Shown here: one piece after another, positions 1 to 64,000 of the stretch | Position numbering within the stretch: position 1 is the stretch's first letter | Layout: each line of letters starts with the position of its first letter | Assembly (NCBI GenBank): GCA_963702415.1 | Contig: CAVPCP010000025.1 | Location: 29,973-93,972 of the forward strand | Source: an uncultured Bacteroidales bacterium | Lineage (GTDB): Bacteria > Bacteroidota > Bacteroidia > Bacteroidales > VadinHA17 | Direction of reading: 5' to 3' | Length of the DNA: 64,000 nucleotides | Program-made: the position numbers and the translations under genes | The notes under the pieces: generated by a model | Told to the model about the DNA's origin: nothing | The model's database searches: none | Seen by the model: only the letters and a program-made list of their open reading frames with translations

Positions 1-2426
1 TACCCCCTCCTTACATAAGGACCTGCCATCATTAATATCGAGCGGTGGGCATCAACATGATCGACACCTCCCTGCGGGTCATCTTCTGTAATTATGACCA
101 GCATGTTTTTCCAGTATTTTGTCCGGGATAAAAAGTGCAATATCCTGCCAAGTGCCAGATCGTTATCGACCATGAATGAATGAGGATAAAAGTAGCCATC
201 CTCTGGCCTGATACGGGCTCCGTGATCATTTGGCAACTGCAATGTTACAAGCGAAGGCATCTCTTCGTTTCCGCTTATCCATTTTTCAGTGAATTCCTTT
301 TCAAACTGATCCATTCTGTACTGATCCGGTATATTCATATTGTATCCTGCATAGTTGTGACTTGTCCTGCCGAATAAAGCTTTTTGCATCGGAACCATAA
401 CACCATGTGATGCTCCTGTAAGTGTATCGTACCATTCCTCCCTTACGTGTGCAGTCTCATTGGCTTCACCAAAGTTATAGAACGAAACATTTTCCCTGTC
501 GAGCGCTTCCCAAAGTCCTCCGATTTCAGCATAATCTTCAGGATCAATGCTTCCTGTTGTTCCCGGATGACGCCTTCCCGGAGCATCAGAAAATATCTTC
601 GCAGTTTTTGAAACACTCGAATTCACTTCAACCCATTCATTTGGGATAACTCCCATCATCCAATGGTGGCCGTGGATAGACGCATCACTATCGCAATAAT
701 AGTTATCTGAAAATGCAAACTCTCCGGCCGCTTTATGGTGGTTAGGACTGATTCGGAGACCAGGGAATTTATCTATCATTGATAAAGGAAGCGTATACTC
801 ATTTTTAATGCCATACCGTGCCAGAGTACTGTCTCCATCGGCATTTTTAAGCTGACCGAAAACCTCGTCATAGGTCCTGTTCTCCTTTGTGATATAAACT
901 ACGTACTTTATCGGGGACTCACGCAATCCTGGAAGAGCCGGAAGAGGATTATCAGTATCATCCTTAATGTTCCGGACCATGAAAGTATTTTCAATTGATT
1001 GTTCAGTATAAAATGCCAGTTTGTCTTTGTCAGGCTGACTGACTTTCTGAAAACTACCCAGCTGAATATCGCTTATAAAGTCACCCTGAACCGGGATTAC
1101 GAAATCCTTTCCGCCGTTAGGACCGGCGCCCAGCCCCCTGCATGTGATTATATACAGATTCTCCTCATCCTTCGATAACAATACCCTTGTGGGGCCCCAC
1201 CCTGCAGGTATTAATCCTGTTGTTGTGCCTTTCTGAACATCAATTACTGCAACGGCATTGAAACCCAGAAGAGCCACATACAGGGTTTTTTCATCTTTGC
1301 TCAACGTCAGACCGAAAGGCAGTAATCCCCTGAATTTATCAATCCGGTCATCGACGCTTATCGGTATGTGTCCTGTTATCTTGTGGTTTCTGTAATCAAT
1401 TACTGAAATATTATCATTGGTTGCATTTGACACATAGGCAAACTGTGATCCTGCTGCTATTGAGTTAGGGCTTGCTCCACCAACAATTTCAGCATCTTCA
1501 ATCATTTGTCCTATCTGGTGACCCGTTTTGAATTTATCAGTCACCTGATTGGTTTGCAGGTCAACAGCAAATACACTCATTGCATCAGGATGAAGCGGGC
1601 TTCCGACTCCCGGAACCTCACGCCCTTCAATGACCGTTCCATTTATTGACTCAGGGGTATTATTCCCATAAGGATGATGTGAGATCAGCAATGAATCGTA
1701 GTTTTCAGGGGTGGCACCTGTTATCAGCGGGTATTCATACATCCCGACATTTGCAACGAATGCAGTTTTCTTATCCGGACTTAAAGTAAGGCCAAACGGC
1801 TGCCTTCCTGTCTTTACTGATGCCGTAACCTTTTTTGAGGAGAGATCAATGCGCACCATCCTGAAATTTCCCCTGTCAAGAACCAGCAGTTCATTTCCGG
1901 ATTCGTTTAATACCAGATCAGAGGTGAAACTGTCATTGTAAGTGGTACCATCAGCAACGCCATTCAGAGAAATTGAATCGAGACGCATCAGGGTTTCTGT
2001 ATCATAAACGATTACAGCTCCGTTATCGCCCCCGCTCAGATAGACAGTCCTTGAATCGCCTGCAAAACAAACGCCCAGGTAAGATCCGTTTGATAATGGC
2101 GATTTGATTGTTTTATCATAGCTTGGAACCCTTAAGGAAGTCATCGACTGCAGATCAATTATTGTAAACACACCATCGTGCAGTGTAACAGCTTTTTTGC
2201 CATCGGGCGACAGGGCCATTCCAAAAGGATCATGAGTGATCCTGATTAATTCACCGGCAGGCGTAAGAAATCTTCCGCTGGCAAGAACTGCGGTACCATC
2301 TTTTCTGATGACAGCTGGCATATTCCCGGCCGGTACAGTTAAAATCTCAACCTTTTTGTCAGTGCATCCGGATATGCAGGCTCCGGCAAGAATTAACAAC
2401 AAGAAGAAACGGCTGTAAAAATGCAT
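1..2426 (-). CDS. YncE/YVTN beta-propeller + phosphoesterase (alkaline phosphatase superfamily) lipoprotein, 3' end runs off the window
   Basis: Not in the ORF track because there is no stop inside the window. Manual translation from ATG 2426: MHFYSRFFLLLILAGACISGCTDKK (lipobox), PFGMALSPDGK propeller repeats, PIKYVVYITKENRTYDEVFG and EDDPQGGVDHVDAHRS. The three checked segments are in one frame. Confidence 0.85.
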   Translation of the reverse strand, partial: MHFYSRFFLLLILAGACISGCTDKKVEILTVPAGNMPAVIRKDGTAVLASGRFLTPAGELIRITHDPFGMALSPDGKKAVTLHDGVFTIIDLQSMTSLRVPSYDKTIKSPLSNGSYLGVCFAGDSRTVYLSGGDNGAVIVYDTETLMRLDSISLNGVADGTTYNDSFTSDLVLNESGNELLVLDRGNFRMVRIDLSSKKVTASVKTGRQPFGLTLSPDKKTAFVANVGMYEYPLITGATPENYDSLLISHHPYGNNTPESINGTVIEGREVPGVGSPLHPDAMSVFAVDLQTNQVTDKFKTGHQIGQMIEDAEIVGGASPNSIAAGSQFAYVSNATNDNISVIDYRNHKITGHIPISVDDRIDKFRGLLPFGLTLSKDEKTLYVALLGFNAVAVIDVQKGTTTGLIPAGWGPTRVLLSKDEENLYIITCRGLGAGPNGGKDFVIPVQGDFISDIQLGSFQKVSQPDKDKLAFYTEQSIENTFMVRNIKDDTDNPLPALPGLRESPIKYVVYITKENRTYDEVFGQLKNADGDSTLARYGIKNEYTLPLSMIDKFPGLRISPNHHKAAGEFAFSDNYYCDSDASIHGHHWMMGVIPNEWVEVNSSVSKTAKIFSDAPGRRHPGTTGSIDPEDYAEIGGLWEALDRENVSFYNFGEANETAHVREEWYDTLTGASHGVMVPMQKALFGRTSHNYAGYNMNIPDQYRMDQFEKEFTEKWISGNEEMPSLVTLQLPNDHGARIRPEDGYFYPHSFMVDNDLALGRILHFLSRTKYWKNMLVIITEDDPQGGVDHVDAHRSILMMAGPYVRRG

Positions 2427-2547
2427 ACCTTAATTATTACAATCCAAATTAATAATAAATATTCCAGTAAACTCCTGTTTTCCTGGTTGAAATCAGGCAG
2501 AAAGTCTTTTCAATCTTCAATTCATGATAAAAACTGAAAAACTGGGG

Positions 2548-5500
2548 CTAATTTCTCATTAACCGCCGGTATCTTAAGTATGCATTCAGTGAAAGTGAAA
2601 CAAGTACGATAACGGCAATATATACAAATGCCGGTACAGGGACCGGGTCGCCCCCGGCATACGAATGCAGGCCCGAGAGGTAATAGTTAACCCCGAAATA
2701 AGTCATCAGGACTGACGAGAATGCAAAGAGCGACAGCAGGTTAAATGTGTAAATATCTTTCATCCCGGGATATTCCGTGAGTGAATGACAATACTATATA
2801 TAATAATAGTTATCAGCGACCAAGTTTCCTTTGGATCCCATCCCCAGTACCTGCCCCAGGATTCATTTGCCCAGACAGCTCCAAGAAAGGTTCCGATTGT
2901 AAGCAGATAGAGTCCTAATGTCAGTGTCCTGTAGTTTATTACAACAAGCTCATCAATTGTATCCGAGATCCTGTTCATATTACTTTTGTCTGCAAGCGAG
3001 AGCAGTATCATTGTTATTATGCTCAGAATTGCACCCAGACCAAGGAATCCATAGCTCCCCGTAATTACAGATACATGTAGTGTTAACCAGTAGGATTGCA
3101 ACACCGGTACCAGGCTGGTAATCTCAGGATCCATGAAGCTGAGATGAGCGACCATTAGTGTCATTCCTGCAAGCACCGCTGTTGCGGAAAGTGCAAAAAC
3201 CGATTTCCGGCTGAAAATGAAACCTGCAAGGAGTGTAACCCACGAAATGAAAATCATCGATTCATAGCCGTTGCTCATGGGTGAATGTCCGGAAATGTAC
3301 CAGCGAAGCCCCAGTCCAAATGTATGGAAGAGGAATCCTGCAAAAAGATCCCAGCCCATGAATCTTAACAAATAATGAAATTTTGTTTCTGCCTCTTAAC
3401 ACCATTATTATCAGGCCTGTAAGCATAAGAAGGCCTATCGAGGCATAAAAGGGAAAAAGTCTCTCAAAAATCATTAGCCTGTAATACAAATATTCAGCTT
3501 TCGATTTTGAATCAGGAGGCAGATCGTACTTTGCAAATTTCTTCTGATAATCGATCACTGATGTTGTGACCTGTTTTGCGGTCTGAAGGTTATTGGTATG
3601 CAATGCTTCGGCAAGCAAGGGGATAATGTTCTTGAGATAAGTGGAATCTTCCCTGTTCATCGCCGTCTTCAGAGCTTCATCCGGGGAGGCCCAGTTGTGG
3701 GAATCATCATGAAGGGGAAATATCTTAAGGAAATTGCCAGTATAGATCATATACAGTATATTCACCCTCTCGTCGACTTTCATAATTTCCTTATCAGTCT
3801 TTGTCCTTTCACCCGGGGCTTTTGAATACGCTTTATTAATCCCTTCAGTTAGTTTATACGATCCTCCGTTATCAAAATTGACAAGATCAGAAAAAGCAAC
3901 ACGGTTTACGCTGATGCCAAGGCTTTTCTGCAGGTCCTTGTTTGATACCCTGATCATCGGGACATCTTTCCAGTTATCGAAATCGAGATAGACACCAAGA
4001 AATACCTGCATTGGGGTAAATCCATCCAATTTGCTTTCCCTGGCAACTTTTCTCAGAATGTCATTACTGAGAGTGAACAGAGGTTTCGTCCGTCCCTTCT
4101 GATCCTGAACCAGGACCTTTCCAAATTCTTCCGCACTATTTTTATCTGCAACAAGTTTCTGGGCATCTGTAAATCCGGTACCTGAAAACAATAATAAAAT
4201 AACAGCTGCCGTTACTTTCTTTCTCAGTGCAGATTCCCAGCGCCCGGCATTAATATTATTAAAAACAGATTCCCTGTTAAAAAGAGAAAGGATAATAAAC
4301 AGAACCAGCAATCCGTAGCCTGTATAAGTCACCAACATACCTGCCCGATCGTTATTAACCGACAGAATTGTACCCATTTCATCAGGATCATAAGATGACT
4401 GGTAAAAGCGATAACCTTTGTATTTCAGAATATTATTCATAAAGACTGTATAAGGCTTTTCAATGTTTGCTGCCTTATCTATCAGAACCACCTCGCTTTT
4501 ATAGCCCGATGGGCTGTTTGAACCCGGATACCTTTCAATCTGAAAATCATTCAGCCTTAATGAGAATGGAAGGGAGACTTCTGCTGACCCATATATTATT
4601 TCAAGGGTTTTATTATCAAAGTATACTGACTCTGAAACACGATTTACATCTGCATTATCCCATAAATTTATTGTTGAGACTATTTCATCGCCTGAATGAA
4701 GATTGAAAGTAAACAGGTTCTTCCCTGTCTCCTGATGATTGATGTCGACCGAAACAGTTTTTAAGATCCCTTTTAATGACATCTCCTGGGGCACAATTCT
4801 CAAGCCTTTGACTGTAATGATCTGCATCTGCTTTAATTCGGCCGTAACGCCCGATATCGACCGGTAAGGTTTCACGGGTCATCATATTGGTCAGGTCAAA
4901 CCTGAACTTTGATTTTACGAGGAATGAAACAGAATCATTGAAAAAGGTAATATCGCAATCAGCAGGTGGATTTAAGCCTATGGAGAAATCATTAAAAACA
5001 GTCGATTCGCCGTCTTTCAGGTGTAAGGTTTCCCTTTTAACAGTGTCGGTAACAACTATCGAAATTACCGGCTTCCCCTGGGGAGAATCGGAAACTACCT
5101 CAGCTGCATTCGGCAAAATGCTGGCAAGGATAAGCTTATAATCCCCGCCATCTGATTTTAACTTTTTCTTATATTTTTCAGCAGAAGCAGATCCCATATA
5201 ATATTTCTCTGAACTCTGATCAAGAATATTTCCTGAATTATCTTTCAGGATATAGCCAAGATTTTTATCCGATGAGAAGCATTTATTCTGTTCCTCTCCC
5301 TCCCGGATATGAATTGATCCCTCCCATCCGGTATATCTTGTAATTCCGGCACCTGCAATAATAAGTATGAAAGATAAATGGAATAGTAATATAGTAAGTT
5401 TTGATTTTTTATACAACTTATAAATTATCATCTGTCCTGCCAGATTGACAGCCAGGAGAAGCAATATAAGCTCAAACCATCTTGTATCATAAACAAAATT

Positions 5501-5620
5501 ATATGCTGCTGAGGAGCCATAGTCATTTTCAATAAATGTGGCGGCAGCCATTGATGCAGCAAATACTACAAACAGAATCCCCATAAAGACAGGGGAAAAC
5601 AGATATTTCATTCCTTTCAT
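2548..5620 (-). CDS. ccsA: System II cytochrome c biogenesis protein, fused ResB/ResC (CcsBA), split by 3 frameshifts
   Basis: Four overlapping ORFs join into one protein: ATFIEND/FHLSFILI ResB N-terminus, YRFYQSSYD, and WWD domain WANESWGRYWGWDPKETW with GVNYYLSGLHSY. Breaks near 4860, 3360 and 2761. Confidence 0.9.
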
Positions 5621-5640
5621 AATTTCAAATAGTTAATTCA

Positions 5641-5791
5641 AGTTCCTGGTTTCTGGGTACTTGTTGCTGGTTAAATACTGATTAATAATGGAATTCATTC
5701 TTAAATACTAATTCATCAAATTATTTAGCATATTCAAAATGCACATTTTTAAACACGTCAGCTGAGCAACCAGCAATCAGTATCAAGCAAC
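5641..5791. repeat. degenerate heptamer repeats in inverted arms
   Basis: ttcctgg/ttgctgg units at 5641-5672 are mirrored by agcaacc/agcaatc units at 5764-5791; ttgctggtt pairs with aaccagcaa. Confidence 0.5.
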
Positions 5792-5828
5792 ATTAAGTTA
5801 GTTAATCCTTTATTCAGAATTTTTATTT

Positions 5829-6526
5829 TTATCCTTTTTCCGAAATTTGATGTAGTCTTTTCCCTGTTAAGAATTTTTAAATCCGACAACCTGGTTTTTA
5901 TTAACTCCCAAATCTTCAAATTCTTTAAGAATTCTAACTACGCTTTCCTTAACCATGTTTGTCATTTCACCAAGTTCCTGCCTCGAAAGAATCATCTCAT
6001 ACTCATCTGATCCAAAAACATCATCGGATAAATAGAGTAATACCTCTGCCATCCTTCCGGGCATTTTTTTCTGTGCCAGATTAACCATTCGTGTATGGGA
6101 CCTTAGCGATTTTACACTAATATCCTGAAGCATACTTTCGGCAAAATCGCCATTTACCTTTACAAGATGTTTGAATATATCAAAGCTGATAAAGCATGCC
6201 CTTACGGAAGTCAATGCTGAAACCGAATAGGTATACCTCGAATTGACATAGGCTCCTGGTCCCATGATAAGCATGCCCGGAAGCAAAATACTCATTATAA
6301 AATTCCTGCCATGCAATCCTTCAACATAATTCTTTGCCATGCCCGAAGCAATGAATAAAGCGTTAGAGGAAGGGGATCCCTGTTTAATCAGTATCTCCCC
6401 GGGCTTAAACGTCGCTTCATACCTGTTCTCGTTAACCTGCTGCAATTCTGATTTTGTAAGGTGCTTAAAGTTCTCCCATCTTACCAGACAATTCTCACAA
6501 CTTTCAATTGAATTTGTTCCGGACAT
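5829..6526 (-). CDS. Crp/Fnr family transcriptional regulator (C-terminus apparently frameshifted)
   Basis: cNMP-binding-like domain (FKPGEILIKQG), HTH LSRQELGEMTNMVKESVVRILKEF and N-terminal CxxC. The track ORF ends at 5867, but other frames continue ...LKILNREK..HQISEKG* to 5829. Confidence 0.88.
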
Positions 6527-6604
6527 GATCCTTAAATTAAGGGGTTTAAAAATATAGTTACTAAATGCATAAAAATGGAAACCTCACAAAGATCACTATT
6601 TTAA

Positions 6605-6618
6605 GTGACATATATCAC
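6605..6618. promoter_or_regulatory. Crp/Fnr-type operator GTGA-N6-TCAC
   Basis: GTGACATATATCAC lies in the divergent spacer between the Crp/Fnr gene and the hexaheme cytochrome gene. Confidence 0.65.
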
Positions 6619-6733
6619 CTGATCTCTTTATATCTGTCAATCTTGCATATTGCAAATAGCATGAGCACTGTTAATAAATTAACAATAGTTAATGACTAAA
6701 TTGCATCCGGAAATCAATCTTAAAACCGATATT

Positions 6734-7936
6734 ATGAAAAACCTGTTAAAACTGTTTACCATTTTCTTTTCTGCAGCTCTTCTGTTTTCAGCCTGTGAAG
6801 GACCAATGGGTCCGGCCGGTGCAGACGGATCAGACGGAGCTGACGGAGCTGACGGCACAGATGCAAATGAGACCTGCAAAACCTGTCATAACAGTACAGT
6901 TGTTCAGGCAAAAGCCATTGAATATGAGCACTCGCTTCATTTCACCGGAGAGGCCTTTGAGGAAGGGACGAGAAATAATTGTGCCCCTTGCCACTCTCAT
7001 CAGGGGTTCCTTGATGTTATCAAGAACAATACTCCGGCAACTATTGTTGTGAATCCTACAGATCCCACTAAATATGTAAATAATTATGTGGCGAGCGCTT
7101 CAGCAATTGCTCTGCCCGGAGCGATAAGCTGTTTCACCTGCCACAGTTCACTTCATAAAGAGTATGAATCGACAGAATTCATGCCGCTCGCAACCACAGC
7201 TTCGGTATCAATGACCATGTGGGGCGGATCAAAAAGTATCAATTTTGCACAGACCACCTCGAACCTTTGTGCTAAATGTCACCAGCCAAGACCAATAACT
7301 GCTTCTTCTGGCGCTTTGATTGATTATTCAAAACTGGTTTCAGAACCAGCAACAACTTATTCACTGTCGTCAATATCGTACCGGACTGGTGTTCATTATG
7401 GAACTCATGCTGCGATGGCTGCAGGAGTAGGAGGCATTGAATTCGGAACAGGATATACTAATTCTGCACACGTTGCCGGCGCTTCATGTACGGATTGCCA
7501 TATGGCCACTCCTTCAGGACTTGCCGGAGGACATTCATTTAATGCCACAGGGAATTTTGCAGGCTGCAACACCACAGGTTGCCACACATCAATGAGTTCA
7601 TCAAATGCAACATTCACAGCTGCAACGGCAGATATCACTACCAAGCTTGGTGAACTTGCTGCCGAGATCAATGCTATAGGGGCGGGACACGATATTCTTC
7701 AGAAAGATCCTGTAGATGGGTTATATCATGGATATTTTGATATTTATGATCAATCCGCTAATCCAACCGGATATTGGAAGAATCCGGCAAACGGGACTCC
7801 TGCATTCCCGGCATTAACCAATGCACAGTTTGGCGCAGTCCTTAATTACCAGCTTGTATTCAGGGATGCAAGTAAGGGGGTACATAATTATCCATACATT
7901 AAAAAACTCCTTGAGAACACATTATCTGCGATCTAA
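6734..7936 (+). CDS. multiheme (5 CXXCH + 1 CX4CH) cytochrome c lipoprotein with collagen-like linker
   Basis: Start MKNLLK at 6734; lipobox FSA-C; 7 Gly-X-Y triplets; CKTCH, CAPCH, CFTCH, CAKCH, CTDCH, CNTTGCH; C-terminal DASKGVHNYPY..LL helix. Confidence 0.9.
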   Translation: MKNLLKLFTIFFSAALLFSACEGPMGPAGADGSDGADGADGTDANETCKTCHNSTVVQAKAIEYEHSLHFTGEAFEEGTRNNCAPCHSHQGFLDVIKNNTPATIVVNPTDPTKYVNNYVASASAIALPGAISCFTCHSSLHKEYESTEFMPLATTASVSMTMWGGSKSINFAQTTSNLCAKCHQPRPITASSGALIDYSKLVSEPATTYSLSSISYRTGVHYGTHAAMAAGVGGIEFGTGYTNSAHVAGASCTDCHMATPSGLAGGHSFNATGNFAGCNTTGCHTSMSSSNATFTAATADITTKLGELAAEINAIGAGHDILQKDPVDGLYHGYFDIYDQSANPTGYWKNPANGTPAFPALTNAQFGAVLNYQLVFRDASKGVHNYPYIKKLLENTLSAI

Positions 7937-7957
7937 TTAGAAGTAAATCCTGATAAA

Positions 7958-8002
7958 AAAAACAGAAGGGGCGTTGCATGATGCAACGCCCCTTCTGTTT
8001 TT
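7958..8002. terminator. bidirectional intrinsic terminator
   Basis: Perfect inverted repeat AAAAACAGAAGGGGCGTTGCAT-G-ATGCAACGCCCCTTCTGTTTTT between convergent genes, with A/T tails on both sides. Confidence 0.9.
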
Positions 8003-8026
8003 ATATCCGATTTCTGAAACTGAAAT

Positions 8027-8443
8027 CTATTTCTTGAATGTCCTCATATAATTTACCGTATTCCAGAGATCATCATCCGATAATTTACCTTCATACTTGG
8101 GCATTTCATCCCTTCCGAATTTGGACTTGTAAAAATGTTCACCATCAGTCTGGTTCTGATAAGCTGCACCTGAGAAGTCACCAGGATGACTTTTCAGAGC
8201 TCTGGCTTTAACTCCGTCCCCAAGGCCTGTTTTACCATGACATGAAGCACAATTCTTATCATACAGGGTCTTTCCTGCTTTGTTACTTGCCTCACCTGGT
8301 GCAACGGGATTTTTCATCGTTTTAAAGTTAGCCGGAACATCCCATGGTTTTGGCTGAGTCTGTGCCTCCAGATTCATAGTAATGAAAGAAAGGCCAATAA
8401 CTGCCACTGCTGAACTAATTAAGATTTTCTTAAATGTTTTCAT
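8027..8443 (-). CDS. periplasmic class I monoheme cytochrome c
   Basis: Signal peptide, KNP..GKTLYDKNCASCHG, and distal Met (DEMP). Confidence 0.9.
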   Translation of the reverse strand: MKTFKKILISSAVAVIGLSFITMNLEAQTQPKPWDVPANFKTMKNPVAPGEASNKAGKTLYDKNCASCHGKTGLGDGVKARALKSHPGDFSGAAYQNQTDGEHFYKSKFGRDEMPKYEGKLSDDDLWNTVNYMRTFKK

Positions 8444-8510
8444 AATTTACTGTTTTCTAATTTTTGTTAAATAATACAATAATCGTGCAAATATTAATTT
8501 AATGTCAATA

Positions 8511-9401
8511 TTACAGCTTAGCTTTTTTCTTACTTTCTCTTTTAATTAGAATAAGACTTATGATTGCAAACAGATAGTGCCCCCATACACCTGCAAGAAG
8601 AACTGAGAGTGTAATTATCATCCACCTCGGTGCAGTCTTTGTCCAAAGGGCTCTATGTGATACCGGGGCCTGATTTGCAGAAGGAACGCCCCATTTTATT
8701 TCAACTTTCTTTTCAACATTCCCAAAATCCGGATGTTCTTCAAATTTTGAAATAATTGTAAGATTCCCTTCACTGTCTCCCGGTAAGTCAGATGGAAATT
8801 CAAGGCTGGCAGTCCCGCCTTCATCCAGTGTTGCCTCACCTATGGGCAACAGACTGAACATCCTTGGCACATATATCATCACCACTTCTTCTGAGACCGG
8901 GATGTCTGAGGTATTTTGCGGTGCAACAGCTTTCAGGGAAATAGTTTTAATACTGTCAACCTCCTGTAAAGACATTTCAAGCCTGACATCCTTGATTGAA
9001 AGTTCTGAGTTGGCCGCTTCGATTGTATCGTTCCCATTAAACTCAGTACTGAACATCCAAAGTCCATCTTCATTAATTGGGAGTCTGATATTTTTTGTCA
9101 ATTCCAGGCTGGCAACACCTTTATAATCGGTAAAAACGGTACCCAGTAACTCTTTTCCTTCTGCTTCGGAAAAAAATGATATTTCCATCCCGGGAATGGG
9201 TATTTCCATTCTGTTAAAAGAATAGGTCAGCGTTGTTTTCAGAGACCGCGATTCATCAGTATTCTTAAAGTACTGAAGCTGGATGTATGGACTTATTATA
9301 TTTTCTTCCTGTGATAATATTGGATATGAACCTAATAAAAGAAACAATAAGGCAGTATAAAATATTGATGATCCGTTTTTCATATTAAATACCTTAATCA
9401 T
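8511..9401 (-). CDS. exported protein with C-terminal membrane anchor, function unknown (cytochrome operon member)
   Basis: N-terminal signal, acidic beta-rich body, C-terminal hydrophobic helix and Lys-rich tail; no heme motif; abuts nrfD. Confidence 0.7.
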   Translation of the reverse strand: MIKVFNMKNGSSIFYTALLFLLLGSYPILSQEENIISPYIQLQYFKNTDESRSLKTTLTYSFNRMEIPIPGMEISFFSEAEGKELLGTVFTDYKGVASLELTKNIRLPINEDGLWMFSTEFNGNDTIEAANSELSIKDVRLEMSLQEVDSIKTISLKAVAPQNTSDIPVSEEVVMIYVPRMFSLLPIGEATLDEGGTASLEFPSDLPGDSEGNLTIISKFEEHPDFGNVEKKVEIKWGVPSANQAPVSHRALWTKTAPRWMIITLSVLLAGVWGHYLFAIISLILIKRESKKKAKL

Positions 9402-10710
9402 CTATTTAAGAATTTCCTCAGCGTCGTGTTCCTGCATCTCGGATATTGATACTATAGGGGCTATTTTCGAAATAAGCATGAACAGCATTACAAAAACTGA
9501 AACTCCGGCAAGAGTAAGAGACCATTCAATCCATGTCGGAGAATATTTAATCCATTCTGCCCTTGTATCCTGAACTGGCAGGAACGGTGTTTCAAGTGTT
9601 GGTATTACAATAATGTAACGGTTAACCCACAATGCAAGTACGGCAATAACAGATGCCACAGTAATGTTAGGAATTGTACGGAATTTAGGGAATGCAATTA
9701 TAATTGCGGGAAGCAGTATTCCTATATAATTGGCAAAAATAAAGAGCAAATAATATTCGTTAAAAAGTTTGTCGATCAGAATTGAATCCATTTTTATTGA
9801 TCCGTACCATTTTGTCAGGTAATCACTGAATGTAAAGTATCCGTAAAATGCTGCAATAACTGTAAGCAGGACACCGACATTTACAAAATGACGTTTAGTT
9901 ATATACTCTTCAAGATGATAAATTCTTCTGAATATCCACATTAGTATTATTAGGAGCCCCGTACCTGAAAAGACAGCTGCAATGACAAAGTAAGGACCGA
10001 AAATTGTTGAGTGCCAGCCAGGCTGTAATGTAACACCAAAAATCCAGGCAAGAACTGAATAAACAATAATTGCTATTGCAATTATCATCACCGACATAAT
10101 TGTCCTTGCGTTTGATAACAGCTTTTTTTGTCGTGGAGACCCATCATATCCAAGTGAAAGTACTTTATATAACTTTCTTTTCCATGGGGGAACCCGGAGC
10201 CCGTCGTAGTCGCGTAATATTGCAAAATCCTCAACAAATGAGAGGTACAGATAAATAAAACACCCGAAAAGGTCTGTTATAATTGCTATAACGTCCCATG
10301 TTATTGGTGATTGTATTCTTGGATGAATAAACAGGAAGTATAATCTGTCAAGGCGGCCTATGCAGAAAAAAATAAAAAAAGGACCTATTATCAGCGAAAT
10401 AACAGTAATCAGCTCAGCCATTCTGATTACCGGCTTTCTCCATCCGGTATTGAACAAATGCAAGGACTCCCGAAATAAGTGCCCCCGAATAACTTAACCC
10501 CATAAAAAAGATAAAATTCACTATATAAAAGCCCCAGACAACATTATCGCGCATGCCTGTTACAATATGTCCTTTATCGATCTGCTGTATCAATCCATAA
10601 ATTCCTAAAAGGAAAAAGCCAAGGAAAACTGAAAAGGTAATATACCAGGTTGTGCTGGTACTTTCAATTTCCGGAGTAAGATCTTTAAGAAGTTTTTTGT
10701 CAGCTTGCAT
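9402..10710 (-). CDS. NrfD/PsrC family quinol-interacting membrane subunit (one frameshift near 10460)
   Basis: VTGMRDNVVWGFYIVNFIFFMG (ORF 10414-10710) continues into R.AEL..GRLDR..SPITWD..GWHST..PYFV..A.FSG (ORF 9402-10463); many TM helices. Confidence 0.9.
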
Positions 10711-10733
10711 CCTGAATTATTTTCCGAAGTTTA

Positions 10734-11699
10734 TTAACGTGGCCCGGCTTTTTCGTACCTTCCTTTTATATTTTCATCATAGCCATCAAGACCTCTTTCA
10801 ACAGGAAACATTCTCTGGGTCGGTGGCAGGTAGAAAACACTTGGCAATGTCCCCAGTTCTTCACGGTATCTGAAACCGGCCCTGTCGTTCATCAGCTTGC
10901 TGAATCGGACAGTCTCTTCTCCATTTGTAACTGTATCTTCAAGAAGATCCCCGAAGTAGATAACTCCCATCGGACATGCGGTTACACAACGCGGAAGCAG
11001 ATTCTTCCGGAGGTTATCGGCACAGAATACACATTTTCCGACAGTTCCTTCCACCGGAGGGATATTGGTCTCTGGATCATATACATGCCCTTCGGGTAAT
11101 TTAACTTCCGGATCTTTCCAGTTGAATACTCTTGCAGAATAAGGGCAACCAGTCATACAGAATTTGCAGCCAATGCACCTTTGATTATCTACAAGTACAA
11201 TTCCATCAGCACGCTTGTATGTTGCACCAACAGGGCAAACGCTTACACACATCGGTTTATCGCAGTGAAAGCAAGGTCTCGGGAACCAGTATTTTGAAGT
11301 GTTGTTATCATCCTGAAGAAGGTATAGTTTAATCCATTCATGGTCTTTTGGGAGCATATGACCTTCCTGACAGGCATCGACGCATTTTCTGGCATTTTTG
11401 CACTTTGCCAGGTCGATTACCATAACGAATTTCCTGTATGGCAATCCCTTTCTTGCTTCCTCCTTAAGTTCTGCAACAATTTCGCGGGATGGCCTGATAT
11501 CATCCTTATCGACTTCAACAAGTTTACCTTCAGGCGATAAAAGCTTAATCTTAACGCCTGATTTTGTACCACTTTCGTGATTCATGCCTGCAGAACCTGC
11601 AACACCTGCAAGCGTTACAGCACCAACTCCGGCACTCATCTTTTTGAGGAATCCGCGCCGTGATGATTTTCCTGATTTTTCCGGGTCTTTACCTTTCAT
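10734..11699 (-). CDS. Tat-exported NrfC/DmsB-like 4Fe-4S protein
   Basis: SRRGFLK Tat motif; CKNARKC..C, CFHC..PMCVSVCP, CIGCKFCMTGCP, KCVFC..PRCVTACP. Confidence 0.92.
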   Translation of the reverse strand: MKGKDPEKSGKSSRRGFLKKMSAGVGAVTLAGVAGSAGMNHESGTKSGVKIKLLSPEGKLVEVDKDDIRPSREIVAELKEEARKGLPYRKFVMVIDLAKCKNARKCVDACQEGHMLPKDHEWIKLYLLQDDNNTSKYWFPRPCFHCDKPMCVSVCPVGATYKRADGIVLVDNQRCIGCKFCMTGCPYSARVFNWKDPEVKLPEGHVYDPETNIPPVEGTVGKCVFCADNLRKNLLPRCVTACPMGVIYFGDLLEDTVTNGEETVRFSKLMNDRAGFRYREELGTLPSVFYLPPTQRMFPVERGLDGYDENIKGRYEKAGPR

Positions 11700-11702
11700 T
11701 TC

Positions 11703-12326
11703 TTAGTCATTGTGATTTTCCGGTTCATGGTAGCCTGAAACCATACTTTTAAAAAGGGAAGTCGGACGTGCGCCGAGTGTACAGGTATAAATATGAATTA
11801 TCATAAATACAGATAAGAAAAATCCCATCGTAATATGAAGAATATCTGTAAGTATCATTCCGCTGATCCCGATAAACCGGTTTATGACAGTTTCAGGGAA
11901 AAGTAACCCCAGCCCCGAGATTATAAGCAGGGGTACAGCAACATACATCGCAAGAAAATAGGAGAGTTTCTGTAACGGATTGAATTTTTGTTCCAGTGTT
12001 ACCGGAAATGGATGTTTCTGCCCTTTAAAAATCCCGAATGCATAATACTTAACCTGGGTTGTCAAATCTGCGAGGAAATTCTTTTTTTCAATTTTGTAGT
12101 ACCTGCCGTTTCCCGAAAGGATATTACCTGTTACAAAAATTATATAATTTATGGTAAGAAGTATCGCAGCAATATTATGCCATTTTACCGCTCTGGCAAA
12201 ACCGACCATCAGAATGTAATCCTTCATGTCAGTATACTGCATGCTGATACCGGTTACGATCAAAACAAGGAAAAGGATCGCATTAAACAGATGCCATAAC
12301 CTTACCCATATAGGATATAGATACAT
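11703..12326 (-). CDS. di-heme cytochrome b membrane subunit (FdnI/HydC/PhsC type)
   Basis: Four TM helices with His in RLWH, WHN, ILHI and IHIY; KFNPLQKLSY motif. Confidence 0.9.
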   Translation of the reverse strand: MYLYPIWVRLWHLFNAILFLVLIVTGISMQYTDMKDYILMVGFARAVKWHNIAAILLTINYIIFVTGNILSGNGRYYKIEKKNFLADLTTQVKYYAFGIFKGQKHPFPVTLEQKFNPLQKLSYFLAMYVAVPLLIISGLGLLFPETVINRFIGISGMILTDILHITMGFFLSVFMIIHIYTCTLGARPTSLFKSMVSGYHEPENHND

Positions 12327-12338
12327 TTTCGTTTGTTT

Positions 12339-13318
12339 TTATTTTCTGATAACCCTGAAATAAATATGTACAATAATAATTATCAATACAATGCCAGTTA
12401 TGAGAAGGCTTATAATATTAAGATACTCATTCCTGTTTGCACCGATTACATATGACTGGTTCAGGATTATTCCATTAAGAAATCCATCCTGCCGTTGTTC
12501 TTTTGACTGGAATTTATAAAGTGATGACATTAGTAATGAGTTCCTGGAGTGACATTCATTGCACCCTTTTACTGCTTCCTCCTTTGGCTTGATAAGATGT
12601 GCAACAAGAATAGTATCATTGACCATCGTATGGCATTCAATGCATCTGACACTTTTAAAATGGGTTTCCTGATTTGGCAGCCATTCATGTTTCTTTAGAA
12701 TGTTTATCTCTTCTTTCTCGGATAATAACTGGAACTGGTCATAATGTGAGTGACACCTCAGACATATGTTATTATCGTAAAGAATTGTCTCCTTCAGATT
12801 TGAAGTGTTCCGGATACTGATTTTGTAGTCATGCGGTCCATGGCATTTCCAGCAGGAAAAACCTTCTTCTTCTAATTTAAAATGAGAACTCTTCTGGTAT
12901 TCAGATTCTATTTCTTCAAAATTAAACTGAGCAAATTTTTCATCATTTCCATGGCAGTCAATGCAATTGTACATCTGTTCCATCCGTAGTTCCCCGGAAT
13001 GCGGGAAGTTTTCATAATCGGAGGAATGACAATCGGTACAACTGAAACTTTTATGGTTTGACTGATAAAACTTATCCCTGTTAATTATCCTTTCTGAAAA
13101 CATTGATGCCTTAACCATGGCGTCCAAGGTTTTCATTATTATACTCATACTTATTCTGTCCGTGACATTTAAAACAGCGCTCATTATCTTCGTAAAAAGG
13201 AGATTTAAAGGATACTGTATCCTGCGTACCAGTTTGTTTATTGTAAAAAACCGATCCGTTTACTGAAATATTTGAAATTAAAGTGACAAACAAAACAAAA
13301 AGAACATGTCTGAACATT
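12339..13318 (-). CDS. membrane-anchored heptaheme cytochrome c (one frameshift near 13120)
   Basis: N-terminal ORF has a signal and CFKCH; C-terminal ORF has CTDCH, CIDCH, CWKCH, CLRCH, CIECH, CNECH, then YVIGANR and a TM helix containing His. Confidence 0.88.
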
Positions 13319-13349
13319 GTTAAACTTATCACGTGCTTTTAAAATTAGT

Positions 13350-14213
13350 TTAGAATCTCACTGTAATATTAAACCCTACAAGATATTCCCAATCTGTAAG
13401 GGCATTTGTATTATATAGCAGATTGTACTGGTTTATAATGTTCGAATAATTTGTGACGAAAACCTGGAACGAGTGAGTAGCTGTGCCTATTTCCCAGCCC
13501 AGTGACAGGCTTGGTTTTGGCTGTTCATCAAGATCCTGTTTTGTCAGAAGCTGATCATATTCAAAAATTAACGAATGAGAACCAAAAAGATTTGCCCGGC
13601 CTCCTGCCGATACCCCGAAATTGAGGTTCTTATAACTTGATTCATTAGAATACTGGGGCACCGCATTGAAATAGATAACTGACGGTGCCAACTGGAAGGA
13701 GAATTTTTCACTGAACTTACGGGCCAGGATCAGTTGCGTAAAATACGATAACCGGTGTATGAACCTGTACCTTTCCTCCGGACCGAAAGCATCCTGATCG
13801 CGAAGGTCAAGCACAAGATTTCCATAATATGAAAGAGAAACGGGCATACTGTTATCTTCCGTTTGCTGAAGAATCAGATATTTCCATTGAAGGTCCTGGA
13901 GCTTATAATCCTTTGTTGTTCCTGCTCCAATCATTATTCTGTCAGTTATTCCGTAATTCAAACCCAGCCGTGTATTTGCAGCGCCATAAATTCCAAAAAG
14001 ATTATCAATGTTTTCAATCAGACTGAACCTGTGATGTATCTGAAATTCAAGCCCTCCCTTGTAAGGAGTTGCAACTGTCTGATTCTCAATAAGTGTACCA
14101 GTACCAAATGTGAATCGTACAGGTTTGGATTTTTCAGGTGCCGGGGCCTCCTCCTGAGCTGATAATGAAACCATGAAGGCCGATAACAGCAACAATAAAA
14201 AAGTCTTTTTCAT
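13350..14213 (-). CDS. outer-membrane beta-barrel protein (DUF5777-like)
   Basis: Signal peptide, alternating amphipathic strands, EFQIHHRF / HSFQVF motifs, and terminal GFNITVRF BAM signal. Confidence 0.8.
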   Translation of the reverse strand: MKKTFLLLLLSAFMVSLSAQEEAPAPEKSKPVRFTFGTGTLIENQTVATPYKGGLEFQIHHRFSLIENIDNLFGIYGAANTRLGLNYGITDRIMIGAGTTKDYKLQDLQWKYLILQQTEDNSMPVSLSYYGNLVLDLRDQDAFGPEERYRFIHRLSYFTQLILARKFSEKFSFQLAPSVIYFNAVPQYSNESSYKNLNFGVSAGGRANLFGSHSLIFEYDQLLTKQDLDEQPKPSLSLGWEIGTATHSFQVFVTNYSNIINQYNLLYNTNALTDWEYLVGFNITVRF

Positions 14214-14240
14214 TTTATCTGGTTTTAGGATTATTTTTAA

Positions 14241-14618
14241 TTAATTGTTTTGTGCGCCCTGATCGATCCAGTTATAAATCAGTTGTTTTTCAGGATCGAT
14301 TGTAAAGGATGTATGATTGGATGAAGTAATCTTCTTATAGAGTCTGCTGTCGGCTGCCGGAAGATTTACATACCCTCCTGTGGTAAGCGACTCATAGGAA
14401 TTACCATCTCTCAGGTCAGGATCACGTGAGCCTTTATGACAAGTGATGCAGTTATCATTGAATATTGGCTGAACCTGGGTCTGAAACAAGACCGTTTCCC
14501 CCGGATCGACTTCCTCCTGGACAATTTTATATTCTTCACAGGATGAAAAGAAGATCATACATGCCGGAATTAATAATGCCGTCATAGCCCTCCAAAACAA
14601 TTTCGTTCTTATTTTCAT
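14241..14618 (-). CDS. monoheme cytochrome c lipoprotein
   Basis: Lipobox FSS-C followed by EEYK; FQTQVQPIFNDNCITCH; C-terminal WIDQGAQNN. Confidence 0.85.
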   Translation of the reverse strand: MKIRTKLFWRAMTALLIPACMIFFSSCEEYKIVQEEVDPGETVLFQTQVQPIFNDNCITCHKGSRDPDLRDGNSYESLTTGGYVNLPAADSRLYKKITSSNHTSFTIDPEKQLIYNWIDQGAQNN

Positions 14619-14643
14619 TATTTAATTACTGTTAATTTATTCA

Positions 14644-14740
14644 CAAAGATATCGGGATTACTGACTAATAGAATATTACAGCCATTATTTTTGTATCCTA
14701 TTCCATGCTGTTTATCATATAAGAAATTGATCTATGTCAT
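14644..14740 (-). promoter_or_regulatory. promoter of cytochrome operon: -7 box plus two Fnr-like sites
   Basis: Minus-strand TATCTTTG at 14644-14651; TTGATCTATGTCAT at 14727-14740 and ATGCTGTTTATCAT at 14705-14718 match or approach TGA-N6-TCA. Confidence 0.6.
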
Positions 14741-14800
14741 TCACGATGATGATATATGCTTGTTACCTGCTACCAGGGGAAAGTTAAACCTGTCATGATA

Positions 14801-14909
14801 ATTTCGGATTTCGGATTTGTGATTTCGGATTTCAAATCCGAACTCGGCAACCCGGATATTTATTTAAATCCGCAGTCAAAAATCCGCAATCCGCAATTAG
14901 CATCCGCAA
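14801..14909. repeat. heptamer tandem repeats in inverted arms (ATTTCGG / AATCCGC)
   Basis: atttcgg-atttcgg-atttgtg-atttcgg-atttc followed by aatccgc-agtcaaa..aatccgc-aatccgc, just 3' of the acyl-CoA dehydrogenase gene. Confidence 0.75.
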
Positions 14910-14916
14910 AGACATC

Positions 14917-16695
14917 CTAAAAGTTATAAAAGTTATCCTCAATAAGCTTATCGGCTATCCGCCTTCGTGCGTCCTTAATATTTATTCCTTTTACCTTAGC
15001 CAGTATTTCAATGGCACTGACCAGTCCTGGCATTGATTCCGGGGAGGCAAAAGAACAGACAGCATCCATTGCTGATTTTCTGACTATGTCGGATGTATCA
15101 TAGATATTTACGTCGAGCATATCTTTATAAACTGATACATGACCCTTTAATGCTTCAAGTTTTTCAACACGCAATGCAAGTGATTCGGAAAGATATGTTT
15201 CCATCATCATTTCGGCAATATTGTTCATTACCTCCTGCTCGCTGACAAGATTCTTGCCAAATTGACTGACTGCCCCATGCATGCAAAGAAGGATTATCTT
15301 CTTGAAATTCCTTGTATACCTCTTTTTTTCCTGGAAATATGACTCCTCTGAATTTTTTCCGTCGGTTATTTCATCCAGTTCATTATATAGTTTCTCAGCC
15401 TCTCCGAAAAGGTTAAAATCACCTTTCATGGCGCGTTTCATTGCAGTATCAGAAACCAGAAGCCGGTTGATCTCGTTTGTTCCTTCGAAGATCCTGTTTA
15501 TTCTCGAATCACGGTACCCTCTTTCCACATCCATTTCAGCTGAATATCCCATACCTCCATAAATCTGAACAGCTTCATCAGCAATAAAATCAAGCATTTC
15601 AGAACCGACTACCTTCAGGATTGCAGCTTCGACTGCATAATGGCTTATGGCCTCAATGGCGGCCCTTCCTTTGTCGCCGCATTCTGATTTCATCTTTTCC
15701 ATCAGATCATCAATATCACTGCTTACCCTGTAGACAGCTGATTCTGACGCAAAAAGTCTGATTACCTGTTCAGCAAGCTTATGTTTTATGGCTCCGAAAG
15801 TTGAGATCAGAACCCCGAACTGCTTGCGCTCATTGGCGTATTTCACCGAATCGTTAATCGCTTTCTTTGCAGCTCCAAGGACATTGGCACCAAGCTTCAG
15901 CCTTCCCATATGAAGAATGCTAAGAGCAATCCTGAAACCTTCGCCTCTTTTTCCAAGGAGATTTTCAACAGGGACATTAACATCGTTAAAATAGATCTGA
16001 GCTGTCGAAGATCCCTTTATACCCATCTTGTGCTCATCAGGACCAATCACCACACCGGGATATTTGCTTTCAATAATGAAGGCGCTCAGTACCCTGTCGT
16101 TGTCAATTTTTGCAAAAACGACAAGAGTATCTGCAAATCCGGCATTGGTGATCCACATCTTTTGCCCGTTAATTATATAGTGTTTACTGTCGTCCGAAAG
16201 CTTCGCGTTTGTTTTTCCTGAATTAGCATCACTGCCTGCACCTGGTTCTGTAAGGCAATAAGCGCCAATCAATTCACCGGTAGCAAGTTTCGTAACGTAC
16301 CGCTGCCTCTGATCTTCATTCCCGTAGTACATTATCGGCAGTGTTCCAATACCGCAATGAGCCATATAAGCTACTGAAAATGAATAACCTGCACCTGTCG
16401 TTTCAGCAACAAGCATTTGGGTAACAAAATTCTGTCCGAACCCGCCGTATTCTTCGGGTATGGAAATTCCCAGCATCCCAAGATCTCCGGATTTCTTCAG
16501 GATGATTTTCATAAGCTCCCGGTCGCTTTTCTCAAGCGCCTCCATGCTGGGATAAACTTCAGCCTCAAGAAAATCCTTGCATGACTGGGCAATCATTCTC
16601 TGTTCCTCGTTAAATTCTTCGGGAATAAAAATATCCTTTGCTTCAATTTCATTAACAAGGAATTCTCCGCTTTTCAAGATTTTTCTGGTCTCCAT
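14917..16695 (-). CDS. acyl-CoA dehydrogenase (long, FadE/VLCAD-like)
   Basis: AYCLTEPGAGSDA, NGQKMWITN, KMGIKGSST, ERKQFG, GGMGYS, RIFEGTNEINR. Confidence 0.95.
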   Translation of the reverse strand: METRKILKSGEFLVNEIEAKDIFIPEEFNEEQRMIAQSCKDFLEAEVYPSMEALEKSDRELMKIILKKSGDLGMLGISIPEEYGGFGQNFVTQMLVAETTGAGYSFSVAYMAHCGIGTLPIMYYGNEDQRQRYVTKLATGELIGAYCLTEPGAGSDANSGKTNAKLSDDSKHYIINGQKMWITNAGFADTLVVFAKIDNDRVLSAFIIESKYPGVVIGPDEHKMGIKGSSTAQIYFNDVNVPVENLLGKRGEGFRIALSILHMGRLKLGANVLGAAKKAINDSVKYANERKQFGVLISTFGAIKHKLAEQVIRLFASESAVYRVSSDIDDLMEKMKSECGDKGRAAIEAISHYAVEAAILKVVGSEMLDFIADEAVQIYGGMGYSAEMDVERGYRDSRINRIFEGTNEINRLLVSDTAMKRAMKGDFNLFGEAEKLYNELDEITDGKNSEESYFQEKKRYTRNFKKIILLCMHGAVSQFGKNLVSEQEVMNNIAEMMMETYLSESLALRVEKLEALKGHVSVYKDMLDVNIYDTSDIVRKSAMDAVCSFASPESMPGLVSAIEILAKVKGINIKDARRRIADKLIEDNFYNF

Positions 16696-16736
16696 TTCGG
16701 TTATTTAAAAATTAAGTAATTCATTTTACAATTTTG

Positions 16737-16844
16737 TTTGCCCCCAACCCCCTGAAGGGGGCTAAACCCATTGCTTTTACTACCAACTCATTTGCCCCCA
16801 ACCCCCTGAAGGGGGCTTAATCCAATGCTTTCACCACCAATTCA
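16737..16844. repeat. 54-bp tandem duplication containing a REP-like hairpin and the 3' end of the Fe-S oxidoreductase gene
   Basis: Units 16737-16790 and 16791-16844 share TTTGCCCCCAACCCCCTGAAGGGGGCT exactly and differ at 6 positions in the remainder. Confidence 0.85.
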
Positions 16845-18910
16845 GCTATATCCAAATTCTTTATCTCCTCCTCCTTATTCTTGTACTTCAACCCGTCGGT
16901 CATCATTGTCATGCAAAAAGGGCATGCAGTTGCAATAACAGAGGCTCTGGTCTCAAGTGCTTCTTCGGTTCTTTCGATAAATATCTCCTTATCCCCTTTC
17001 TCTGCTTCTTTAAACATCTGGGCTCCTCCTGCCCCGCAGCATAATGCAAAGCTATTATTCCTCTTCATTTCTAAAAGGTTAGAGTTAAGAGATTTAATAA
17101 TTGAGCGTGGCTCAGAATAAATATCATTTGCCCTTCCAAGGTAACAGGGATCATGGTAAGTAATATTAATATCCCTGAGGATTTTTGTATTAAGTTTAAG
17201 CCGGCCCTCTTCAATATTTTTGCTTATAAACCTGAGATAATTTATAACCTCGTAATTTCCGCCCAGATCGGGATATTCATTCGAAAAAATATTAAAACAG
17301 TGCGGACATGTGGTTATGATCTTTTTGATATCGTACCGCTTAAGTATTTCAATTACCTGCAGCGCCTGCATCTGGTAAAGCATTTCATTGCCAGCCCTGC
17401 GGGCAGGATCGCCTGTACAGGTCTCTTCCTTACCCAGCACAGCATAGCTGACATTCAGTTTGTCAAGTATCATTGCAAAGGCTCTGACCACCTTTTTATA
17501 TCTGTCATCAAAAGCTCCTGCACATCCTACCCAGAACAGATATTCAGGCTTATCATCACCTTCTTCTATTTCAGAAAATACAGGCACTTTAAATCCCAGG
17601 TCCTTTGTCCAGATTAATCTGTCCTCAGCTGAGTACTGCCAAGGCGCACCGTTATTTTCGATATTGTTAAAAACACCCTTTAATTCCCCGGGAGCTGAAG
17701 CTTCCTCCAGTACAAGGTATCTGCGCATATCTACAATCAGTGAAGGATGGTTAATATTTATCGGACACTCTTTTGCACAAGCGTTGCAGGTTGTACATGC
17801 CCAGAGCTCCTCTTCCGATATATAGTCTCTTAAAAGGGACCTGTTATCATTGAAATCCTTTCCGTTTCTGATCAAAAGAGGACCCTTCTCCTTCATTCTT
17901 GCACGAAGATCCATCATGATTTTTCGTGGCGACAATTTCTTTCCCGTAATACTTGCAGGGCATACTGATGTGCATCTGCCGCATTCAGTGCATGAGAGAG
18001 AATCAAAATAGTTTTTCCATGTTGCATCATCAGCGTCTTTAACTCCAAACCGTTCTACAGGAGTATCGGCTGGTGCTGCAGAGAAAGCTGTGTCGGGATT
18101 GAGCATCATTTTTACCTCCCTTGTAATATTGTCCATATTTGTCAGCTTTCCAAGAGGTTCAAGCCTCGAAAGAAAAACATTTGGGACCGACATGAAAACA
18201 TGAAAATGCTTTGAATACGGGAGGTAGTTTGCAAAAACAAATATCAGTAGTATGTGAGCCCACCAGGAAATATCGTGAAGCAGTCTGAAGTTTTCCGGAG
18301 AGATTCCCGACAGGTAACCGGCTATCAAACTGCTGACAGGATAGACGCCGTATAACTCTCCTCCGGTTGAGGCCTGATAACCTGAATAACCGGTATTCAT
18401 CGACAGAAGGGTGATCATCAACAGCAGAATAAGCGATAGTGCAACAGCTGCATCAAGATGCGATCTTCTTTTCATCTCAATGCCTTCAAATCTGCTGATG
18501 TGCAGGAAAAGACGTCTTACCAGGAATATGATAATTGAAACAGCAACAAGAAGTGCAAAAATATCACCTGAAGCAATAATAAAATTGTAGACCGGACCAA
18601 GAAAATGGAGAGCCCTTTCTGTCCCTGTCAATCCATCAACGACCATTTCAGCACTGCCAATCAGAATCACACAAAAACCCCAGAAGACCAGTGCATGGAA
18701 GAATCCTATTACGGGACGGCGAAAAATTTTTGTCTGGCCAAAGGCCACCTGCATCATCACCCTGAATCTTTTTCCCGGATTCTTTACGGAAAATCCCGAT
18801 TTTGTGAAACTGAAGAATTTTAAAATCCTCCTTACAGTAAAGATGAATACTCCTAATGTTATGAGTAGTGCAATTGCGAATATTATCTGCCGGGTCATAG
18901 AGTGTATCAA
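16817..18910 (-). CDS. fadF: membrane Fe-S oxidoreductase FadF / ETF:menaquinone oxidoreductase (EMO)-like
   Basis: N-terminal TM domain with His, PYSKHFH, CTECGRCTSVCP, CTTCNACAKECP, and CCG domains (CTGDPARR, YHDPCYLGR, CCGAGG, ACPFC); adjacent to etfAB. Confidence 0.9.
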   Translation of the reverse strand: MIHSMTRQIIFAIALLITLGVFIFTVRRILKFFSFTKSGFSVKNPGKRFRVMMQVAFGQTKIFRRPVIGFFHALVFWGFCVILIGSAEMVVDGLTGTERALHFLGPVYNFIIASGDIFALLVAVSIIIFLVRRLFLHISRFEGIEMKRRSHLDAAVALSLILLLMITLLSMNTGYSGYQASTGGELYGVYPVSSLIAGYLSGISPENFRLLHDISWWAHILLIFVFANYLPYSKHFHVFMSVPNVFLSRLEPLGKLTNMDNITREVKMMLNPDTAFSAAPADTPVERFGVKDADDATWKNYFDSLSCTECGRCTSVCPASITGKKLSPRKIMMDLRARMKEKGPLLIRNGKDFNDNRSLLRDYISEEELWACTTCNACAKECPININHPSLIVDMRRYLVLEEASAPGELKGVFNNIENNGAPWQYSAEDRLIWTKDLGFKVPVFSEIEEGDDKPEYLFWVGCAGAFDDRYKKVVRAFAMILDKLNVSYAVLGKEETCTGDPARRAGNEMLYQMQALQVIEILKRYDIKKIITTCPHCFNIFSNEYPDLGGNYEVINYLRFISKNIEEGRLKLNTKILRDINITYHDPCYLGRANDIYSEPRSIIKSLNSNLLEMKRNNSFALCCGAGGAQMFKEAEKGDKEIFIERTEEALETRASVIATACPFCMTMMTDGLKYKNKEEEIKNLDIAELVVKALD

Positions 18911-18923
18911 TATTATAGTTATT

Positions 18924-18950
18924 GTACGGGCATAGCATGCTATGCCCCGC
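18924..18950. repeat. REP-like palindrome
   Basis: GTAC followed by the perfect 20-bp palindrome GGGCATAGCATGCTATGCCC (18928-18947) between etfA and fadF. Confidence 0.65.
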
Positions 18951-18959
18951 CCCTTCCAT

Positions 18960-19928
18960 CTACCTTTTCAGATTTTTCACAGCATCCACCAATTTTGGCA
19001 GAACCTTCATTGCATCACCGACAATCCCGTACTGGGCTGCCTCAAAAATCGGAGCATCCTTATCAGTATTGATTGCTGCTATATATTTTGATGAGCTTAT
19101 CCCCGCTAAATGCTGTGTCGCTCCTGAGATACCGACTGCAATATAGAGGTTGGGTGCGATAATTTTCCCGGTCTGGCCGGTATGTTCTTCATGTGGTCTC
19201 CACCCCTCATCGGAAACAGGCCTCGAACATGCTGTTGCCCCTTTAAGAAGTGAAGCGAGTTCAACCAGGGGGGCCCAGTTATCGGGCGATTTCATTCCTC
19301 TTCCTCCTGAAACCACCACATCTGCATCAGTGAGCACTATTTTACCTGTTTGTTTTATCGTTTCAGTAACAGTTGTTTTAATCGATGAACCATCAATTGC
19401 AACCTCCACTGTTTCAGGAACAGCACCTGTAGGTTTTTCAATCAGATCAAATGAGTTCTGGGCTAAAGTAAGAATCCTGATATCAGACCTGATAACAACA
19501 TTTGCAAAGGCATTGCCGGAATATGCTCTTTTACGGACTGTAAAAGGTTCAAGACTCAGAGGCAGTTTGCTGACACCAGTTCCAATCCCCGCCCTGAGCC
19601 TTACTGACAATCTCGGAGAAATTGCTTTTCCGGTTATATTATTCGAAAAGATGATAACATTTGAGCCCTCTTTCAGGGCTATGTCGGCAATGACTTTGGT
19701 ATACGCCTGGTTATCAAGCACCATAAGCTGATCACTGGTCACATTAATAATCTTTTCAGCTCCGTAATTACCAAGCTTTTTCAATTCATCCACGTCAGCC
19801 TTGCCAATTGATAATGCTGTAACGTTTGTTTTAAGCATTTCAGCAACTGATGATGCATAGGAAACCAGCTCATAAGAGAGTTTCTTGAATTTCCCTTCCC
19901 AGTTTTCGGTATATACTAATACTGACAT
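18960..19928 (-). CDS. etfA: electron transfer flavoprotein alpha subunit
   Basis: VVSGGRG, GQTGK, LYIAVGISGATQHLAG, AINTDKDAPIF. Confidence 0.96.
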   Translation of the reverse strand: MSVLVYTENWEGKFKKLSYELVSYASSVAEMLKTNVTALSIGKADVDELKKLGNYGAEKIINVTSDQLMVLDNQAYTKVIADIALKEGSNVIIFSNNITGKAISPRLSVRLRAGIGTGVSKLPLSLEPFTVRKRAYSGNAFANVVIRSDIRILTLAQNSFDLIEKPTGAVPETVEVAIDGSSIKTTVTETIKQTGKIVLTDADVVVSGGRGMKSPDNWAPLVELASLLKGATACSRPVSDEGWRPHEEHTGQTGKIIAPNLYIAVGISGATQHLAGISSSKYIAAINTDKDAPIFEAAQYGIVGDAMKVLPKLVDAVKNLKR

Positions 19929-19953
19929 ATGGTTTGGTGTTTTTTGAATATTT

Positions 19954-20703
19954 TTAAATAACTTTTGCTTCGTTCTGGAGAAGCTCTATCAGTTGTGCAG
20001 GATTTTCTGCATCAATATATTTACAGGCAGCACGTGGTTGCGGTTTTTCAAAGCCTGCTATTTCTGTCATCTTTTCAACAGCAACCGGTTCATAGAGCTT
20101 TACAGATTTTGTCCTGGCAGTCATTATTCCCCGCATTGAAGCAATCCTGGGCTCTTTTGCAATACCTTTCTGTACAACAGCAACAAAAGGAACAGGAACT
20201 TTAACGCTCTCCCTGCCGCCATCAATCTCCCTTGTAAGGACCGGAGATCCGTTATCAATTTTCAGGTCCGACACTGAGGAAACAGAGGGGATCGCAAGAA
20301 ATTCCGATATCATTCCTCCAACTGCAGAACCGTTGAAATCGCTCGACTCTATTCCGCATAAAACAATATCAAATCCTTCTTTTCTGACCACTTCAGCAAT
20401 CTGGGCTGCAACAGAATATGCATCCGACGGATCCGAATTGATCCTTATTGCATCATCTGCACCTATTGCTAAAGCTTTTCTGATTGTTGGTTCTGATCCT
20501 GCTGACCCAACATGAGCCACTGTTACTGATTTAACGCCGCTTGAGGCATCATCCTTCAATTCCAGGGCACGCGTAAGGGATAGTTCATCCCATGGATTAA
20601 TAACCCACTGAATGCCTGAAATATCAATAGAGGCATTACCTTCAGCAAATTTAATCTTTGTAGTAGTATCCGGAACATTACTTATGCAGACCAATATTTT
20701 CAT
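19954..20703 (-). CDS. etfB: electron transfer flavoprotein beta subunit
   Basis: MKILVCISNVPD, INPWDE, RKALAIGADDA, REIDGG, EPRIASMRGIM. Confidence 0.96.
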   Translation of the reverse strand: MKILVCISNVPDTTTKIKFAEGNASIDISGIQWVINPWDELSLTRALELKDDASSGVKSVTVAHVGSAGSEPTIRKALAIGADDAIRINSDPSDAYSVAAQIAEVVRKEGFDIVLCGIESSDFNGSAVGGMISEFLAIPSVSSVSDLKIDNGSPVLTREIDGGRESVKVPVPFVAVVQKGIAKEPRIASMRGIMTARTKSVKLYEPVAVEKMTEIAGFEKPQPRAACKYIDAENPAQLIELLQNEAKVI

Positions 20704-21024
20704 CTGTTTCCTGTTTTTAGTTAATTTATTCCTGTTTTGATCTGAAAGAAAAAACCCAATGCTTTCTGTCGCCGAGGCGGCAAATATAATAATTTAAGGT
20801 TCAAAAGCAAATCCGGGTCCATTCATTTTTTTACACGTATTCGAAACTATAAATTATTTTAACTGACTAAATTTCTATTAATTAGCACAGCGTTCTCCGG
20901 AAAGTTTATCAATCAGTCGAATTGGTTACATTATAAAAGTCTTCTGAATATTTTTATACACGTCTTGATAACTTTTAATTATTAAAGTTAAATTCGCACG
21001 CCCAAACAATTGGCCTTTAAATTA

Positions 21025-21948
21025 ATGAAAAGTAAAATAAGGATATACGGAGGTGTTTCTCTGGCGATGATATTCTGGGCATTTTCATTTATCTGGTTTA
21101 AAATAGCAAATGAAACATTCCGTCCGATTACAATAGTATTTTTACGACTGGTCTTTTCAATATTACTTCTATCGACCTACCTGGGAATTAAAAAGAAATT
21201 TGAGAAGATCCGTAAAGAGGATCGCAAATTATTTTTTATGCTGGCCCTTTTTGAACCATTCTTTTATTTTCTGGGGGAAAGCTTCGGGCTGACTTATGTT
21301 TCTGCCACCGTTGGGTCAGTACTGATCTCTACAATTCCTGTTGTTGCCACGATCGGAGCCTGGATATTCTTTAAGGAAAGGTTAAAAGCCATAAATTATT
21401 TCGGCATAATTGTCTCGTTCGCCGGCATTATTATTTTTGTCATGAACAGAGAAGGATCTCTGACATTCAATATGAAAGGATTAAGTCTTTTATTGCTGGC
21501 AGTTTTTTCTGCATCCGGTTATAATCTAACGCTTAGCAGGCTGGTTGGAAGATATAACCCGGTATTTATTGTAAATCTCCAGAACATCATTGGTGCGATC
21601 CTTTTTTTGCCGGTTTTTCTTATTTCCGATTTCCGGTATTTCATAAGTACTCCATTCAGCCTCAGCGCCATGAAACCAGTTATTCAGCTGTCTGTTTTCG
21701 CATCATGCGGAGCATTCATTTTATTTGCCTTTTCAGTCAGGAATATGGGAATAACCAGGGCTAATGTCTTCACATATTTCATTCCTATTTTCACTGCATT
21801 TTTTTCGTTTTTTATTTTAGATGAGAAGCTAACGGGGCAGAATATTATCGGGATGGCTGTTGTAATATCAGGACTGATAATGTCGCAGATTAACGGACGA
21901 CCAAAGAAAAACGAAGAAGCCATGATACTTACAGGAAAGACCGCCTGA
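21025..21948 (+). CDS. DMT/EamA family transporter
   Basis: About 10 TM helices in two EamA-like repeats (FWAFSFIW, FFKERL, ILDEKL). ATG at 21025 preferred over TTG at 21010. Confidence 0.88.
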   Translation: MKSKIRIYGGVSLAMIFWAFSFIWFKIANETFRPITIVFLRLVFSILLLSTYLGIKKKFEKIRKEDRKLFFMLALFEPFFYFLGESFGLTYVSATVGSVLISTIPVVATIGAWIFFKERLKAINYFGIIVSFAGIIIFVMNREGSLTFNMKGLSLLLLAVFSASGYNLTLSRLVGRYNPVFIVNLQNIIGAILFLPVFLISDFRYFISTPFSLSAMKPVIQLSVFASCGAFILFAFSVRNMGITRANVFTYFIPIFTAFFSFFILDEKLTGQNIIGMAVVISGLIMSQINGRPKKNEEAMILTGKTA

Positions 21949-22038
21949 TATTTCAGTTCATTGCCAGTTTCAGTTGAGATGTTTTATCCTGAAACCTGCC
22001 GGTAAAAATTATATATTTACATTCATTTTCAAATATCA

Positions 22039-23076
22039 GTGAAACAAATTGTATTCATATTTCTCTTTTGCATGATGCCGGTATACTCTGCTTCCCAGAC
22101 CGGGGGAGATAATATTTATGAGTTCCTAAATCTGACTCATTCCGGACGGATTTCATCGCTTGGAGGTTCAAATGTATCACTGACAGGCATTAATCTGAAT
22201 TTTGCCAGTATTAATCCCGCACTCCTTGATGCACAAATGGATAACAGTCTCGCGCTGGACTATTCAAACTATTTTGCAGGAATTAATTATGGGCTGGTAA
22301 TGTATTCACGGTCGCTGCAAAAATCAGGCAGCATTGCAGGAGGAATAACTTACCTGAATTATGGTTCCTTTACTGAAGCAGATGCTTCAGGTAATATAAC
22401 CGGTTCCTTCAATGCTTCAGAAACGGCTTTTTCAATAATTTATTCCCGTGAACTGGATTCATTGTTCTCAGTAGGAATAAATTTCAAGCCTGTTCTCTCT
22501 CATCTTGAAAATTATTCATCGTTTGGATTCGCTTTCGATATCGGCGCATCCTGGCACAATCGCGAAAATCTTTTATCAGCAGGCCTGGTAATCAGGAATA
22601 TAGGTTACCAGGTTACTACTTATGCCGGTGAAGCAAGAGGTAACCTGCCATTAGAGGTACTGGCAGGTGTATCAGCCAGACTTGCTCATGCGCCTTTCAG
22701 ATTTTCACTGACTCTCAGGCATCTTGAAAAATATGACCTCACCTATCAGTACGCTCCAACAGATGAGGGATCAGACCCTGGAACATCAGAATTCTTTGAG
22801 AACATGATGAAACATATTATAATGGGTGCGGAAATAATCCCTCACAAAAATTTCTACCTGAGCCTTGGATACAATCATCAGAGAAGAAGTGAACTGCAGA
22901 CTGACTCAAAAGTTGCAGGAACAGGATTCACATGGGGATTCGGGGTCAATACTTCAATGCTCGATATAGAATTCGGCAGGGCATCATATCATCTTGCAGG
23001 ATCGTCAAATCATGTTTCTTTGATTTTGAGACCTGATTTTATGGCCAAAAAATTCATAAGCCCCCAAACCCCCTGA
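22039..23076 (+). CDS. porQ: type IX secretion system beta-barrel PorQ
   Basis: YEFLNL..S.R..SLGG..NPALL, YLNYGSF, GYNHQRRSEL; position directly upstream of cmk-ispH as in other Bacteroidota. Confidence 0.85.
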   Translation: MKQIVFIFLFCMMPVYSASQTGGDNIYEFLNLTHSGRISSLGGSNVSLTGINLNFASINPALLDAQMDNSLALDYSNYFAGINYGLVMYSRSLQKSGSIAGGITYLNYGSFTEADASGNITGSFNASETAFSIIYSRELDSLFSVGINFKPVLSHLENYSSFGFAFDIGASWHNRENLLSAGLVIRNIGYQVTTYAGEARGNLPLEVLAGVSARLAHAPFRFSLTLRHLEKYDLTYQYAPTDEGSDPGTSEFFENMMKHIIMGAEIIPHKNFYLSLGYNHQRRSELQTDSKVAGTGFTWGFGVNTSMLDIEFGRASYHLAGSSNHVSLILRPDFMAKKFISPQTP

Positions 23077-23270
23077 AGGGTGCTTTTAGAAAATAATTAA
23101 CTTTAGGGCCCGATTGGGGATAAAATTGACAATGAAATAATCCGGAATTAATGTAATCCTCTTTACTGAAAAACCCCCTTTCTTATTTCCCCCAGGGGGG
23201 AAAAGATAAGTTAGCTCCTTCCCCCTTGGGGGAAAGCCTGCCCCGCTTCGGCGGGGGTTGGGAAGGGGGT
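23060..23270. repeat. cluster of REP-like GC hairpins
   Basis: GCCCCCAAACCCCCTGAAGGG (same family as 16740/16794) overlaps the porQ stop; also TTTCCCCCAGGGGGGAAA, TTCCCCCTTGGGGGAA, CCCCGC-TTCG-GCGGGG, with outer arms ACCCCCTT / AAGGGGGT. Confidence 0.75.
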
Positions 23271-23327
23271 CGTTAAGATGAAAAACTTGTCGCATGAAAT
23301 ATGAATAAATGGTTTGATATAAAGGCA

Positions 23328-24023
23328 ATGGATAAGAAACTGATTATTGCAATTGATGGTTATTCATCATGCGGCAAGAGTACTTTTGCAAAGGCAATTG
23401 CCATGGAGATGAACTATATCTATATCGACAGCGGAGCCATGTACCGTGCTGTCACTCTGTATTGCCTGAGAAAAGGATACGCAGGAAAAGGTAATATCAG
23501 AATGAGAAACATACTTGACGATATTATAAATATGCATATCAGTTTTGTCTATAACTCTGACCTTTCTGAATACGAGACCTATCTTAACTCAGAAAATGTC
23601 GAAAGCGAGATCAGGGGAATTGAAGTTTCATCGTATGTAAGCAGAATCAGCCAGATCCCGGAGGTTCGTGCCCGCATGGTCGGATTACAGAGGCAGATTG
23701 GCGTTTTCAAAGGTATCGTAATGGATGGCAGGGATATAGGCACTGTTGTGTTTCCTGATGCCGATCTGAAGATTTTCATGACTGCCTCAGTTGACATAAG
23801 GGCTAAAAGAAGGTTTGATGAGCTCAGAAATAAAAAAGTGGAAGTTGAATTTGAAGAAATTAAAAAAAATATAATTGCCAGGGATATAGCCGATGAGAAC
23901 AGGGACATAAGTCCATTGAGACGAGCTGAAGATGCTTTAGTATTGGATAACAGCCGTATGACAGTGGCTAAGCAGATGGAATGGGTTATGAATATTATCA
24001 GAAACAGGATAAATGCTGGTTGA
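23328..24023 (+). CDS. cmk: cytidylate kinase
   Basis: IAIDGYSSCGKST, IDSGAMYR, VMDGRDIGTVVFPDA. Confidence 0.97.
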   Translation: MDKKLIIAIDGYSSCGKSTFAKAIAMEMNYIYIDSGAMYRAVTLYCLRKGYAGKGNIRMRNILDDIINMHISFVYNSDLSEYETYLNSENVESEIRGIEVSSYVSRISQIPEVRARMVGLQRQIGVFKGIVMDGRDIGTVVFPDADLKIFMTASVDIRAKRRFDELRNKKVEVEFEEIKKNIIARDIADENRDISPLRRAEDALVLDNSRMTVAKQMEWVMNIIRNRINAG

Positions 24024-24978
24024 AATTGATAAAAGGTCAGGGTTTTGTTTTGGCGTGCAGAATGCGGTTGAAATAGCTGAGAAGGCTTTGAGCCGCGGAG
24101 AGAAAGTATTCTCCCTCGGCCCGATTGTCCACAACGATAAAGAAATGGAACGTTTATCCTCCCTGGGGCTGGTCAATATCAATCACGAACAATTCAGGCA
24201 ACTTCAAAACTGCAATGTGCTTATTCGAGCCCATGGAGAACCACCTGATATATACACTTATGCACAAAAGAACAATATCACAATCATTGAAGCAACATGC
24301 CCGATAGTAAAAACACTGCAGTCGAGAATCAGCACGAGATGGTTGAATCTGAAGAAGGATAACGGACAGATTGCCATTTTCGGCAAACCAGGGCATGCCG
24401 AGGTTATCGGATTAATGGGTCAGACATACAATGAAGGTATTCTGATATCAAGCTCTGCCGACATTGATAAAATTGATCTTTCCCGTCCGGTTGCTCTCTT
24501 TTCCCAGACAACTATGGATTTAAATGAGTATAACCACATCAAAAAGCTGATATATAACAAGATGAAAGAACACGGGGTTCTGGACCCTGATAAAAACTTT
24601 CAGATAAACAATACTGTCTGCGGACAAGTATCAAACAGGGAATCTCATCTGAGGATCTTTGCAGGAAGACATGATATTATAATTTTTGTCAGTGGGAAAG
24701 AGAGTTCCAATGGCAGGATGCTTTACGCTACATGTAAAAGTGTTAATCCTGACACCTATTTTGTTTCCTCTCCTGAAGAAATCGAGGTTTCATGGTTTGC
24801 AGGGAAGAAATCAGCAGGAATATGCGGAGCAACTTCAACACCGAAATGGCTTATCAAGCAAATACTGGACCTTATCCAAGAGATATTAAATATAATCCTA
24901 AATTACATTACCCAGAATGTTAAAATCAAAAGTATATTTTACAGACCTCAGAATAAAATCATCGGTAAACCTGCTTAA
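24013..24978 (+). CDS. ispH: 4-hydroxy-3-methylbut-2-enyl diphosphate reductase
   Basis: SGFCFGV, IVHN, RAHG, ATCP, HAEV, SQTT, TVCGQV, SSNG, GATSTP. The last ~30 aa overlap the next gene and may be a frameshift artefact. Confidence 0.95.
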   Translation: MLVEIDKRSGFCFGVQNAVEIAEKALSRGEKVFSLGPIVHNDKEMERLSSLGLVNINHEQFRQLQNCNVLIRAHGEPPDIYTYAQKNNITIIEATCPIVKTLQSRISTRWLNLKKDNGQIAIFGKPGHAEVIGLMGQTYNEGILISSSADIDKIDLSRPVALFSQTTMDLNEYNHIKKLIYNKMKEHGVLDPDKNFQINNTVCGQVSNRESHLRIFAGRHDIIIFVSGKESSNGRMLYATCKSVNPDTYFVSSPEEIEVSWFAGKKSAGICGATSTPKWLIKQILDLIQEILNIILNYITQNVKIKSIFYRPQNKIIGKPA

Positions 24979-26035
24979 AAAGCTTGAAAATCTTGTCATC
25001 CGTGCAGGTATTGAACAAATTGACTTCAAACAGAAATTTGTTGCCATTAAGATTCACTTCGGTGAACCAGGCAATATGGCATATCTTCGCCCAAACTATG
25101 CTGCCAGGATAGTAAGAATGCTGAAATCAAAGCAGGCTGTTCCGTTCCTTACCGACTGCAATACTCTTTACTGGGGAAGAAGGTCAAATGCACCTTCGCA
25201 TCTGGAAGCTGCTTTCGAAAACGGTTATAATCCACTTGCAACTGATTGTCATGTAATTATTGCAGATGGCATTAAGGGAACTGAATATCGCGAAGTCGGT
25301 ATTGATCTTGAATTGTGCAAATCGGCAAAAATAGGATCTGCAATTGCAGATGCCGATATTATAATCTCAATGAACCATTTCAAGGGACACGAACTGACAG
25401 GTTTTGGTGGTGCACTGAAAAACCTTGGGATGGGCTGCGCTTCAGTGGGCGGAAAACTGTTTCTTCACTCAGGATCTTCGCCGGAGATCCATGAAAAGAA
25501 TTGCACGGGATGCAGAATCTGTGAAAAGTACTGCGCCCATGATGCCATAAAGGTAGGTAATGATAAAATTGCTCATATCGATTATGAAAAATGTGTCGGA
25601 TGCGGACAATGTGTAGCTGTATGCCAGTATGATTCTGCAAGAGTAGTCTGGAAAAGCTCTTCGGAAACGGTGTGTAAAAGGATTTCCGAATACGCTCTTG
25701 CAGCAGTTAAGGACAAGCCGTCATTTCATATCAACTTTATAATGGATGTTTCTCCCAATTGCGATTGCTGGGATGCAAATGATTTTCCAGTTGTTCCCGA
25801 CATTGGAATTGCTGCTTCATCAGATCCAGTAGCTCTCGATCAGGCATGCGCCGATATGGTAAAAAAAGCTCCCGCACTTCCCGGAAGTGCTATTCGCGAT
25901 AAGAATTCCGATGATGATATGGCCGGAATGGATAAATTTCAGATTGCCCATCCCGATACCAACTGGCAATCAGGCATAGAACATGCTGTAAAAATCGGTC
26001 TGGGCAACAGTGACTATGAATTAATTAAAGTCTGA
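24917..26035 (+). CDS. DUF362 domain Fe-S protein with 2x4Fe-4S ferredoxin insert
   Basis: VAIKIHFGE, HFKGHE, GGALKNLGMG, CTGCRICEKYC, CVGCGQCVAVC, CDC, DPVALDQA. Confidence 0.88.
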   Translation: MLKSKVYFTDLRIKSSVNLLKKLENLVIRAGIEQIDFKQKFVAIKIHFGEPGNMAYLRPNYAARIVRMLKSKQAVPFLTDCNTLYWGRRSNAPSHLEAAFENGYNPLATDCHVIIADGIKGTEYREVGIDLELCKSAKIGSAIADADIIISMNHFKGHELTGFGGALKNLGMGCASVGGKLFLHSGSSPEIHEKNCTGCRICEKYCAHDAIKVGNDKIAHIDYEKCVGCGQCVAVCQYDSARVVWKSSSETVCKRISEYALAAVKDKPSFHINFIMDVSPNCDCWDANDFPVVPDIGIAASSDPVALDQACADMVKKAPALPGSAIRDKNSDDDMAGMDKFQIAHPDTNWQSGIEHAVKIGLGNSDYELIKV

Positions 26036-26115
26036 ATTCCACTTCTTATACTCATTTAAATTTGGCTGTTAAAAATTCTGTATAAATTAGTCCATCCGTA
26101 GTTACTCCATCACTT

Positions 26116-26964
26116 ATGAGTGTAAAAACAAGCATTGCCAGGCTTTCTGTCTTTTCAAATACCCTTCTGATAGCGATGAAGCTGATCGTCGGGATTATAA
26201 GCGGATCAGTAAGCATAATATCAGAAGCTATCCACTCATCAATGGATCTTGTGGCTGCAGTTATTGCATTTTTCGCGGTAAAAGTTTCTGATAATCCACC
26301 TGATTCAAAACATCCTTACGGGCACGGAAAGGTTGAAAACATTTCAGGAGTTGTTGAAGGGGTCCTGATACTTGCTGCCGCTGCATTGATAATAGTTGAA
26401 GCTATTAAAAAACTGCTGGGCGACCCTTTGGAGCTCGAATCAATCTGGATAGGTTCGCTGGTAATGTTTGTGTCAGCTGCTGTAAATGCATATGTTTCGC
26501 GAAGACTCTATAAAGTGGCCCGCGAAACCAATTCTGTGGCCCTTGAAGCAGATGCTCTGCATCTAAAGACTGATGTTTATACATCGCTGGGGGTTGGAAT
26601 CGGACTCGGCCTGATAATTGTGACCGGAATTAAGTGGTTTGATCCTGTAATTGCTATCCTGGTTGCCCTTTTTATAATCAATGAATCTTACAATCTGATA
26701 AGCAGGGCATTCTCACCACTTCTCGATACAGCATGGGGCGAATTTGAGATAGAAGATCTGGAAAGAAGACTTAATAATCTGGAAGTAAACTACCATGACC
26801 TGAGAACCCGCGTGGCAGGAAATTACAGGTTTATTGATATTCATGTTGAGATCCCCGAAAGTGAATCAGTTGGTAATGCTCACAATTATTGTGACAAAAT
26901 TGAAGAGGCACTTAAAAATGCATACAGCAATCTGACAGTAACAATACATGTAGAGCCCCGATGA
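26116..26964 (+). CDS. cation diffusion facilitator (FieF-like)
   Basis: EAIHSSMD, HPYGHGKVE, ADALHLKTD, IHVEP. Confidence 0.92.
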   Translation: MSVKTSIARLSVFSNTLLIAMKLIVGIISGSVSIISEAIHSSMDLVAAVIAFFAVKVSDNPPDSKHPYGHGKVENISGVVEGVLILAAAALIIVEAIKKLLGDPLELESIWIGSLVMFVSAAVNAYVSRRLYKVARETNSVALEADALHLKTDVYTSLGVGIGLGLIIVTGIKWFDPVIAILVALFIINESYNLISRAFSPLLDTAWGEFEIEDLERRLNNLEVNYHDLRTRVAGNYRFIDIHVEIPESESVGNAHNYCDKIEEALKNAYSNLTVTIHVEPR

Positions 26965-26983
26965 AGCAATTAATAATATGATC

Positions 26984-29237
26984 CTACTTCAGATATTTCA
27001 GCCTCAGGCTGTTGCTTACAACACTCACGCTGCTTAGTGCCATTGCTGCGCCTGCAATCATCGGGTTAAGAAGGAATCCGTTGATGGGAAAAAGAACGCC
27101 TGCAGCGATCGGAATTCCGATCACATTATAAATAAACGCCCAGAAGAGATTCTGCCTGATGGTCTTTACAGTATTGCGGCTTAAACGGATTGCAGCCGGA
27201 ATGACTGAAAGATCGTTGCTTATTATTGTCATTTTTGCGGCATCAATTGCTATATCCGAACCTTTGCCCATTGCAATACTGACATCTGCTGTTGCCAGAG
27301 CCTGGCTGTCGTTGATGCCGTCACCAACCATACCAACTGTTTTTCCCCGCTTCTGAAGAGCGGCAATGAAATCAGCTTTTTCCGAAGGCATCATTTCTGC
27401 TTTAAAATTCTGTATACCTGCTTTTTTAGCAACTGCTTCAGCAGTTCTGGTATTATCACCTGTAACCAGATAAACCTCTATGCCCATTTTACCCAGCTGT
27501 TCTACAGTACCAGAAGATGTTGGTCTGATCTTGTCAGAGACTGACATAATTGCAAGAACATCATTGCTGTCAGCAAAACCTATAACCGTCGATGCATCAG
27601 CTTCCCATCTTTCAGCCAGATCTTCAAGGCCCGATTCAATTCTGATTGCTTTCTCCCGGAAAAATTTTAGCTGTCCGGCATAGTATAGTTCCTTCTTGTA
27701 TTTACCTGTAATCCCTTTCCCCGTAATGCTTGTGACGCCGGAAAGGGAGACCGGTTCAGCCGAATCTTTAAGATATCTTACAACAGCCTCAGCCAAAGGA
27801 TGTTCAGACATTCTTTCAAGGCTGAATAAAATGTTTTTTCCATTGATCTTATCTTCATCACTCCTCCATTCGATCATTTCAACTGATGGTTTCCCTTCTG
27901 TTACAGTTCCGGTCTTGTCAAGTACCAGAGCATTCATCTATATGAGTAAGTTCAAGCGCTTCGGCATCCTTTATCAGGATATTGTTTTCCGCTCCTTTAC
28001 CAATACCGACCATAATGGCGGTGGGTGTTGCAAGGCCAAGGGCACACGGACATGCAATTACCAGAACGGTGATCATCGAAAGCAGTCCCTGGACAAATCC
28101 GTTTTCTCCTCCCAGGATCCACCAGATTACCAACGTGATAATTGAAATTCCGACAACAACCGGTACAAATACTCCTGCAATCCTGTCAACGAGTTTCTGT
28201 ACAGGTGCTTTACTCCCCTGAGCTTCCTGCACCCGCCTGATAATACTGCTTAAAAGAGTTTCTGATCCCACTTTTTCAGCCATGATCCGGAAAGTTCCTT
28301 TCTGATTTACTGTTCCGGTGAAAACATACGAATCCTTCTCCTTTATTACCGGTACAGGTTCGCCTGTAATCATGCTTTCATCAACAAAACTGCTCCCTTC
28401 AGTGACTTTTCCGTCGACAGGAATTTTATCTCCCGGTTTTACAAGAATTATATCACCAGGTTTCACTTTGGCTATTAGAAATTCTCTGATCTCGCCGCTT
28501 TCAAGAACTTTAAAGACAGTTCTGGGCTGTAATCCAATAAGTTTTTTTATTGCTGATGATGTGTTTGCTTTTGCGCCTTCCTCAAGAAGCTTTCCAAGCA
28601 TTACCAGGGCAATCACAACACCCGAGGCTTCAAAATAGACATGAGCATGCAAGCCCCTGTTTTCCCAGAACTCAGGAAAAAGTGTATTAAATACACTAAA
28701 TATATATGCTATTCCTGTACTTAATGCGACAAGGGTATCCATCGTTGCAATACCATGCATTATCTGCTTCCATGCATTAATGAAGAAGGAACGTCCGAAC
28801 CAGAATACAATTGGTGTAGCCAGAGCCCACATGATGTAGCTGGCGTATGGCAGCTTCATGAAGACCATACTTAATAACACCAGAGGTACCGCCAGGATAA
28901 TTGCCCATATCACCCTGTTTTTCAGCGAAGTGTATCGTTTATGCTGAATATTTTCAAGTTCTTCCCGTGCATTCTCCGATTCATCAATTATCAGGTCATA
29001 CCCGGCTGAGGAAACAGCCTCTTTAAGATCAAGGGGGTTAACAACAGAAGGATTGAATTCAAGAGTCGCTATCTGAGATGCGAGGTTCACTGAAGCTTTC
29101 ACAACTCCTGGCTGTTTTTTCAGGGTAGTTTCAATATTGGAAGCGCATGAAGCACACGACATTCCCGTGACAGGAAATTGTTTCTTCACAATTTTCAGAT
29201 CAGTAATTTGTTTCTCCTGATTAAAATACTCTTCCAT
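26984..29237 (-). CDS. copA: Cu(I)-translocating P1B-type ATPase (frameshift near 27935)
   Basis: GMSCASC, TGEP, CPCALG in the 5' ORF; DKTGT, SEHPL, GDGIND, YN and MALSS in the 3' ORF. Confidence 0.92.
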
Positions 29238-29467
29238 TACTTCAACAGAGTCTGAATTACCATTTACAGGTTTTCATGTTTTTCCCCCGTGTATCTTCCC
29301 GAAAATTATTATATCGTTTCTTTCCGGTTAAATCATGGTGTGAAATTAGATATTAATAATAAACAATTGATATACAAATTAGTTTGTTCATAGATTTTCC
29401 CCTTTGTTAATAGTGTAAAAATAAGGTGCATGCAGATTATACCGGTATGCTTTTCGATGGTTTAGTC

Positions 29468-29532
29468 AGTAAATAATATAACTTTTTTATGGAATTCTGT
29501 AACACTTTCGGGTATCAAATGATTTAACTTTG
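29468..29532 (+). promoter_or_regulatory. regulon motif copy 1 (TATAA-N16-TGTAA-N22-TAACTTTG)
   Basis: Cores at 29477 and 29498, -7 box at 29525; upstream of the 29575 ORF. Confidence 0.7.
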
Positions 29533-29574
29533 GCCTGTTAGGTTCCATTTGTATCTCACATCATAAAAGGAAAA

Positions 29575-29820
29575 ATGAACGCTACAGAAATAAAAGAAAG
29601 GCTTAACAGACGGAATGAAGCGCTCAAACAGAAATTTACTGTCGCAAATGGTAATTCCATCAGGCCGAAAACAGAAAGACAATATGCGATTTTAAAACAG
29701 CTTCGCAATAAACTTGGTAAGTCAAAAGTTGAATTTAATAAGATTTTCGACCTCTATAAACATCTGCTTGGCCAGAAGAATCCGGGAGCCTTTCGCAGAA
29801 CGTCTCCACCTGAACAATAA
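29575..29820 (+). CDS. small protein with CsbD-like C-terminal helix pair; paralog of 55995-56207
   Basis: QYAILKQLRNKLGKSKVEFNKIFDLYKHLL aligns with KYEMLGNLRKRLGKSKEEFNRILEFYKHLL; both share the same promoter motif. Confidence 0.6.
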   Translation: MNATEIKERLNRRNEALKQKFTVANGNSIRPKTERQYAILKQLRNKLGKSKVEFNKIFDLYKHLLGQKNPGAFRRTSPPEQ

Positions 29821-29823
29821 ATC

Positions 29824-32796
29824 TCATTTTAATCTGATAGGATTTAACACGTTAAGTTTGAATACAAACCGGATCCTGTCTTTATATGATCCGGTTATTG
29901 ATTCAATATTGGCAGAAACAAGCAAAGGAATATAGATCTCGAAGAAGTTCCATAATCCAGCCTTAAACCCTGCTTCAAAAAACAGAGGGGATTTAACAGT
30001 TCCTTCAATACCATGATCGTTCAGCAATACATTAACAAAGGGTTTGACAGGAATCCATAATGCCGGACCGGGCAGGCTGCTTGTCAATGAGAGTGAGAAA
30101 AGCCAGCGGCTGTATCCCAGGGTATTATTGACCGGAGACACTAATCCCCCCTCAGACAGGCTCATCTGATGCGACCAGAAAGTTTCGTTAAGGTTAAAAC
30201 GATCAAGATAAAACCCCTGGTATAAATATTGTTCACTGCCACTTCTGCCGCTTGCGGAAAATCGATAAAACGGATATTCAGCATTGTTTTTCAGCATGAT
30301 TCCCGAAAAAAATCTAATACCCAGACCTCTGTTTCTACCCCTGTAACTAAGTGTGTAGTTTAAATCGACCGATGTCTTCTGAAACGATTTTCCCGATTCG
30401 GAAGAAACCGAAAAATTAAAAGGATTTATCAAACCGGATCTTTCCAGAATGTATCCAAACTGCAGGAATGGAAGCATCGGCGCCGGCATAAGAAGTTCAA
30501 TATCATGCAGGTCCGATGCAGCCAGAAAATATCCAAAGACCTTATGATTGACAGGATTAATATTATTCCCTGATCTGAACGCAATATCTAATCCTATCTT
30601 CGCTTTATGATATTTCTGATTACCCGGTGCACCAAATTGTTCACCCTCAAGTGTAAATGTTGCTATCCTGATCAGATTGTCATAAGGAGTTATATTGAAT
30701 GAAATTCTTCCGTACCCGGTAAGCCAATGATTACTGAACGTATAAAAAGGAATGAAAAAGTATTCCACCGGTTTGGGCACGAGAGTTCCATTGTTTAAGA
30801 ACAAACCTGCCATAAAACCATCCACGCTGTTCCAGTTTATTACAGGAACATATATTAAAGATCTTTTCTCAATCTCCTCAATGGTATACAAGAACCGGAG
30901 CTGAAAAGGATCAGCCTTACGACATGTTGCTGATGTCCGGATATTATTGTTAAGCCTGAATAATTCGGGCATCTTATGTTCCGGGTCGATTATTATTTCT
31001 GAATTATCACTCCAGGGTAAATTGATCCATTTTTCCCCTTCAAACCCATCTATCCAATATTCCATGGAGACTGAATCTCCGTTTATTTCTGTTAATATCA
31101 AAGGGGCATTCAGCTCACCTTTGTTTTTAATAAGTAATTTCTGATTACCGGTACGGATTATTTCATAATCGAGCCGTTTGGTTGTACCAAGGAAATCATC
31201 AAAGAACCATGAGAGATCGCGGGATGACTGAGATTCAAAGACAGCCCTGAGATCTGCCGGCAGGGGATGCCTGTTTTTCCATTTGCTGTAGTAATCATGC
31301 ATAATGGAATCAAAGAGTGAATCTCCAAGATAAGCCCGCAGATAATTGAATCCATGGGCGGCTTTACTATATATCAGACTTCCATAGTTTCCGTATCCGT
31401 AATCGGTCGCCGCAAGATTTAAAGGTTGTTCCAGATTCCTTCGGGCCGGGATTAGCCATTCGAGCTCCTGAATTCTCTGTATCGGGATTTCATCAATGTT
31501 GAAAAATTTTGCCACTTTTATGTTTCTGAAACTATTTTCCCAAAGTTTTTTTCCGGGGTATTTTTCATTCAGATATCTCGATTCATAAGCAGTGGCAATA
31601 CTTTCATCCATATAAGGGAATTTTCGTTCATCAGAACCGATCGCACTGTAAAACCAGTTATGAGAAATCTCATGTGCTATCACCTGATCGAGCTGGTAAG
31701 GATCACCTGCAAGACCAATAACAGTGAGACCAGGATATTCCATCCCCGATCCTGAACTCAGAGCGCTCTGAACAGCTGTAAAAGAGTTATAAGGATAATC
31801 CCCGATCAATTTTGAGAAATAACTGATAGCATCATTTGTGTATGAAATTGCTTTCTTCCAGAGACGCGCTTCCTGATCAGTGAACATCGCCCATGTGGTA
31901 ACTTCCCTTTTCGAGTCAGGCAGCTTTACAATTCCTTTCAAAACATGAAATCTCTTATCAGCGAACCATGCGAAATCATGTATATTATTCTCTGTATAGT
32001 GTAAAGTCTTCATCTCCTTTGAGGATGGAGGAAAATCTTCACTCCTGAAGTAAATGTATTTCATCCAGGATGTATCAGAAGCCAGTATATCAAGGAATTT
32101 CCATTCCTCTTCATCCATCAGGTTTCCTGTTGCACCAACAACATAATTAGCAGGCAGAGTAATGCTTACATCAAAACTTCCAAATTCTGAATAGAACTCC
32201 GCCTGATCAAGATATGGCATCTGATGCCAGCCGTTTCTGTCATAAACCGCCGGTTTTGGAAACCATTGTGAGATCTGATATGATTCCCCAATATGACCCA
32301 GCCTCGAAGTGACCCCTTTGGGGATCTTTACATGGAAAGGAGTTGTTATTTGTATTGTGTCACCAGGCTCAAGGGCCTTATTAAGAATGATCGTGCAAAT
32401 ATCAGGAGATTCAGGCAATAAGTACCATTGAACCTGATTACTTTCTACCTCAAAATCCAGAGAGTCAATATATCCTTTTAATTCAGGATCATTGAATAAT
32501 TTTTCCTTCCCCTTCATGTTGAATATTTGTCTGGCCAATGCAGTGTTATTATTTGAATATGCATTCGGCCAGAGATGAAAATATAAAAACCTGAGAGTGT
32601 CGGGGGAATTGTTAATATACTCAACTGACTCGAAACCATATAGTTCGTGGGTAGTATCATTAAGAGTCACATTAATTTTATAATTTACCTCCTGCTGAAA
32701 ATAATCCTGTGATGAAACCTTCAGAAAAGGCAGGAATAATATCAGAATAAAGGGTAAATATTTCCTGAAGTCATATTGAAAAACAATTTCTGGCAT
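29824..32796 (-). CDS. M1 family metallo-aminopeptidase with C-terminal beta-rich extension
   Basis: YFQQEVNYKI, QWFPK, HDFAWFAD, SGMEYP, HEISHNWF..MDE, YSKA. Confidence 0.9.
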   Translation of the reverse strand: MPEIVFQYDFRKYLPFILILFLPFLKVSSQDYFQQEVNYKINVTLNDTTHELYGFESVEYINNSPDTLRFLYFHLWPNAYSNNNTALARQIFNMKGKEKLFNDPELKGYIDSLDFEVESNQVQWYLLPESPDICTIILNKALEPGDTIQITTPFHVKIPKGVTSRLGHIGESYQISQWFPKPAVYDRNGWHQMPYLDQAEFYSEFGSFDVSITLPANYVVGATGNLMDEEEWKFLDILASDTSWMKYIYFRSEDFPPSSKEMKTLHYTENNIHDFAWFADKRFHVLKGIVKLPDSKREVTTWAMFTDQEARLWKKAISYTNDAISYFSKLIGDYPYNSFTAVQSALSSGSGMEYPGLTVIGLAGDPYQLDQVIAHEISHNWFYSAIGSDERKFPYMDESIATAYESRYLNEKYPGKKLWENSFRNIKVAKFFNIDEIPIQRIQELEWLIPARRNLEQPLNLAATDYGYGNYGSLIYSKAAHGFNYLRAYLGDSLFDSIMHDYYSKWKNRHPLPADLRAVFESQSSRDLSWFFDDFLGTTKRLDYEIIRTGNQKLLIKNKGELNAPLILTEINGDSVSMEYWIDGFEGEKWINLPWSDNSEIIIDPEHKMPELFRLNNNIRTSATCRKADPFQLRFLYTIEEIEKRSLIYVPVINWNSVDGFMAGLFLNNGTLVPKPVEYFFIPFYTFSNHWLTGYGRISFNITPYDNLIRIATFTLEGEQFGAPGNQKYHKAKIGLDIAFRSGNNINPVNHKVFGYFLAASDLHDIELLMPAPMLPFLQFGYILERSGLINPFNFSVSSESGKSFQKTSVDLNYTLSYRGRNRGLGIRFFSGIMLKNNAEYPFYRFSASGRSGSEQYLYQGFYLDRFNLNETFWSHQMSLSEGGLVSPVNNTLGYSRWLFSLSLTSSLPGPALWIPVKPFVNVLLNDHGIEGTVKSPLFFEAGFKAGLWNFFEIYIPLLVSANIESITGSYKDRIRFVFKLNVLNPIRLK

Positions 32797-32959
32797 AACT
32801 GGCCGGTCTGAATTTTTGCCGACATATAATCGGGAATACTAAGATACTGAAAATCATGGATGGTCAGGCTAATAAAGAAATGGGTATGATAAAAGTTGTA
32901 TACTTTCAATAATTAAATTATTTTTGCTTTAAGTGATTTAAATAAAGACATATAATTTA

Positions 32960-33520
32960 TTGAAAATCTACATTAAAAATATGGTTTGCATAAGGTGCCA
33001 GATGGCAGTTAAATCCGAGCTGGATAAACTCGGGTTGCATCACACTAAGGTTGAAATAGGTGAGACTGAAATCATGGAGGACCTTACACCAATGCAAATG
33101 GATAATCTGAGAAGTTCTCTTAAAAATATCGGGCTTGAATTGCTGGATGATAAGAAAAACATTATGGTTGAGAGAATAAAAACAATTATCATTGAACTGG
33201 TACACTATAATGAAGATCAAATCAAAACAAACCTTTCCGATTACCTGAGCGAAAAGCTCAATCACAATTATACTTATCTTTCTAATCTCTTTTCTGAGGT
33301 CAAAGGATCTACCATTGAGAAGTTTTACCTGTCAAATAAAATAGAAAGGGTAAAAGAGCTGCTTGTATATGGTGAGCTCAATCTTTCCGAAATTGCCTGG
33401 AAAATGCATTACAGCAGTGTTGCCCATCTGTCGAACCAGTTTAAGAAAATGACAGGTCTTACCCCATCGCACTTCAAAAATCTCAGGATCAAAAATCGCA
33501 CATCTCCGGAGAATGATTGA
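32960..33520 (+). CDS. AraC family regulator with N-terminal HMA-like CxxC domain
   Basis: IKNMVCIRC; YLSNLFSEVKG; LSEIAWKMHYSSVAHLSNQFKKMTGLTPS double HTH. Confidence 0.92.
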   Translation: MKIYIKNMVCIRCQMAVKSELDKLGLHHTKVEIGETEIMEDLTPMQMDNLRSSLKNIGLELLDDKKNIMVERIKTIIIELVHYNEDQIKTNLSDYLSEKLNHNYTYLSNLFSEVKGSTIEKFYLSNKIERVKELLVYGELNLSEIAWKMHYSSVAHLSNQFKKMTGLTPSHFKNLRIKNRTSPEND

Positions 33521-33536
33521 ATGATTTAACAGCAGT

Positions 33537-34115
33537 CTATTTAAGGACTATTTTACTGTTATGTCCGAAAATGTAAAATATGCCCAGCTGAATTCCCCTG
33601 TTGGTTGATTTTACATCACTGTCTTTATTTATATTGCTTAATCCAAGATTATATCTTGCATCAATACCAAAACCCGTTGACGGAACTACATAGCTCACAC
33701 CAAAGCTTACTCCAAACTCAATGGGATTTAATTCGTCTTTATTGTCGGCACTAACCAGAAAACCTACCTGCGGGCCAGCCTGTAATCTGAATCCATTGTC
33801 AAACATATACTGAATCAGGACGGGAACATTAATATAACCCAGCTCATAATTAGCATCCCCGCTTTTTGCCCCCTGGGTTGAATATACCAGCTCAGGCTGA
33901 ATTGCCCACGGATTCTTGAGATGGATATGGCCGAGCAGGCCAAAATGATACCCTGTTATCTGGTCATATGTGCTATTGTTGTCATTGTTTATGTTGTACA
34001 GATTTAACCCGCCTTTAATTCCAAGGCTCACGTGTCCTTCAGGTGCATTACCATGTTGTGCGCTTGCAATGCCCGTAATCAATATTGCTGTAATTAATCC
34101 GATTAAATATTTCAT
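33537..34115 (-). CDS. small outer-membrane beta-barrel (PorT/OMP_b-brl_2-like)
   Basis: Signal, GIKGGLN, QPELVYSTQG, YINVPV, AGPQVGFL, DARYNLGL. Confidence 0.85.
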   Translation of the reverse strand: MKYLIGLITAILITGIASAQHGNAPEGHVSLGIKGGLNLYNINNDNNSTYDQITGYHFGLLGHIHLKNPWAIQPELVYSTQGAKSGDANYELGYINVPVLIQYMFDNGFRLQAGPQVGFLVSADNKDELNPIEFGVSFGVSYVVPSTGFGIDARYNLGLSNINKDSDVKSTNRGIQLGIFYIFGHNSKIVLK

Positions 34116-34155
34116 ATTTTTTTTTTATCTGTTTAAAATTACTTGTAAAAAACCT

Positions 34156-34710
34156 TTACCTGGCCCCTAAAATCGTCCAGCCTAAATAAATCTGAAATGT
34201 GCGGTTTTTAATACTCTCGCCCGATACATCGGAGATATCAGTAAACCCCAGGACATACCTCACGCCGGCATTGAATCCGAGTGGCAGATGCAAACCTGCT
34301 CCAAACGCCAGACCAAAATCGTTGTTTTTAAGTTGATCCTTTACATCACCCGCATTTTCAACTTCTGCCTTTGTCAGAAAACTGAACTGTGGGCCTGCTT
34401 CTAGGCTCAATAGACTCATTGGCATGAACCGGAACATCACAGGGATGGCTATATAATCAAAATCTACCTTTATATCATCCCATTTGCTTCCATAGGCAGT
34501 ATACAGGACTTCGGGGGTTATTCCGAATTTTTCTGACAAATTCAGATTAACGTAGGCTCCGAAATGATAATCAGTAACTGTTTTAACATTAATATCTTCA
34601 ACTGCCTGATTGGCAAAATTTGCCCCGGCTTTTATGCCCAGGCCAATACCTTGTGCCTCGATTACAAAAGGTATTAAAAATAATACCCCGAATAGAAATA
34701 ACTTTTTCAT
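34156..34710 (-). CDS. small outer-membrane beta-barrel (PorT/OMP_b-brl_2-like), tandem paralog
   Basis: GIKAGAN, PEVLY, YIAIPV, AGPQFSFL, RYVLG. Confidence 0.85.
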   Translation of the reverse strand: MKKLFLFGVLFLIPFVIEAQGIGLGIKAGANFANQAVEDINVKTVTDYHFGAYVNLNLSEKFGITPEVLYTAYGSKWDDIKVDFDYIAIPVMFRFMPMSLLSLEAGPQFSFLTKAEVENAGDVKDQLKNNDFGLAFGAGLHLPLGFNAGVRYVLGFTDISDVSGESIKNRTFQIYLGWTILGAR

Positions 34711-34733
34711 TTTATTAATTATTGGTTATACAA

Positions 34734-36209
34734 TCAAATAACATCCCTGAATACTCTCCTGAAATGATACCCGTAAATGCTGTAAGTAACTGCAAGCGGG
34801 AATGCCTTTGGCTTATTTAAGATGCTCCAGAAGACTATTTTCCAGAAATAGATACGGTTCTTCGTAAGAACTCCCAGATATATTATAGATTTTATTAATG
34901 CCATAAACCTGTTCATTGAAAGAGGCTGGGTAAACGGAGGATCGTATTGCTTCAGAAATAATAAGACTCTGGTATAATATGCCTTGCCGGAATATATACT
35001 CTTAATGATTTCCCGGTATCCTTTCATCAGTTCTTCTTTGTCCATTACCGGAACAAAATTCATTGAATAATCAGTATTGTCGCCAGTAAACTCATCAGTT
35101 ATTCTGCCTTCATTCTCTAATCGCCTGTAGAGTTTTGATAATCGCGGTGCATTCAGCAGCCCTACCATTGCTGTTATAATTCCGCTTTTCTGAATAAAGT
35201 CGATCTGCCGCTGGAAGATGTTCGGAGGATCATTATCGAACCCTACAATAAATCCTGCATACACTTCCATTCCATACCGCTGAATTATTTTTACGCAATC
35301 AATAAGATCGCGGTTTTTATTATTCACCTTATTACATTCCATTAAACAACTCTCCTCCGGGGTTTCAATGCCTACGAATACTTTAGCAAAGCCGGCTTTG
35401 ACCATCATATCCATCAGATCCTTATCATCAGACAGATCAATAGAAGCTTCCGTGATGAAAAAGAACGGATATTTGTTGGATTTCATCCAGCTGATAACGG
35501 CAGGCAGCAATTCATTCTTAAGTTTCTTTTTGTGGCCGATAAAATTATCATCGACGAAGAACACACTACCCCTCCATCCTATTTGTATCAACTGGTCCAG
35601 TTCAGCAATAATCTGTGCTGAGGTTTTTGTCCGGACATGACGACCAAACAAAGCTGTTATATCGCAAAATTCGCAATCATAAGGACATCCTCTTGAGTAT
35701 TGTATTCCTGCAGAAGCATATTTTCCGGCTTTAAGAAGTGAATAATCAGGTAAGGGTGATTTTGTGATATCAGCAAATTTATCTGACTGATATATCTTTT
35801 TTGGCCTGCCATTTTTAAGGTCTTCGATAAAGAGAGGTAAGGTTATTTCTGCTTCGTTAAGCACTAAATGGTTAATCACGGGAAATTTTTCATATTCTTC
35901 AGTAAACAAAGGACCCCCCGCCACAATTTTTTTCTTTAGATGAATACATCGCTCTATGATTTGTTTTACAGAAGCAAGCTGTATCGACATAGCACTTATG
36001 AAAACATAATCGGCCCATTTAATATCTTCATCCTTAAGCCTGGAAACGTTGAGGTCGATAAGTTTCTTATTCCAGTCGTCAGGCAATAATGGCGCTATTG
36101 TGATCAAACCCAAAGGTACATTAGATGCCTTTTTGGAAATAAACTTCAGAGCATGCTTAAAGCTCCAGTAGGTATCGGGATACTGAGGATAAACCAATAG
36201 AATATTCAT
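34734..36209 (-). CDS. B12-binding radical SAM protein (DUF4070 C-terminus)
   Basis: PLGLITIA, SRGCPYDCEFC, FVDDNFIG, FVGIET, GFIVGFDND. Confidence 0.9.
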   Translation of the reverse strand: MNILLVYPQYPDTYWSFKHALKFISKKASNVPLGLITIAPLLPDDWNKKLIDLNVSRLKDEDIKWADYVFISAMSIQLASVKQIIERCIHLKKKIVAGGPLFTEEYEKFPVINHLVLNEAEITLPLFIEDLKNGRPKKIYQSDKFADITKSPLPDYSLLKAGKYASAGIQYSRGCPYDCEFCDITALFGRHVRTKTSAQIIAELDQLIQIGWRGSVFFVDDNFIGHKKKLKNELLPAVISWMKSNKYPFFFITEASIDLSDDKDLMDMMVKAGFAKVFVGIETPEESCLMECNKVNNKNRDLIDCVKIIQRYGMEVYAGFIVGFDNDPPNIFQRQIDFIQKSGIITAMVGLLNAPRLSKLYRRLENEGRITDEFTGDNTDYSMNFVPVMDKEELMKGYREIIKSIYSGKAYYTRVLLFLKQYDPPFTQPLSMNRFMALIKSIIYLGVLTKNRIYFWKIVFWSILNKPKAFPLAVTYSIYGYHFRRVFRDVI

Positions 36210-36247
36210 AATACTTTATAATACTTCTAAACTTTTAAAACAAATCA

Positions 36248-36970
36248 TTAATCCATTACACACCTGACATATTTCCCTGCTGCTTTTGTGGTACCTTCTC
36301 TGTAAACACCATCGTTACTTCCGTCCAGCCGACGATAATTACCTGTGGCGGGACTACTTTCATCGGAACACCACCAGTAGCTAAGTGTACCCTCATTGAA
36401 GAATGAACCATCGGCATAATACCTGAACCCACCCGGGAGTGCTGAAAATCCACTTGTATTTGTGCTGCCTTTCCCGGCACTCCATCCGGTGGAACTCTTC
36501 ATCTGAGAACCCTGATTAGTCCCCCGCCATGTTGTTTCATCAGCTTGTTCCTGAGTCATACCGAGATACATTTCCAGTGTTTTAAATTCAGCATCAGTCG
36601 GCACATGCCAGCCAGTGGGGCATAGTTTTCCTGTATTTGCAGTATACCAATTATAGATGGCTCCGTATAAAGGTTTGTTTGTAGTTTCATCATTATCATA
36701 CCAGCAATAACCCGGAGTTGTCAGTCGTGTCCATGCTGAATTAACCGTAACATTAGGTATGTCTTTGCCATCATTATATTTCGTTGTTTTAAGGTTCTCA
36801 CCCATCCAGGTTTGTGAACCGATTTCTACTGTTATGTAGGTATTGCCTGACAGATCAGTCAAACTACCGGTAATAATTTCCGGATCGTCCTTTTCACAGC
36901 CGCTTGTAAAAATTAAAATCAAGGCGATTACTAATAACATCTGACTCAAAAATCTTCTTTTGTTTTTCAT
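36248..36970 (-). CDS. FISUMP (Fibrobacter succinogenes major paralogous domain) lipoprotein
   Basis: Lipobox TSG-C then EKDD; IGSQTWMGENL, YGAIYNW, LCPTGWHVP, GFSALPGG, VRCVMD. Confidence 0.9.
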   Translation of the reverse strand: MKNKRRFLSQMLLVIALILIFTSGCEKDDPEIITGSLTDLSGNTYITVEIGSQTWMGENLKTTKYNDGKDIPNVTVNSAWTRLTTPGYCWYDNDETTNKPLYGAIYNWYTANTGKLCPTGWHVPTDAEFKTLEMYLGMTQEQADETTWRGTNQGSQMKSSTGWSAGKGSTNTSGFSALPGGFRYYADGSFFNEGTLSYWWCSDESSPATGNYRRLDGSNDGVYREGTTKAAGKYVRCVMD

Positions 36971-37065
36971 CTCCGTTAGTTTTTAAATTATCATCCAGTT
37001 TTTTCATTTATTTGCTGTCCGTATTCTTTTATTTTACCCTGCCAAAGTATTAAAGAGACTATCGA

Positions 37066-38400
37066 TTAGTTGGTTACAACCAGTTTCTGAGTATTTTGGG
37101 GTGTGTCATTTAGTCCCATTTGAACAAAATAGGCACCAGGTGAAAGATTTAAAGGAATTTGAAACTCCCTGACATCCCGATTCATTTTATCCTGAAAAAC
37201 AATACGCCCCGATAAATCAATGATTTTAATATAGTCAAGTATTAATGCCGGTTCATCTATCGAAATCTTAATATAGTGGAGTGCGGGATTCGGATATATC
37301 TTAACAGTTTGATCCTTGTTATTTGCTGCGAATACCCTTGCTCCCACCTGCCAAGTTCCATTCTGGGCTGTGGTTGCCGGATTAGCTGAACTCCATGTCG
37401 CATTTGTTGAAAGACCCGTTTGCCATTCAGGCCCTAAATTAGTCCCATGATCTAATCTTGATACTGGGACAAAACTGGTTGTATTCAGGAAATCAGGATT
37501 AACAACGACCGAATGTATATCATATCCCAGTTCCTGCCATTCTGCAAACGTTTTTACTGTACCACTGATAACAAACACAGGTGTGCCGGTTTCACAATAG
37601 AAAACATTATAATCGCTCTCAAAATCATTCAGACACCACGATTCTATCCTCACATTTGGAATCTGATTTTTCGTATAAAAAATATTGTTATAAATTCTGG
37701 TGCCAAGTGAAGGTGACGGAACTAATCTGTCGTTATTTGCATCTATATCTATTATGGATGCGGACCAATCAGAAAACTCATCATTATAAAAGGTATTATT
37801 ATACACATGAACACCATTAATACCCTTTATTCTCAGTGAGAGTCCTGCATTTTTTAAAATATTATAAGCAGCTCCTCCGGAGGTATATGTCATATTAAAA
37901 CCCTCATCTGACCCTGATTTAAACAATATCCCGTGAGGAGTTTTATCAAGATAATTATACTGAACTACTGAATTTATATTATAACCGGTAAATACAGCAT
38001 GTGTAATGCTGGAGGCGTCTGTTCCGTTCCATGTAAATTTATTGCCTGTTATTATCATCCCGTCAAGATTGTTATTCTGAGAATTTTCACCTTCATCTCC
38101 TGATTGTAACAAATAGCCGGTCGAATTTATTGATGTAATGGTGTTATTACGATAAGTGAATGCAGTGGGTTTACTTCTTTGAATATTTACTCCTTCCCAG
38201 GTTCCTGTATCTGTATTAATAATATAAGTCCCTTCTATTGTCAGAACAGTCTGTGCAGACAAAGCAGAACCTGTTATAAGAAATAATATTATGTATATCC
38301 TTTTCAGCAAATGCAAATCATAAGAATTATAGAACCGTAAGGCCAATATATCTATCAATGAGTGTCTCCTCTTCAGTGTTTTCATGATAAAAAATTCCAT
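37066..38400 (-). CDS. T9SS-secreted protein with parallel beta-helix repeats
   Basis: Asn-rich repeats (VYNNTFY, IYNNIF, SDYNVFY) and type A CTD IYPNPA...DLSGRIV...LSPGAYFV...KLVV; exact start uncertain. Confidence 0.85.
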   Translation of the reverse strand: MEFFIMKTLKRRHSLIDILALRFYNSYDLHLLKRIYIILFLITGSALSAQTVLTIEGTYIINTDTGTWEGVNIQRSKPTAFTYRNNTITSINSTGYLLQSGDEGENSQNNNLDGMIITGNKFTWNGTDASSITHAVFTGYNINSVVQYNYLDKTPHGILFKSGSDEGFNMTYTSGGAAYNILKNAGLSLRIKGINGVHVYNNTFYNDEFSDWSASIIDIDANNDRLVPSPSLGTRIYNNIFYTKNQIPNVRIESWCLNDFESDYNVFYCETGTPVFVISGTVKTFAEWQELGYDIHSVVVNPDFLNTTSFVPVSRLDHGTNLGPEWQTGLSTNATWSSANPATTAQNGTWQVGARVFAANNKDQTVKIYPNPALHYIKISIDEPALILDYIKIIDLSGRIVFQDKMNRDVREFQIPLNLSPGAYFVQMGLNDTPQNTQKLVVTN

Positions 38401-38416
38401 GAAAATTCCAACGATA

Positions 38417-38481
38417 TAAATGTAAACCCTTTAGATTCTGGAATCTTTACACAATTCCCTGACAGATTTACATAATTCACA
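38417..38481 (-). promoter_or_regulatory. regulon motif copy 2
   Basis: Reverse strand TGTGAATTATGTAA-N16-TGTAA-N22-TACATTTA; drives the 38400-33537 gene run. Confidence 0.8.
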
Positions 38482-38502
38482 TATGGTATCCTGTGGAGTG
38501 TG

Positions 38503-38567
38503 TGTGAATGATGTAACTATTACCATGAAAAGTGTAACGTTGCCCGGAATTAAAGGACTCACCTTTA
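38503..38567 (+). promoter_or_regulatory. regulon motif copy 3
   Basis: TGTGAATGATGTAA-N16-TGTAA-N22-CACCTTTA. Confidence 0.8.
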
Positions 38568-38604
38568 CATCGTGAAAATTCATTCACAATTTAAAATTCA
38601 AAAA

Positions 38605-39093
38605 ATGAAAAAAGTATTATTAGTAATGGTTTTCGTTATGGGAGTTCTGGTTGTCAATGCGCAGGCAGGTCTGACTGATTTTGCCGGCACATGGACTTTA
38701 AATACGGAAAAAAGCACTCAGCCAAAAGACGGCATGAGAATGGGTGGCGGCAATTTCGTTGCTGTACAGGATTCTAATCTCCTGACAGTTGAAAGAACAG
38801 TGGCAGCTCAGGATGTTAACTCCACAAAAACGATTCTGAAATATACTCTGGACGGAAAAGAGAGTATAAACACATCAACAAGAGGCGACAGTAAATCAGT
38901 TGCAAACTGGTCTTCTGACGGAAAGTCTCTTACTATTGAAACCTCAAGAACCATGGATGTGAATGGTGAGCCCACTACAATGACATCAACAGAAGTGTGG
39001 GCACTTACTGACGTAAAAACACTAACAGTATCATCAACAAGACAGGGTCCAAATGGTGCAGAAATCACAAAGATGATTTATGATAAGGTATAA
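38605..39093 (+). CDS. secreted lipocalin/calycin-like beta protein, function unknown
   Basis: MKKVLL signal, DFAGTWTLNTEKS, YTLDGKE, WSSDGKSL. Confidence 0.7.
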   Translation: MKKVLLVMVFVMGVLVVNAQAGLTDFAGTWTLNTEKSTQPKDGMRMGGGNFVAVQDSNLLTVERTVAAQDVNSTKTILKYTLDGKESINTSTRGDSKSVANWSSDGKSLTIETSRTMDVNGEPTTMTSTEVWALTDVKTLTVSSTRQGPNGAEITKMIYDKV

Positions 39094-39116
39094 TTTGTGA
39101 ATTAAAGAAAAAGTTC

Positions 39117-39146
39117 AAAGAGGCTCCGTAAGGGGTCTTTTTTTTT
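39117..39146 (+). terminator. intrinsic terminator
   Basis: GAGGCTCC-GTAA-GGGGTCTT stem-loop followed by a T run. Confidence 0.8.
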
Positions 39147-39220
39147 AGAAAAAGCTTTGGCTTGCAATGCCTGTCAATAAACTCATCTCCGGTGCAGTAA
39201 ACTATAATGGCAATGCAATC

Positions 39221-39285
39221 TGTAAATTATGTAACTTTTTTCAAAAGTTGTGTAATACTTATCCTTTGAAGGGTATCGACCTTTA
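39221..39285 (+). promoter_or_regulatory. regulon motif copy 4 (susC promoter)
   Basis: TGTAAATTATGTAA-N16-TGTAA-N22-GACCTTTA. Confidence 0.8.
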
Positions 39286-39309
39286 TGGTGTGATAATCCA
39301 TTCAGACTT

Positions 39310-42300
39310 ATGAGAAGTTTATTTGTGCTTTTCATTTCATTACTATGCGCTTTGCAGATAAATGCCCAGCAGGTGGTTACCGGGAAAGTAATGGATGACA
39401 AAGACACTCCTCTGCCAGGAGTTTCAGTTCAGGTTATAAACACACTCCGCGGAATCTATACCGGAATTGACGGTAGTTATACGATTACGGCACAGCCTTC
39501 CGATACGCTGGTTTTCAGAATGATGGGAATGACTACTCTTAAAGAGTTCGTCGGTAACAGAACTCTCATAAATGTCAATATGAATGTTGATACAAAGCTA
39601 ATGGAAGAGGTTGTTGTGATCGGCTATGGAAAGGTAAAGAAAAGTGACCTTACCGGCTCTGTAAGTTCTGTAAAAACTGAGGACCTGTTAAAAATAACTT
39701 CACTGAACCCTGCACAAAGTCTCCAGGGTAAGGCGACAGGGGTTCAGGTCAGCAGCACCTCGGGGGCACCCGGAGCAGGAGCTACAATAAGAGTACGTGG
39801 AGTAGGCACTTTTAACAACTCTTCTCCCATCTTTGTCGTCGACGGAGTTATCCTGGATGATATCTCCTTCCTCAACACTTCTGATATAGCTTCCATGGAA
39901 GTTCTGAAGGATGCTTCTGCTACAGCTATTTACGGATCAAGGGGAGCAAACGGTGTAATTATCATCACAACAAAAACAGGGACAATAGGCCAGGAAAAGG
40001 CCAGTTTTAATTTCAGCTCGGAGTTTGGAATCCAAAGCCTGGCAAAAAAGATTGACCTGCTAAACGGGAGAGAGTTTGCTGAAATATCCAATGAAATCGT
40101 TCCCGGATCGTATAATAATGTGGATCTTGTTCCCAACACCGACTGGCAGGACCTGATATTCAATACCGCACCTGTTCAGAATCACCAGTTTTCAATTACC
40201 GGTGCAACCAAACTCACCCAGTATTATGTAGGTATTGGCATGTTCATCCAGGATGGGATCATTGATAAATCGAGTTACAATCGTTTCACGCTTAAGCTGA
40301 ACAATACATATAATTTAACTCCCCACTTCAGGCTTGGTAATAATCTGACTATTGCGCCTTTCAGGCAGGAAAATGCACCAAACGTCACCTATTCTGTTTA
40401 CCGTGCACAACCTTTACTGGAACCTTATTATGAGGATGGTTCCTATGCTGTAGTGTATAATGTTGGAAATCCTCTGGCCGATCTTTCTTATTCGAACAAC
40501 TTTGGGAAGGGAATTCGTGGTGTTGGGAATATTTTTGCAGAAGCAACCTTTTTGAAATCATTCACCTTTAAGTCAAGCTTTGGGATTGATGCTTCCTACA
40601 ATAAATACAACAGCTTCACTCCGGCTTATACCGTATATAATCCCGACGGAACCGCTTCCCAGCAGCAGAATGTTCTCAGCGATATATATAAAGGAAATTC
40701 TGAAAACCTTAACTGGCTCTGGGAAAACACACTCAATTTCAATAAAATCTTCAACGATATTCATGCCCTTGATATTGTTGCGGGTTATACCATGCAGGAG
40801 ACATCCTCTGAGTCAATGAGTATCTCCGGAGAGAACGTAATACGTGACGGGAAAGATTTCTGGTACATCAATCCCTCGTACATTTACGACCCTGCCAATA
40901 ATGTCAATAAGATCCAATCCATATATAACGGAGTGGATCCGGGCCAGTACTATTCAATGATCTCCTACTTATTCAGGGCCAATTATACTCTGAGAGACAA
41001 ATACATTCTAACCTTTACATTCAGGCGGGACGGTTCATCAAAATTTGAAAAAGAAAACAGGTTTTCCAATTTCCCTTCGTTTGCAGTCGGATGGAACGTG
41101 GGGAGAGAAGAGTTTATGAAGTCGATCCCTTTTATTTCGAGCCTGAAAGTCAGGGGCAGCTGGGGCATTATTGGCAATGAGAAGATCAGCTATTATGACC
41201 GTTACTCGAGAGTTCAGTCAGACCTGCTCGCAGTGTTGGGGAATCCGGATGCTCCCCTGCCCGGAGCTTCCTACGGTAAGAACGGTAATCCTGACCTGAA
41301 GTGGGAGAGCACCACCCAGACAGACCTGGGAGCAGAGATTGGATTTTTTAATAACAGGTTGACGAGTGAGTTTGATTATTATCACCGTAAGACAGATGAC
41401 ATTCTTGTTGAACTTTCCACTCCTGGTCATCTTGGAAACGGACAGGGACAAAAAGTACGGTATAATGCTGCTTCGGTATTGAACAGCGGATTCGAATTTA
41501 ACCTGAGCTGGAAAGAAAGCAGCGGCGATTTCAATTACAAGATAGGAATTCTCGGATCTACCATTCATAATGAAGTATTGAGCATCGGTGGTAGTAACAG
41601 CGGAGTAGATTCTGTTCTGATCGGAGGCTACCTGGGTGACGGCAGACCTGTAACACTTAGCCGCGAGGGCTTACCTATCGGGGCTTTCTACGGATATAAG
41701 ACAGATGGCATCTTCCAAACCAATGAAGAGCTTGATGATTATCCTCACTCTTCACAGGCAGAAGCAGGGGACCTCCGGTTTGTCGATGTTAACAACGACG
41801 GGATATTGGACGGGCTTGACAGAACTTACATTGGATCACCTATACCAAAGCTTATTTTTGGATTCAATGCTGAGGCTGAATACAAGGGAATTGACTTTTC
41901 TTTAGATTTTCAGGGGCAGACTGGTAACAAGATTTTCAATGGGAAGGAAGTTGTCAGGCCTGATCCATATAACTTCGAGCAACACGTCTTCGACCGGTGG
42001 ACCGGTCCTGGAACCAGCGATAAGGAACCAAAACCGTCGTTTGGAGGATATAATTACACCCCTTCCGACCGGTTCATTCAGGATGGTTCATTCGTCAGAC
42101 TAAGGAGCGTGACTTTGGGTTATACCATGCCTTCTTCACTCATTAAGAAAGAGTTAATACAACAATTAAGGGTATATATCAAAGGATCTAACCTCTTTAC
42201 CCTGAGCAAATTCACAGGGTACTCCCCGGAAATTGGAAGCTACGATGTGTTATCCAACGGGATTGATTTTGGTATTTACCCCATTACATCAACATATTCA

Positions 42301-42324
42301 ATTGGCGTCAATCTGACTTTCTGA
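39310..42324 (+). CDS. susC: SusC/RagA family TonB-dependent transporter
   Basis: EEVVVIGYG, DLTGSVSSV, EVLKDASATAIYGSRGANGVIIITTK, NPDLKWE, terminal NLTF. Confidence 0.97.
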   Translation: MRSLFVLFISLLCALQINAQQVVTGKVMDDKDTPLPGVSVQVINTLRGIYTGIDGSYTITAQPSDTLVFRMMGMTTLKEFVGNRTLINVNMNVDTKLMEEVVVIGYGKVKKSDLTGSVSSVKTEDLLKITSLNPAQSLQGKATGVQVSSTSGAPGAGATIRVRGVGTFNNSSPIFVVDGVILDDISFLNTSDIASMEVLKDASATAIYGSRGANGVIIITTKTGTIGQEKASFNFSSEFGIQSLAKKIDLLNGREFAEISNEIVPGSYNNVDLVPNTDWQDLIFNTAPVQNHQFSITGATKLTQYYVGIGMFIQDGIIDKSSYNRFTLKLNNTYNLTPHFRLGNNLTIAPFRQENAPNVTYSVYRAQPLLEPYYEDGSYAVVYNVGNPLADLSYSNNFGKGIRGVGNIFAEATFLKSFTFKSSFGIDASYNKYNSFTPAYTVYNPDGTASQQQNVLSDIYKGNSENLNWLWENTLNFNKIFNDIHALDIVAGYTMQETSSESMSISGENVIRDGKDFWYINPSYIYDPANNVNKIQSIYNGVDPGQYYSMISYLFRANYTLRDKYILTFTFRRDGSSKFEKENRFSNFPSFAVGWNVGREEFMKSIPFISSLKVRGSWGIIGNEKISYYDRYSRVQSDLLAVLGNPDAPLPGASYGKNGNPDLKWESTTQTDLGAEIGFFNNRLTSEFDYYHRKTDDILVELSTPGHLGNGQGQKVRYNAASVLNSGFEFNLSWKESSGDFNYKIGILGSTIHNEVLSIGGSNSGVDSVLIGGYLGDGRPVTLSREGLPIGAFYGYKTDGIFQTNEELDDYPHSSQAEAGDLRFVDVNNDGILDGLDRTYIGSPIPKLIFGFNAEAEYKGIDFSLDFQGQTGNKIFNGKEVVRPDPYNFEQHVFDRWTGPGTSDKEPKPSFGGYNYTPSDRFIQDGSFVRLRSVTLGYTMPSSLIKKELIQQLRVYIKGSNLFTLSKFTGYSPEIGSYDVLSNGIDFGIYPITSTYSIGVNLTF

Positions 42325-42329
42325 ACAAG

Positions 42330-43811
42330 ATGAAAACCACAATAAAAATATCAGTTCTTCTTATTCCCTTCCTGTTTTTCACATCCGGATGCGAAGATTT
42401 TCTGCAGAAGGATCCACAGGGAGAGCTGACACAGGAAGAATTTCCTGTTAGTCAATCAGATGCTTTACTGGCTACAAATGCCGTTTATTCGACCATTCGC
42501 GAATGGGGCTATCATTCAGGGGGTTATCCCATTCTGGACATCATTTCGGACGATTCGCATAAAGGGAGCAATCCAAATGATCAGCGTCCCACAGTGGGTC
42601 CGTATGATAATTTTACCCATTTATCCACCCAGGATGGTCTCGACCGATGGTGGAGCACATTGTACCAGGGAATAAAACGGGCAAATGTTGTTATTACAAA
42701 AGTACCCCTGATCGGGATGGATACTGTGTTACGTAATCGTTATGTGGCAGAAGCAGAATTTTTTCGGGGATTATTTTACTTTGATCTGGTGAGAGCCTGG
42801 GGCGGGGTTCCCATGATCACTTCACTCAATCCACCTCTGAAAGTTGCAAGGTCGGCAAAAGAGGAGATATATGATCTCATTATTAGTGACCTGTTAAACG
42901 CTGTGAAAAATCTGGCTGAAAAGAGTGCACTGGAAACAGGGGACATCGGACGGGTAACTAGAGGTGCCGCCAAATCGCTGCTTGCAAAGGTATATTTATT
43001 CCAGGGGGACTTTGTCAATGCAGAGAAATATGCTCTTGAGGTTATCAATTCAGATGAGTACGAACTAGAGGCTCTGTTTGCCGATGCCAACAGCAAGCCT
43101 GGTGAACATGGAAGTGAGTCGATCCTTGAGGTGGGTGCACTAGAGGTTGAAGGGTCAGGTGGTAACCAGTATGCAAACACTCAGGGAGTAAGGGGTTCAC
43201 CTAACAGGGGGTGGGGTTTTAACAGGCCTTCGCTCGATTTACGCAATTCATTCGAACCCGGTGATCCCCGTCTCGATGCAACGATAATCGATCTTGGAGA
43301 AACATTGGATGGTGTCCTGATCCTTGGTGATGGGACAACACCCGATGAAACATTGGATGAATTAAATAATGTGATTGAAGTAGAATGCTACAACCAAAAG
43401 GTATGGTACCCAGGACCAAATACGATCACCCAGTGGGGACATAACAGAAGGTTGATCCGTTATGCCGACGTTCTGCTTATTGCTGCTGAGGCATTAAACG
43501 AGAATGACAAACCAGGTGAAGCGGTTGTTTACCTGAACCAGGTAAGGGAAAGAGCCAGAGAAGGCAACAACGCCATCCTACCTGCAATTACAGAAACAAA
43601 CAAGGATCTCCTGCGGGATATTATCCTGAATGAGAGGAGACATGAGCTCGCTCTTGAAGGACACAGGTTCTGGGACCTGATAAGGACAGGGAAAGCATCA
43701 TCTGTCCTTGCTCCGCTCGGATTTGTCACCGGGAAACACGAACTATTACCGATCCCTCAGAATGAAATAGATATTTCACAGGGTACTTTAATACAGAATC
43801 CAAACTGGTAA
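42330..43811 (+). CDS. susD: SusD/RagB family glycan-binding lipoprotein
   Basis: TSG-C lipobox, RYADVLLIAAEA, ERRHELALEGHRFWDLIR, QNPNW. Confidence 0.96.
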   Translation: MKTTIKISVLLIPFLFFTSGCEDFLQKDPQGELTQEEFPVSQSDALLATNAVYSTIREWGYHSGGYPILDIISDDSHKGSNPNDQRPTVGPYDNFTHLSTQDGLDRWWSTLYQGIKRANVVITKVPLIGMDTVLRNRYVAEAEFFRGLFYFDLVRAWGGVPMITSLNPPLKVARSAKEEIYDLIISDLLNAVKNLAEKSALETGDIGRVTRGAAKSLLAKVYLFQGDFVNAEKYALEVINSDEYELEALFADANSKPGEHGSESILEVGALEVEGSGGNQYANTQGVRGSPNRGWGFNRPSLDLRNSFEPGDPRLDATIIDLGETLDGVLILGDGTTPDETLDELNNVIEVECYNQKVWYPGPNTITQWGHNRRLIRYADVLLIAAEALNENDKPGEAVVYLNQVRERAREGNNAILPAITETNKDLLRDIILNERRHELALEGHRFWDLIRTGKASSVLAPLGFVTGKHELLPIPQNEIDISQGTLIQNPNW

Positions 43812-43843
43812 ATTTTTTTGTTTAACTAAATACGCGATTGATT

Positions 43844-45079
43844 ATGAAAAGAAAACATGTTATTTTAAGTCTTATTCTTGCCACTGTGTTGATCTCAGTA
43901 GTGGTACACGGCTGCAAAGAAGATGAGCCTCTACCCCTGGCTTTGGAGTCACTTGTTGCAGGAACGATCGACCTCAATGGTGCGACCTCCCCGGCAAATG
44001 TACCGGTAATGCCCACGATTACGGCAACCTTCAATGTATCGGTTGATCCGGCTACCGCAACTGCGGCTAATATTACAATGGTTCAGGATTATGATGACGC
44101 AGCTATTACGCTCGACATTGTATCGGATGATAAAGTTATTACAATTACTCCAACCGCTGATCTGGGTCCGGGAACTCTCTACCAGCTTAGCTTCGGTGCA
44201 GGATTGATGTCAACAGACGGTCTGCCTCTTACAGCAGTGCAAAGGACTTTTACTACAGAAGGCACTTTTGCTCCTGCAGGAGCTATCGCTTATTTTGCTT
44301 TTGAAGATAATGCCAACGATCAGGTTGGGACATTCGATCCTGTGCCAGCTGATATAATAGCTATAACCTATACTGCTTCGAGAAAAGCAGCTGCAGGAAA
44401 GGCAGCAACCTTCAATGGAACAACCAGTATTATTGAAGTCCCTAATGGAGATGATCTGATAACTACTAATAATTTCTCGATTTCTTTCTGGGTAAAAACC
44501 AATTCAACGGATAAGACAAGCGGAAATTTTGTTATGGGCCTTGCAGGTTGGAATGGTTTCCAGTATGAAATATTCGGAGGATTTGAAGGAGCAAAATTCG
44601 CTTTCCAGTACAAGTTTGCTGATAATACATCCGGTTCAGAAGATATGTGGTTTCCAGCTCTTGCAGATCTTGGCTGGCAGGGTTGGACCTTTGCGAAAAG
44701 TCTTACCATTGCCCAGATGACTGCCCTTCTGAAAGATTCATGGCTTAATGTTGCCTACACCTACAATGCAGCAACCAAAGTCGGTACCTTATACTATAAT
44801 GGAGAGAAAATGAAGAGCTTTGATTTCAACCTGTGGCCTGCCACAGATCCTAAAAAGGGTGTCACCGGACTGAAGTATGCCGGAAACGCATTGGGTAATA
44901 ACCTTGCATTCGGATTTATCCAGGGAAGGAATAACAGGACTATTACTGATACCTGGGCTGATTATGCTCATGCTGATGCAGCTAACCATTTTAAAGGGCA
45001 GCTCGATGATGTCAGGATCTGGCATAAAGTCATTTCGGCCAACGAAATCCTTTTGATGTACAACTCAGAGAAACCGTAA
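43844..45079 (+). CDS. surface glycan-binding lipoprotein (Ig-like Big_5 + LamG/ConA domain)
   Basis: VHG-C-KEDE (acidic export signal), ITATFN..D, TFTT, FSISFWVK, FKGQLDDVRIW. Confidence 0.8.
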   Translation: MKRKHVILSLILATVLISVVVHGCKEDEPLPLALESLVAGTIDLNGATSPANVPVMPTITATFNVSVDPATATAANITMVQDYDDAAITLDIVSDDKVITITPTADLGPGTLYQLSFGAGLMSTDGLPLTAVQRTFTTEGTFAPAGAIAYFAFEDNANDQVGTFDPVPADIIAITYTASRKAAAGKAATFNGTTSIIEVPNGDDLITTNNFSISFWVKTNSTDKTSGNFVMGLAGWNGFQYEIFGGFEGAKFAFQYKFADNTSGSEDMWFPALADLGWQGWTFAKSLTIAQMTALLKDSWLNVAYTYNAATKVGTLYYNGEKMKSFDFNLWPATDPKKGVTGLKYAGNALGNNLAFGFIQGRNNRTITDTWADYAHADAANHFKGQLDDVRIWHKVISANEILLMYNSEKP

Positions 45080-45100
45080 TTCGTATATTTGAAGTCAGTT

Positions 45101-45143
45101 TAGGGAGAGTACGGCAAGTTCCCTGTCCTCTCCCTTATTTTTT
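45101..45143 (+). terminator. intra-PUL stem-loop / terminator
   Basis: AGGGAGAG...CTCTCCCT followed by TATTTTTT. Confidence 0.55.
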
Positions 45144-45152
45144 CTCTTAAAA

Positions 45153-47129
45153 ATGAAAATTCTTTTCAGAGGGGTCTGGTTGCTCATCTTCACTTTTACC
45201 CTTTTTTCGTGCGAGAATAAGGATAAAAATGATGGCATTCCGCCAGGTTATGTTCAGCTTGTACGTTCCAGAGTCGGTACCGTCTATCTTGATCTAATGC
45301 AAACTGTCCATGAAATACCTGTGGATAAGAACATTGTGATAGAATTCAGCAATGTATTGGATACCTCGACCGTTAAAAAGAGCATATTGCTTAAAAAAGA
45401 AGGCACCGCAATAGTGGACGTCAAAGTTTCTTACATGGATGATAACCGGACGGTAGTTCTTATCCCCTTTCAAGACCTTGATCATTATATTGATTATACC
45501 CTCGAAATAACATCTTCCCTGAAGGGGATTAACAAGGAGACCTTCCCGGGAGTGACCTATAGCTTTACTACCATTAATGGTACAATGGTAATCACCAATA
45601 TTACCCTGAACGATCAATCGTTTAATCCACCTGCGCTGCCAAAGGATGTAAGCCGAACATCGAATACCATCGTGATTGATTTCTCTGAAGCCCTTGATCC
45701 GGTCACTTATCAGTCCTCCTTCGTTTTTTCAGGTCCCACTGTCCCTTCGATTGCTCTCTCGGATGGAAATAAGAAGGTGACACTTACTAACTTTGGTACA
45801 CTTGACTATTATAAAAGATTTTATTTGACTATTTCAGTTAACCTTACCGCACAAAATGGTTTCAACTTCGATGGTTTCACAAATTCTTTCTATACCTCCC
45901 TTGATTCAACTTATAAATTTCCTCAGCTGACGGATGAAGAGCTGCTTGAACTTGTACAGCACCAAACCTTCAGGTATTTTTACGACTTTGCTCATCCCAA
46001 CAGCGGATTGGCACGTGATCGTAACACATCAGGTGATGTAGTTACCATAGGTGGCACCGGGTTTGGAGTAATGGCTTTGATAGTGGGAATAGAAAGAGGA
46101 TTTATTACCAGGGCACAGGGACTTACCCACATGGATAAAATGCTCGGTTTCCTTGAAACCTGCGATCGCTATCACGGTGTATGGCCGCACTGGCTCAACG
46201 GAGCGACAGGAAAAACTGTACCATTCAGTTCAAAAGATGATGGAGGCGACCTGGTGGAAACCTCATTCCTGATCCAGGGACTTTTATGTTTCAGGCAATA
46301 CCTCGATTCAGACATCCCGGAGGAACAGTCCATGATAAACCGGATTAATAGTCTTTGGCAAGCAGTGGAGTATGACTTCTTCACTCAGGGACTGAATGCC
46401 CTCTACTGGCACTGGTCGCCCAACTATGGTTTCCAGATAAACATGATGCTCAGGGGATACAATGAGACTTTAATCTGTTATGTACTTGGTGCCGGATCTC
46501 CCACACATTCAATCAGTAAGGATACTTATAAATATGGATACATGAATAACGGATCCATTCTTAACGGAAATACTTATTATGGAATTACACTGCCAATTGG
46601 AGGGCCGTATGGCGGACCACTCTTTTTTACTCATTATTCCTTTCTTGGGCTTGATCCGGGTAGCCTTGAAGATATTTATGTGAATTACCGGGACCAGAAT
46701 GTAGCCCATGCTCTTATTAACTGGAAGTATTGTGAAGAAAATCCCATACATTACGTAGGATATAGTGCTGATTGCTGGGGGCTTACTGCCAGTGATAATC
46801 AATCGGGGTACAGTTCCCATTCCCCCACAAACGACCTTGGAGTGATAAGCCCTACCGCTGCTGTCTCATCACTTCCCTATACTCCTGAACAATCCATGAA
46901 TGCTATCAGGCACTTTTACTATATGCTCGGTGACAGGCTCTGGGGTCCATACGGATTCTATGATGCTTTTAATATCACTGCCGGCTGGTGGGGCACCTCC
47001 TATCTCTCAATTGATCAGGGGCCTATGGTGATCATGATCGAAAATTACCGTACAGGACTGATCTGGGATCTTTTCATGAGCTGCCCGGAAGTGCAGAATG
47101 GATTGACGAAACTCGGGTTTCAAAAATAA
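45153..47129 (+). CDS. lipoprotein with two Ig-like domains + glucoamylase-family GH144 endo-beta-1,2-glucanase
   Basis: QTFRYFYDFAHPNSGLARDR, GGTGFG, HGVWPHW, DDGGDLVET, GGPLFFTHYSFLG, WGLTASD, YGFYDAF, IDQGP..MIENYR. Confidence 0.88.
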   Translation: MKILFRGVWLLIFTFTLFSCENKDKNDGIPPGYVQLVRSRVGTVYLDLMQTVHEIPVDKNIVIEFSNVLDTSTVKKSILLKKEGTAIVDVKVSYMDDNRTVVLIPFQDLDHYIDYTLEITSSLKGINKETFPGVTYSFTTINGTMVITNITLNDQSFNPPALPKDVSRTSNTIVIDFSEALDPVTYQSSFVFSGPTVPSIALSDGNKKVTLTNFGTLDYYKRFYLTISVNLTAQNGFNFDGFTNSFYTSLDSTYKFPQLTDEELLELVQHQTFRYFYDFAHPNSGLARDRNTSGDVVTIGGTGFGVMALIVGIERGFITRAQGLTHMDKMLGFLETCDRYHGVWPHWLNGATGKTVPFSSKDDGGDLVETSFLIQGLLCFRQYLDSDIPEEQSMINRINSLWQAVEYDFFTQGLNALYWHWSPNYGFQINMMLRGYNETLICYVLGAGSPTHSISKDTYKYGYMNNGSILNGNTYYGITLPIGGPYGGPLFFTHYSFLGLDPGSLEDIYVNYRDQNVAHALINWKYCEENPIHYVGYSADCWGLTASDNQSGYSSHSPTNDLGVISPTAAVSSLPYTPEQSMNAIRHFYYMLGDRLWGPYGFYDAFNITAGWWGTSYLSIDQGPMVIMIENYRTGLIWDLFMSCPEVQNGLTKLGFQK

Positions 47130-47281
47130 ATGACAGGTAAGCTTCTTTCCTCCTTGTAAACACGAACTCCATTCATCCTCTTTATTTTCAATTAAAGCTT
47201 TGCATTTTTCACAATATTACAGGCAGCTCCTCCGGAGATATTTATGATCCGGGGTGGTGTCTCTCCCTGCTTTAGCCGATA

Positions 47282-47346
47282 TGTGAATGATGTAATTAGT
47301 TTCAAAAGTTATGTAACACTTATCAGGTCAGATATGACGATCTTTA
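47282..47346 (+). promoter_or_regulatory. regulon motif copy 5
   Basis: TGTGAATGATGTAA-N16-TGTAA-N22-GATCTTTA. Confidence 0.8.
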
Positions 47347-47382
47347 TCGTTTAAAAATTCATCCCCGGTAAAATACAATTAA

Positions 47383-47850
47383 ATGAAAAAAATTATATTT
47401 TTCACCGTTTTTACAATACCTGTTATGGCAGGAATAATCTTCACAGGTTATTGGTCATCAATCCAAAAGCAAAAAGCTGCCCAGACTAAAAATGTGTTTA
47501 CTAATCCTGAATTGGCTTCAGCCCAGGAGGATGCAAATGTCACAGCTCAAACAGCGGCAATCCCTGAGGAGTGGAAAACATTCAGAAGCAAGTCAGAACT
47601 GAAAGTCAGAGAAAATGAAGTCCGAATCACTGAATTAAATTTAAAATTGAATAAACCTGGAGAAAAATTTGATACAATTTACGAAAAAAAGATTGCTATT
47701 CTGGGACTACAAAACAATGACATGAAGGCAAGGTTGGAGGCTTATGAGAAAATCCAAAGCGATTGGGCAACTTTTAAGGGTGAATTTAATCATGAAATGT
47801 TTGAGGTTGAAGAAGCATTGAAGGATCTAATGGTTGACAACAAAAATTAA
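47383..47850 (+). CDS. exported coiled-coil protein, stress-island type
   Basis: Hydrophobic N-terminus; EEWKTFR..E....NE..I, SDWATFKGEFNH. Confidence 0.65.
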   Translation: MKKIIFFTVFTIPVMAGIIFTGYWSSIQKQKAAQTKNVFTNPELASAQEDANVTAQTAAIPEEWKTFRSKSELKVRENEVRITELNLKLNKPGEKFDTIYEKKIAILGLQNNDMKARLEAYEKIQSDWATFKGEFNHEMFEVEEALKDLMVDNKN

Positions 47851-47862
47851 TTAAGTCAACTT

Positions 47863-48591
47863 TTAGTGTTCAGTTTTCTTTTGCTTTTGCTTTAGTTTTA
47901 GCTTTAATTCTGCAATAATCAGCTCATATTTGGTTATTCCTTTAGCCAGTTTTTTATTAGTAATCCTTAAATTATTCAACGCTACTTCAGCATCAATCTT
48001 TTCATCGATAAGTTGCATGCGCAAACGCTGTATCACATCCAGTTTTTTTTCCAATAAATAATGCAATTTAATAAGTTTCTCTTCTTCTTTCTTAATTTCT
48101 GATATGTCAGTTGCCACCAGTATGCAATAATCCCCTTGCAGATAAGCAGGTAAAAACTGAATGGATAGTTTCAGATATAATGAGTTGATCAATGATATTA
48201 TCAGATCATTGTTTTTTTTATGGGTCTGTTGAGTAACCAATTTGTCAAATTTTGGTTTATCATCTGGAACGATGAAACGATTAAAGTATGAACCAATCAC
48301 TCGCTCAATTGGTTCATTCACAATATCAGCAAATCTCTGATTACAATAGATAATTATACATTCTTTTGAAAGAGTAATGGCTCCTTCATTCATTTCTTCA
48401 ATAAACATACGATATGGTGTTTCAGCAGAACTAATAGAATAAACTTGTTCTCCTTTAGCACCAGAAACCACAATCGCATCCACTTCTCCGCTTCGGATTG
48501 CTGTGAGCGTTTCTTCAGTTTCAGCCAGGCGAGAATGTAATTCTTCATTCTCAATAATGAGTTGTTCTTTTGTTTTGCTCATTGATATCAT
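47863..48591 (-). CDS. Kai-associated PAS/coiled-coil protein lacking a kinase domain
   Basis: ETEETLTAIRSGEVDAIVV, ETPYRMFIEEMNEGA, YCNQRFA; basic coiled-coil C-terminus with no H-box. Confidence 0.8.
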   Translation of the reverse strand: MISMSKTKEQLIIENEELHSRLAETEETLTAIRSGEVDAIVVSGAKGEQVYSISSAETPYRMFIEEMNEGAITLSKECIIIYCNQRFADIVNEPIERVIGSYFNRFIVPDDKPKFDKLVTQQTHKKNNDLIISLINSLYLKLSIQFLPAYLQGDYCILVATDISEIKKEEEKLIKLHYLLEKKLDVIQRLRMQLIDEKIDAEVALNNLRITNKKLAKGITKYELIIAELKLKLKQKQKKTEH

Positions 48592-48627
48592 TATTATAAA
48601 TCAAATGTGCTATAATACCTGAAAATC

Positions 48628-48977
48628 TTACAGGTCTTTTACCTTTTTTAAGTCTAACCCCAAAAGTACTTTTTCCACGTTTGACATATCTCCAATAATA
48701 CGACGGAATGGAAGCGGTAGTTTCTTAATCAATGTCGGCGCCGCAATAATCTGCTCATCTTTTGCTAAGCTTGGCATTTTATACAGGTCAATCACTTCAA
48801 GTTCGTATCTCCCTTCAAGATTTTCTTCGCAAATCTTTTTCAGGTTAGTCAGTGCCAGGACTGACCGGCTTGTTGTACCGGTAATGTATAAACGCAATAT
48901 ATATTTGTCCTTGCCTGATTGAGATATTGATCATATCAAACTCTGCTGATGAGTCTTTTTGTTTTTTTCTCTTTCAT
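48628..48977 (-). CDS. kaiB: KaiB family protein (second copy; 5' end apparently frameshifted)
   Basis: [48 protein letters not shown]. The track ORF starts at TTG 48897; the likely ATG is at 48977 in another frame. Confidence 0.9.
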
Positions 48978-49008
48978 AATTTTGACTGATAAATATTCTA
49001 TTTACAAA

Positions 49009-49350
49009 TCAGTTGACAGGCAGTAAATCCAATCCAACAAGAACCCGTTCTCTATCTGAGAGATCACCGATTATCTTGCGAACAGGTACCGGCAATTTTC
49101 TTACTAATGTTGGTAAGGCAAGGATCTGGTCCTCGTTACCCAACTGTGGATTTATCAATAGGTCAATTACTTCAATGGAATATTTCCCCTTCAATTGTTC
49201 TTCACATATTTTTTTCAGATTTGTAAATGCGGTAAGAGCTTTTGGTGTTTGTCCTGCAACATATAAACGAAGCATCCACTTATCATTTTCTGTTTTATCA
49301 GGTTTTTCTTTTTTAATTTTTTTATCTGAATTTTCCTTCTTTGATTTCAT
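49009..49350 (-). CDS. kaiB: KaiB family protein
   Basis: [41 protein letters not shown]. Confidence 0.95.
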
Positions 49351-49366
49351 TGGATATTCGTTTTAA

Positions 49367-51102
49367 TTATCTTTTCAATTTGCTTGCAGTACTTTTTTTA
49401 ATATCAGCTTTTCTGCTGACTGCCATTTCTATTTTATCCTGTTCCAGTCGTTTAATCATATCTTGTTCTGTTCGTATCATTTTAATAGCTTCGGATTCTT
49501 CCGACTCAAAATCGGCATTCAAGGAAGCAATCTGAGCTTCCATTGCCTTGCGTTTTCGTTCTAATTCACGTTTTTTATGTTCAATATCATGCTTATGCGT
49601 CAACACTTCGGCATTTTCAAGAGCTTCCTGTGCAATACGGGCTGAGCCGGTTAATACTCCACTGGCACCAATATAAACCTCACGTAATTTTACACCATGG
49701 TTAGTCAGGATGAATTCGCGGATTTGGTTAGAGTTAGCCATTCCGCGCGATTTAAGAACATACATTCCCCTGTTCCGTTCACCGTTTAATTCAATATCAC
49801 GAAGCAATAACCAGGTATCTATCAGCGATGATATTCCGACATCAGAACTCTCCAATGTACTATCGCCGGAAGTCAGGCTGGTAAACAATGCTGTTATTTG
49901 ATTCAACTTAAGAAAATCAACAATACGCATTAACATCGTTTTTACTTCGTTCTCTTTATCACCAACAAAGAAAGTATTTATTGGATCCAGAATAACAATA
50001 TCAGGTTTGAAATGCTTTTACAGCTTTGTGAGTTACAGCCAGATGCATTTCAAGACCATAAAATGTTGGCCGGGTTGCCTGAAATTGTAAAAGTCCTTTT
50101 TGCACCCAGGTCTCTAATTTTATACCTATAGAACGCATATTGCGCATTAACTGGTTTGGAGATTCCTCGAAACAGAAATAAAGAACACGTTCACCTCTTT
50201 TACATGCAGCTTCTGCAAAGTGAGCTGCAATGCTCGTTTTTCCTACTCCCGCAGTACCGGAAACAAGTACGGTGCTGCCGCGGTAATAACCTTTCCCTTC
50301 GAGCATTGTATCAAGTTCAGTTATCCCACTTGAGATTCTTTCGTTTGATACAATATGTTCTAATCCTAAAGAAGTTACCGGTAATACTGAAAAGCCATTT
50401 TCATCAATCAGAAATGGATACTCATTTGTTCCATGCATTGAACCACGGTATTTTACAACCCGTAAACGGCGTGTAGAAGTCTGTTCCGTTACCCGATGGT
50501 CGAGCATAATGACACAATCTGAAACATATTCTTCCAAACCTTGCCTGGTATAAGTCTCTTCTCCACGCTCTCCCGTAATGATTGCAGGTAACACCTTTAT
50601 CTTTTAACCAGCGAAATAACCGCCGCAGTTCAGCGCGTAAGATAAGTTGGTTCGGCAATCCGGCAAACAGTGATTCAATGGTATCCAAAACAACACGTTT
50701 TGCCCCAATCGAATCAATTGCATAATTAAGCCGTATGAATAAGCCTTCCAGATCGTATTCCCCGGTTTCTTCTATTTCACTGCGCTCAATATGAACGTGT
50801 TCAAGTACAATTTTTTTATGTTTAATAAGGTCTTCCAGATCAAAACCGAGCGAAGCAACATTTTTGGTTAATTCTTCATTGGTTTCTTCGAATGACATAA
50901 ATACACCCGGTTCGTTAAACTGAGTTGTACCACGTACCAGAAACTCCATTCCAAAAAGTGTCTTTCCGCATCCTGCACCACCACATACGAGGGTGGGTCT
51001 GCCTGTTGGTAATCCACCGCCAGTTATTTCATCAAACCCCTGAATTCCCGTCGGAGATTTGGGGAGATTTTTATTTAAAATTTTGTGCTCTGTCTTTTTC
51101 AT
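49367..51102 (-). CDS. kaiC: double-domain KaiC (2 frameshifts, near 50585 and 50005)
   Basis: CI: TGIQGFDEITGGGLP, GGAGCGKT, SFEE, RVVLDTI, EEYVSDCV; CII: GTAGVGKT, FEES, ISSLIDTWLLLR, KSRGMANSNQIREF; C-terminal coiled coil. Confidence 0.95.
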
Positions 51103-51201
51103 TGATCTTTATATAGCCACAATATATAGTTATAGTCATAATCTGTTCAGTGGCAACGAGTTGATATTTAAGGCCTATTCTATTTTAAGAAAATCAATCT
51201 T

Positions 51202-51266
51202 TAAAGATTTAATTATTTTTTGAGATATGAATTACATAATTATTGAAAAATGTTACATAATTCACA
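51202..51266 (-). promoter_or_regulatory. regulon motif copy 6 (kaiC promoter)
   Basis: Reverse strand TGTGAATTATGTAA-N16-TGTAA-N22-AATCTTTA. Confidence 0.8.
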
Positions 51267-51423
51267 TATCTTCTTTCTCTATAGCGATTGAAAAACCATT
51301 AACCTTGACCGCCTTAATTTGAGTAAATATCCATAAAATAACTTGTCCGGAACACTCTTTACAACTTTGCTCTATCAAACCTCAGAAATCTCAAGCAAAA
51401 AAGGTAGACCGCTTTGTGTGATG

Positions 51424-51488
51424 CGTGAATTATGTAATATTTGCCGGGAATTGTGTAACTCTTCTGTTCCTGCCTGCCCCTAAATTTG
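51424..51488 (+). promoter_or_regulatory. regulon motif copy 7 (hybrid kinase promoter)
   Basis: CGTGAATTATGTAA-N16-TGTAA-N22-TAAATTTG. Confidence 0.82.
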
Positions 51489-51570
51489 TGTACTGCCATT
51501 CATTTAGAATTTAAATGAATGATTTGTTAATTATTTCGATTGATTGTCAACTCAATCTAAAATATTCAGT

Positions 51571-53556
51571 ATGGTAACACACAGCCTACAGGAATCCCGA
51601 TATGCCAGAAGCCTCATAGAGGCAAGTCTTGATCCATTGTTCACAATTAGTCCCGAAGGGAAAATTACTGATATAAACAATGCTTCGATAGACATAACAG
51701 AAGTAACCCGCGAGAATCTGATCGGCACAGATTTTTTTGAATACTTTACAGAACCTGAAAAAGCACGTGAAATTTATAAACAAGTATTCACTGAAGGTTT
51801 TGTAGCCGATTACCCTTTAACCATACGCGACGGCAAGCTTACTGAAGTATTGTTTAATGGCTCGGTTTATAAAGATGAGCGGGGAAAAGTGATTGGTGTT
51901 GTTGTTGTGGCAAGGGATATTACCGACCATAAAAGAGTTGAGAAAGAATTGAAGGAGGCTAAAGTGAATGCTGAGTCTGCAACGCAAATCGCCGTAGTAG
52001 CACAAAGTAAAGCTGAAAGCGCCACACACATTGCTGAAGAAGCTGTGAGATCCAAGCAACAGTTTTTGTCGAACATGAGCCATGAGATCCGGACACCAAT
52101 GAATGCAATTATAGGGTTTACAAAAGTATTACTGAAATCAGAACTCGACACAAAACAGAGAGAGTATTTAAACGCCATTAAGATGAGTGGTGATGCTTTG
52201 ACAGTTTTGATCAACGACATTCTCGACCTTGCAAAAGTGGATGCCGGGAAAATGATATTTGAGCAGATACCTTTCAAAATGGATGCGTCAATATCTGCCA
52301 TGATTCATTTGTTTGAAACAAAAATTCAGGAAAAAAATCTGCTTTTGATAAAAGAATATGACAATAAAATTCCGAAAGTATTGATTGGTGATCCCGTTCG
52401 TCTGCATCAGATCATCTTGAACCTGCTAAGCAATGCGGTTAAGTTTACATCAAAGGGGAAGGTTACTATGAGCGTGAAATTAATCAGTGAAGATGAGGAG
52501 AAGGTAATAATTGAATTTTCAGTTACTGATACCGGAATCGGGATCCCGGAAGACAGACTTGGTCATATTTTTGAGAACTTTCAGCAGGCATCCAGCGAAA
52601 CTGCAAGGTTGTATGGAGGTACAGGCCTGGGACTTGCCATTTCTAAACAATTGGTAGAATCGCAGGGGGGGAGCATTACTGTAAAAAGTAAAATGGAAGA
52701 AGGCTCAATGTTTAGGTTTGTTTTACCATTTCAGAAAACAGATGCTGAGGTCGAGTTAGAGAAGGTGATGAATATTCTGAATACCAGAGTTCAAAATATT
52801 AAAGTACTGGTTGTTGAAGATATAGCTCTCAATCAATTACTGATGAAAACACTCTTAGACGATTTTGGATTTAAACTTGATATTGCTGACAATGGAAAAA
52901 CAGCTATAGAAAAACTACAGAATAATTCGTATGATATTATTTTAATGGACCTGCATATGCCTGAGATGAACGGTTTTGAAGCAACCGAATACATTCGCAA
53001 CAAAATGAATTCTCAGATTCCAATAATCGCTTTAACTGCTGATGTAACTACTGCTGATTTAAGAAGATGCACAGCTGTAGGAATGAATGATTATATCTCA
53101 AAACCTCTTGACGAACAATTATTATACGGTAAAATACTTAAATTGTTAAAGATAGTCGACCTGTCAAAGGATAGCCAAATGCCGCCGGTGAAGACAAGAA
53201 TTACCAATTTGACTTATCTGAACCAACGTACTAAAGCCAATCCGGAACTCATGACGGAAATGATTGGGCTTTATTTGAAGCAGACACTCCCATTGATAAG
53301 CAAATTGAAACAAAGCATGAACAATAATGACTGGAATTCGGTGTATGAAGCTGCTCATAAATTGATTCCTTCATTTTCAATAATGGGCATAAACAAAGAT
53401 TTTGAAGAGACTGCAAGAAAAATTCAGGAATATTCGAATACAAAAAAGCAACTTAAGGAAGTGCCTGAAATGGTTCTGCAACTTGAAACCGTTTGTTCCA
53501 AAGCATGCGAAGAACTGGAAGAAGAGTTAAATATCATCAAAAAATCCAAAGGATGA
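51571..53556 (+). CDS. cytoplasmic PAS hybrid histidine kinase (PAS-HisKA-HATPase-REC-Hpt)
   Basis: YARSLIEASLDP PAS, FLSNMSHEIRTPMN, NAVKFT, DTGIGI, GGTGLGL, ILMDLHMP, AAHKL; no TM segment. Confidence 0.93.
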   Translation: MVTHSLQESRYARSLIEASLDPLFTISPEGKITDINNASIDITEVTRENLIGTDFFEYFTEPEKAREIYKQVFTEGFVADYPLTIRDGKLTEVLFNGSVYKDERGKVIGVVVVARDITDHKRVEKELKEAKVNAESATQIAVVAQSKAESATHIAEEAVRSKQQFLSNMSHEIRTPMNAIIGFTKVLLKSELDTKQREYLNAIKMSGDALTVLINDILDLAKVDAGKMIFEQIPFKMDASISAMIHLFETKIQEKNLLLIKEYDNKIPKVLIGDPVRLHQIILNLLSNAVKFTSKGKVTMSVKLISEDEEKVIIEFSVTDTGIGIPEDRLGHIFENFQQASSETARLYGGTGLGLAISKQLVESQGGSITVKSKMEEGSMFRFVLPFQKTDAEVELEKVMNILNTRVQNIKVLVVEDIALNQLLMKTLLDDFGFKLDIADNGKTAIEKLQNNSYDIILMDLHMPEMNGFEATEYIRNKMNSQIPIIALTADVTTADLRRCTAVGMNDYISKPLDEQLLYGKILKLLKIVDLSKDSQMPPVKTRITNLTYLNQRTKANPELMTEMIGLYLKQTLPLISKLKQSMNNNDWNSVYEAAHKLIPSFSIMGINKDFEETARKIQEYSNTKKQLKEVPEMVLQLETVCSKACEELEEELNIIKKSKG

Positions 53557-53987
53557 AGGAAGATACTAAAATATTGCTTTTCCTGGTTGATGATGATGCT
53601 TTGTTCTTAAAATCATTGGAGATAGAATTTGGAGATAATACTGAATCTGTTATACAAACATATGCGACAGGGGAGCTCTGTCTCGAAAATATAACACAAA
53701 ATCCCGATGTTATAATTCTGGATTACCATCTTAACAGTGTTGATAAAAATGCAATAAACGGGCTGGAAACACTCGACAGAATAAAAAAAGTCAATCAGAC
53801 GATACCTGTCGTGATGCTCTCCTCGCAGGATAAGATAGAGGTGGCAGTGAATTGCATGAAACACCAGGCTTATGATTATATTGTTAAAAGTGAAACTGCT
53901 TTTATCCGGTTGCAGAAAACCATAACCACCATTTTTCATTATCAGAAATTAGAAAAGGCATTAAGCTGGTATATGGAGAAGATGTAA
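53553..53987 (+). CDS. single-domain response regulator
   Basis: ATG 53553 overlaps the kinase stop (ATGA); FLVDDD, IILDYHL, MLSS, YDYIVK. Confidence 0.9.
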   Translation: MKEDTKILLFLVDDDALFLKSLEIEFGDNTESVIQTYATGELCLENITQNPDVIILDYHLNSVDKNAINGLETLDRIKKVNQTIPVVMLSSQDKIEVAVNCMKHQAYDYIVKSETAFIRLQKTITTIFHYQKLEKALSWYMEKM

Positions 53988-54002
53988 CAACAACAGGTAC
54001 AA

Positions 54003-55844
54003 ATGTTGTTAAGGAAATTTTTCATACTTTTTTTTGTTACAATTTCAATAAGTGAATTTGCCAATGCACAGCAGGACAGTGTCAAAACAGATTCAACTCA
54101 GCTGTACAATAATATAGAATCCTATTCGAAGCGAAGTAAGTTTAACGGATTTATTTACCGGTTGATTTTTAAACCGGCTGCGACCGACTCAACAATTAAA
54201 GCAGCTAAAAGGAGAGCTTATAAAAAGCTGCTTCAAAATCAATACAACACCTTTGAAGGAAAAATCATCCGCAATATCGATATAGAAACTCTGGATCCTT
54301 TTGGATACTCAGTCTCTGATACCACGGTTAAAAGACAGAATATCTTATCCAAAGCAGGGAATTGGATGCATATAAAATCACAAGGTATTACGATCAGAAA
54401 TCTCTTGCTTATCCGTAAGAATCAATCTTTCAATACATTACTTGTGAAAGAATCGGAGCGTTTGATCCGCAGCCAGAAATATGTGCATGATGTTTCTTTT
54501 AATATTATAGCGGCTGGGGCAGGATCCGATTCAGTAGATATACTTATTCGTGAACTGGATAACTGGAGCATCATTCCGGAAGGATTTCTTATGACTTCAA
54601 AAATCAATGCCGGGTTGACTGATAAGAACTTTTTGGGGACCGGTCATGAATTCCGAAATGTATTTTCAAGGAATTTTATAGGGGAAATAAATTCCTTTAA
54701 TACATACTATTCTGTTCCAAACTTTCGTAACTCATACATCAGCACTAAGTTGCATTTTGGTTTTGACGGCTATGGAAATTACGCAAGGAGTGTTATCATT
54801 GACCGTCCTTTCTTTTCCCCGTTAGCTAAATGGGCAGCTGGTGTAACTTTAGCTTCTCAAACCAGAAAGGATTCCCTCCAGGATATAAATTCGGTTTATG
54901 TTCCTGTAACTTTGAAATTCGGGACACAGGATTACTGGGCAGGTAAAGCACTGCATCTTTTTAAAGGCAGCTCAGAAGAGGCCCTTGTAACCAATTTAAT
55001 CTTGGCCGCCCGATATCTGCATATACGATATACTGAAGAACCACCCGAGCTTTTGGATCCATTTCATAATTATTCCAGCGAAGACTTTTTTCTGGCTGAA
55101 GCCGGAATTTCCACAAGGAAATATGTACAGGATAAATACATCTTCCGATTCGGTATTAAAGAAGATGTACCAATCGGCAGCGTATACTCCTTAACAGGAG
55201 GTTACCAGATTAAGAATAATACTGGCCGGTTGTATTTCGGTTTGCGGGTCTATTTTGGGAACTATTACGAATGGGGATTCCTGAGTTCCAACTTCGAATA
55301 CGGAACATTCTTTAAAGCATCACATACCGAACAGGGTGTAGTGACAGCAGGCGTAAATTATTTTACCGGGTTATTTGAAATCGGAAAATGGAAATTCAGG
55401 CAGTTTGTTAAGCCACAGATGACGGTTGGCATTAACAGGTTTTCAAGTGATAGCCTGACGCTTAATGACAAATATGGCCTGGATGGATTTAACAGTCGCG
55501 TATTGTCGGGAACTAACCGCATTCTCTTCACTTTACAGACTCAGTCATACGCCCCGGGGAATTTAATCGGATTCCGTTTTGGGCCTTTTATTTCCTATTC
55601 GCTCGGCATGCTTAGCGATGCAGAAACAGGATTTAAAAACAGCAGAGTATATTCACAGATCAGTTTGGGGGTCCTGATTAAAAACGAGAACCTGATCTTT
55701 AACCCTTTTCAGATTTCCATCTCTTTTTATCCATTAATCCCGGGAACCGGACAGAATGTATTTAGGGTGAACTCATTTAAAACAACTGATTTTGGTTTCA
55801 GGGATTTTGAAATTGGGAAACCCGGACAGATGATGTATCAATGA
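54003..55844 (+). CDS. Omp85/TamA-like outer-membrane protein
   Basis: Signal; POTRA-like ESERLIR segment; DNWSI, DKNFLGTGH, RPFFSP barrel motifs. Confidence 0.65.
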   Translation: MLLRKFFILFFVTISISEFANAQQDSVKTDSTQLYNNIESYSKRSKFNGFIYRLIFKPAATDSTIKAAKRRAYKKLLQNQYNTFEGKIIRNIDIETLDPFGYSVSDTTVKRQNILSKAGNWMHIKSQGITIRNLLLIRKNQSFNTLLVKESERLIRSQKYVHDVSFNIIAAGAGSDSVDILIRELDNWSIIPEGFLMTSKINAGLTDKNFLGTGHEFRNVFSRNFIGEINSFNTYYSVPNFRNSYISTKLHFGFDGYGNYARSVIIDRPFFSPLAKWAAGVTLASQTRKDSLQDINSVYVPVTLKFGTQDYWAGKALHLFKGSSEEALVTNLILAARYLHIRYTEEPPELLDPFHNYSSEDFFLAEAGISTRKYVQDKYIFRFGIKEDVPIGSVYSLTGGYQIKNNTGRLYFGLRVYFGNYYEWGFLSSNFEYGTFFKASHTEQGVVTAGVNYFTGLFEIGKWKFRQFVKPQMTVGINRFSSDSLTLNDKYGLDGFNSRVLSGTNRILFTLQTQSYAPGNLIGFRFGPFISYSLGMLSDAETGFKNSRVYSQISLGVLIKNENLIFNPFQISISFYPLIPGTGQNVFRVNSFKTTDFGFRDFEIGKPGQMMYQ

Positions 55845-55894
55845 AATAAAAGCTGAATTGCTTTTCTGGCTGATCGGGGCATAATCTAAAAATA

Positions 55895-55958
55895 TGTAAA
55901 TCATGTAAATCTGTATTGGAATTCTGTAACATTTCAGGTGTCAACGGATTTATTTTTG
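55895..55958 (+). promoter_or_regulatory. regulon motif copy 8
   Basis: TGTAAATCATGTAA-N16-TGTAA-N21-TATTTTTG. Confidence 0.78.
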
Positions 55959-55994
55959 CCTGATGGATATTCATTGTTAATTGATTTGAAAAAA

Positions 55995-56207
55995 ATGAAT
56001 TCAACAAAATCAAATTTAATCCGGAACAGCAGGAGAAGCGGGCTCAGACAGAATCCGGTTGCCATAATTAACAATCAGGTTTCAATCGAAGAAGAAAGGA
56101 AATATGAGATGTTAGGAAACCTGCGTAAAAGGCTTGGCAAATCAAAAGAAGAATTTAACAGGATCCTGGAGTTTTACAAACACCTCCTTGAAAACAGAAC
56201 CCTGTAA
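55995..56207 (+). CDS. small protein with CsbD-like C-terminal helix pair; paralog of 29575-29820
   Basis: MLGNLRKRLGKSKEEFNRIL; the ATG at 55995 lies downstream of the promoter motif. Confidence 0.6.
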   Translation: MNSTKSNLIRNSRRSGLRQNPVAIINNQVSIEEERKYEMLGNLRKRLGKSKEEFNRILEFYKHLLENRTL

Positions 56208-56251
56208 TACCAGCTTGTAATCGTTTAATATTCAATGCTTTTAATTAAAGA

Positions 56252-56316
56252 TGTGAATTATGTAACTTATTACCACAATTGTGTAACACTCCCTGTGCAG
56301 GAGAGAGATACCTTTA
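56252..56316 (+). promoter_or_regulatory. regulon motif copy 9
   Basis: TGTGAATTATGTAA-N16-TGTAA-N22-TACCTTTA. Confidence 0.82.
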
Positions 56317-56434
56317 CCATTAGTAACTTAATTAAAGATAAAACTGGTACCAATGAACATTATTTCCTTTAAAAAACCAAAATCCAATAGAGTTGCACTT
56401 TTGGTGGATCTATTAATAATTAAAATCAAATAAG

Positions 56435-56755
56435 ATGAAAAAGATTGTTCTTTGTTTTATGGTGACATTCATGTCCCTGGCGTTTGTCCCGCTTCAATTA
56501 AAAGCTGTGACACCTGAGGAACCTTCCTCCATACCTGCTCCAAAACCTGTCGATTCAGCAGAAGTTAAAATCATGTTGCTAAGGTTAGATGAAATAAAGG
56601 CAACGGATATGTCGAATATGAAATCGGAGGAAAAGAAAGAGTTACGAAAAGAAGTAAAGTCAATCAAACATAATCTGAGAGAAGTAGGCGGCGGCGTATA
56701 TCTTTCAGTTGCTGCAATTGTTCTGATTATAGTTCTGTTAGTTGTTTTACTGTAA
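56435..56755 (+). CDS. small exported protein with C-terminal TM helix
   Basis: Signal, RLDEIK..D.S......EKKELRKEV, GGVYLSVAAIVLII. Confidence 0.75.
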   Translation: MKKIVLCFMVTFMSLAFVPLQLKAVTPEEPSSIPAPKPVDSAEVKIMLLRLDEIKATDMSNMKSEEKKELRKEVKSIKHNLREVGGGVYLSVAAIVLIIVLLVVLL

Positions 56756-56774
56756 ATAATAAAAATTTAAAATC

Positions 56775-56930
56775 ATGGGAAATTTACTTTATGTTGTAGC
56801 AGTTGTCCTTCTTATAGCATGGGCAATCGGATTTGTAGGCTTTCATGCCGGAGGTATCATACACGTTCTCCTTGTTATTGCAATCATTGCAGTAATACTC
56901 AGGGTTATTCAGGGGAAAAAAGTCATCTAA
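56775..56930 (+). CDS. lmo0937/DUF5670 family small membrane protein
   Basis: Below the track cutoff; translates to MGNLLYVVAVVLLIAWAIGFVGFHAGGIIHVLLVIAIIAVILRVIQGKKVI*. Confidence 0.88.
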   Translation: MGNLLYVVAVVLLIAWAIGFVGFHAGGIIHVLLVIAIIAVILRVIQGKKVI

Positions 56931-57072
56931 ATTGATTAATTCAGAAATTAATCAAATTAAAATTAACGCGTTAATAACAAACATTTAGTCCACTTTGAAT
57001 AGTCACTGTGAAGTAAAGAAACAAATAAACCGATGACTGTCTGGAGTGGACTTATTATTTAAAAACAAAATT

Positions 57073-57336
57073 ATGAGCTCAGGAAAAGTATTATTAGGCT
57101 TACTGGCCGGTGTTGCTGCCGGTGCATTATTGGGGATATTATTTGCCCCGGAAAAAGGTTCTGTCACCCGCAAAAAAATGTCTAAAAAGGCAGAAAAATA
57201 CGGGGATGATTTAAAAGAAAAATTCAATGAATTTGTTGACGATATCTCCGAAAAATTTGGAGAGGTCAAGGATGACATTTCTGACTTTGTAGAACCTAAA
57301 AAGTCCAGAACAGAAACTTCTCAAAAAGACGAATAA
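57073..57336 (+). CDS. YtxH domain protein
   Basis: MSSGKVLLGLLAGVAAGALLGILFAPEKGSVTRKK. Confidence 0.9.
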   Translation: MSSGKVLLGLLAGVAAGALLGILFAPEKGSVTRKKMSKKAEKYGDDLKEKFNEFVDDISEKFGEVKDDISDFVEPKKSRTETSQKDE

Positions 57337-57355
57337 ACTGCCACAGGCCGAAGCC

Positions 57356-57697
57356 ATGGAAGACAATACAAAGCTTATTGAGTCACTGCTTGAAAGGACT
57401 GCTGAATATGGCAAAGCGAGCTTTGAATTAGTAAAACTTAAAGCTCTTGATAAAACGTCAGACGCAGTTTCCTCATTAATACCGCATTCTGTTGTATTGG
57501 TATTAGCTGCTATATTCATGCTTTTCCTTAATCTGGGATTAGCTTTCTGGCTTGGAGAAATTTTGGGAAGGACCTTTTACGGATTTTTTGTCGTTGCTGC
57601 TTTTTATGGTTGTATAGGTTTTGTTTTGCATTTCTTTATGCATAAATGGCTTAAAAAGATTGCCGGGAATTTTTTCATTAAACATGTGTTAAAATAA
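57356..57697 (+). CDS. holin-like (YqjE/DUF1469-type) two-TM membrane protein
   Basis: EYGK..ELVKLK..DKT, two TM helices, GFFVVAAFY; follows ytxH. Confidence 0.7.
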   Translation: MEDNTKLIESLLERTAEYGKASFELVKLKALDKTSDAVSSLIPHSVVLVLAAIFMLFLNLGLAFWLGEILGRTFYGFFVVAAFYGCIGFVLHFFMHKWLKKIAGNFFIKHVLK

Positions 57698-57702
57698 AAT
57701 CC

Positions 57703-58101
57703 ATGCAAAAAATAGCATCCGTTGCCGAGCTTAAAAATGCAATTCAAATATTGGAAGTTGAACAATCTGAAAAGGGACAGCTTCTGAAAGAACAATTCTT
57801 CATTACTTATAAAAGCTTAAGGCCTGGCAATTTTCTCAGGAGCACGATGAAAGATATTTCTACGTCGCCATATCTGTTCGATAACATCTTAGGCGCTGCC
57901 ATGGGTTTGGTTTCCGGATTTATATCAAGAAAAATATTTATTGGTGCATCAGGCAATAAACTAAAAAAGCTCATCGGTCATGTTTTGCAGTTTGGCATTA
58001 TAAACTTTGTTGCCATGCATCCCGGAGCCATTAAAACAATCGGCTGGTCTATAATTCAACGTTTTACCCGCAAAAATAGAATGAATTCCATAAAGCCGTG
58101 A
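57703..58101 (+). CDS. hypothetical protein of the ytxH/holin-like cassette
   Basis: 132-aa ORF tightly coupled to both neighbours. Confidence 0.65.
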   Translation: MQKIASVAELKNAIQILEVEQSEKGQLLKEQFFITYKSLRPGNFLRSTMKDISTSPYLFDNILGAAMGLVSGFISRKIFIGASGNKLKKLIGHVLQFGIINFVAMHPGAIKTIGWSIIQRFTRKNRMNSIKP

Positions 58102-59204
58102 CAGATGAGAAATTAAAATTGCCGCTTATCATAAAAGCATCAGTTTCTGTCATTGGCCTGGTTGCCCTGTTTGCTGTCTTATACATCGCGAAGGGAATTA
58201 TTTTACCGGTCGTTTTCGCAGTCATTTTTGCTATTGTACTCCATCCGCTTGTAAATTTCTTCGTTGATAAAAAAATAAACAGGGTATTAGCTATTGTAAT
58301 CACTCTGTTCCTTACCTTATTAGTCATTACTTCTTTCGGCATTCTCTTCTTTTCTCAGGCAAGCCGGTTCAGCGAATCATGGCCGATACTGATCGATAAA
58401 TTTACCGAAATGTTCAACCAGACTATCACATGGGCTTCGGGTTATTTCGATATAAACGCACAAAAAATCCATGAATGGTTTGCAAATACTAAAAGTCAAC
58501 TCATCACTTCCAGTACCGCTGCCATAGGGAAAACACTGGTATCTGTCGGCAGCCTTTTAGTGGTTTTGTTTTTAATCCCTGTCTACGTATTTATGCTATT
58601 ATTTTACCACCCCATCTTAATTGAGTTTATACACAGATTATTTGGCACCAGCAACCGGATTCAGGTTAACCTTATTGTAACTAAGACCAAAAGCGTTATT
58701 CAACGTTATCTTATAGGACTGGTTATCGAGGCTGCAATAGTAGCAACACTGAATATAGTCGCTCTTTTACTGCTTGGAATTGAATACCCTGTACTGCTTG
58801 GTATTTTTGGCGCATTGGTCAACGTAATTCCATATATCGGAGGAATTATCGGGGTTGCAGTATTTATGCTGGTCGCGTTAATTACCAAATCGCCAGTTTA
58901 CATGATTTATATTATTGTGATTTATTCAGTCGTTCAGTTCATAGACAATCACTACATCGTTCCCAAAATAGTTGCCTCTAAAGTAAGAATCAATGCCCTT
59001 TTCGCCATAATAGCCGTAATTGCAGGGAATGCTTTATGGGGAATACCCGGTATGTTCCTTTCCATTCCCCTCCTTGCCATTGTAAAACTTATTTGCGACA
59101 ATATCGAACCATTGAATTCCTGGGGATTTCTATTGGGCGACACAATGCCTCCATTGATAAAAATAAAACCACTTTTTAAGAAGGCAAATATTAAATCTAC
59201 ATGA
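58098..59204 (+). CDS. AI-2E family transporter
   Basis: Multi-TM; IPYIG, QFIDNHYIVPKIV, WGIPGMFLSIP. Confidence 0.92.
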   Translation: MTDEKLKLPLIIKASVSVIGLVALFAVLYIAKGIILPVVFAVIFAIVLHPLVNFFVDKKINRVLAIVITLFLTLLVITSFGILFFSQASRFSESWPILIDKFTEMFNQTITWASGYFDINAQKIHEWFANTKSQLITSSTAAIGKTLVSVGSLLVVLFLIPVYVFMLLFYHPILIEFIHRLFGTSNRIQVNLIVTKTKSVIQRYLIGLVIEAAIVATLNIVALLLLGIEYPVLLGIFGALVNVIPYIGGIIGVAVFMLVALITKSPVYMIYIIVIYSVVQFIDNHYIVPKIVASKVRINALFAIIAVIAGNALWGIPGMFLSIPLLAIVKLICDNIEPLNSWGFLLGDTMPPLIKIKPLFKKANIKST

Positions 59205-60253
59205 TAGAGGTTAAACGAGAAGGAATTATACTAAATAAAACTTCTTTGGAATTTGAAAACGAGGGAGTTCTGAATCCCGCAGTAATACGTGAAGGAGACA
59301 GCGTTCATCTTTTTTATCGCGCTGTTCAAAAAGGAAATCATTCCAGCATCGGTTATTGCAGGCTGGATGGTCCGCTGACAGTTGCTGAACGATGGGATAA
59401 ACCGTTCATCCTTCCTGAATTCGAATATGAATCACAGGGTGTTGAAGATGCCCGCATTGTTAAAATTGATAACACTTATTTTTTAACATACACGGGATAC
59501 GATGGGACAAATGCCCGAGGGGCCTTAGCTACTTCAAAAGATTTAAGGCATTTTAAAAAAAAGGGGATCATTGTCCCTCCAATCACATACGCAGAGTTTG
59601 TATTCCTTGCTGAATCTGCCAATAAAGTGAATGAGAATTATTACCGTAATCATAAGTTTTATTACCAGGAAGCCGATCCTGAAAAAAAAATGATGCTGTG
59701 GGATAAAAATGTAGTTTTCTTCCCAAGGAGAATAAATGGGCAACTTGTGTTTCTTCACCGGATAAGACCAGGTATTCAGATTACTTTCGTAAAACGCCTA
59801 AAGGAACTGACCAAAGAATTTTGGATGAATTACTTCATGGACCTCCAGGAGCATATTGTGCTTGACCCCATTCATGGACATGAATCAAGTTACATAGGCA
59901 GCGGCTGCCCCCCAATTGAAACAGAACACGGGTGGCTCCTGATTTACCATGGAGTTGAGGAAACCGACAAAGGGCTTGTATATTCTGCATGTGCAGCTCT
60001 GCTCGATCTTAATGAACCTTCCAGAGAGCTTGCACGGCTTCCTTATGCATTGTTTTCTCCGGAACTTGAATGGGAGCTGCATGGCGAAGTAAATAATGTA
60101 GTTTTCCCTACCGGTACATCAATATTTGGAAGTACTTTATTTATTTATTATGGAGCTGCAGACACACACGTTGCATGCGCTTCGGTGAATTTAAAGGAAC
60201 TGGTAGCTGAATTATTAACATTTACCACAAAAGATGAAAAAGAAATCCGTTGA
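59201..60253 (+). CDS. GH130 family glycosidase/phosphorylase
   Basis: GVLNPAV, LFYRA, GVEDARI, TYTGYDG, DKN, WLLIYHGV, NVVFP, YYGAAD. Confidence 0.88.
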   Translation: MIEVKREGIILNKTSLEFENEGVLNPAVIREGDSVHLFYRAVQKGNHSSIGYCRLDGPLTVAERWDKPFILPEFEYESQGVEDARIVKIDNTYFLTYTGYDGTNARGALATSKDLRHFKKKGIIVPPITYAEFVFLAESANKVNENYYRNHKFYYQEADPEKKMMLWDKNVVFFPRRINGQLVFLHRIRPGIQITFVKRLKELTKEFWMNYFMDLQEHIVLDPIHGHESSYIGSGCPPIETEHGWLLIYHGVEETDKGLVYSACAALLDLNEPSRELARLPYALFSPELEWELHGEVNNVVFPTGTSIFGSTLFIYYGAADTHVACASVNLKELVAELLTFTTKDEKEIR

Positions 60254-62496
60254 ACTGTCTGAAATTCTGTTTATTACTTCATATCCGCCGAGGGTATGCG
60301 GTATAGCTACCTATTCGCAGGATCTGATAAGAGCACTTGATAATAAATTCAGTAATTCATTATCGATAAAAGTTTGTGCATTGGAATCAGGAGAAAAGGA
60401 TTTCCGGTATGGCAGCAAAGTAAAGTATATCCTTAAAACCTCAATAGCAGATGAATATGAAAAACTGGCATTAAAAATCAATAGTGACAATTGCATTAAA
60501 ATAATCCTGATCCAGCATGAGTTTGGCTTTTTTAAAGTTCAGGAACAATCATTTCAGCAATTCTTAAATAAACTTTCGAAGCCTGTTGTCATTGTTTTTC
60601 ATACCGTGCTGCCCAATCCAAATAAGCATTTAAGGATAAAAGTCCGGAATATTGCAGATGCCTGCCATTCGGTTGTGGTAATGACAAATAATTCCATGCA
60701 GATGTTAACAGATAGCTATGGAGTCGGGAAGGAAAAAATAAAAGTCATTGCACATGGTACCCATCTGGTACAACATTTAAGCAAAGCATTCCTCAAAAAA
60801 GGATATGGATTAACGCACGTAAAGTGCTTACAACATTCGGACTGCTAAGTTCCGGAAAGAGTATTGAAACTACACTCAGAGCATTACCAGCTATAATAAA
60901 AACCAATCCTGATGTTGTATTTCTTATAATTGGCAAAACTCATCCTGAGGTTGTGAAAAGTGAAGGAGAACAATACAGGGAAAAACTTAAGGCCATAGTA
61001 AAGGCAAAAAAGCTAACCGGGCATGTAAAATTCATTAACAGATTTTTACCGTTGCCGGATCTTCTCGAATATTTACAGCTTACAGATATTTACCTGTTTA
61101 CCACCAATGATCCTAACCAGGCTGTAAGCGGAACATTTGTTTATGCCATGAGTTGCGGCTGCCCTATCATTTCTACACCAATCCCTCATGCAAAGGAAGT
61201 ATTGACAACAGATACCGGTATTATTTTTGATTTTCGTAACTCCCGGCAATTGGCAGATGGCGTTATAAGGTTACTTAATGATGAACCATTGCGAAGGAAT
61301 ATCAGTTCAAATACCCTTCAGAAAATAGTCTCCACAGCCTGGGAAAATTCTGCTGTTGCTCATGCTATGCTATTTGAAAAAATATCCGGTGGCACTATTT
61401 CAATACTATATAACCTCCCGGCTATCAACCTGAATCACCTGAAACTGATGACAACCAATACAGGGATCATCCAGTTTTCAAAGATCAATCAACCCGATAT
61501 AAGTTCTGGCTACACCCTTGATGATAATGCAAGGGCACTGATTGCTATGTGCATGCATTTCAGAATGACAGGCGATAACCAAGAGTCTACGTTATATTAA
61601 ACTATATATCAGTTTTATAAGTCATTGTCTTCAGCCTGCCGGCGACTTTTTAAATTATGTGGATAAAAATAAAAGCTTTACGGGCCAGAACCAGGCTACC
61701 AATCTGGATGATTCTAATGGTAGGGCTATCTGGGCACTTGGTTATCTGGTCTCTGCAAAAGATATTCTCCCGGAAGAAATTATAACAGAAGCAGCTTCAA
61801 TTATTCAAAAAACACTGCAACATGTAGAAACGATAAATTCCACTCGGGCTATGGCATTTGCCATAAAAGGTCTGTATTACTACCATAATGCAATAAAGTC
61901 AACTGAGACATCTTAACCTGATTCAAACACTCTCAAAACGGCTGGTTCAGATGTACAGGCATGAATCGGTTGAAAAATGGGATTGGTTTGAAGGTTATCT
62001 TACTTATGCCAATAGCATTTTACCTGAGGCAATGTTATATGCCTGGTTGTTAACCGGAGAAACTATTTATAAAGATATTGCCATATCGTCGTTTAATTTT
62101 CTTTTATCCCAAACCTTTAATGAAAACGGAATAGAAGTAATTTCAAACAAAAACTGGCTTCAAAAGGGACATGTAGCAGGTAATTTTGGCGAACAACCAA
62201 TTGATGTTGCCTATACAATAATGACCTTAAGTAAGTTTTACGATGTATTTATGGACGAGGAGTACCGAATGAAAATGGAAACTGCATTCAACTGGTTTTT
62301 AGGGAACAACCGGCTGCATCAGATTATTTACAATCCATGTACCGGTGGTTGTTACGACGGGCTTGAGGAAACTCATGTGAACCTCAATCAGGGTGCAGAA
62401 TCAACAATAAGCTACCTGATGGCACGGTTGACAATCGAAAAGTACAAGATTCCGGAAAGGAAACCCTGCAGCCAGCCGGTGGCCGAAAAGCCGTGA
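60234..62496 (+). CDS. GT4 glycosyltransferase fused to an (alpha/alpha)6 domain (3 frameshifts)
   Basis: YPPRVCGIATY, QHEFG, FGLLSSGKSIE, QAVSGT..YA, GIIQF..GYTLDDNARAL, DSNGRAIWALG, WFE..LTYAN, GEQP, GGCYDGL..NQGAEST across four ORFs. Confidence 0.88.
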
Positions 62497-62556
62497 ATGA
62501 TGCAAATTATATCAATAAATATGTAACCTTTTAGCCTGGGCCTTTCCTTAACTTTC
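62492..62556 (+). promoter_or_regulatory. regulon motif copy 10
   Basis: CGTGAATGATGCAA-N16-TGTAA-N22-TAACTTTC. Confidence 0.72.
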
Positions 62557-62583
62557 CATCAATATAATTAATGAAAAAATAAA

Positions 62584-62792
62584 ATGAAAAAAGCTGGTAT
62601 TGCCATTATGATTATTGGTTTATTGCTAACCATTTTTACAGCTTTAATTATTTTACCAGAGAAAAAGTAGTTGACCTGGGAAAAGTTGAAATCACTGCGA
62701 ACAAACGGCACCATGTTACATGGTCGCCACTGATTGGACTCGCTGTAATGGGGGTTGGCGGAGTTGTTTTACTGGTGTCATCAAAAAAATAG
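62584..62792 (+). CDS. small two-TM membrane protein (one frameshift near 62645)
   Basis: MKKAGIAIMIIGLLLTIFTA / NYFTREKVVDLGKVEIT...WSPLIGLAVMGVGGVVLLVSSKK*. Confidence 0.7.
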
Positions 62793-63458
62793 TGAAATTT
62801 TCAAAAAAGCCTCTTTCTATCAGCAAAAACAGTCGCCATTATAGTTGCACATCCCGATGATGAAACATTATGGGCCGGCGGCACAATACTGAGCCATCCC
62901 TCATGGAAGTGGTTTATTGTTTGCCTTTGCCGTGGAAACGATAAAGAACGCGCTTCCAGGTTTTACAGAGCTTTAAAAATCCTTAAATCGGAAGGGATCA
63001 TGGGCTGCCTGGATGACGGGCCTGAACAGAAGCCATTGGATGAAAAAGAGGTTGAGCGAGTTATACTGGACTTATTACCTCCTCATCATTTCGACCTGAT
63101 AATTTCCCATAATCCTGCCGGAGAATACACGAGACACCTCAGACATGAGGAAACGGGCAAAGCAGTTATCAGACTCTGGCATAAAGGGAAAATATCTGCC
63201 AATGAACTTTGGGTTTTTGCTTACAATGACGGTAACAAGCTGAATTATCCCATGGCTATCGAAACTGCAAATATTTATCGAAAGCTTACGAAAAGCATCT
63301 GGTTAAGAAAATACTACATCATTACTGAAACGTACGGATTCGAAAAAAACAGCTTTGAAGCGGAAACAACACCAAGGGCAGAGTCATTCTGGCGATTTAC
63401 AAAACATAATGATGCTCAAAATTGGCTTAGACAATTTGAAAATTTGAAAATGAGATAA
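62792..63458 (+). CDS. PIG-L/LmbE family deacetylase (start region frameshifted)
   Basis: The frame upstream of the 63000 ORF reads VAIIVAHPDDETLWAGG; later ISH...GEY..HLRH. Confidence 0.82.
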
Positions 63459-63531
63459 TTTGAAAATCAGAAGTTCTGACTTTATTTCATCAAGAATTTT
63501 CAAATCTTCATATTAATACATTTTCAAATTA
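63434..63531. repeat. octamer repeats in inverted arms (ATTTGAAA / TTTCAAAT)
   Basis: Three ATTTGAAAA units, a central TCAGAAGTTCTGA palindrome, then two TTTTCAAAT units. Confidence 0.6.
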
Positions 63532-63538
63532 TTTATCT

Positions 63539-64000
63539 ATGAAAGTACTGGTATTATATGATTATCCTCCTTCACCCGGAGGTCTTGCAACCCAGGGAGA
63601 TCTTCTTTACAGAGGTCTTCTTGAAATGGGTGTTGATGCACATGCTGTTCATTTCGAATCAGCTCAGGAGAAGGAATGGTACTATCGCTGGTTTGAACCC
63701 AATGTTGTTGTTGGCGTGGGTTACTGGGGGCATACACCCCAATTGGTCCTTCACCCGCAACGATATGGTGTACAGCCGGTACCATGGTTGGTTGCCGATG
63801 GGTATATTGCAAATTACCAGGAGGTTTTGAATGCACTTCCGCTCATACTGGTAACATCGAACTGGGTAAAGGAGATGTATATCCGTGATGGTATAAATGG
63901 CGATAAAATTGAAGTGTTACCTGTAGGATGTGATACGGATGCTTTTATCCCTCACAGTAAGGATGATCCGAAAATACTTGGCTGTCCGCGAAGCATTGGG
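63539..64000 (+). CDS. probable GT4 glycosyltransferase, N-terminal part (runs off the window)
   Basis: MKVLVLYDYPPSPGGLATQGDLLYRGL...LVTSNWVKEMY..DG....IEVLPVGCDTDAF, a GT-B N-terminal pattern; absent from the track. Confidence 0.75.
   Translation, partial: MKVLVLYDYPPSPGGLATQGDLLYRGLLEMGVDAHAVHFESAQEKEWYYRWFEPNVVVGVGYWGHTPQLVLHPQRYGVQPVPWLVADGYIANYQEVLNALPLILVTSNWVKEMYIRDGINGDKIEVLPVGCDTDAFIPHSKDDPKILGCPRSIG

What the first reader, a model, noticed from the sequence alone, without database searches (positions are those of the whole stretch)
2548..14740. Candidate quinol-to-cell-surface electron conduit in a Bacteroidales-like organism
Seen: one operon (14618 to 8027) encodes, in order, a heme-c lipoprotein, an OM beta-barrel, a 7-heme anchored cytochrome, a di-heme cytochrome b, a Tat 4Fe-4S protein, NrfD, an anchored protein and a periplasmic monoheme cytochrome. 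It converges on a 6-heme lipoprotein and is flanked by a dedicated CcsBA and a Crp/Fnr gene, giving 15 heme-c motifs in about 8 kb. There is no molybdopterin, hydrogenase, CXXCK nitrite reductase or oxidase subunit. Known: multiheme c plus cytochrome b (CbcL/CbcBA) and NrfC/NrfD modules are quinol-oxidising units in Geobacter, and porin-cytochrome pairs cross outer membranes. Inference: this is a complete inner membrane-periplasm-OM chain for extracellular electron transfer (metals, humics, electrodes or partner cells) built from non-Mtr/non-Omc parts, in a lineage usually regarded as fermentative.
Basis: partly seen in the sequence, partly recalled or inferred. Interest (0 to 1): 0.9.

Follow-up and report, generated by a model that had tools for sequence, protein, structure and literature searches.

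The report
Cytochrome chain to an outer-membrane barrel
A sediment Bacteroidales genome carries a conserved set of cytochrome genes that seems to wire the membrane quinone pool to a small outer-membrane barrel with two one-heme partners and a six-heme lipoprotein, which looks like a new way for bacteria to pass electrons to or from the outside.

Summary
All 11 genes and 15 heme motifs (14 CXXCH plus one CX4CH) are at the stated places. The five frameshifts are assembly errors.

- The barrel (DUF5777), the one-heme lipoprotein (lipoC), the periplasmic cytochrome (c1) and the six-heme lipoprotein stay together across at least four Bacteroidia lineages despite rearrangement.
- The inner-membrane parts are interchangeable: a 7-heme cytochrome plus cytochrome b (a split CbcL-like unit), and/or FeS+NrfD+anchor (in 22 of 47 loci).
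- Natural fusions of a c1-like cytochrome to a DUF5777 barrel exist (67 of 120 listed relatives). A lipoC gene follows them in 16 of 16 loci. This is a Cyc2-like layout built from unrelated families.
- The six-heme protein belongs to the OcwA/NrfA superfamily but lacks NrfA's catalytic residues. In other Bacteroidota classes its relatives sit in porin-cytochrome clusters.

Corrections: the CcsBA is the genome's only copy, not a dedicated one. The organism is not purely fermentative: it also has cytochrome bd, an ACIII-like cluster near a heme-copper oxidase gene, and an NrfA fragment.

Not shown: which side of the outer membrane the lipoproteins face, the direction of electron flow, and expression. 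No structure or complex prediction could be obtained.

The parts
14241..14618 (-). lipoC: 125-aa lipoprotein with one heme-c motif (CITCH)
   Evidence: Lipobox Cys, C57/C60/H61 and W117 are invariant in 32 orthologues. It is found next to the barrel in 57 of 59 loci. Homologues follow the fused c1::DUF5777 genes in 16 of 16 loci.
13350..14213 (-). Outer-membrane beta-barrel, DUF5777, cytochrome-cluster subfamily
   Evidence: PF19089 2.1e-69. Signal peptide and invariant C-terminal Phe. The 18 cluster-linked barrels form one side of a branch (SH-aLRT 99-100) against 32 canonical and 13 fused barrels.
12339..13332 (-). 7-heme cytochrome c with a C-terminal membrane anchor (1-base assembly error near 13117)
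   Evidence: 7 CXXCH. In 53 orthologues there are 7 further invariant His outside the anchor, enough for all hemes to be bis-His, plus H321 in the C-terminal anchor. Intact at 330-336 aa in relatives. Fused to cytochrome b in G041 and G169.
11703..12326 (-). Di-heme cytochrome b (PhsC/FdnI/HydC type)
   Evidence: PF01292 4.7e-25. Close to the PhsC model at 1.2e-53, just under its cut-off. Four invariant His in 44 orthologues.
10734..11699 (-). 4Fe-4S protein (NrfC/DsrO-like) with an RRGFL twin-arginine N-terminus (read by eye, no predictor run); optional module
   Evidence: PF13247 6.1e-23; DsrO model 8.1e-55, under its cut-off. With NrfD and the anchor protein it is present in 22 of 47 loci that span the site.
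9402..10710 (-). NrfD-family membrane subunit, about 440 aa (1-base assembly error near 10464); optional module
   Evidence: PF03916 1.1e-20. Intact at 435-454 aa in relatives. Indel at 10464 in 3 of the 4 runs laid.
8511..9401 (-). 296-aa protein with a signal peptide and a C-terminal membrane helix, no known family; optional module
   Evidence: No Pfam or NCBIfam hit. No Cys among the residues conserved in at least 93% of 18 orthologues. No likeness to this genome's ActD-position protein (E 5.3). Always travels with FeS+NrfD.
8027..8443 (-). c1: periplasmic one-heme class-I cytochrome c
   Evidence: PF00034 1.5e-12. CXXCH plus a conserved Met (M112) in 47 orthologues. 36% identical (E 1e-25) to the cytochrome domain of the natural c1::DUF5777 fusion P0246.
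7959..8001 (.). Two-way terminator hairpin between the converging operon and the six-heme gene
   Evidence: 20-bp stem with 10 G-C pairs, flanked by A and T runs.
6734..7936 (+). Six-heme lipoprotein of the OcwA/NrfA superfamily on a collagen-like stalk
   Evidence: 5 CXXCH + CX4CH and 6 further invariant His. Profile against solved structures: OcwA 6i5b 7.3e-11, octaheme nitrite reductase 5.4e-7, NrfA 1.7e-5. The alignment puts no His or Tyr at the places I take, from memory, to be NrfA's catalytic H277 and Y218, and the motif is CXXCH, not CXXCK. G-X-Y runs of 2-11 triplets in 42 orthologues.
5867..6526 (-). Crp/Fnr-family regulator with FNR-like cysteines
   Evidence: PF00027 + PF13545. C10 and C13 conserved in 85-87% and C111 in 95% of 39 orthologues. 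Found in 34 of 42 loci with room.
2548..5620 (-). CcsBA (fused ResB + CcsA) heme lyase with three 1-base assembly errors; the genome's only copy
   Evidence: PF05140 and PF01578. Indels at all three junctions. The single PF01578 match in G000, G131 and G219.

Best explanation
This is a modular respiratory gene cluster that links the menaquinone pool to a cytochrome-and-barrel module in the outer membrane.

Proposed path. Steps 1 and 2 rest on family membership and conserved ligands. Steps 3 and 4 are inferred from fusions and synteny.
1. Quinol is oxidised (or quinone reduced) by a split CbcL-like unit: a 7-heme, all-bis-His cytochrome c anchored next to a di-heme cytochrome b. In about half of the relatives a second FeS+NrfD+anchor unit is also present.
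2. Electrons pass to c1, a soluble one-heme cytochrome c.
3. c1 docks at the periplasmic mouth of the DUF5777 barrel. In other Bacteroidota the two are one polypeptide. The barrel works with lipoC, a one-heme lipoprotein. This is the same logic as the fused cytochrome-porin Cyc2, built from unrelated families.
4. The six-heme lipoprotein is an OcwA/NrfA-superfamily protein that lacks NrfA's catalytic residues and is held on a collagen-like stalk. It is the multi-heme end station that hands electrons to Fe(III), humic quinones or another acceptor at or beyond the outer membrane.

An FNR-like regulator controls the cluster. The flanking CcsBA is the cell's general heme lyase. I put about 0.5 on electron exchange at or across the outer membrane, and about 0.35-0.4 on the outward (reductive) direction specifically.
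For: Gene content and ligands.

Co-conservation across 63 loci, with rearranged copies in other lineages.
- The outer set (lipoC, barrel, c1, six-heme protein) persists where the 7-heme + cytochrome b unit is missing (L036, L038, G219).
- It also persists where the FeS/NrfD trio is missing (25 of 47 loci).

Barrel subfamily: the 18 cluster-linked barrels form one side of a branch (SH-aLRT 99-100), apart from the second, canonical DUF5777 copies in the same genomes G000, G131 and G219.

Fusions:
- P0246 = signal peptide + c1-like cytochrome (36% identity, E 1e-25) + linker without a second signal peptide + DUF5777.
- 67 of the 120 listed relatives carry both domains, at 40-100% identity.
- lipoC is the next gene in 16 of 16 loci with room downstream.

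Six-heme protein:
- The profile matches OcwA, the surface terminal reductase of Thermincola, at 7.3e-11 (PMC6703420, passages read).
- Its relatives in other Bacteroidota classes lie in clusters of 11-heme, 4-heme, a ~430-aa non-heme protein ending in Phe, 12-14-heme, and a lipoprotein cytochrome. This held in 5 of 5 loci examined.
- That layout matches the Pcc clusters reported for Ignavibacteria (PMC4245776 and PMC7399161, passages read).

CbcL has the same design in fused form: a di-heme b domain plus nine bis-His c hemes (PMC9129911, abstract and passages). Relatives G041 and G169 have the fused form.

Cyc2 layout: signal peptide, one heme, barrel, with the cytochrome as a periplasmic plug (10.1101/228056, passages read).
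Against: - Neither lipoprotein has the canonical Bacteroidetes surface-export signal. The six-heme protein starts CEGPMG and lipoC starts CEEYK (CEKY in most orthologues). The published signals are C-X-K-(D/E)2-X, SDDDD and SDFFE-type SDDFE. Both may therefore face the periplasm.
- The barrel is small: a 247-position domain with roughly 12-14 amphipathic segments by eye. Cyc2 has 16 strands and MtrB has 26. No model could be made.
- DUF5777 is in 167 of 401 sampled Bacteroidota genomes. Most copies have lipoC and a YceI-like gene and no multi-heme partner. The barrel module may therefore have a more general, non-respiratory role.
- NrfA-superfamily members are mostly periplasmic enzymes.
- No expression, localisation or activity data exist.
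- The direction of flow cannot be read from sequence.
- The genome has other respiratory routes.
Confidence: 0.5

Rival explanations
1. The chain is wholly periplasmic, like NrfABCD. Quinol is oxidised by the cytochrome b and NrfCD units. The 7-heme protein and c1 carry electrons. The six-heme NrfA-superfamily lipoprotein, anchored to a membrane's periplasmic face, reduces a soluble substrate such as a nitrogen or sulfur oxyanion or chelated Fe(III). The barrel is only the substrate or product channel.
For: - The six-heme profile matches octaheme nitrite reductase (5.4e-7) and NrfA (1.7e-5). Its hemes 3-6 align with NrfA hemes 2-5.
- The 7-heme protein has weak NrfB-like hits. FeS and NrfD are NrfC/NrfD-like.
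- No canonical surface-export signal on either lipoprotein.
- OcwA itself reduces nitrite and hydroxylamine slowly (PMC6703420, passages read).
Against: - NrfA hallmarks are missing: CXXCH in place of CXXCK, and the alignment puts CHQPR where I recall NrfA's CH-x-x-Tyr and GG(I/V)EF where I recall its KAQH catalytic His (the residue numbers are from memory).
- There are six invariant extra His for six hemes, which leaves no obviously open heme.
- This reading gives no role to a one-heme lipoprotein and a barrel-tethered cytochrome c, which are conserved with the six-heme protein.
- Relatives of the six-heme protein sit in porin-cytochrome-like clusters.
Confidence: 0.25
2. The conduit runs inward. 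It is a Cyc2-like Fe(II) oxidase, or an oxidase of another outside donor. Dissolved Fe2+ enters the barrel and is oxidised by c1 or lipoC. Electrons then go to the terminal oxidases or nitrite reductase, or uphill to the quinone pool through the cytochrome b and NrfD units.
For: - The c1::DUF5777 fusions have the Cyc2 layout (10.1101/228056, passages read).
- The minimal fused-gene + lipoC module stands without any multi-heme or quinol unit. A CydB-like gene (my reading of its N-terminal sequence; no family search was run) lies within 1-7 kb in 3 of the 4 loci whose ORFs were listed.
- This genome has cytochrome bd, a heme-copper oxidase and an NrfA fragment.
- Near relatives are held by freshwater-sediment and wetland runs.
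Against: - A CbcL-like quinol unit, an FNR-like regulator and an OcwA-like multi-heme end protein are features of reductive pathways.
- The six-heme protein's relatives sit in clusters of the type linked to Fe(III) reduction.
- No homology to Cyc2 was tested, because no Cyc2 sequence was at hand.
Confidence: 0.15
3. The cluster has no respiratory role. The DUF5777/lipoC/c1 module serves iron acquisition, redox sensing or defence against oxidants at the envelope. Its linkage to the multi-heme genes in this clade is secondary.
For: - DUF5777 is common in many Bacteroidota families (167 of 401 genomes).
- It usually sits with a YceI-like lipid-binding protein (28 of 31 loci) and lipoC (22 of 31 loci), without respiratory genes within 1.5 kb.
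Against: - The window's barrel belongs to a separate, long-branched subfamily that always travels with quinol-linked cytochromes.
- The genes share an operon-like arrangement that ends in one strong terminator.
Confidence: 0.1

Closest known systems
Cyc2 fused cytochrome-porin (iron oxidase of neutrophilic and acidophilic Fe oxidisers)
   Same: One c-type heme domain works with a small outer-membrane barrel. In the fused DUF5777 relatives the order is the same: signal peptide, cytochrome, barrel (10.1101/228056).
   Different: - Here the cytochrome (c1) and the barrel are separate genes.
- The cytochrome is an ordinary class-I domain (PF00034/PF13442).
- The barrel is DUF5777, with about 250 residues against Cyc2's 16 strands.
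- A second one-heme lipoprotein (lipoC) is an obligate neighbour.
- Homology to Cyc2 was not tested.
Porin-cytochrome complexes (Pcc OmaB/OmbB/OmcB of Geobacter; MtrCAB of Shewanella)
   Same: A barrel gene sits beside a lipoprotein multi-heme cytochrome and periplasmic cytochromes. Relatives of the six-heme protein lie inside Pcc-like clusters in other Bacteroidota classes (PMC4245776).
   Different: The barrel is far smaller than the large Pcc and Mtr porins (MtrB has 26 strands; 10.1101/228056). No periplasmic multi-heme cytochrome is available to thread through it; only one-heme partners are present.
CbcL (and CbcBA) inner-membrane quinol oxidoreductases of Geobacter sulfurreducens
   Same: A di-heme cytochrome b membrane domain is paired with a periplasmic all-bis-His multi-heme cytochrome c (PMC9129911). 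Fused versions exist in relatives.
   Different: Two genes here. Seven c hemes rather than nine. About 4+1 membrane helices by eye rather than six. Sequence homology to CbcL itself was not tested.
OcwA, nine-heme cell-surface terminal reductase of Thermincola potens (PDB 6I5B)
   Same: It is the best solved-structure match of the six-heme profile (7.3e-11). The two share the CxxCHM...H...CH block and the C-terminal G-(V/I)-H-N-Y helix.
   Different: Six hemes rather than nine. A lipoprotein with a collagen-like stalk in a Gram-negative cell. No sign of OcwA's two open-site His-His motifs was looked for beyond the alignment.
NrfABCD nitrite reductase system
   Same: An NrfA-superfamily cytochrome, an NrfB-like carrier, and NrfC-like and NrfD-like subunits.
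   Different: No CXXCK. By the alignment, no Tyr or His at the places I recall as NrfA's catalytic residues. Extra cytochrome b, barrel and lipoC. The NrfCD part is optional.
Alternative complex III (ActABCDEF)
   Same: The order FeS, NrfD, small anchored protein, one-heme cytochrome mirrors ActB-C-D-E. This genome's ACIII-like row (identified from gene order and weak family hits) holds the nearest paralogues, at 28-29% identity.
   Different: No molybdopterin-like half of ActB and no ActF. The anchor protein is unlike the ActD-position protein (E 5.3). The 7-heme protein is unlike the ActA-position protein (E 0.01).

Membership tests
DUF5777 (PF19089) outer-membrane barrel | Match to the family model over its whole length, above the curated cut-off | tested here: met
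   234 bits against a cut-off of 23.1, model positions 1-247. Invariant C-terminal Phe.
Porin-cytochrome complex (Pcc/Mtr type) | A large porin able to sheath a multi-heme cytochrome | tested here: not met
   Barrel domain of 247 positions, roughly 12-14 amphipathic segments by eye. No structure was obtained.
Porin-cytochrome complex (Pcc/Mtr type) | A periplasmic multi-heme cytochrome encoded beside the porin | tested here: not met
   The only soluble periplasmic cytochrome is the one-heme c1. The 7-heme protein is anchored in the inner membrane.
Porin-cytochrome complex (Pcc/Mtr type) | A surface-exposed lipoprotein multi-heme cytochrome | tested here: inconclusive
   A six-heme lipoprotein is present. 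It has no canonical surface-export signal. Its location is not testable here.
Cyc2 fused cytochrome-porin | One polypeptide: signal peptide, one CXXCH, then a barrel | tested here: not met
   c1 and the barrel are separate genes in the window. The fused form exists in 67 of 120 listed relatives of P0246.
Cyc2 fused cytochrome-porin | Sequence homology, including the family's cytochrome consensus motif | not tested
   No Cyc2 sequence was available from any tool. The likeness is one of layout only.
CbcL-type quinol oxidoreductase | Di-heme cytochrome b membrane domain | tested here: met
   PF01292 4.7e-25. Four invariant His in 44 orthologues.
CbcL-type quinol oxidoreductase | Periplasmic multi-heme c domain with all hemes bis-His, joined to the b domain | tested here: inconclusive
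   7 CXXCH plus 7 further invariant His outside the anchor. Separate genes here; fused at 515-521 aa in G041 and G169. Homology to CbcL not tested.
NrfA cytochrome c nitrite reductase (PF02335) | Family model above the cut-off | tested here: not met
   The window protein scores 10.7 bits against a cut-off of 24.1. Distant orthologues reach 24-28 bits. The profile reaches NrfA structures at 1.7e-5.
NrfA cytochrome c nitrite reductase (PF02335) | CXXCK active-site heme with catalytic Tyr and His | tested here: not met
   No CXXCK. The alignment puts CHQPR opposite NrfA's CHVEY and GG(I/V)EF opposite its KAQH. That these are the catalytic Y218 and H277 is recalled, not from a call.
Alternative complex III | ActB with a molybdopterin-like half, plus ActA, ActD and ActF | tested here: not met
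   The FeS protein is 321 aa with ferredoxin domains only. The anchor is unlike the ActD-position protein and the 7-heme protein is unlike the ActA-position protein. An ACIII-like row lies elsewhere in the genome.
CcsBA system II heme lyase | ResB and CcsA domains in one reading frame | tested here: met
   PF05140 and PF01578 on the pieces. One frame of 1036-1081 aa in G131 and G219. The breaks here are assembly errors.
FNR-type oxygen sensor within Crp/Fnr | Four cluster-binding cysteines (three N-terminal, one central) | tested here: inconclusive
   Three conserved Cys only: C10, C13 and C111. The E. coli pattern is recalled from memory.

The most novel reading that the evidence does not exclude
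DUF5777 barrels, together with a barrel-docked class-I cytochrome c and the lipoC one-heme lipoprotein, are a previously unrecognised family of minimal outer-membrane electron conduits. They are analogous to Cyc2 but unrelated to it. DUF5777 is present in about 40% of the Bacteroidota genomes sampled.

The family has three layouts:
1. lipoC, a YceI-like gene and the barrel.
2. A c1::barrel fusion plus lipoC.
3. The full chain seen here, in which the module is wired to menaquinol dehydrogenases and an OcwA-like six-heme lipoprotein on a collagen-like stalk.

The third layout would give sediment Bacteroidales a complete route for respiration on extracellular acceptors.
Probability: 0.4. Interest if true: 0.9.

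Novelty: new variant of a known kind. Interest (0 to 1): 0.78.

Why it matters
Bacteroidales are abundant in anoxic sediments, wetlands and digesters and are usually treated as fermenters.

A conserved cytochrome route from the quinone pool to the outer membrane would let them respire iron minerals, humic substances, electrodes or partner cells.

It would also give a function to DUF5777, a domain found in 167 of 401 sampled Bacteroidota genomes. No paper in the searched library mentions it.

The natural c1::DUF5777 fusion with its lipoC partner is only two genes. It could be expressed and assayed directly, which makes the question testable.

Tried and rejected
- **Pseudogene reading: rejected.** All five frameshifts are undone by 1-base indels in independent contigs. 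Relatives have intact genes.
- **'Dedicated' CcsBA: rejected.** There is one PF01578 match per genome in G000, G131 and G219. The sixth-heme motif type (CX4CH in 32 of 42) does not track CcsBA adjacency cleanly.
- **Canonical nitrite reductase: rejected**.
- **ACIII membership: rejected**.
- **Expression:** no RNA holder was listed for the stretch.
- **Complex of barrel with lipoC:** no result was ever returned. The queue was full, then there was no usable answer, then the cap was reported as used. No verdict.
- **Atlas look-up of the anchor protein:** failed. The look-up of P0014, a homologue of the six-heme protein, gave only leads: Bacteroidota, Gemmatimonadota, Myxococcota and Chloroflexota clusters.
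- **Surface-export signal test:** inconclusive. A crude scan of the genome's lipoproteins gave no clear local consensus.
- **Sigma-70 promoter scan:** uninformative, 49 sites found against 39.1 ± 5.4 expected.
- **Fused c1::DUF5777:** not found in the 401-genome sample at E ≤ 1e-70.
- **Literature:** searches found no paper that describes this cluster.
- **Supplements:** supplementary tables of PMC11495043 and PMC4245776, which may list such proteins, could not be read.

Full report
**What is there**

The minus strand from 14618 to 8027 carries eight genes:
- lipoC, a 125-aa lipoprotein with one CXXCH.
- A DUF5777 outer-membrane barrel (PF19089, 2.1e-69).
- A 7-heme cytochrome c with a C-terminal membrane helix.
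- A di-heme cytochrome b (PF01292; near the PhsC model).
- A 4Fe-4S protein with a twin-arginine N-terminus (seen in the translation). Its best model match is DsrO, under the cut-off.
- A long NrfD-family subunit.
- A 296-aa anchored protein with no family.
- c1, a class-I one-heme cytochrome c.

A 20-bp-stem hairpin at 7959-8001 ends both this operon and the converging six-heme lipoprotein gene at 6734-7936. A Crp/Fnr gene and a fused CcsBA follow. Heme motifs number 15. The sixth motif of the six-heme protein is CX4CH.

**The frameshifts are errors**

Contigs of four public runs differ from the window by single-base indels at each of the five junctions. Each site was corrected in three or four of the four runs. 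Relatives L003 and L008 have whole genes. The 95%-identical L001 has breaks in other genes.

**Co-conservation**

The barrel brought in 63 loci, all Bacteroidota MAGs and mostly Bacteroidales.

| Gene | Present | Loci with room |
|---|---|---|
| lipoC | 57 | 59 |
| 7-heme cytochrome | 54 | 58 |
| Cytochrome b | 53 | 58 |
| Six-heme protein | 36 | 42 |
| Crp/Fnr | 34 | 42 |
| CcsBA | 32 | 42 |
| FeS + NrfD + anchor | 22 | 47 |

The FeS + NrfD + anchor trio is counted over the loci that hold both cytochrome b and c1. L036 and L038 lack the 7-heme and cytochrome b genes but keep lipoC, the barrel and the six-heme protein (L036 also keeps c1).

Many of these loci are close kin, so the rearranged copies carry more weight:
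- L058 and L060 hold the same set in a different order.
- G131 (another order) has cytochrome b and the 7-heme gene diverging from lipoC, barrel, FeS, NrfD, anchor, c1 and the six-heme gene.
- G219 (another family) has the six-heme gene, an EB_dh-domain lipoprotein, lipoC, barrel, FeS, NrfD, anchor and c1, with no 7-heme or cytochrome b gene.

The outer set is therefore constant, and the quinone-linked units are interchangeable.

In a 401-genome sample of the phylum:
- The 7-heme protein was found in 4 genomes.
- The six-heme family was found in 32.
- DUF5777 was found in 167.

**The barrel family**

This genome has three DUF5777 genes. The C13 copy lies between a lipoC-like gene and a YceI-like gene.

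Among 31 best-scoring DUF5777 loci with 1.5 kb flanks, 28 have a YceI-like neighbour and 22 have a lipoC-like neighbour.

A tree of barrel sequences puts three groups each on one side of a branch, with SH-aLRT 96-100 (quick IQ-TREE search, midpoint root):
- 18 cluster-linked barrels.
- 32 canonical barrels.
- 13 fused barrels.

The groups were defined by their neighbouring genes. The tree was built from the barrels alone.

**The fusions**

A profile search of 1.84 billion representatives with the barrel alignment gave 1889 hits. One of them, P0246, carries four parts in order:
- A signal peptide.
- A class-I cytochrome c, 36% identical to c1 (E 1e-25).
- A hydrophilic linker with no second signal peptide.
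- A DUF5777 domain.

Of the 120 listed relatives of P0246, 67 hold both domains at 40-100% identity. One of them is named as coming from Lutibacter.

Metagenome contigs gave 17 full-length fused genes, all from one sample series. In 16 of the 16 with room downstream, the next gene is a lipoC homologue. No other gene of the cluster was found in these loci.

This ties c1, the barrel and lipoC into one module. Its layout is that of Cyc2: signal peptide, one heme, barrel, with the cytochrome thought to plug the periplasmic mouth (10.1101/228056, passages read).

**The six-heme protein**

In 28 orthologues, the six motifs and six further histidines are invariant. Its profile matches three groups of solved structures:
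- OcwA (6i5b) at 7.3e-11. The identity of this entry was checked in PMC6703420.
- An octaheme nitrite reductase at 5.4e-7.
- NrfA at 1.7e-5.

Its hemes 3-6 align with NrfA hemes 2-5. The alignment puts GG(I/V)EF opposite NrfA's KAQH and CHQPR opposite NrfA's CHVEY, and there is no CXXCK. That these NrfA positions are the catalytic His and Tyr is my recollection, not a tool result. This protein is therefore not a standard nitrite reductase. An all-bis-His electron carrier is the simplest reading, but that is an inference.

After the lipid-anchor Cys comes a run of 2-11 G-X-Y triplets, most often 6-7.

In five genomes of other Bacteroidota classes, its relatives keep the same CEGP...G-X-Y start. 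In 5 of 5 loci examined they lie in a cluster of this order:
- An 11-heme cytochrome.
- A 4-heme cytochrome.
- A ~430-aa non-heme protein that ends in Phe.
- A 12-14-heme cytochrome.
- A lipoprotein cytochrome.
- The six-heme relative.
- A CcmF-like gene.

This resembles the Pcc clusters reported for Ignavibacteria (PMC4245776, PMC7399161).

**The inner-membrane units**

- The 7-heme protein has seven further invariant His outside the anchor helix. Cytochrome b has four.
- In G041 and G169 the two are fused into 515-521 aa proteins.
- This is the design of CbcL (PMC9129911).
- FeS, NrfD and c1 have their nearest paralogues (28-29% identity) in an ACIII-like gene row on contig 22 of this genome. 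I identified that row from gene order and weak family hits.
- The anchor protein and the 7-heme protein are unlike the ActD-position and ActA-position proteins of that row.

**Limits**

- Neither lipoprotein shows the published surface-export signal.
- The barrel is small.
- No structure or complex prediction was obtained.
- No RNA run holds the stretch.
- The direction of electron flow is open.
- The genome is 73% complete.

**Verdict**

The outer-membrane part now rests on fusions and subfamily-level co-inheritance rather than on gene order alone.

I rate it a new variant of the porin-cytochrome idea, built from families that no paper in the searched library has discussed.

Noticed in passing
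window 14917-20703 (minus strand): Directly upstream of the cytochrome operon lie four genes: an acyl-CoA dehydrogenase, a 697-aa FeS protein with CCG domains, EtfA and EtfB. The FeS protein's best model hits are TfrB-, LdhH- and DsrK-like, all under their cut-offs. Together they look like an input route from fatty-acid oxidation to the quinone pool. The dehydrogenase is found in 53 of 63 related loci. That may be plain shared ancestry.
   Followed up: partly
G000 contig C13, L067 8673-10673; also L063 5215-7177: A three-gene set of lipoC-like lipoprotein, YceI-like protein and DUF5777 barrel recurs across many Bacteroidota families. A YceI-like gene is present in 28 of 31 loci and a lipoC-like gene in 22 of 31. 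Its function is unknown.
   Followed up: partly
P0246 and relatives; L150-L166: There is a family of natural fusions of a class-I cytochrome c to a DUF5777 barrel, each followed by a lipoC gene (16 of 16 loci with room). A gene whose N-terminal sequence looks CydB-like (my reading; no family search) lies within 1-7 kb in L153, L159 and L164.
   Followed up: yes
G000 contig C7:182609-185233 (L069 8631-11237): A run of open frames holds 31 CXXCH motifs in all. It is probably one very large cytochrome broken by assembly errors.
   Followed up: no
G000 contig C19 (L070 8829-9800 and 10232-11446): A 5-heme ExtKL-like cytochrome is followed by a 404-aa protein with a signal peptide, one CXXCH near the N-terminus and a C-terminal Phe. 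That protein has no family hit. From memory this looks like a Cyc2-type fused cytochrome-porin. This is unverified.
   Followed up: partly
G000 contig C22 (L073 9394-17306), C22:237266-238597, C25:9875-11389, C21:216412-217066: The genome also holds other respiratory genes. There is an ACIII-like gene row (6-heme QrcA-like protein, FeS fragments, NrfD-family subunit, small protein, one-heme lipoprotein, 415-aa protein), labelled from gene order and weak hits. A heme-copper oxidase gene lies about 3 kb beyond it. A cytochrome bd gene lies about 20 kb before the window. An NrfA C-terminal fragment lies near a contig end.
   Followed up: partly
G000 contig C23:126881-128434 (L074 7882-9435): One open frame joins a NapC/NirT four-heme domain to a formylglycine-generating-enzyme (sulfatase-modifying) domain.
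   Followed up: no
L083 9297-13019 and L084 6784-10497 (G169, G041): In another Bacteroidota class, the 7-heme cytochrome and cytochrome b are one 515-521 aa protein. It is followed by an 8-heme protein of about 715 aa. No DUF5777 barrel is nearby.
   Followed up: partly
L144 11053-12288 (G219): A 411-aa lipoprotein with an EB_dh domain (PF09459, 1.5e-30), which I recall as a heme-b binding fold, sits between the six-heme gene and lipoC in this relative's cluster.
   Followed up: no
window 6794-6856 and orthologues: The six-heme lipoprotein starts with a collagen-like G-X-Y run straight after the lipid-anchor Cys. The run is 2-11 triplets long in 42 orthologues. It is also present in relatives from other classes. 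An Atlas cluster of Myxococcota look-alikes carries the collagen family in 28% of its members. It may act as a trimer-forming stalk or a spacer.
   Followed up: partly
window 9386: Contigs of three of the four runs laid carry an extra A here, inside the first codons of the anchored protein. The true start of that gene, or its overlap with NrfD, may therefore differ from the window's reading.
   Followed up: no

Follow-up and report, generated by a model that had tools for sequence, protein, structure and literature searches.

The gene at 6734..7936 (+) of the window, the 64,000-nucleotide stretch of Bacteroidales DNA analyzed here, encodes the precursor of a hexaheme lipoprotein and belongs to a family that is large, unnamed and uncharacterized, and is without a specific Pfam or NCBIfam model. 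It appears somewhat more probable than otherwise that the mature protein is a membrane-tethered, lipid-anchored cytochrome, assembled as a stalked trimer and acting as a periplasmic reductase with an open heme 2 that is fed by adjacent quinol modules. Within a respiratory cluster conserved in uncultured Bacteroidales, the hexaheme protein probably forms the output end.

The open reading frame begins with the ATG at 6734, ends with the TAA at 7934-7936, encodes 400 amino acids and aligns full-length with its relatives. An alternative ATG at 6692 would lengthen the protein by 14 residues, but the start used in nearly all relatives is the MK... that corresponds to 6734. A signal peptide (residues 1-20) leads into the lipobox F-S-A-C, which ends at Cys21 (6794-6796; whole element 6734..6796, +). 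Since a Sec signal peptide and a lipobox are both present, the precursor should be cleaved before Cys21 and then lipid-modified, leaving a mature protein of 380 residues and ~39.6 kDa without hemes. There are 13 cysteines in total, one for the lipid and 12 within heme motifs, with none left over, and 17 histidines, 11 of which lie outside heme motifs. Six of these 11 (H69, H141, H221, H246, H267, and H384) are kept in all 141 aligned relatives or in no fewer than 136. An earlier note on this DNA had described a hexaheme lipoprotein with many spare histidines; the features it listed for the reading frame are all in place, from the lipid cysteine and the Gly-X-Y triplets to five CXXCH motifs and one CX4CH, and are not a product of chance, because they recur in hundreds of relatives.

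The extent of the family became clear from several searches. At E<=1e-3, 931 relatives were scored, and the family amounts to 704 representatives at 50% identity. A search pattern built from a 28-sequence alignment (A2) gave 490 matches in genome contigs of 185,579 species genomes, and 439 of these loci were confirmed. The lipid cysteine, the Gly-X-Y run and the six heme sites are conserved across the family; in the 141-sequence alignment A1, on which the conservation counts are based, the six heme motifs, H69 and H267 never vary, C21, H141, H221, H246, H384, Q184, and R186 each occur in at least 135 sequences (C21 in 139), and Glu22 is found in 122. The window protein falls below every specific Pfam or NCBIfam cut-off, Pfam returning only generic multiheme models and NCBIfam none, and a literature search found no study of the family and no experiment on any member. 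The only hint of its presence in other phyla (Myxococcota, Gemmatimonadota, Chloroflexota) comes from an ESM Atlas listing and does not rest on an alignment.

All six heme sites lie on the forward strand. CXXCH motifs begin at residues 48, 83, 133, 179, and 252, forming site 1 (C48-H52, 6875..6889), site 2 (C83-H87, 6980..6994), site 3 (C133-H137, 7130..7144, followed by the conserved H141), site 4 (C179-H183 with Q184 and R186, 7268..7291), and site 5 (C252-H256 followed by M257, 7487..7501). Site 6 is the CX4CH motif CNTTGCH (C278-H284, 7565..7585). CXXCK is absent from the window protein and from all 150 representatives listed, so no lysine ligand is available; in each of these respects the earlier count of motifs was exact. 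Among 117 representatives with six motifs, site 6 is spaced as CXXCH in 90, CX4CH in 24 and CX3CH in 3, and in close relatives CX4CH is the rule (109 of 113). Because site 6 varies in this way between relatives, the CX4CH of the window protein is, on alignment grounds, a real heme site. Its description as non-canonical holds in that the spacing is unusual; it is not a new type of motif, however, and represents a clade variant within the hexaheme family. A literature search combining CX4CH or CXXXXCH with heme lyase terms found no paper that names the motif in this way.

The relationship of the family to known cytochromes is visible with the family profile and not with the single sequence, which gave nothing significant against PDB chains (best cytochrome OcwA, at E 1.8). 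The profile matched PDB sequences of OcwA (4.3e-18), OmhA (1.8e-16), NrfA (5.4e-13 to 1.4e-11), and octaheme nitrite reductase (8e-11). An AF2 model of the protein (pLDDT 92, pTM 0.85) was searched with Foldseek, a step the earlier note had proposed: OcwA was the best match (E 3.3e-4), with a TM-score of only 0.41, OmhA and NrfA came next, and no OmcS-type structure was matched at E<=10. Only two matches, both OcwA chains, reached E<=1e-3 and 23 reached E<=10, and the structural likeness to OcwA and NrfA is only partial. Taken on profile and fold, the family is a distantly related member of the NrfA/octaheme nitrite reductase/OcwA superfamily, in keeping with the initial impression of an NrfA/HAO-like protein. 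In the family profile, sites 3-6 correspond, in the same order, to NrfA hemes 2-5 over ~240 residues, an alignment that includes a C-x-D-C-H-M site and a histidine 6-7 residues before it, and site 2 occupies the position of the catalytic NrfA heme 1, with histidine in place of lysine. From this alignment, the protein reads as an NrfA-like five-heme core with one extra heme, at the invariant site 1, on its N-terminal side.

The C-terminal helical region (7607..7933, +; predicted helices 292-314, 363-378, and 386-399) carries the motif G382-V-H384-N385 (7877-7888), followed by Y388 and L392/L393, and so bears out the D.S.GVHN.Y..LL helix noticed at the outset. The G-V-H-N motif is common to the hexaheme protein, OcwA, OmhA, and NrfA, and H384 occurs in 139 of 141 relatives. 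Pfam Cytochrom_C552 (PF02335) scores 10.7 bits against a cut-off of 24.1 in the window protein and matches 39 of 116 relatives at E<=1e-3. A reading as an MtrC-like decaheme cytochrome was tried and rejected: the MtrC/OmcA domain PF22113 has no match in the window protein even at E<=10, there is no such Foldseek match, and the family-profile match to MtrC covers only ~130 residues. The same domain is matched by 97 of 116 relatives at E<=1e-3.

Site 2 deserves closer attention, as it aligns in the family profile with the heme-5 motif of OcwA. Hemes 5-9 of OcwA are described as superposing on NrfA hemes 1-5, with heme 5 five-coordinate beneath a non-ligating His-His pair (H380/H381), and the protein is described as reducing nitrite and hydroxylamine. 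In the hexaheme protein, H221-Y222 (7394..7399, +) aligns with this non-ligating pair, which in both OcwA and OmhA stands over the open heme. Among the 141 relatives, 140 have H221, and position 222, tyrosine in the window protein, is tyrosine in 70 and histidine in 62, within the family consensus G-P-H-H-G-P-Q. Q184 (139/141) and R186 (135/141) are similarly conserved. Of the residues given as catalytic in NrfA, namely Tyr, His, and Arg (PMC9250108), the tyrosine of E. coli NrfA aligns with R186 and the other two fall in gap-rich stretches of the alignment; the catalytic lysine is absent. Judged from the alignment, the heme at the catalytic position would be His-ligated and would have a conserved OcwA-like distal pocket of H221, Y/H222, Q184, and R186. 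Because such a pocket is kept, the terminal-reductase role suggested by the earlier note is plausible by analogy, albeit with the lysine and tyrosine of NrfA missing. Nitrogen oxyanions or hydroxylamine would be the first candidate substrates, by analogy with OcwA and NrfA.

Between lipid anchor and hemes, directly after Glu22, lie seven uninterrupted Gly-X-Y triplets (G23-D43, 6800..6862, +), with a 9-nt period at 6817-6855 (4.3 copies, Tandem Repeats Finder). This collagen-like run, one of the observations that had drawn attention to the gene, proved to be a property of the family: at least four triplets stand at this position in 115 of 119 full-length representatives, the number ranges from 3 to 25 with strict glycine periodicity throughout, proline fills 30% of X positions and Y positions are rich in aspartate. 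Pfam Collagen (PF01391) scores 15.6 bits in the window protein (cut-off 27.2, E 0.014) and matches 32 of 116 relatives at E<=1e-3 (best 5.9e-9). The relative P0248, 35% identical to the window protein and with 10 triplets against its seven, was modeled in three copies and scored 0.60 against 0.00 for the best control, with at least 91% contact agreement between runs and a partner pLDDT of at least 85. In this model the chains wind into a collagen triple helix, with same-register Gly-Gly contacts at residues 27-42, and the heme-1 region of one chain contacts the heme-3 region of its neighbor. Calibration of the test gave a pass to 20 of 30 solved pairs and to 1 of 23 single chains, counts that are only a rough guide for P0248 given its custom alignment and three copies. 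As collagen helices are well represented among solved structures, the result may reflect likeness to these. The proposal that the protein is possibly trimeric thus gains a triple helix in the model of a 10-triplet relative.

The genes around the hexaheme gene belong to a conserved respiratory cluster. Upstream lies the gene for CcsBA, a system II cytochrome c synthase (2525..5620, -), which is in several frames in this assembly; in relatives it is one ORF of ~1025 aa, and it is present in all 50 loci of at least 15 kb. Between it and the hexaheme gene is a divergent gene for a Crp/Fnr-family protein with an N-terminal C-x2-C (5867..6526, -). Downstream, a convergent respiratory operon (8027..14618, -), assigned from Pfam/NCBIfam, synteny and models, encodes in order of transcription a monoheme lipoprotein, a 12-strand outer-membrane barrel (DUF5777), a multiheme cytochrome with a C-terminal membrane helix, cytochrome b, an Fe-S protein, NrfD, an unknown protein of 296 aa, and a monoheme cytochrome c. 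Within the 50 longer loci, cytochrome b is found in 47, the multiheme cytochrome (a heptaheme protein in the conserved neighborhood) in 49, DUF5777 in 49, and cytochrome c in 42. Synteny was sampled in the best 80 loci, all from Bacteroidota, and may in part be shared descent. The model of the DUF5777 protein is a 12-strand barrel similar to NanC, Tsx, and KdgM; a literature search found no paper on this domain. A gene for a NapC/NirT-type membrane cytochrome, absent from the 64-kb window, adjoins the hexaheme gene in 17 of the 80 loci, in several of them downstream on the same strand. Base composition is without sign of recent transfer, at 35-45% GC across 1-20 kb.

In the window the hexaheme gene stands alone, because both neighbors are on the opposite strand. 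The term monocistron is therefore apt there, and less so for the family, in which the gene is a fixed member of a conserved respiratory cluster and may have a NapC/NirT-type neighbor. A hairpin at 7959..8001, with a 20-bp stem and 10 G-C pairs, accounts for the strong terminator reported earlier; because it stands between an A-run and a T-run, it can work in either direction and is likely, from its sequence, to be a bidirectional terminator common to the hexaheme gene and the convergent cytochrome c gene. The Crp/Fnr-family protein, whose gene adjoins the hexaheme gene in 46 of the 50 longer loci, is the likely regulator; its closest solved relatives are generic Crp/Fnr proteins and give no clue to the signal. 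A palindrome, TGTTA-N6-TAACA (6669..6684), lies ~65 nt upstream of the start codon as a candidate operator; 40 of 67 homologous intergenic regions contain it exactly, compared with a mean of 0.08 after shuffling. At about -130 is a degenerate FNR-type box (6605..6618, core TGA-N6-TCA), seen in relatives at the same position as TTGAY-N4-RTCAA and found with at most one mismatch in 62 of the 67 regions (shuffle mean 4.4). The divergent regulator probably controls the hexaheme gene through these two conserved upstream palindromes.

How the chain is assembled can be read in other ways. The Gly-X-Y run could be only a flexible low-complexity linker, with the protein a monomer or an NrfA/OcwA-style dimer joined through its C-terminal helices, a possibility to be taken seriously if on the doubtful side. 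In the AF2 monomer the run lacks secondary structure (pLDDT 65-74), the window protein stays below the Pfam Collagen cut-off, and some close orthologs have only three triplets, too few for a free-standing triple helix; moreover, NrfA is a dimer, and OcwA is described as crystallizing as a dimer and running as a mixture of monomer and dimer. A mere linker would not, however, readily account for glycine periodicity kept strictly over so variable a length, for four or more triplets in almost all representatives, for the proline at X positions and the Collagen matches of relatives, or for the triple helix in the P0248 model. Polymerization of hexaheme units into an OmcS-like filament, also raised by the earlier note, is very improbable. 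Heme count and size are the same as in OmcS and the family profile touches OmcS at E 6.4e-6, but this match is confined to 48 residues around the first heme motifs; Foldseek found no OmcS-type structure even among the 23 matches at E<=10, so that neither method lends the filament support, and a lipid anchor and an NrfA/OcwA-like fold with a C-terminal helical bundle speak against it.

Other readings concern function and location. It is unlikely, though still to be reckoned with, that the protein is a pure relay with no catalytic site, in which H221 ligates heme 2, all six hemes are bis-His, and the trimer, held by its stalk in one membrane, spans the periplasm so that electrons pass from the quinol dehydrogenases of the inner membrane to an acceptor system in the outer membrane or outside the cell. 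The six conserved non-motif histidines would fit six bis-His hemes exactly, the stalk would help to span the periplasm, the heme-1 region touches the heme-3 region of the next chain in the trimer model, and the cluster holds inner-membrane modules, the outer-membrane barrel and a monoheme lipoprotein with two glutamates after its lipid cysteine. Yet the most conserved non-ligand residues (Q184, R186, G219, and H221) cluster at the OcwA/NrfA active-site pocket, the aligned His pair of OcwA is described as not ligating iron, a stalk of 3 to 25 triplets argues against a fixed spanning distance, and the 12-strand barrel is too narrow for a multiheme cytochrome, unlike MtrB, which holds the multiheme cytochrome MtrA. 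A further reading, in which the trimer is the periplasm-spanning wire of an unrecognized Bacteroidales trans-envelope conduit between inner-membrane quinol dehydrogenases and an outer-membrane pair, is improbable. Here a rigid triple-helical stalk in one membrane would hold three heme chains head-to-side as an 18-heme assembly, and the monoheme lipoprotein and DUF5777 barrel would form the outer-membrane pair, like a split Cyc2-type cytochrome-porin; if true, fermentative Bacteroidales of sediments and digesters would possess extracellular electron transfer unrelated to Mtr, Pcc, or OmcS. Just as improbable is a terminal reductase that is flipped across the outer membrane to its outer leaflet and passes electrons to insoluble Fe(III)/Mn(IV), humics or electrodes, as for OcwA and OmhA in Gram-positive bacteria and MtrC in Shewanella. 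The closest solved relatives, OcwA and OmhA, are described as cell-surface iron reductases, many Bacteroidota lipoproteins are described as surface-exposed, and the Y positions of the stalk are Asp-rich. The Bacteroidota lipoprotein export signal is given as a polar or basic residue followed, at about +3 to +6, by at least two acidic ones, the signals examined being K-(D/E)2, SDDDD, and SDDFE (PMC5080379). By comparison with this rule, residues +2 to +6 of the window protein (E-G-P-M-G) lack the surface-export signal, so a periplasmic location is more likely, as far as sequence can tell. The cluster is also without a large MtrB-type porin and has its own small outer-membrane channel, and the adjoining NapC/NirT-type gene of some loci recalls nrfHA, a periplasmic pair. 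The surface electron carrier of the earlier note thus becomes the weaker reading.

For the preferred reading, a stalked periplasmic reductase, the following route is proposed. The adjacent CcsBA would attach six hemes, and the Gly-X-Y runs of three chains would wind into a collagen-type stalk of ~6 nm for seven triplets, with the heme domains of the trimer, facing the periplasm, touching through the heme-1 helix of one chain and the heme-3 region of the next. Electrons would arrive from menaquinol via the quinol-oxidizing modules encoded beside the hexaheme gene, which are cytochrome b with the heptaheme cytochrome, NrfD with the Fe-S protein here, and a NapC/NirT-type protein in some relatives; the monoheme cytochrome c may be an intermediate. 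They would then pass along the heme chain to heme 2, which is probably five-coordinate like OcwA heme 5, with H221, Y222, Q184, and R186 as the distal pocket, and there reduce a small soluble oxidant that could enter through the 12-strand outer-membrane channel of the cluster.

The nitrogen, sulfur and iron cycles depend at key steps on multiheme cytochromes of the NrfA/HAO/OcwA superfamily, and uncultured Bacteroidales are usually regarded as fermenters. The family would bring into this superfamily a hexaheme, lipid-anchored, collagen-stalked form, on which no paper was found, and it is abundant (704 clusters at 50% identity, 439 loci) and has its place in a respiratory cluster that is both conserved and regulated. 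Should the trimer and the open heme prove real, collagen-driven trimerization would be a new way to build a multi-chain heme assembly, the stalk a natural minimal collagen triple helix serving as a molecular spacer, and the protein a candidate for an unrecognized anaerobic respiration in a major environmental order.

Several known systems share parts of this design. CX4CH heme attachment occurs in class III cytochromes c3, and Pfam Cytochrom_CIII covers residues 244-290 (sites 5 and 6) at E 5.7e-4, below its cut-off; this is resemblance of a local motif only, whereas the fold and heme arrangement of the hexaheme protein are NrfA-like. Bacterial collagen-like proteins (PF01391), such as streptococcal Scl and Bacillus BclA, have uninterrupted Gly-X-Y repeats with proline-rich X positions and no need of hydroxyproline, as in the hexaheme stalk, which is likewise predicted to trimerize a globular head. 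The hexaheme run is, in contrast, very short and joins a lipid anchor to a multiheme cytochrome; a literature search found no paper on a collagen-like run fused to a cytochrome. PgcA of Geobacter sulfurreducens is described as a triheme lipoprotein with heme domains on proline-rich low-complexity spacers, and is thus also a lipoprotein-type multiheme cytochrome with such a spacer. The PgcA repeats are, however, described as Pro-Thr rather than Gly-X-Y, are placed between the heme domains and gave no sign of special secondary structure in CD, and the protein is extracellular with an unrelated fold.

With NrfA, the hexaheme protein shares hemes 2-5 in order (its sites 3-6) and the C-terminal helical region, and the NapC/NirT-type gene alongside in some relatives resembles the nrfHA arrangement, but it has one additional N-terminal heme and is predicted to be a trimer rather than a dimer. 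The closest systems are OcwA, a nonaheme cytochrome of Thermincola potens (PDB 6I5B), and OmhA, an undecaheme cytochrome of Carboxydothermus ferrireducens (PDB 6QVM), of which only the C-terminal parts align well with the family. Like them, the hexaheme protein has an NrfA-like C-terminal heme module with CXXCH rather than CXXCK at the catalytic position, a histidine as the first member of the distal His-His pair, and C-terminal G-V-H-N helices. It differs in having six hemes instead of nine or eleven, without the c554-like N-terminal module and second open heme, in the tyrosine at the second place of the His pair in the window protein, and in a Gram-negative host where it is probably periplasmic rather than located in a cell wall or S-layer, held there by a lipid anchor and a collagen-like stalk.

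The target gene, on the forward strand, extends from an ATG at 6734 to a stop codon at 7934-7936, giving a product of 400 residues; relatives start at the MK... of 6734, which makes a second ATG, at 6692, an unlikely start. The N terminus is a typical signal peptide with F-S-A-C21 at its end, followed by Glu22 and seven uninterrupted Gly-X-Y triplets (G23-D43; 6800-6862), under which Tandem Repeats Finder detects a 9-nt DNA period at 6817-6855. Five CXXCH motifs have their first Cys at residues 48, 83, 133, 179 and 252, and a CX4CH, C278-N-T-T-G-C-H284, lies at 7565-7585; the protein has no CXXCK. The 13 cysteines comprise the lipid-bearing residue and 12 within heme motifs, leaving none spare, and there are 17 histidines. 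Both flanking genes are on the opposite strand, and a hairpin with a 20-bp stem sits between an A-run and a T-run just past the end of the gene (7959-8001). The sequence description in the earlier note proved accurate on all points, its coordinates, motifs, stalk and hairpin having been checked.

A word-indexed search scored 8000 candidates, of which 931 proved to be relatives at E ≤ 1e-3; the top 120 share 56-98% identity with the target, and nearly all are unnamed or “hypothetical” proteins from Bacteroidales MAGs. Exhaustive searching of 50%-identity cluster representatives found 704 at E ≤ 1e-3; 401 of them reach E ≤ 1e-10 and 62 reach E ≤ 1e-30. When one genome was scanned for each species, 490 pattern matches emerged, 439 of them encoding a relative. 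The best 80 of these 439 loci are all from MAGs, labeled almost exclusively Bacteroidales, Bacteroidota or Rikenellaceae; an ESM Atlas listing, as distinct from an alignment, hints at members in Myxococcota, Gemmatimonadota and Chloroflexota. Longer fusions occur among the representatives (P0135, P0190 and P0237): one fusion of 642 aa has a further domain at its N terminus and carries 25 Gly-X-Y triplets, and in fusions of 721 and 797 aa the hexaheme unit is followed by eight further CXXCH. The hexaheme gene occurs twice, in tandem or nearly so, at each of loci L049, L050 and L052 (345-373 aa) and L070 (414 and 426 aa).

Full-length proteins were taken as those with an M start, 320-480 aa and at least five motifs, a filter that removed 31 fragments or long fusions among the 150 representatives listed and seven rows of the close set of nearest relatives. 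Exactly six heme motifs are found in 117 of the 119 full-length representatives listed and in 113/114 of the close set, and a lipobox, by our own pattern, in 100/119 and 102/114, respectively. At site 6, the representatives listed carry CXXCH, CX4CH and CX3CH in 90, 24 and 3 cases and the close set in 4, 109 and 0. By sequence comparison, CX4CH is evidently a clade-specific spacing at a position where heme attachment is conserved. The spacing varies yet attachment at site 6 is kept, which argues strongly for six hemes; relatives with CXXCH or CX3CH at this position bear out the suggestion of the earlier note that CX4CH is the sixth heme site. CX4CH is a known kind of site, as in class III cytochromes c3. 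Across a 141-sequence alignment all six heme motifs, H69 and H267 are invariant, and C21, H141, H221, H246, H384, Q184 and R186 each recur in 135 or more sequences.

For the target protein, Pfam returned only generic multiheme models, NCBIfam gave no match, and a search of PDB sequences with the single target sequence matched no solved structure. A family profile matched OcwA of Thermincola potens (4.3e-18), undecaheme OmhA of Carboxydothermus ferrireducens (1.8e-16), NrfA of Geobacter lovleyi (5.4e-13) and E. coli (~1e-11), and octaheme nitrite reductase (8e-11); Pfam Cytochrom_C552 was found in 39/116 relatives at E ≤ 1e-3. An AlphaFold2 model of the target, built without heme from the 141-sequence alignment, has a pLDDT of 92.0 and a pTM of 0.85, and among its PDB matches Foldseek ranked OcwA first (E 3.3e-4), ahead of OmhA (0.08) and NrfA (0.35). 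The kinship with the NrfA superfamily that had been suspected earlier is therefore upheld by the family profile, and the likeness of fold is partial because TM-scores are only ~0.41.

Sites 3 (C133), 4 (C179), 5 (C-x-D-C-H-M) and 6 (CX4CH) align with NrfA hemes 2, 3, 4 and 5, and site 2 (C83) matches the OcwA motif ahead of those aligned with sites 3-6. The OcwA paper reports a superposition of OcwA hemes 5-9 on NrfA hemes 1-5 and a five-coordinate heme 5 whose open face lies beneath a His-His pair (380/381); it also reports that OcwA reduces nitrite and hydroxylamine in addition to iron oxides. The offset between paper and PDB numbering was set by the other His pair (281/282), visible in the alignment. 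This makes site 2 the equivalent of the catalytic heme, although unlike that heme in NrfA it has a His ligand (CXXCH), and site 1 is an added heme beyond the NrfA-like core. R217-x-G-x-H221-Y222-G aligns with the His-His of OmhA, where the family consensus is G-P-H-H-G-P-Q. The first His of the pair (H221) is found in 140/141 aligned sequences; the second position is His in 62/141 and Tyr in 70/141, and Tyr in 24/24 close relatives. R186, at +3 from the site-4 His, aligns with the position of the NrfA catalytic Tyr. These alignments suggest that the best-conserved non-ligand residues cluster where the superfamily has its active site.

At least four Gly-X-Y triplets precede heme 1 in 115/119 full-length representatives among those listed (median 8, range 0-16) and in 72/114 of the close set (median 6, range 0-9), with only three in some close orthologues. 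Pro occupies 30% of X and Asp 35% of Y positions in the triplets. Pfam Collagen scores the target below its cut-off (15.6 vs. 27.2 bits) and matches 32/116 relatives at E ≤ 1e-3 (best 5.9e-9); in the AlphaFold2 monomer residues 21-45 are without secondary structure (pLDDT 65-74). Trimerization was modeled with three copies of P0248 (residues 19-345, 116-row alignment), a shorter relative 35% identical to the target with 10 triplets. The model scored 0.60 (runs 0.62, 0.48 and 0.60) against 0.00 for the best control, with contact agreement of at least 91% and partner pLDDT of at least 85; in a calibration roughly valid for P0248, the mark was reached by 20/30 solved pairs and 1/23 single chains. 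Residues 19-50 of each copy form the predicted interface, where glycines meet in the same register at 27, 30, 33, 36, 39 and 42, and the helix after heme 1 (60-71) packs on residues 113-123 of the neighboring chain, just before heme 3. The model supports a collagen-driven trimer within the family, and the result may also reflect likeness, collagen helices being familiar to such models. Of the “possibly trimeric” protein of the earlier note, the trimer gains support for P0248 and would be an extrapolation for the seven-triplet target. A filament of the target protein was rejected.

Gene order around the target is strikingly constant among related loci. Neighbors were counted in 50 loci of at least 15 kb within the 80 best, all Bacteroidota-like. 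CcsBA, a single ORF of ~1025 aa, is present in 50/50, a multiheme cytochrome in 49/50, DUF5777 (13350-14213, reverse strand) in 49/50, a PhsC-like cytochrome b in 47/50, a divergent Crp/Fnr regulator in 46/50, a monoheme class I cytochrome c in 42/50 and a small monoheme lipoprotein (14241-14618, reverse) in 40/50. The intact multiheme cytochrome of locus L008 has seven CXXCH and a C-terminal membrane helix. An NrfD/Fe-S module is present in the window and in 15/50 loci; a 296-aa protein (8511-9401, reverse) with a signal peptide, a C-terminal membrane helix and no match in Pfam or NCBIfam always occurs together with it. In 17/80 loci a 499-aa membrane cytochrome adjoins the target gene (e.g., L002:1348-2847, forward), in several of them downstream on the same strand; the window has no gene for it. 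Its N-terminal part is of NapC/NirT/NrfH type and, by eye, contains two membrane helices, and one of its seven heme motifs is CX3CH, an architecture that presumably recalls ImcH-type quinol dehydrogenases. The cytochrome operon is followed downstream by genes (14917-20703, reverse) encoding an acyl-CoA dehydrogenase, a membrane Fe-S/CCG-domain oxidoreductase and ETF alpha/beta, which co-occur with the cluster in 20-42 of the 50 long loci and may be a quinone-reducing electron input or merely conserved neighbors.

Several reverse-strand genes of the window are frame-broken relative to intact relatives (2525-5620, 9402-10710, 12342-13329 and 26984-29237); the target gene is intact. CcsBA maps over frames -1/-2/-3/-2/-1 and is one 1032-aa ORF in L001, NrfD breaks near 10,480 and the multiheme cytochrome near 13,125, and a P-type ATPase is seemingly split into ORFs of 439 and 317 aa. 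In L001, 98% identical to the window, different genes are broken (Fe-S protein and cytochrome b), which makes pseudogenes a less likely explanation than assembly indels.

The regulator (5867-6526, reverse) has a C-x2-C near its N terminus, as does its L064 homologue, and the relatives of known structure nearest to it are generic Crp/Fnr proteins. Two conserved palindromes lie in the 207 bp between regulator and target. TGTTA-N6-TAACA is exact in 40/67 homologous regions (shuffle mean 0.08; window copy 6669-6684), and an FNR-type box, TTGAY-N4-RTCAA with at most one mismatch, occurs in 62/67 (shuffle mean 4.4), with a degenerate copy at the equivalent position in the window (6605-6618).

The protein carries export and lipidation signals and six conserved heme sites, is kin to OcwA, OmhA and NrfA, and sits in a conserved respiratory neighborhood; what is its role? 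Six hemes would be attached by CcsBA, and three chains would join via the Gly-X-Y run as a stalked trimer in the periplasm. Electrons would arrive from the menaquinol-oxidising modules encoded alongside, directly or via the monoheme cytochrome c, and heme 2 would be an OcwA-like open site reducing a small oxidant. By analogy, nitrite, hydroxylamine and NO would be the first candidates; alternatives would be sulfur oxyanions, or soluble Fe(III) and quinones. The Crp/Fnr regulator would switch the system on. Chief among the rival readings is a relay with bis-His hemes only, bridging the periplasm; the six conserved extra His could serve either as six ligands or as five distal ligands and one pocket residue.

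A reductase at the cell surface is the less likely reading. Lipoprotein surface export in Capnocytophaga, Bacteroides and Flavobacterium requires at least two acidic residues shortly behind the lipid-bearing Cys; K-(D/E)2, SDDDD and SDDFE are the signals that were tested (PMC5080379). The target has E-G-P-M-G at +2 to +6, of which E-G-P is nearly invariant across the family; under that export rule the protein should face the periplasm. The 125-aa monoheme lipoprotein, encoded first in the operon just ahead of the barrel gene, has the lipobox F-S-S-C followed by E-E-Y-K, and these two acidic residues raise the possibility of surface exposure and a split cytochrome-plus-barrel pair. The DUF5777 model is a 12-strand outer-membrane barrel (pLDDT 82.5) resembling the small channels NanC, a COG4313 channel, FapF, Tsx and KdgM. 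Judged against the MtrAB complex, it is much too narrow for a multiheme cytochrome to fit inside; as modeled, it would suit a solute channel, possibly the one admitting the small oxidant to the proposed reductase.

A word check of an evolutionary survey of the superfamily found no mention of hexaheme, Bacteroid-, lipoprotein or collagen. In the literature searched, the hexaheme layout, with one added heme and a His-ligated NrfA-like core, appears undescribed, as do a lipid anchor and a collagen-like stalk with predicted trimer on such a cytochrome and its fixed gene cluster in Bacteroidales. The heme core itself belongs to a known superfamily.

Follow-up and report, generated by a model that had tools for sequence, protein, structure and literature searches.

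Related Regulatory Systems

Transcriptional activators of the AraC family recognize sites with a characteristic 21-bp direct-repeat geometry. At araI1-I2, the target of AraC, and at the XylS-dependent promoter Pm, two direct repeats of approximately 16–17 bp lie 21 bp apart, and the proximal repeat reaches the upstream promoter element. Other members of the family, i.e., SoxS, MarA, and Rob as well as GadX and GadW of E. coli, are small stress regulators serving dispersed protective genes; MarA and SoxS bind as monomers to a single asymmetric box and have no sensor domain. In the general stress regulons of SigB in Bacillota, RpoS in Gammaproteobacteria, and EcfG in Alphaproteobacteria, an alternative sigma factor and its promoter are the defining feature. 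No equivalent of RpoS, SigB, or EcfG is known in Bacteroidota.

The genome of an uncultured Bacteroidales bacterium contains 29 copies of a paired-repeat promoter unit, ten of which lie in the 64,000-nt stretch analyzed here (the window). Judged from sequence, these are probably activator-dependent promoters, and the likely activator is a short AraC-family protein encoded in the window (Table 1), together with its paralogues in related genomes; we assign this reading a probability of roughly 0.6. The unit shares with araI1-I2 and Pm the size and spacing of the repeats and, from the inferred transcription start, the position of the proximal one, and the candidate has the family's double helix-turn-helix domain. 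However, the promoters are of the Bacteroidota −33/−7 type, 29 of them are found instead of one catabolic operon, and the candidate carries an N-terminal domain of ~65 aa resembling HMA metallochaperones rather than a sugar- or effector-binding cupin. The predicted control of dispersed protective genes resembles that of SoxS, MarA, Rob, GadX, and GadW, although the two phased repeats and the added N-terminal domain with its MxCxxC motif set the system apart from MarA and SoxS. We found no description of this promoter and regulator in the literature. The candidate activator is what is new here, and we rate the system as a variant of AraC-type class II activation.

Promoter Architecture

Each unit has two occurrences of AATnnTGTAACnnTT at a spacing of 21 bp and, behind them, the box AnCTTTr, which resembles the Bacteroidota −7 element. 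The repeats span ~16 bp each, and the distal one has a TGTG extension. In the alignment of all 29 copies, the conserved columns are positions 1–15, 26–40, and 59–65, and the DNA between them is variable. Columns 5–7, 10–15, and 18–19 recur at columns 26–28, 31–36, and 39–40, so that the direct repeats are one double helical turn apart. This 21-bp core spacing, described as rigid in a first-pass annotation of the window, holds in 29 of 29 copies genome-wide. Most copies have 22 nt between the proximal TGTAAC and the box; a gap of 21 nt, noticed before in one of the ten window copies, fits better in the one at 55895 and likewise in two copies elsewhere in the genome.

The box matches the Bacteroidota housekeeping promoter, whose consensus is TTTG at −33 and TAnnTTTG at −7, only in part. 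T62, T63, and T64 are present in 29, 29, and 26 of the 29 copies, respectively, and A59 in 26, but T58 occurs in only 14, and at position 65 there are 10 copies with G and 14 with A. Perfect TAnnTTTG was seen by eye in five copies, in line with the earlier view that the boxes are mostly degenerate. A −33 element (TTG or TTTG ~19 nt upstream of the −7 box) was not found; columns 36–38 read C-A-C/T, and the conserved TT at columns 39–40 belongs to the repeat, because the distal repeat unit has a matching TT. Downstream of the box, 22 copies have a purine at position 72, and no copy has C there.

Distribution of the Motif and Gene Content

The ten window copies were used to derive a 36-bp matrix. 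In a scan of the whole 3.74-Mb genome, 29 sites scored above 26 bits, and the runner-up reached 14. With a 66-bp matrix rebuilt from the 29 sites, these score at least 39 bits and all others 10 or less, a gap that is partly circular because the matrix was made from those same sites. The first-pass annotation had listed ten copies, none of them in the first 29 kb; all ten were recovered at the coordinates and on the strands given, and positions 1–29467 are free of copies in the matrix scan, but the regulon was undercounted. Within the window, TGTAA-N16-TGTAA occurs nine times against 0.28 expected from shuffles, and none of 100 shuffles reaches nine. Eight of these exact matches are motif copies and the ninth, at 2163, is isolated; the copies at 29468 and 62492 are missed by the exact pattern because their distal core is ATAA or GCAA.

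All 29 copies are non-coding: open frames of at least 100 aa cover 81% of the genome, yet no more than 8% of any copy. The copies also point into genes, as proposed. An ATG-started ORF of at least 40 aa begins 81–352 nt from the site start in 27 of them, and the remaining two face short or frameshifted ORFs.

Table 1. Motif copies, genes that they face, and the candidate activator in the window (positions counted from its first letter)
Feature	Coordinates	Strand	Genes faced or remarks
Motif copy 1 (distal and proximal repeat, −7-like box)	29468–29533	+	81-aa ORF 29575–29820, no family-model match
Candidate activator, 186 aa; HMA-like N-terminal domain (MVCIRC) and AraC-type double helix-turn-helix	32960–33520	+	
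Distal-repeat remnant, 12/15 bases matching (by eye)	33512–33526	+	Spans the stop codon of the AraC gene
Motif copy 2	38416–38481	−	444-aa protein with T9SS C-terminal sorting domain, 37066–38400 (−)
Motif copy 3, divergent from copy 2	38503–38568	+	162-aa secreted protein 38605–39093, weak DUF1579 match
Motif copy 4	39221–39286	+	SusC-like TonB-dependent receptor 39310–42324; genes behind it extend to a glucoamylase-like gene 45153–47129
Motif copy 5	47282–47347	+	155-aa lipoprotein-like protein 47383–47850
Motif copy 6	51201–51266	−	KaiC fragments 50422–51102 and 49367–49936; KaiB 49009–49350; PAS/coiled-coil protein 47863–48591
Motif copy 7	51424–51489	+	Hybrid histidine kinase 51571–53556; stand-alone receiver 53505–53987; 613-aa signal-peptide protein 54003–55844
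Motif copy 8, 21-nt gap to box	55895–55960	+	70-aa ORF 55995–56207
Motif copy 9	56252–56317	+	106-aa membrane protein 56435–56755; lmo0937-family protein 56775–56930; AI-2E transporter 58098–59204; GH130 59201–60253; GT4 pieces 60234–61600
Motif copy 10, weakest in window (40 bits)	62492–62557	+	Small membrane ORF; then ORF 63000–63458 and GT4 gene from 63539

Family-model searches showed that the genes downstream of the 29 copies are mostly of stress type. Among their products are SOD, a Transgly_assoc (GlsB-type) protein, dodecin, a PRC-barrel protein, a ribosome hibernation factor (S30AE), DnaJ with MerR_2, OmpA with an L,D-transpeptidase, MlaEF, a YegS-type lipid kinase, an AI-2E transporter, an lmo0937-family protein, KaiB/C, and a hybrid kinase. 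The content overlaps with that of the SigB, RpoS, and EcfG regulons in the CsbD- and GlsB-type, PRC-barrel, dodecin, hibernation factor, SOD, CbpA-type DnaJ, and OmpA-type proteins. Family names support the general-stress content suggested by the first-pass annotation, except that the SusC-type polysaccharide locus is not a stress gene, and several motif-fronted targets belong to no family. The lmo0937, AI-2E, glycosyltransferase, and KaiBC targets were found behind window copies as named, but the labels “CsbD-like” and “YtxH” had no family-model match in the window; the only CsbD-type match lies behind a copy on another contig and is below the model’s cut-off. The lipoprotein-like protein behind copy 5 is one of three paralogues, each behind a motif copy. 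We infer that the output is a protective program of the general-stress or stationary-phase kind.

The KaiC gene behind copy 6 is split into three pieces.

The motif set is also conserved in related genomes. The pattern was detected in 22 of 41 of these, against one match for a reversed control. When sites with a downstream ORF were compared (59 sites; 20 loci of relatives), 25 preceded a homologue of a site-fronted ORF of this genome.

A Short AraC-Family Protein as the Candidate Activator

Apart from the gene of the candidate, no short AraC gene was found in this genome. The candidate matches HTH_18 with an E-value of 5.6e-15 (55.8 bits; cut-off 33.6), and its predicted model (mean pLDDT 87) comprises a β-α-β-β-α-β domain followed by seven helices. 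In a structure search, the helical part matched the AraC-type DNA-binding domains of YesN, AraT, GadX, AdpA, MarA, and SoxS (TMt 0.69–0.81). The best structure matches of the N-terminal domain are nearly all HMA metallochaperones (TM 0.56–0.73, E 0.007–0.05), and the β-α-β-β-α-β fold was modeled twice (pLDDT 87 and 83). Like CopZ, Atx1/HAH1, and MerP, the domain of this genome’s protein has MxCxxC in its predicted first loop, but here a transcription-factor domain is attached to it. Another difference is that it falls below the Pfam HMA cut-off: this genome’s protein gave no match at E up to 5, and one paralogue scores 16.4 bits (cut-off 24.8). The MVCIRC sequence is present in this genome’s protein and in most close orthologues, whereas a second paralogue group has SxxC or other residues instead of CxxC and keeps only the second cysteine. 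The second cysteine is at least 90% conserved. The HMA-like domain is a probable sensor of thiol oxidation or of a soft metal.

The distribution of the protein follows that of the motif. Full-length homologues (E < 1e-25) are encoded by 18 of 19 genomes with at least three copies, two of three with one copy, and two of 19 with none, counts that overstate the support because related genomes are not independent. Two genomes (G032 and G039) have homologues of 40–43% identity and no pattern match. In five motif-rich genomes, a pattern match occurs at a distance of 1.5 kb or less from 13 of 18 HTH_18 frames of up to 232 aa, or from 15 when matrix sites are added (the matrix scan omitted the other three). 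By this measure, none of the 25 longer AraC frames is near the motif. The adjacency test covered three regulator families, namely LytTR, AraC HTH_18, and Sigma70_r2.

The arrangement of gene and motif recurs as well. A same-strand copy begins −5 to +110 nt from the end of the AraC ORF in 14 of 20 loci, in nine of which TGTGAAT includes or adjoins the AraC stop codon, and a copy is found 88–430 nt upstream, on the same strand, in 13 of 28 AraC homologues. Even in a genome of another order (G326), a homologue with 65% identity abuts a motif copy. Where relatives have an intact copy, this genome has the distal-repeat remnant at the stop codon of its AraC gene with no proximal repeat after it, and upstream of the gene there is only a degenerate copy scoring less than 12 bits. 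The first-pass annotation had likened the 21-bp geometry to that of AraC, and a short AraC-family gene that co-occurs with and adjoins the motif is its counterpart. It had also postulated a single activator; one candidate family indeed co-occurs with the motif, but “single” is uncertain because relatives carry 2–6 paralogues. On this sequence evidence, the short AraC-family protein is most likely the activator that acts at the repeats.

Alternative Explanations

Regulator and target look the same by adjacency alone, and the short AraC gene could be just a conserved member of the regulon, with another DNA-binding protein occupying the repeats. We consider this unlikely, although several observations favor it: the AraC gene of this genome has no strong copy of its own, and one genome (G023) has three copies but, at 98% completeness, yielded no homologue. 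The other protein might be a response regulator fed by the co-regulated signaling genes, since the genes that follow copy 7 encode a hybrid kinase containing an Hpt domain and a stand-alone receiver. However, AraC and MerR_2 are the only DNA-binding domains among the genes scanned in the motif clusters of this genome, and both the contrast of 18/19 with 2/19 genomes and the AraC-type spacing point to the AraC protein itself.

It is considerably less probable that an alternative sigma factor, ECF-type or other, recognizes the blocks as its −35 and −10 elements and runs a general stress response, as in the SigB, RpoS, and EcfG regulons. The gene content resembles such regulons, TGTAAC resembles ECF −35 elements, contig C8 has an ECF sigma gene at 3 kb from a copy pair, and a sigma gene lies 0.4 kb from a copy in one genome (G007). 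Nevertheless, promoters of ECF and alternative sigma factors have their −35 and −10 elements ~16–17 nt apart, whereas TGTAAC is 22 nt from the box in most copies, and columns 53–58, where a −10 element after such a spacer would sit, carry no information in the 29 copies. Another block of 15 bp is present 21 bp farther upstream, and the box is similar to the housekeeping −7 element, for which the regions upstream of this genome’s ORFs show enrichment on the sense strand (540 vs. 323). Sigma genes are not associated with the motif either, as only one of 114 Sigma70_r2 matches in five genomes is near a copy. In place of an alternative sigma factor, the promoters here show paired candidate activator sites and a housekeeping-type box.

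A response regulator of the LytTR type is slightly less probable still. LytTR proteins classically bind 9-bp direct repeats separated by 12-bp spacers, which gives the same 21-bp period as in all 29 copies; the genome has 11 LytTR matches and a kinase operon lies within the regulon. Yet the conserved unit is ~16 bp rather than 9 bp, and by adjacency none of 50 LytTR matches in the five motif-rich genomes is within 1.5 kb of a copy. Least probable of all is that the repeats are a repressor operator and the genes are turned on upon release of the repressor. No specific observation favors this reading; the sites cover neither the −7-like box nor the presumed start but are located entirely upstream of the box, and weak boxes without a conserved −33 element are typical of activator-requiring promoters.

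Proposed Mechanism and Implications

If the short AraC-family protein is the activator, the promoter could work as follows. The box and the purine at column 72 suggest that transcription would start ~7 nt after the box. This start would put the repeats at about −71 to −57 and −46 to −32, and the proximal one would take the position of the −33 element, the same arrangement as for AraC at araI1-I2 and for other class II activators. Each repeat would be bound by one of two DNA-binding domains, which would recruit RNA polymerase. In the orthologue group with MxCxxC, the HMA-like domain may sense thiol oxidation or a soft metal, and activation would yield a protective program of general-stress or stationary-phase type. 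Since many paralogues are themselves fronted by the motif, positive feedback or a cascade may arise; tandem paralogues, one driven by the other’s type of site, are reminiscent of gadX-gadW.

More tentatively, and with clearly less confidence than in the activator itself, some Bacteroidota may run a general stress response through small HMA-AraC activators with a CxxC switch, a tandem-paralogue cascade, and feedback from KaiBC and the hybrid kinase. If this is true, a family of small HMA-AraC proteins would replace the alternative sigma factor in the stress response of some Bacteroidota, and oxidative or metal stress would be perceived directly through a CxxC thiol or metal switch in the HMA-like domain. 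A cascade of tandem paralogues carrying the same site would amplify itself, and KaiBC and the hybrid kinase, under the control of these promoters, would feed timing or other signals back into the response.

A Rigidly Spaced Promoter Motif

The ten copies of the promoter motif listed in the first-pass annotation were each re-located at the coordinates and on the strands given in the table. Within the window, the pattern TGTAA-N16-TGTAA occurs nine times against 0.28 expected, and none of 100 shuffles reached nine. Eight of these exact matches are motif copies; the ninth stands isolated, shows none of the other conserved columns, went undetected by the matrix, and is probably a chance match. The copies at 29468 and 62492 were missed by the exact pattern because their distal core is variant.

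A 36-bp weight matrix derived from the ten window copies was run over the entire source genome, G000 (3.74 Mb, 27 contigs; the window is C25:29973–93972). It returned 29 sites exceeding 26 bits; the best of the remaining sites scored 14 bits. Contig C25 holds 16 of them, ten inside the window and six just past its end, C17 carries six within a 9-kb stretch, C8 has two in divergent orientation, and C2, C10, C14, C15, and C24 contain one apiece. As had been claimed, the first 29 kb of the window contain none. A 66-bp matrix rebuilt from the 29 sites recovered the same 29 at ≥39 bits and no other above 10, a score gap that is partly circular since the matrix was derived from those same sites. A coding-region check proposed with the first-pass annotation showed that none of the 29 sites is more than 8% covered by open frames of ≥100 aa, which make up 81% of the genome. 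At 27 sites, an ATG-started frame of ≥40 aa begins on the same strand 81–352 nt after the site start; of the other two sites, one precedes a 29-aa frame and one a paralogue with a frameshift.

Anatomy of the Promoter Unit

Column statistics over the 29 sites revealed three conserved blocks, i.e., a distal block, a proximal block, and a −7-like box. When the distal block is shifted by 21 bp, its AAT, TGTAAC, and TT superpose on those of the proximal block, which makes the unit a direct repeat of approximately 16 bp, AATnnTGTAACnnTT; the distal copy of this repeat carries an extra TGTG. The 21-bp core spacing described for the window holds in 29/29 copies genome-wide. The gap to the box, described for the window as 22 nt in nine copies and 21 nt in one, measures 22 nt in most of the 29; 21 nt is the better fit for three, including a single window copy.

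The −7 element of Bacteroidota is TAnnTTTG; upstream of long frames of this genome, it is commoner on the sense strand (540 vs. 323). The box fits this element partially, with five perfect matches among the 29 copies as read by eye. Transcription would start about 7 nt past the box, which fits the base bias at position 72 (a purine in 22/29 copies and C in none). Given this putative start, the conserved blocks sit upstream of it, the repeats would span roughly −71 to −57 and −46 to −32, and a separate −33 element would be absent. At the presumed start, nine of the 29 copies carry GAAAATTCA with at most two mismatches, often followed by TTCAC. Seven of these nine occurrences fall at exactly position 72; in random windows, about 8% show one at any of 26 offsets. 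A 5′ leader common to paralogues and an additional protein site are both possible explanations. Over the whole window, no Rfam family reached its gathering score.

Coordinates of the promoter blocks, motif copies, and neighboring features (window coordinates unless a contig or fetched locus is named)
Feature	Location	Strand	Description
Distal block	motif positions 1–15		TGTGAATnATGTAAc
Proximal block	motif positions 26–40		AATTnTGTAAcAcTT
−7-like box	motif positions 59–65		A(c)CTTT(a/g)
Motif copies	29468, 38503, 39221, 47282, 51424, 55895, 56252, 62492	+	
Motif copies	38481, 51266	−	
Isolated core match	2163–2188		exact TGTAA-N16-TGTAA
GAAAATTCA examples	38574–38582, 47353–47361		at position 72 of motif
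P-type ATPase fragment	27918–29237	−	E1-E2_ATPase + HMA; just upstream of first motif copy
Short AraC gene	32960–33520	+	186 aa; HMA-like domain + AraC-type double helix-turn-helix
KaiC	49367–51102	−	three overlapping frames: 50422–51102, 50001–50594, 49367–49936
GT4	60234–61600		broken at A-runs
ORF ending in a motif copy	61951–62496		stop TGA is the TGA within the distal TGTGAAT (62492–62496) of the copy at 62492
Small membrane ORF	after 62557		broken at A-runs
CsbD-like frames	C24:163, C17:116538		broken at A-runs
AraC genes of relatives	L017, L020, L021, L022, L024, L025, L026, L030		stop TGA inside distal TGTGAAT
147-aa protein	L002:6452–6895 (G000 C17)	−	within motif-driven operon
ECF sigma gene + multi-pass membrane protein	L003:370–1477 (G000 C8:291369–292476)	+	3 kb from divergent copies

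Genes Behind the Promoters

Target genes were assigned by family scans, and the type of programme was judged from family names alone. In the window, they encode a protein bearing a T9SS sorting tail, a SusC-like receptor upstream of a glucoamylase-like gene, a fragmented KaiC together with KaiB and a PAS protein, and a hybrid histidine kinase (PAS, HisKA, HATPase, receiver, Hpt) plus a stand-alone receiver. Further window targets are an lmo0937-family protein (2.6e-16), an AI-2E transporter, GH130, and GT4. Outside the window, the targets comprise an Fe/Mn superoxide dismutase (SOD), a small E. coli YjbJ-like protein of the CsbD type (7e-13, under the model's cut-off), a Transgly_assoc (GlsB-type) protein, dodecin, a PRC-barrel protein, DUF6766, MlaE/MlaF, a YegS-type lipid kinase, a Thivi_2564-family membrane protein followed by a ribosome hibernation factor (S30AE), OmpA accompanied by an outer-membrane barrel and a YkuD L,D-transpeptidase, and DnaJ with a MerR_2 protein. 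Three lipoprotein-like paralogues (132–155 aa) have one motif copy each. Several small targets gave no hit in the family scan, among them the 81-, 70-, and 106-aa window frames, which had first been labelled CsbD-like and YtxH. By family names, the set as a whole matches what a general-stress or stationary-phase programme would contain, as initially proposed, with the SusC-type polysaccharide locus as a clear outlier.

Several genes, including KaiC, GT4, the small membrane ORF, and two CsbD-like frames, are broken at A-runs. These breaks look like homopolymer assembly errors, the alternative being real pseudogenes.

Conservation in Other Genomes

A search of 41 related genomes, a check suggested in the first-pass annotation, used the pattern GTRAATNATRTAA-N16-TGTAA and, as a control, its reverse. 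The pattern is present in 22 of the genomes, 19 with at least three copies (maximum 25); the control gave one match in total. Three other families of the order are represented (nine copies in G033, five in G035, and three in G025), and the pattern is missing from five near-complete genomes that belong to the same genus. A sample of 300 other genomes of the phylum, all ≥90% complete, yielded a match in 22, with three or more in only four (control, 2); the system is therefore patchy. Near-identical proteins come from public MAG records titled Bacteroidales. When the 155-aa lipoprotein served as a query for related loci, a single locus was obtained (L010), with the motif upstream of the orthologue. 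In 20 loci fetched from relatives, 69 sites scored ≥35 bits; 25 of the 59 having a downstream frame precede a homologue of a motif-following G000 frame, and about a dozen more precede AraC paralogues.

Genomic Association of the Candidate Activator

Among the scanned genes of the G000 clusters, no DNA-binding genes were found beyond a MerR_2 and one short AraC gene, the only one of its kind found in G000. The adjacency of regulator families to motif copies (within 1.5 kb) was therefore assessed in five motif-rich genomes (G010, G008, G007, G033, and G035). HTH_18 frames of ≤232 aa adjoin copies in 13/18 cases by the strict pattern and in 15/18 when matrix sites are included, the other three being unscanned, and none of 25 longer HTH_18 frames does so.

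Across the 41 related genomes, a full-length homologue of the short AraC protein (E below 1e-25) was found in 18/19 genomes with at least three motif copies, 2/3 with one copy, and 2/19 with none. The search found no homologue in G023, which has motif copies, and G032 and G039 have 40–43%-identical homologues and no pattern match. This co-occurrence is strong circumstantial support, not a statistic, because related genomes are not independent. In 14 of 20 homologue loci, the start of a same-strand copy falls in the interval from 5 nt before to 110 nt after the end of an AraC frame; in nine of these the copy starts 4–5 nt before the end, which places the stop codon in or next to the distal TGTGAAT. 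The G000 gene retains only a distal-repeat remnant (12/15) at the stop codon and, upstream, a degenerate copy. In G326, from another order, a homologue abuts a motif copy. Moreover, 13 of 28 homologues have a same-strand copy 88–430 nt upstream, often the one trailing a first AraC gene, which suggests self-activation or a paralogue cascade.

Considered as a possible regulator, the 613-aa protein encoded after the kinase operon was rejected (signal peptide, no family hit, and an outer-membrane look by eye), as was the PAS/coiled-coil protein after KaiB, which has no DNA-binding domain. The 147-aa protein on C17, with no hit in family scans, resembles, by eye, a winged-helix domain at the N terminus joined to a membrane anchor at the C terminus.

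Domain Structure of the Candidate Activator

The 186-aa protein matches HTH_18 at 5.6e-15, and no NCBIfam model reached its cut-off. The start codon is likely the TTG at 32960, which restores the first strand, KIYIKNMVCIRC. In a structure model based on 22 homologues (pLDDT 87), a beta-alpha-beta-beta-alpha-beta domain is followed by a long helix and seven further helices, and the matches for the helical part are AraC-type DNA-binding domains. When the N-terminal 69 residues were modelled separately (pLDDT 83), nearly all of their matches were HMA metallochaperones and metal-binding domains (TM 0.56–0.73, E from 0.007). By sequence, the HMA match is under threshold, and MxCxxC is retained in the orthologue group, with SxxC in a second paralogue group; a possible thiol or metal switch in this domain is therefore a lead, not a result. 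Homodimer prediction gave no answer (score 0.17), speaking neither for nor against binding.

Proposed Mode of Action

We favor, with a probability of roughly 0.6, activator-dependent promoters at which two AraC-type DNA-binding domains would occupy the phased repeats. The proximal domain would substitute for the missing −33 element, in the manner of araI1-I2 or Pm. Paralogues would supply positive feedback, and the HMA-like domain would sense the signal.

That another regulator binds the repeats, the AraC gene being merely one of its targets, is unlikely. An alternative sigma factor recognizing the motif is considerably less probable: against it stand the 22-nt distance to the box, the second block further upstream, and the fact that sigma genes are not associated with the copies (1/114 Sigma70_r2 matches adjoin one within 1.5 kb in the five genomes). 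The ECF sigma gene and membrane protein on C8, near the divergent copies driving CsbD-like/DUF4397 genes and SOD, were rejected as the regulator since no consistent association was seen elsewhere. In G010, G008, and G007, Sigma70_r2 matches fall in three to five separate frames per genome; these are about 287 aa long, the size of the Bacteroidota primary sigma. G000 has one long sigma frame (299 aa). The additional matches may represent alternative group-1-like factors or mobile-element copies. A LytTR regulator is about as improbable, as 0/50 LytTR matches adjoin copies within 1.5 kb in the five genomes, and a repressor operator is, by a small margin, the least probable reading of the repeats.

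Novelty and Significance

The mode of action favored here, AraC-type class II activation, is of a known kind; the domain architecture, promoter context, and regulon appear new. Full-text literature searches turned up no account of the motif or the regulon, nor of any HMA-AraC regulator. To our knowledge, little is understood of how Bacteroidota coordinate general-stress or stationary-phase protection, and a dedicated sigma factor for it is not known; the searches gave no counter-example. A sharply defined promoter design and a set of 29 promoters, together with conservation in several families and a concrete candidate regulator with an unusual sensor domain, make this question testable. Because their spacing is rigid, the promoters are also attractive candidates for defined, switchable parts in Bacteroidota genetics. 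Since at least 8000 public homologues of the 186-aa protein (E 1e-10 or better) carry generic names throughout, a function for this regulator family would annotate many genomes.
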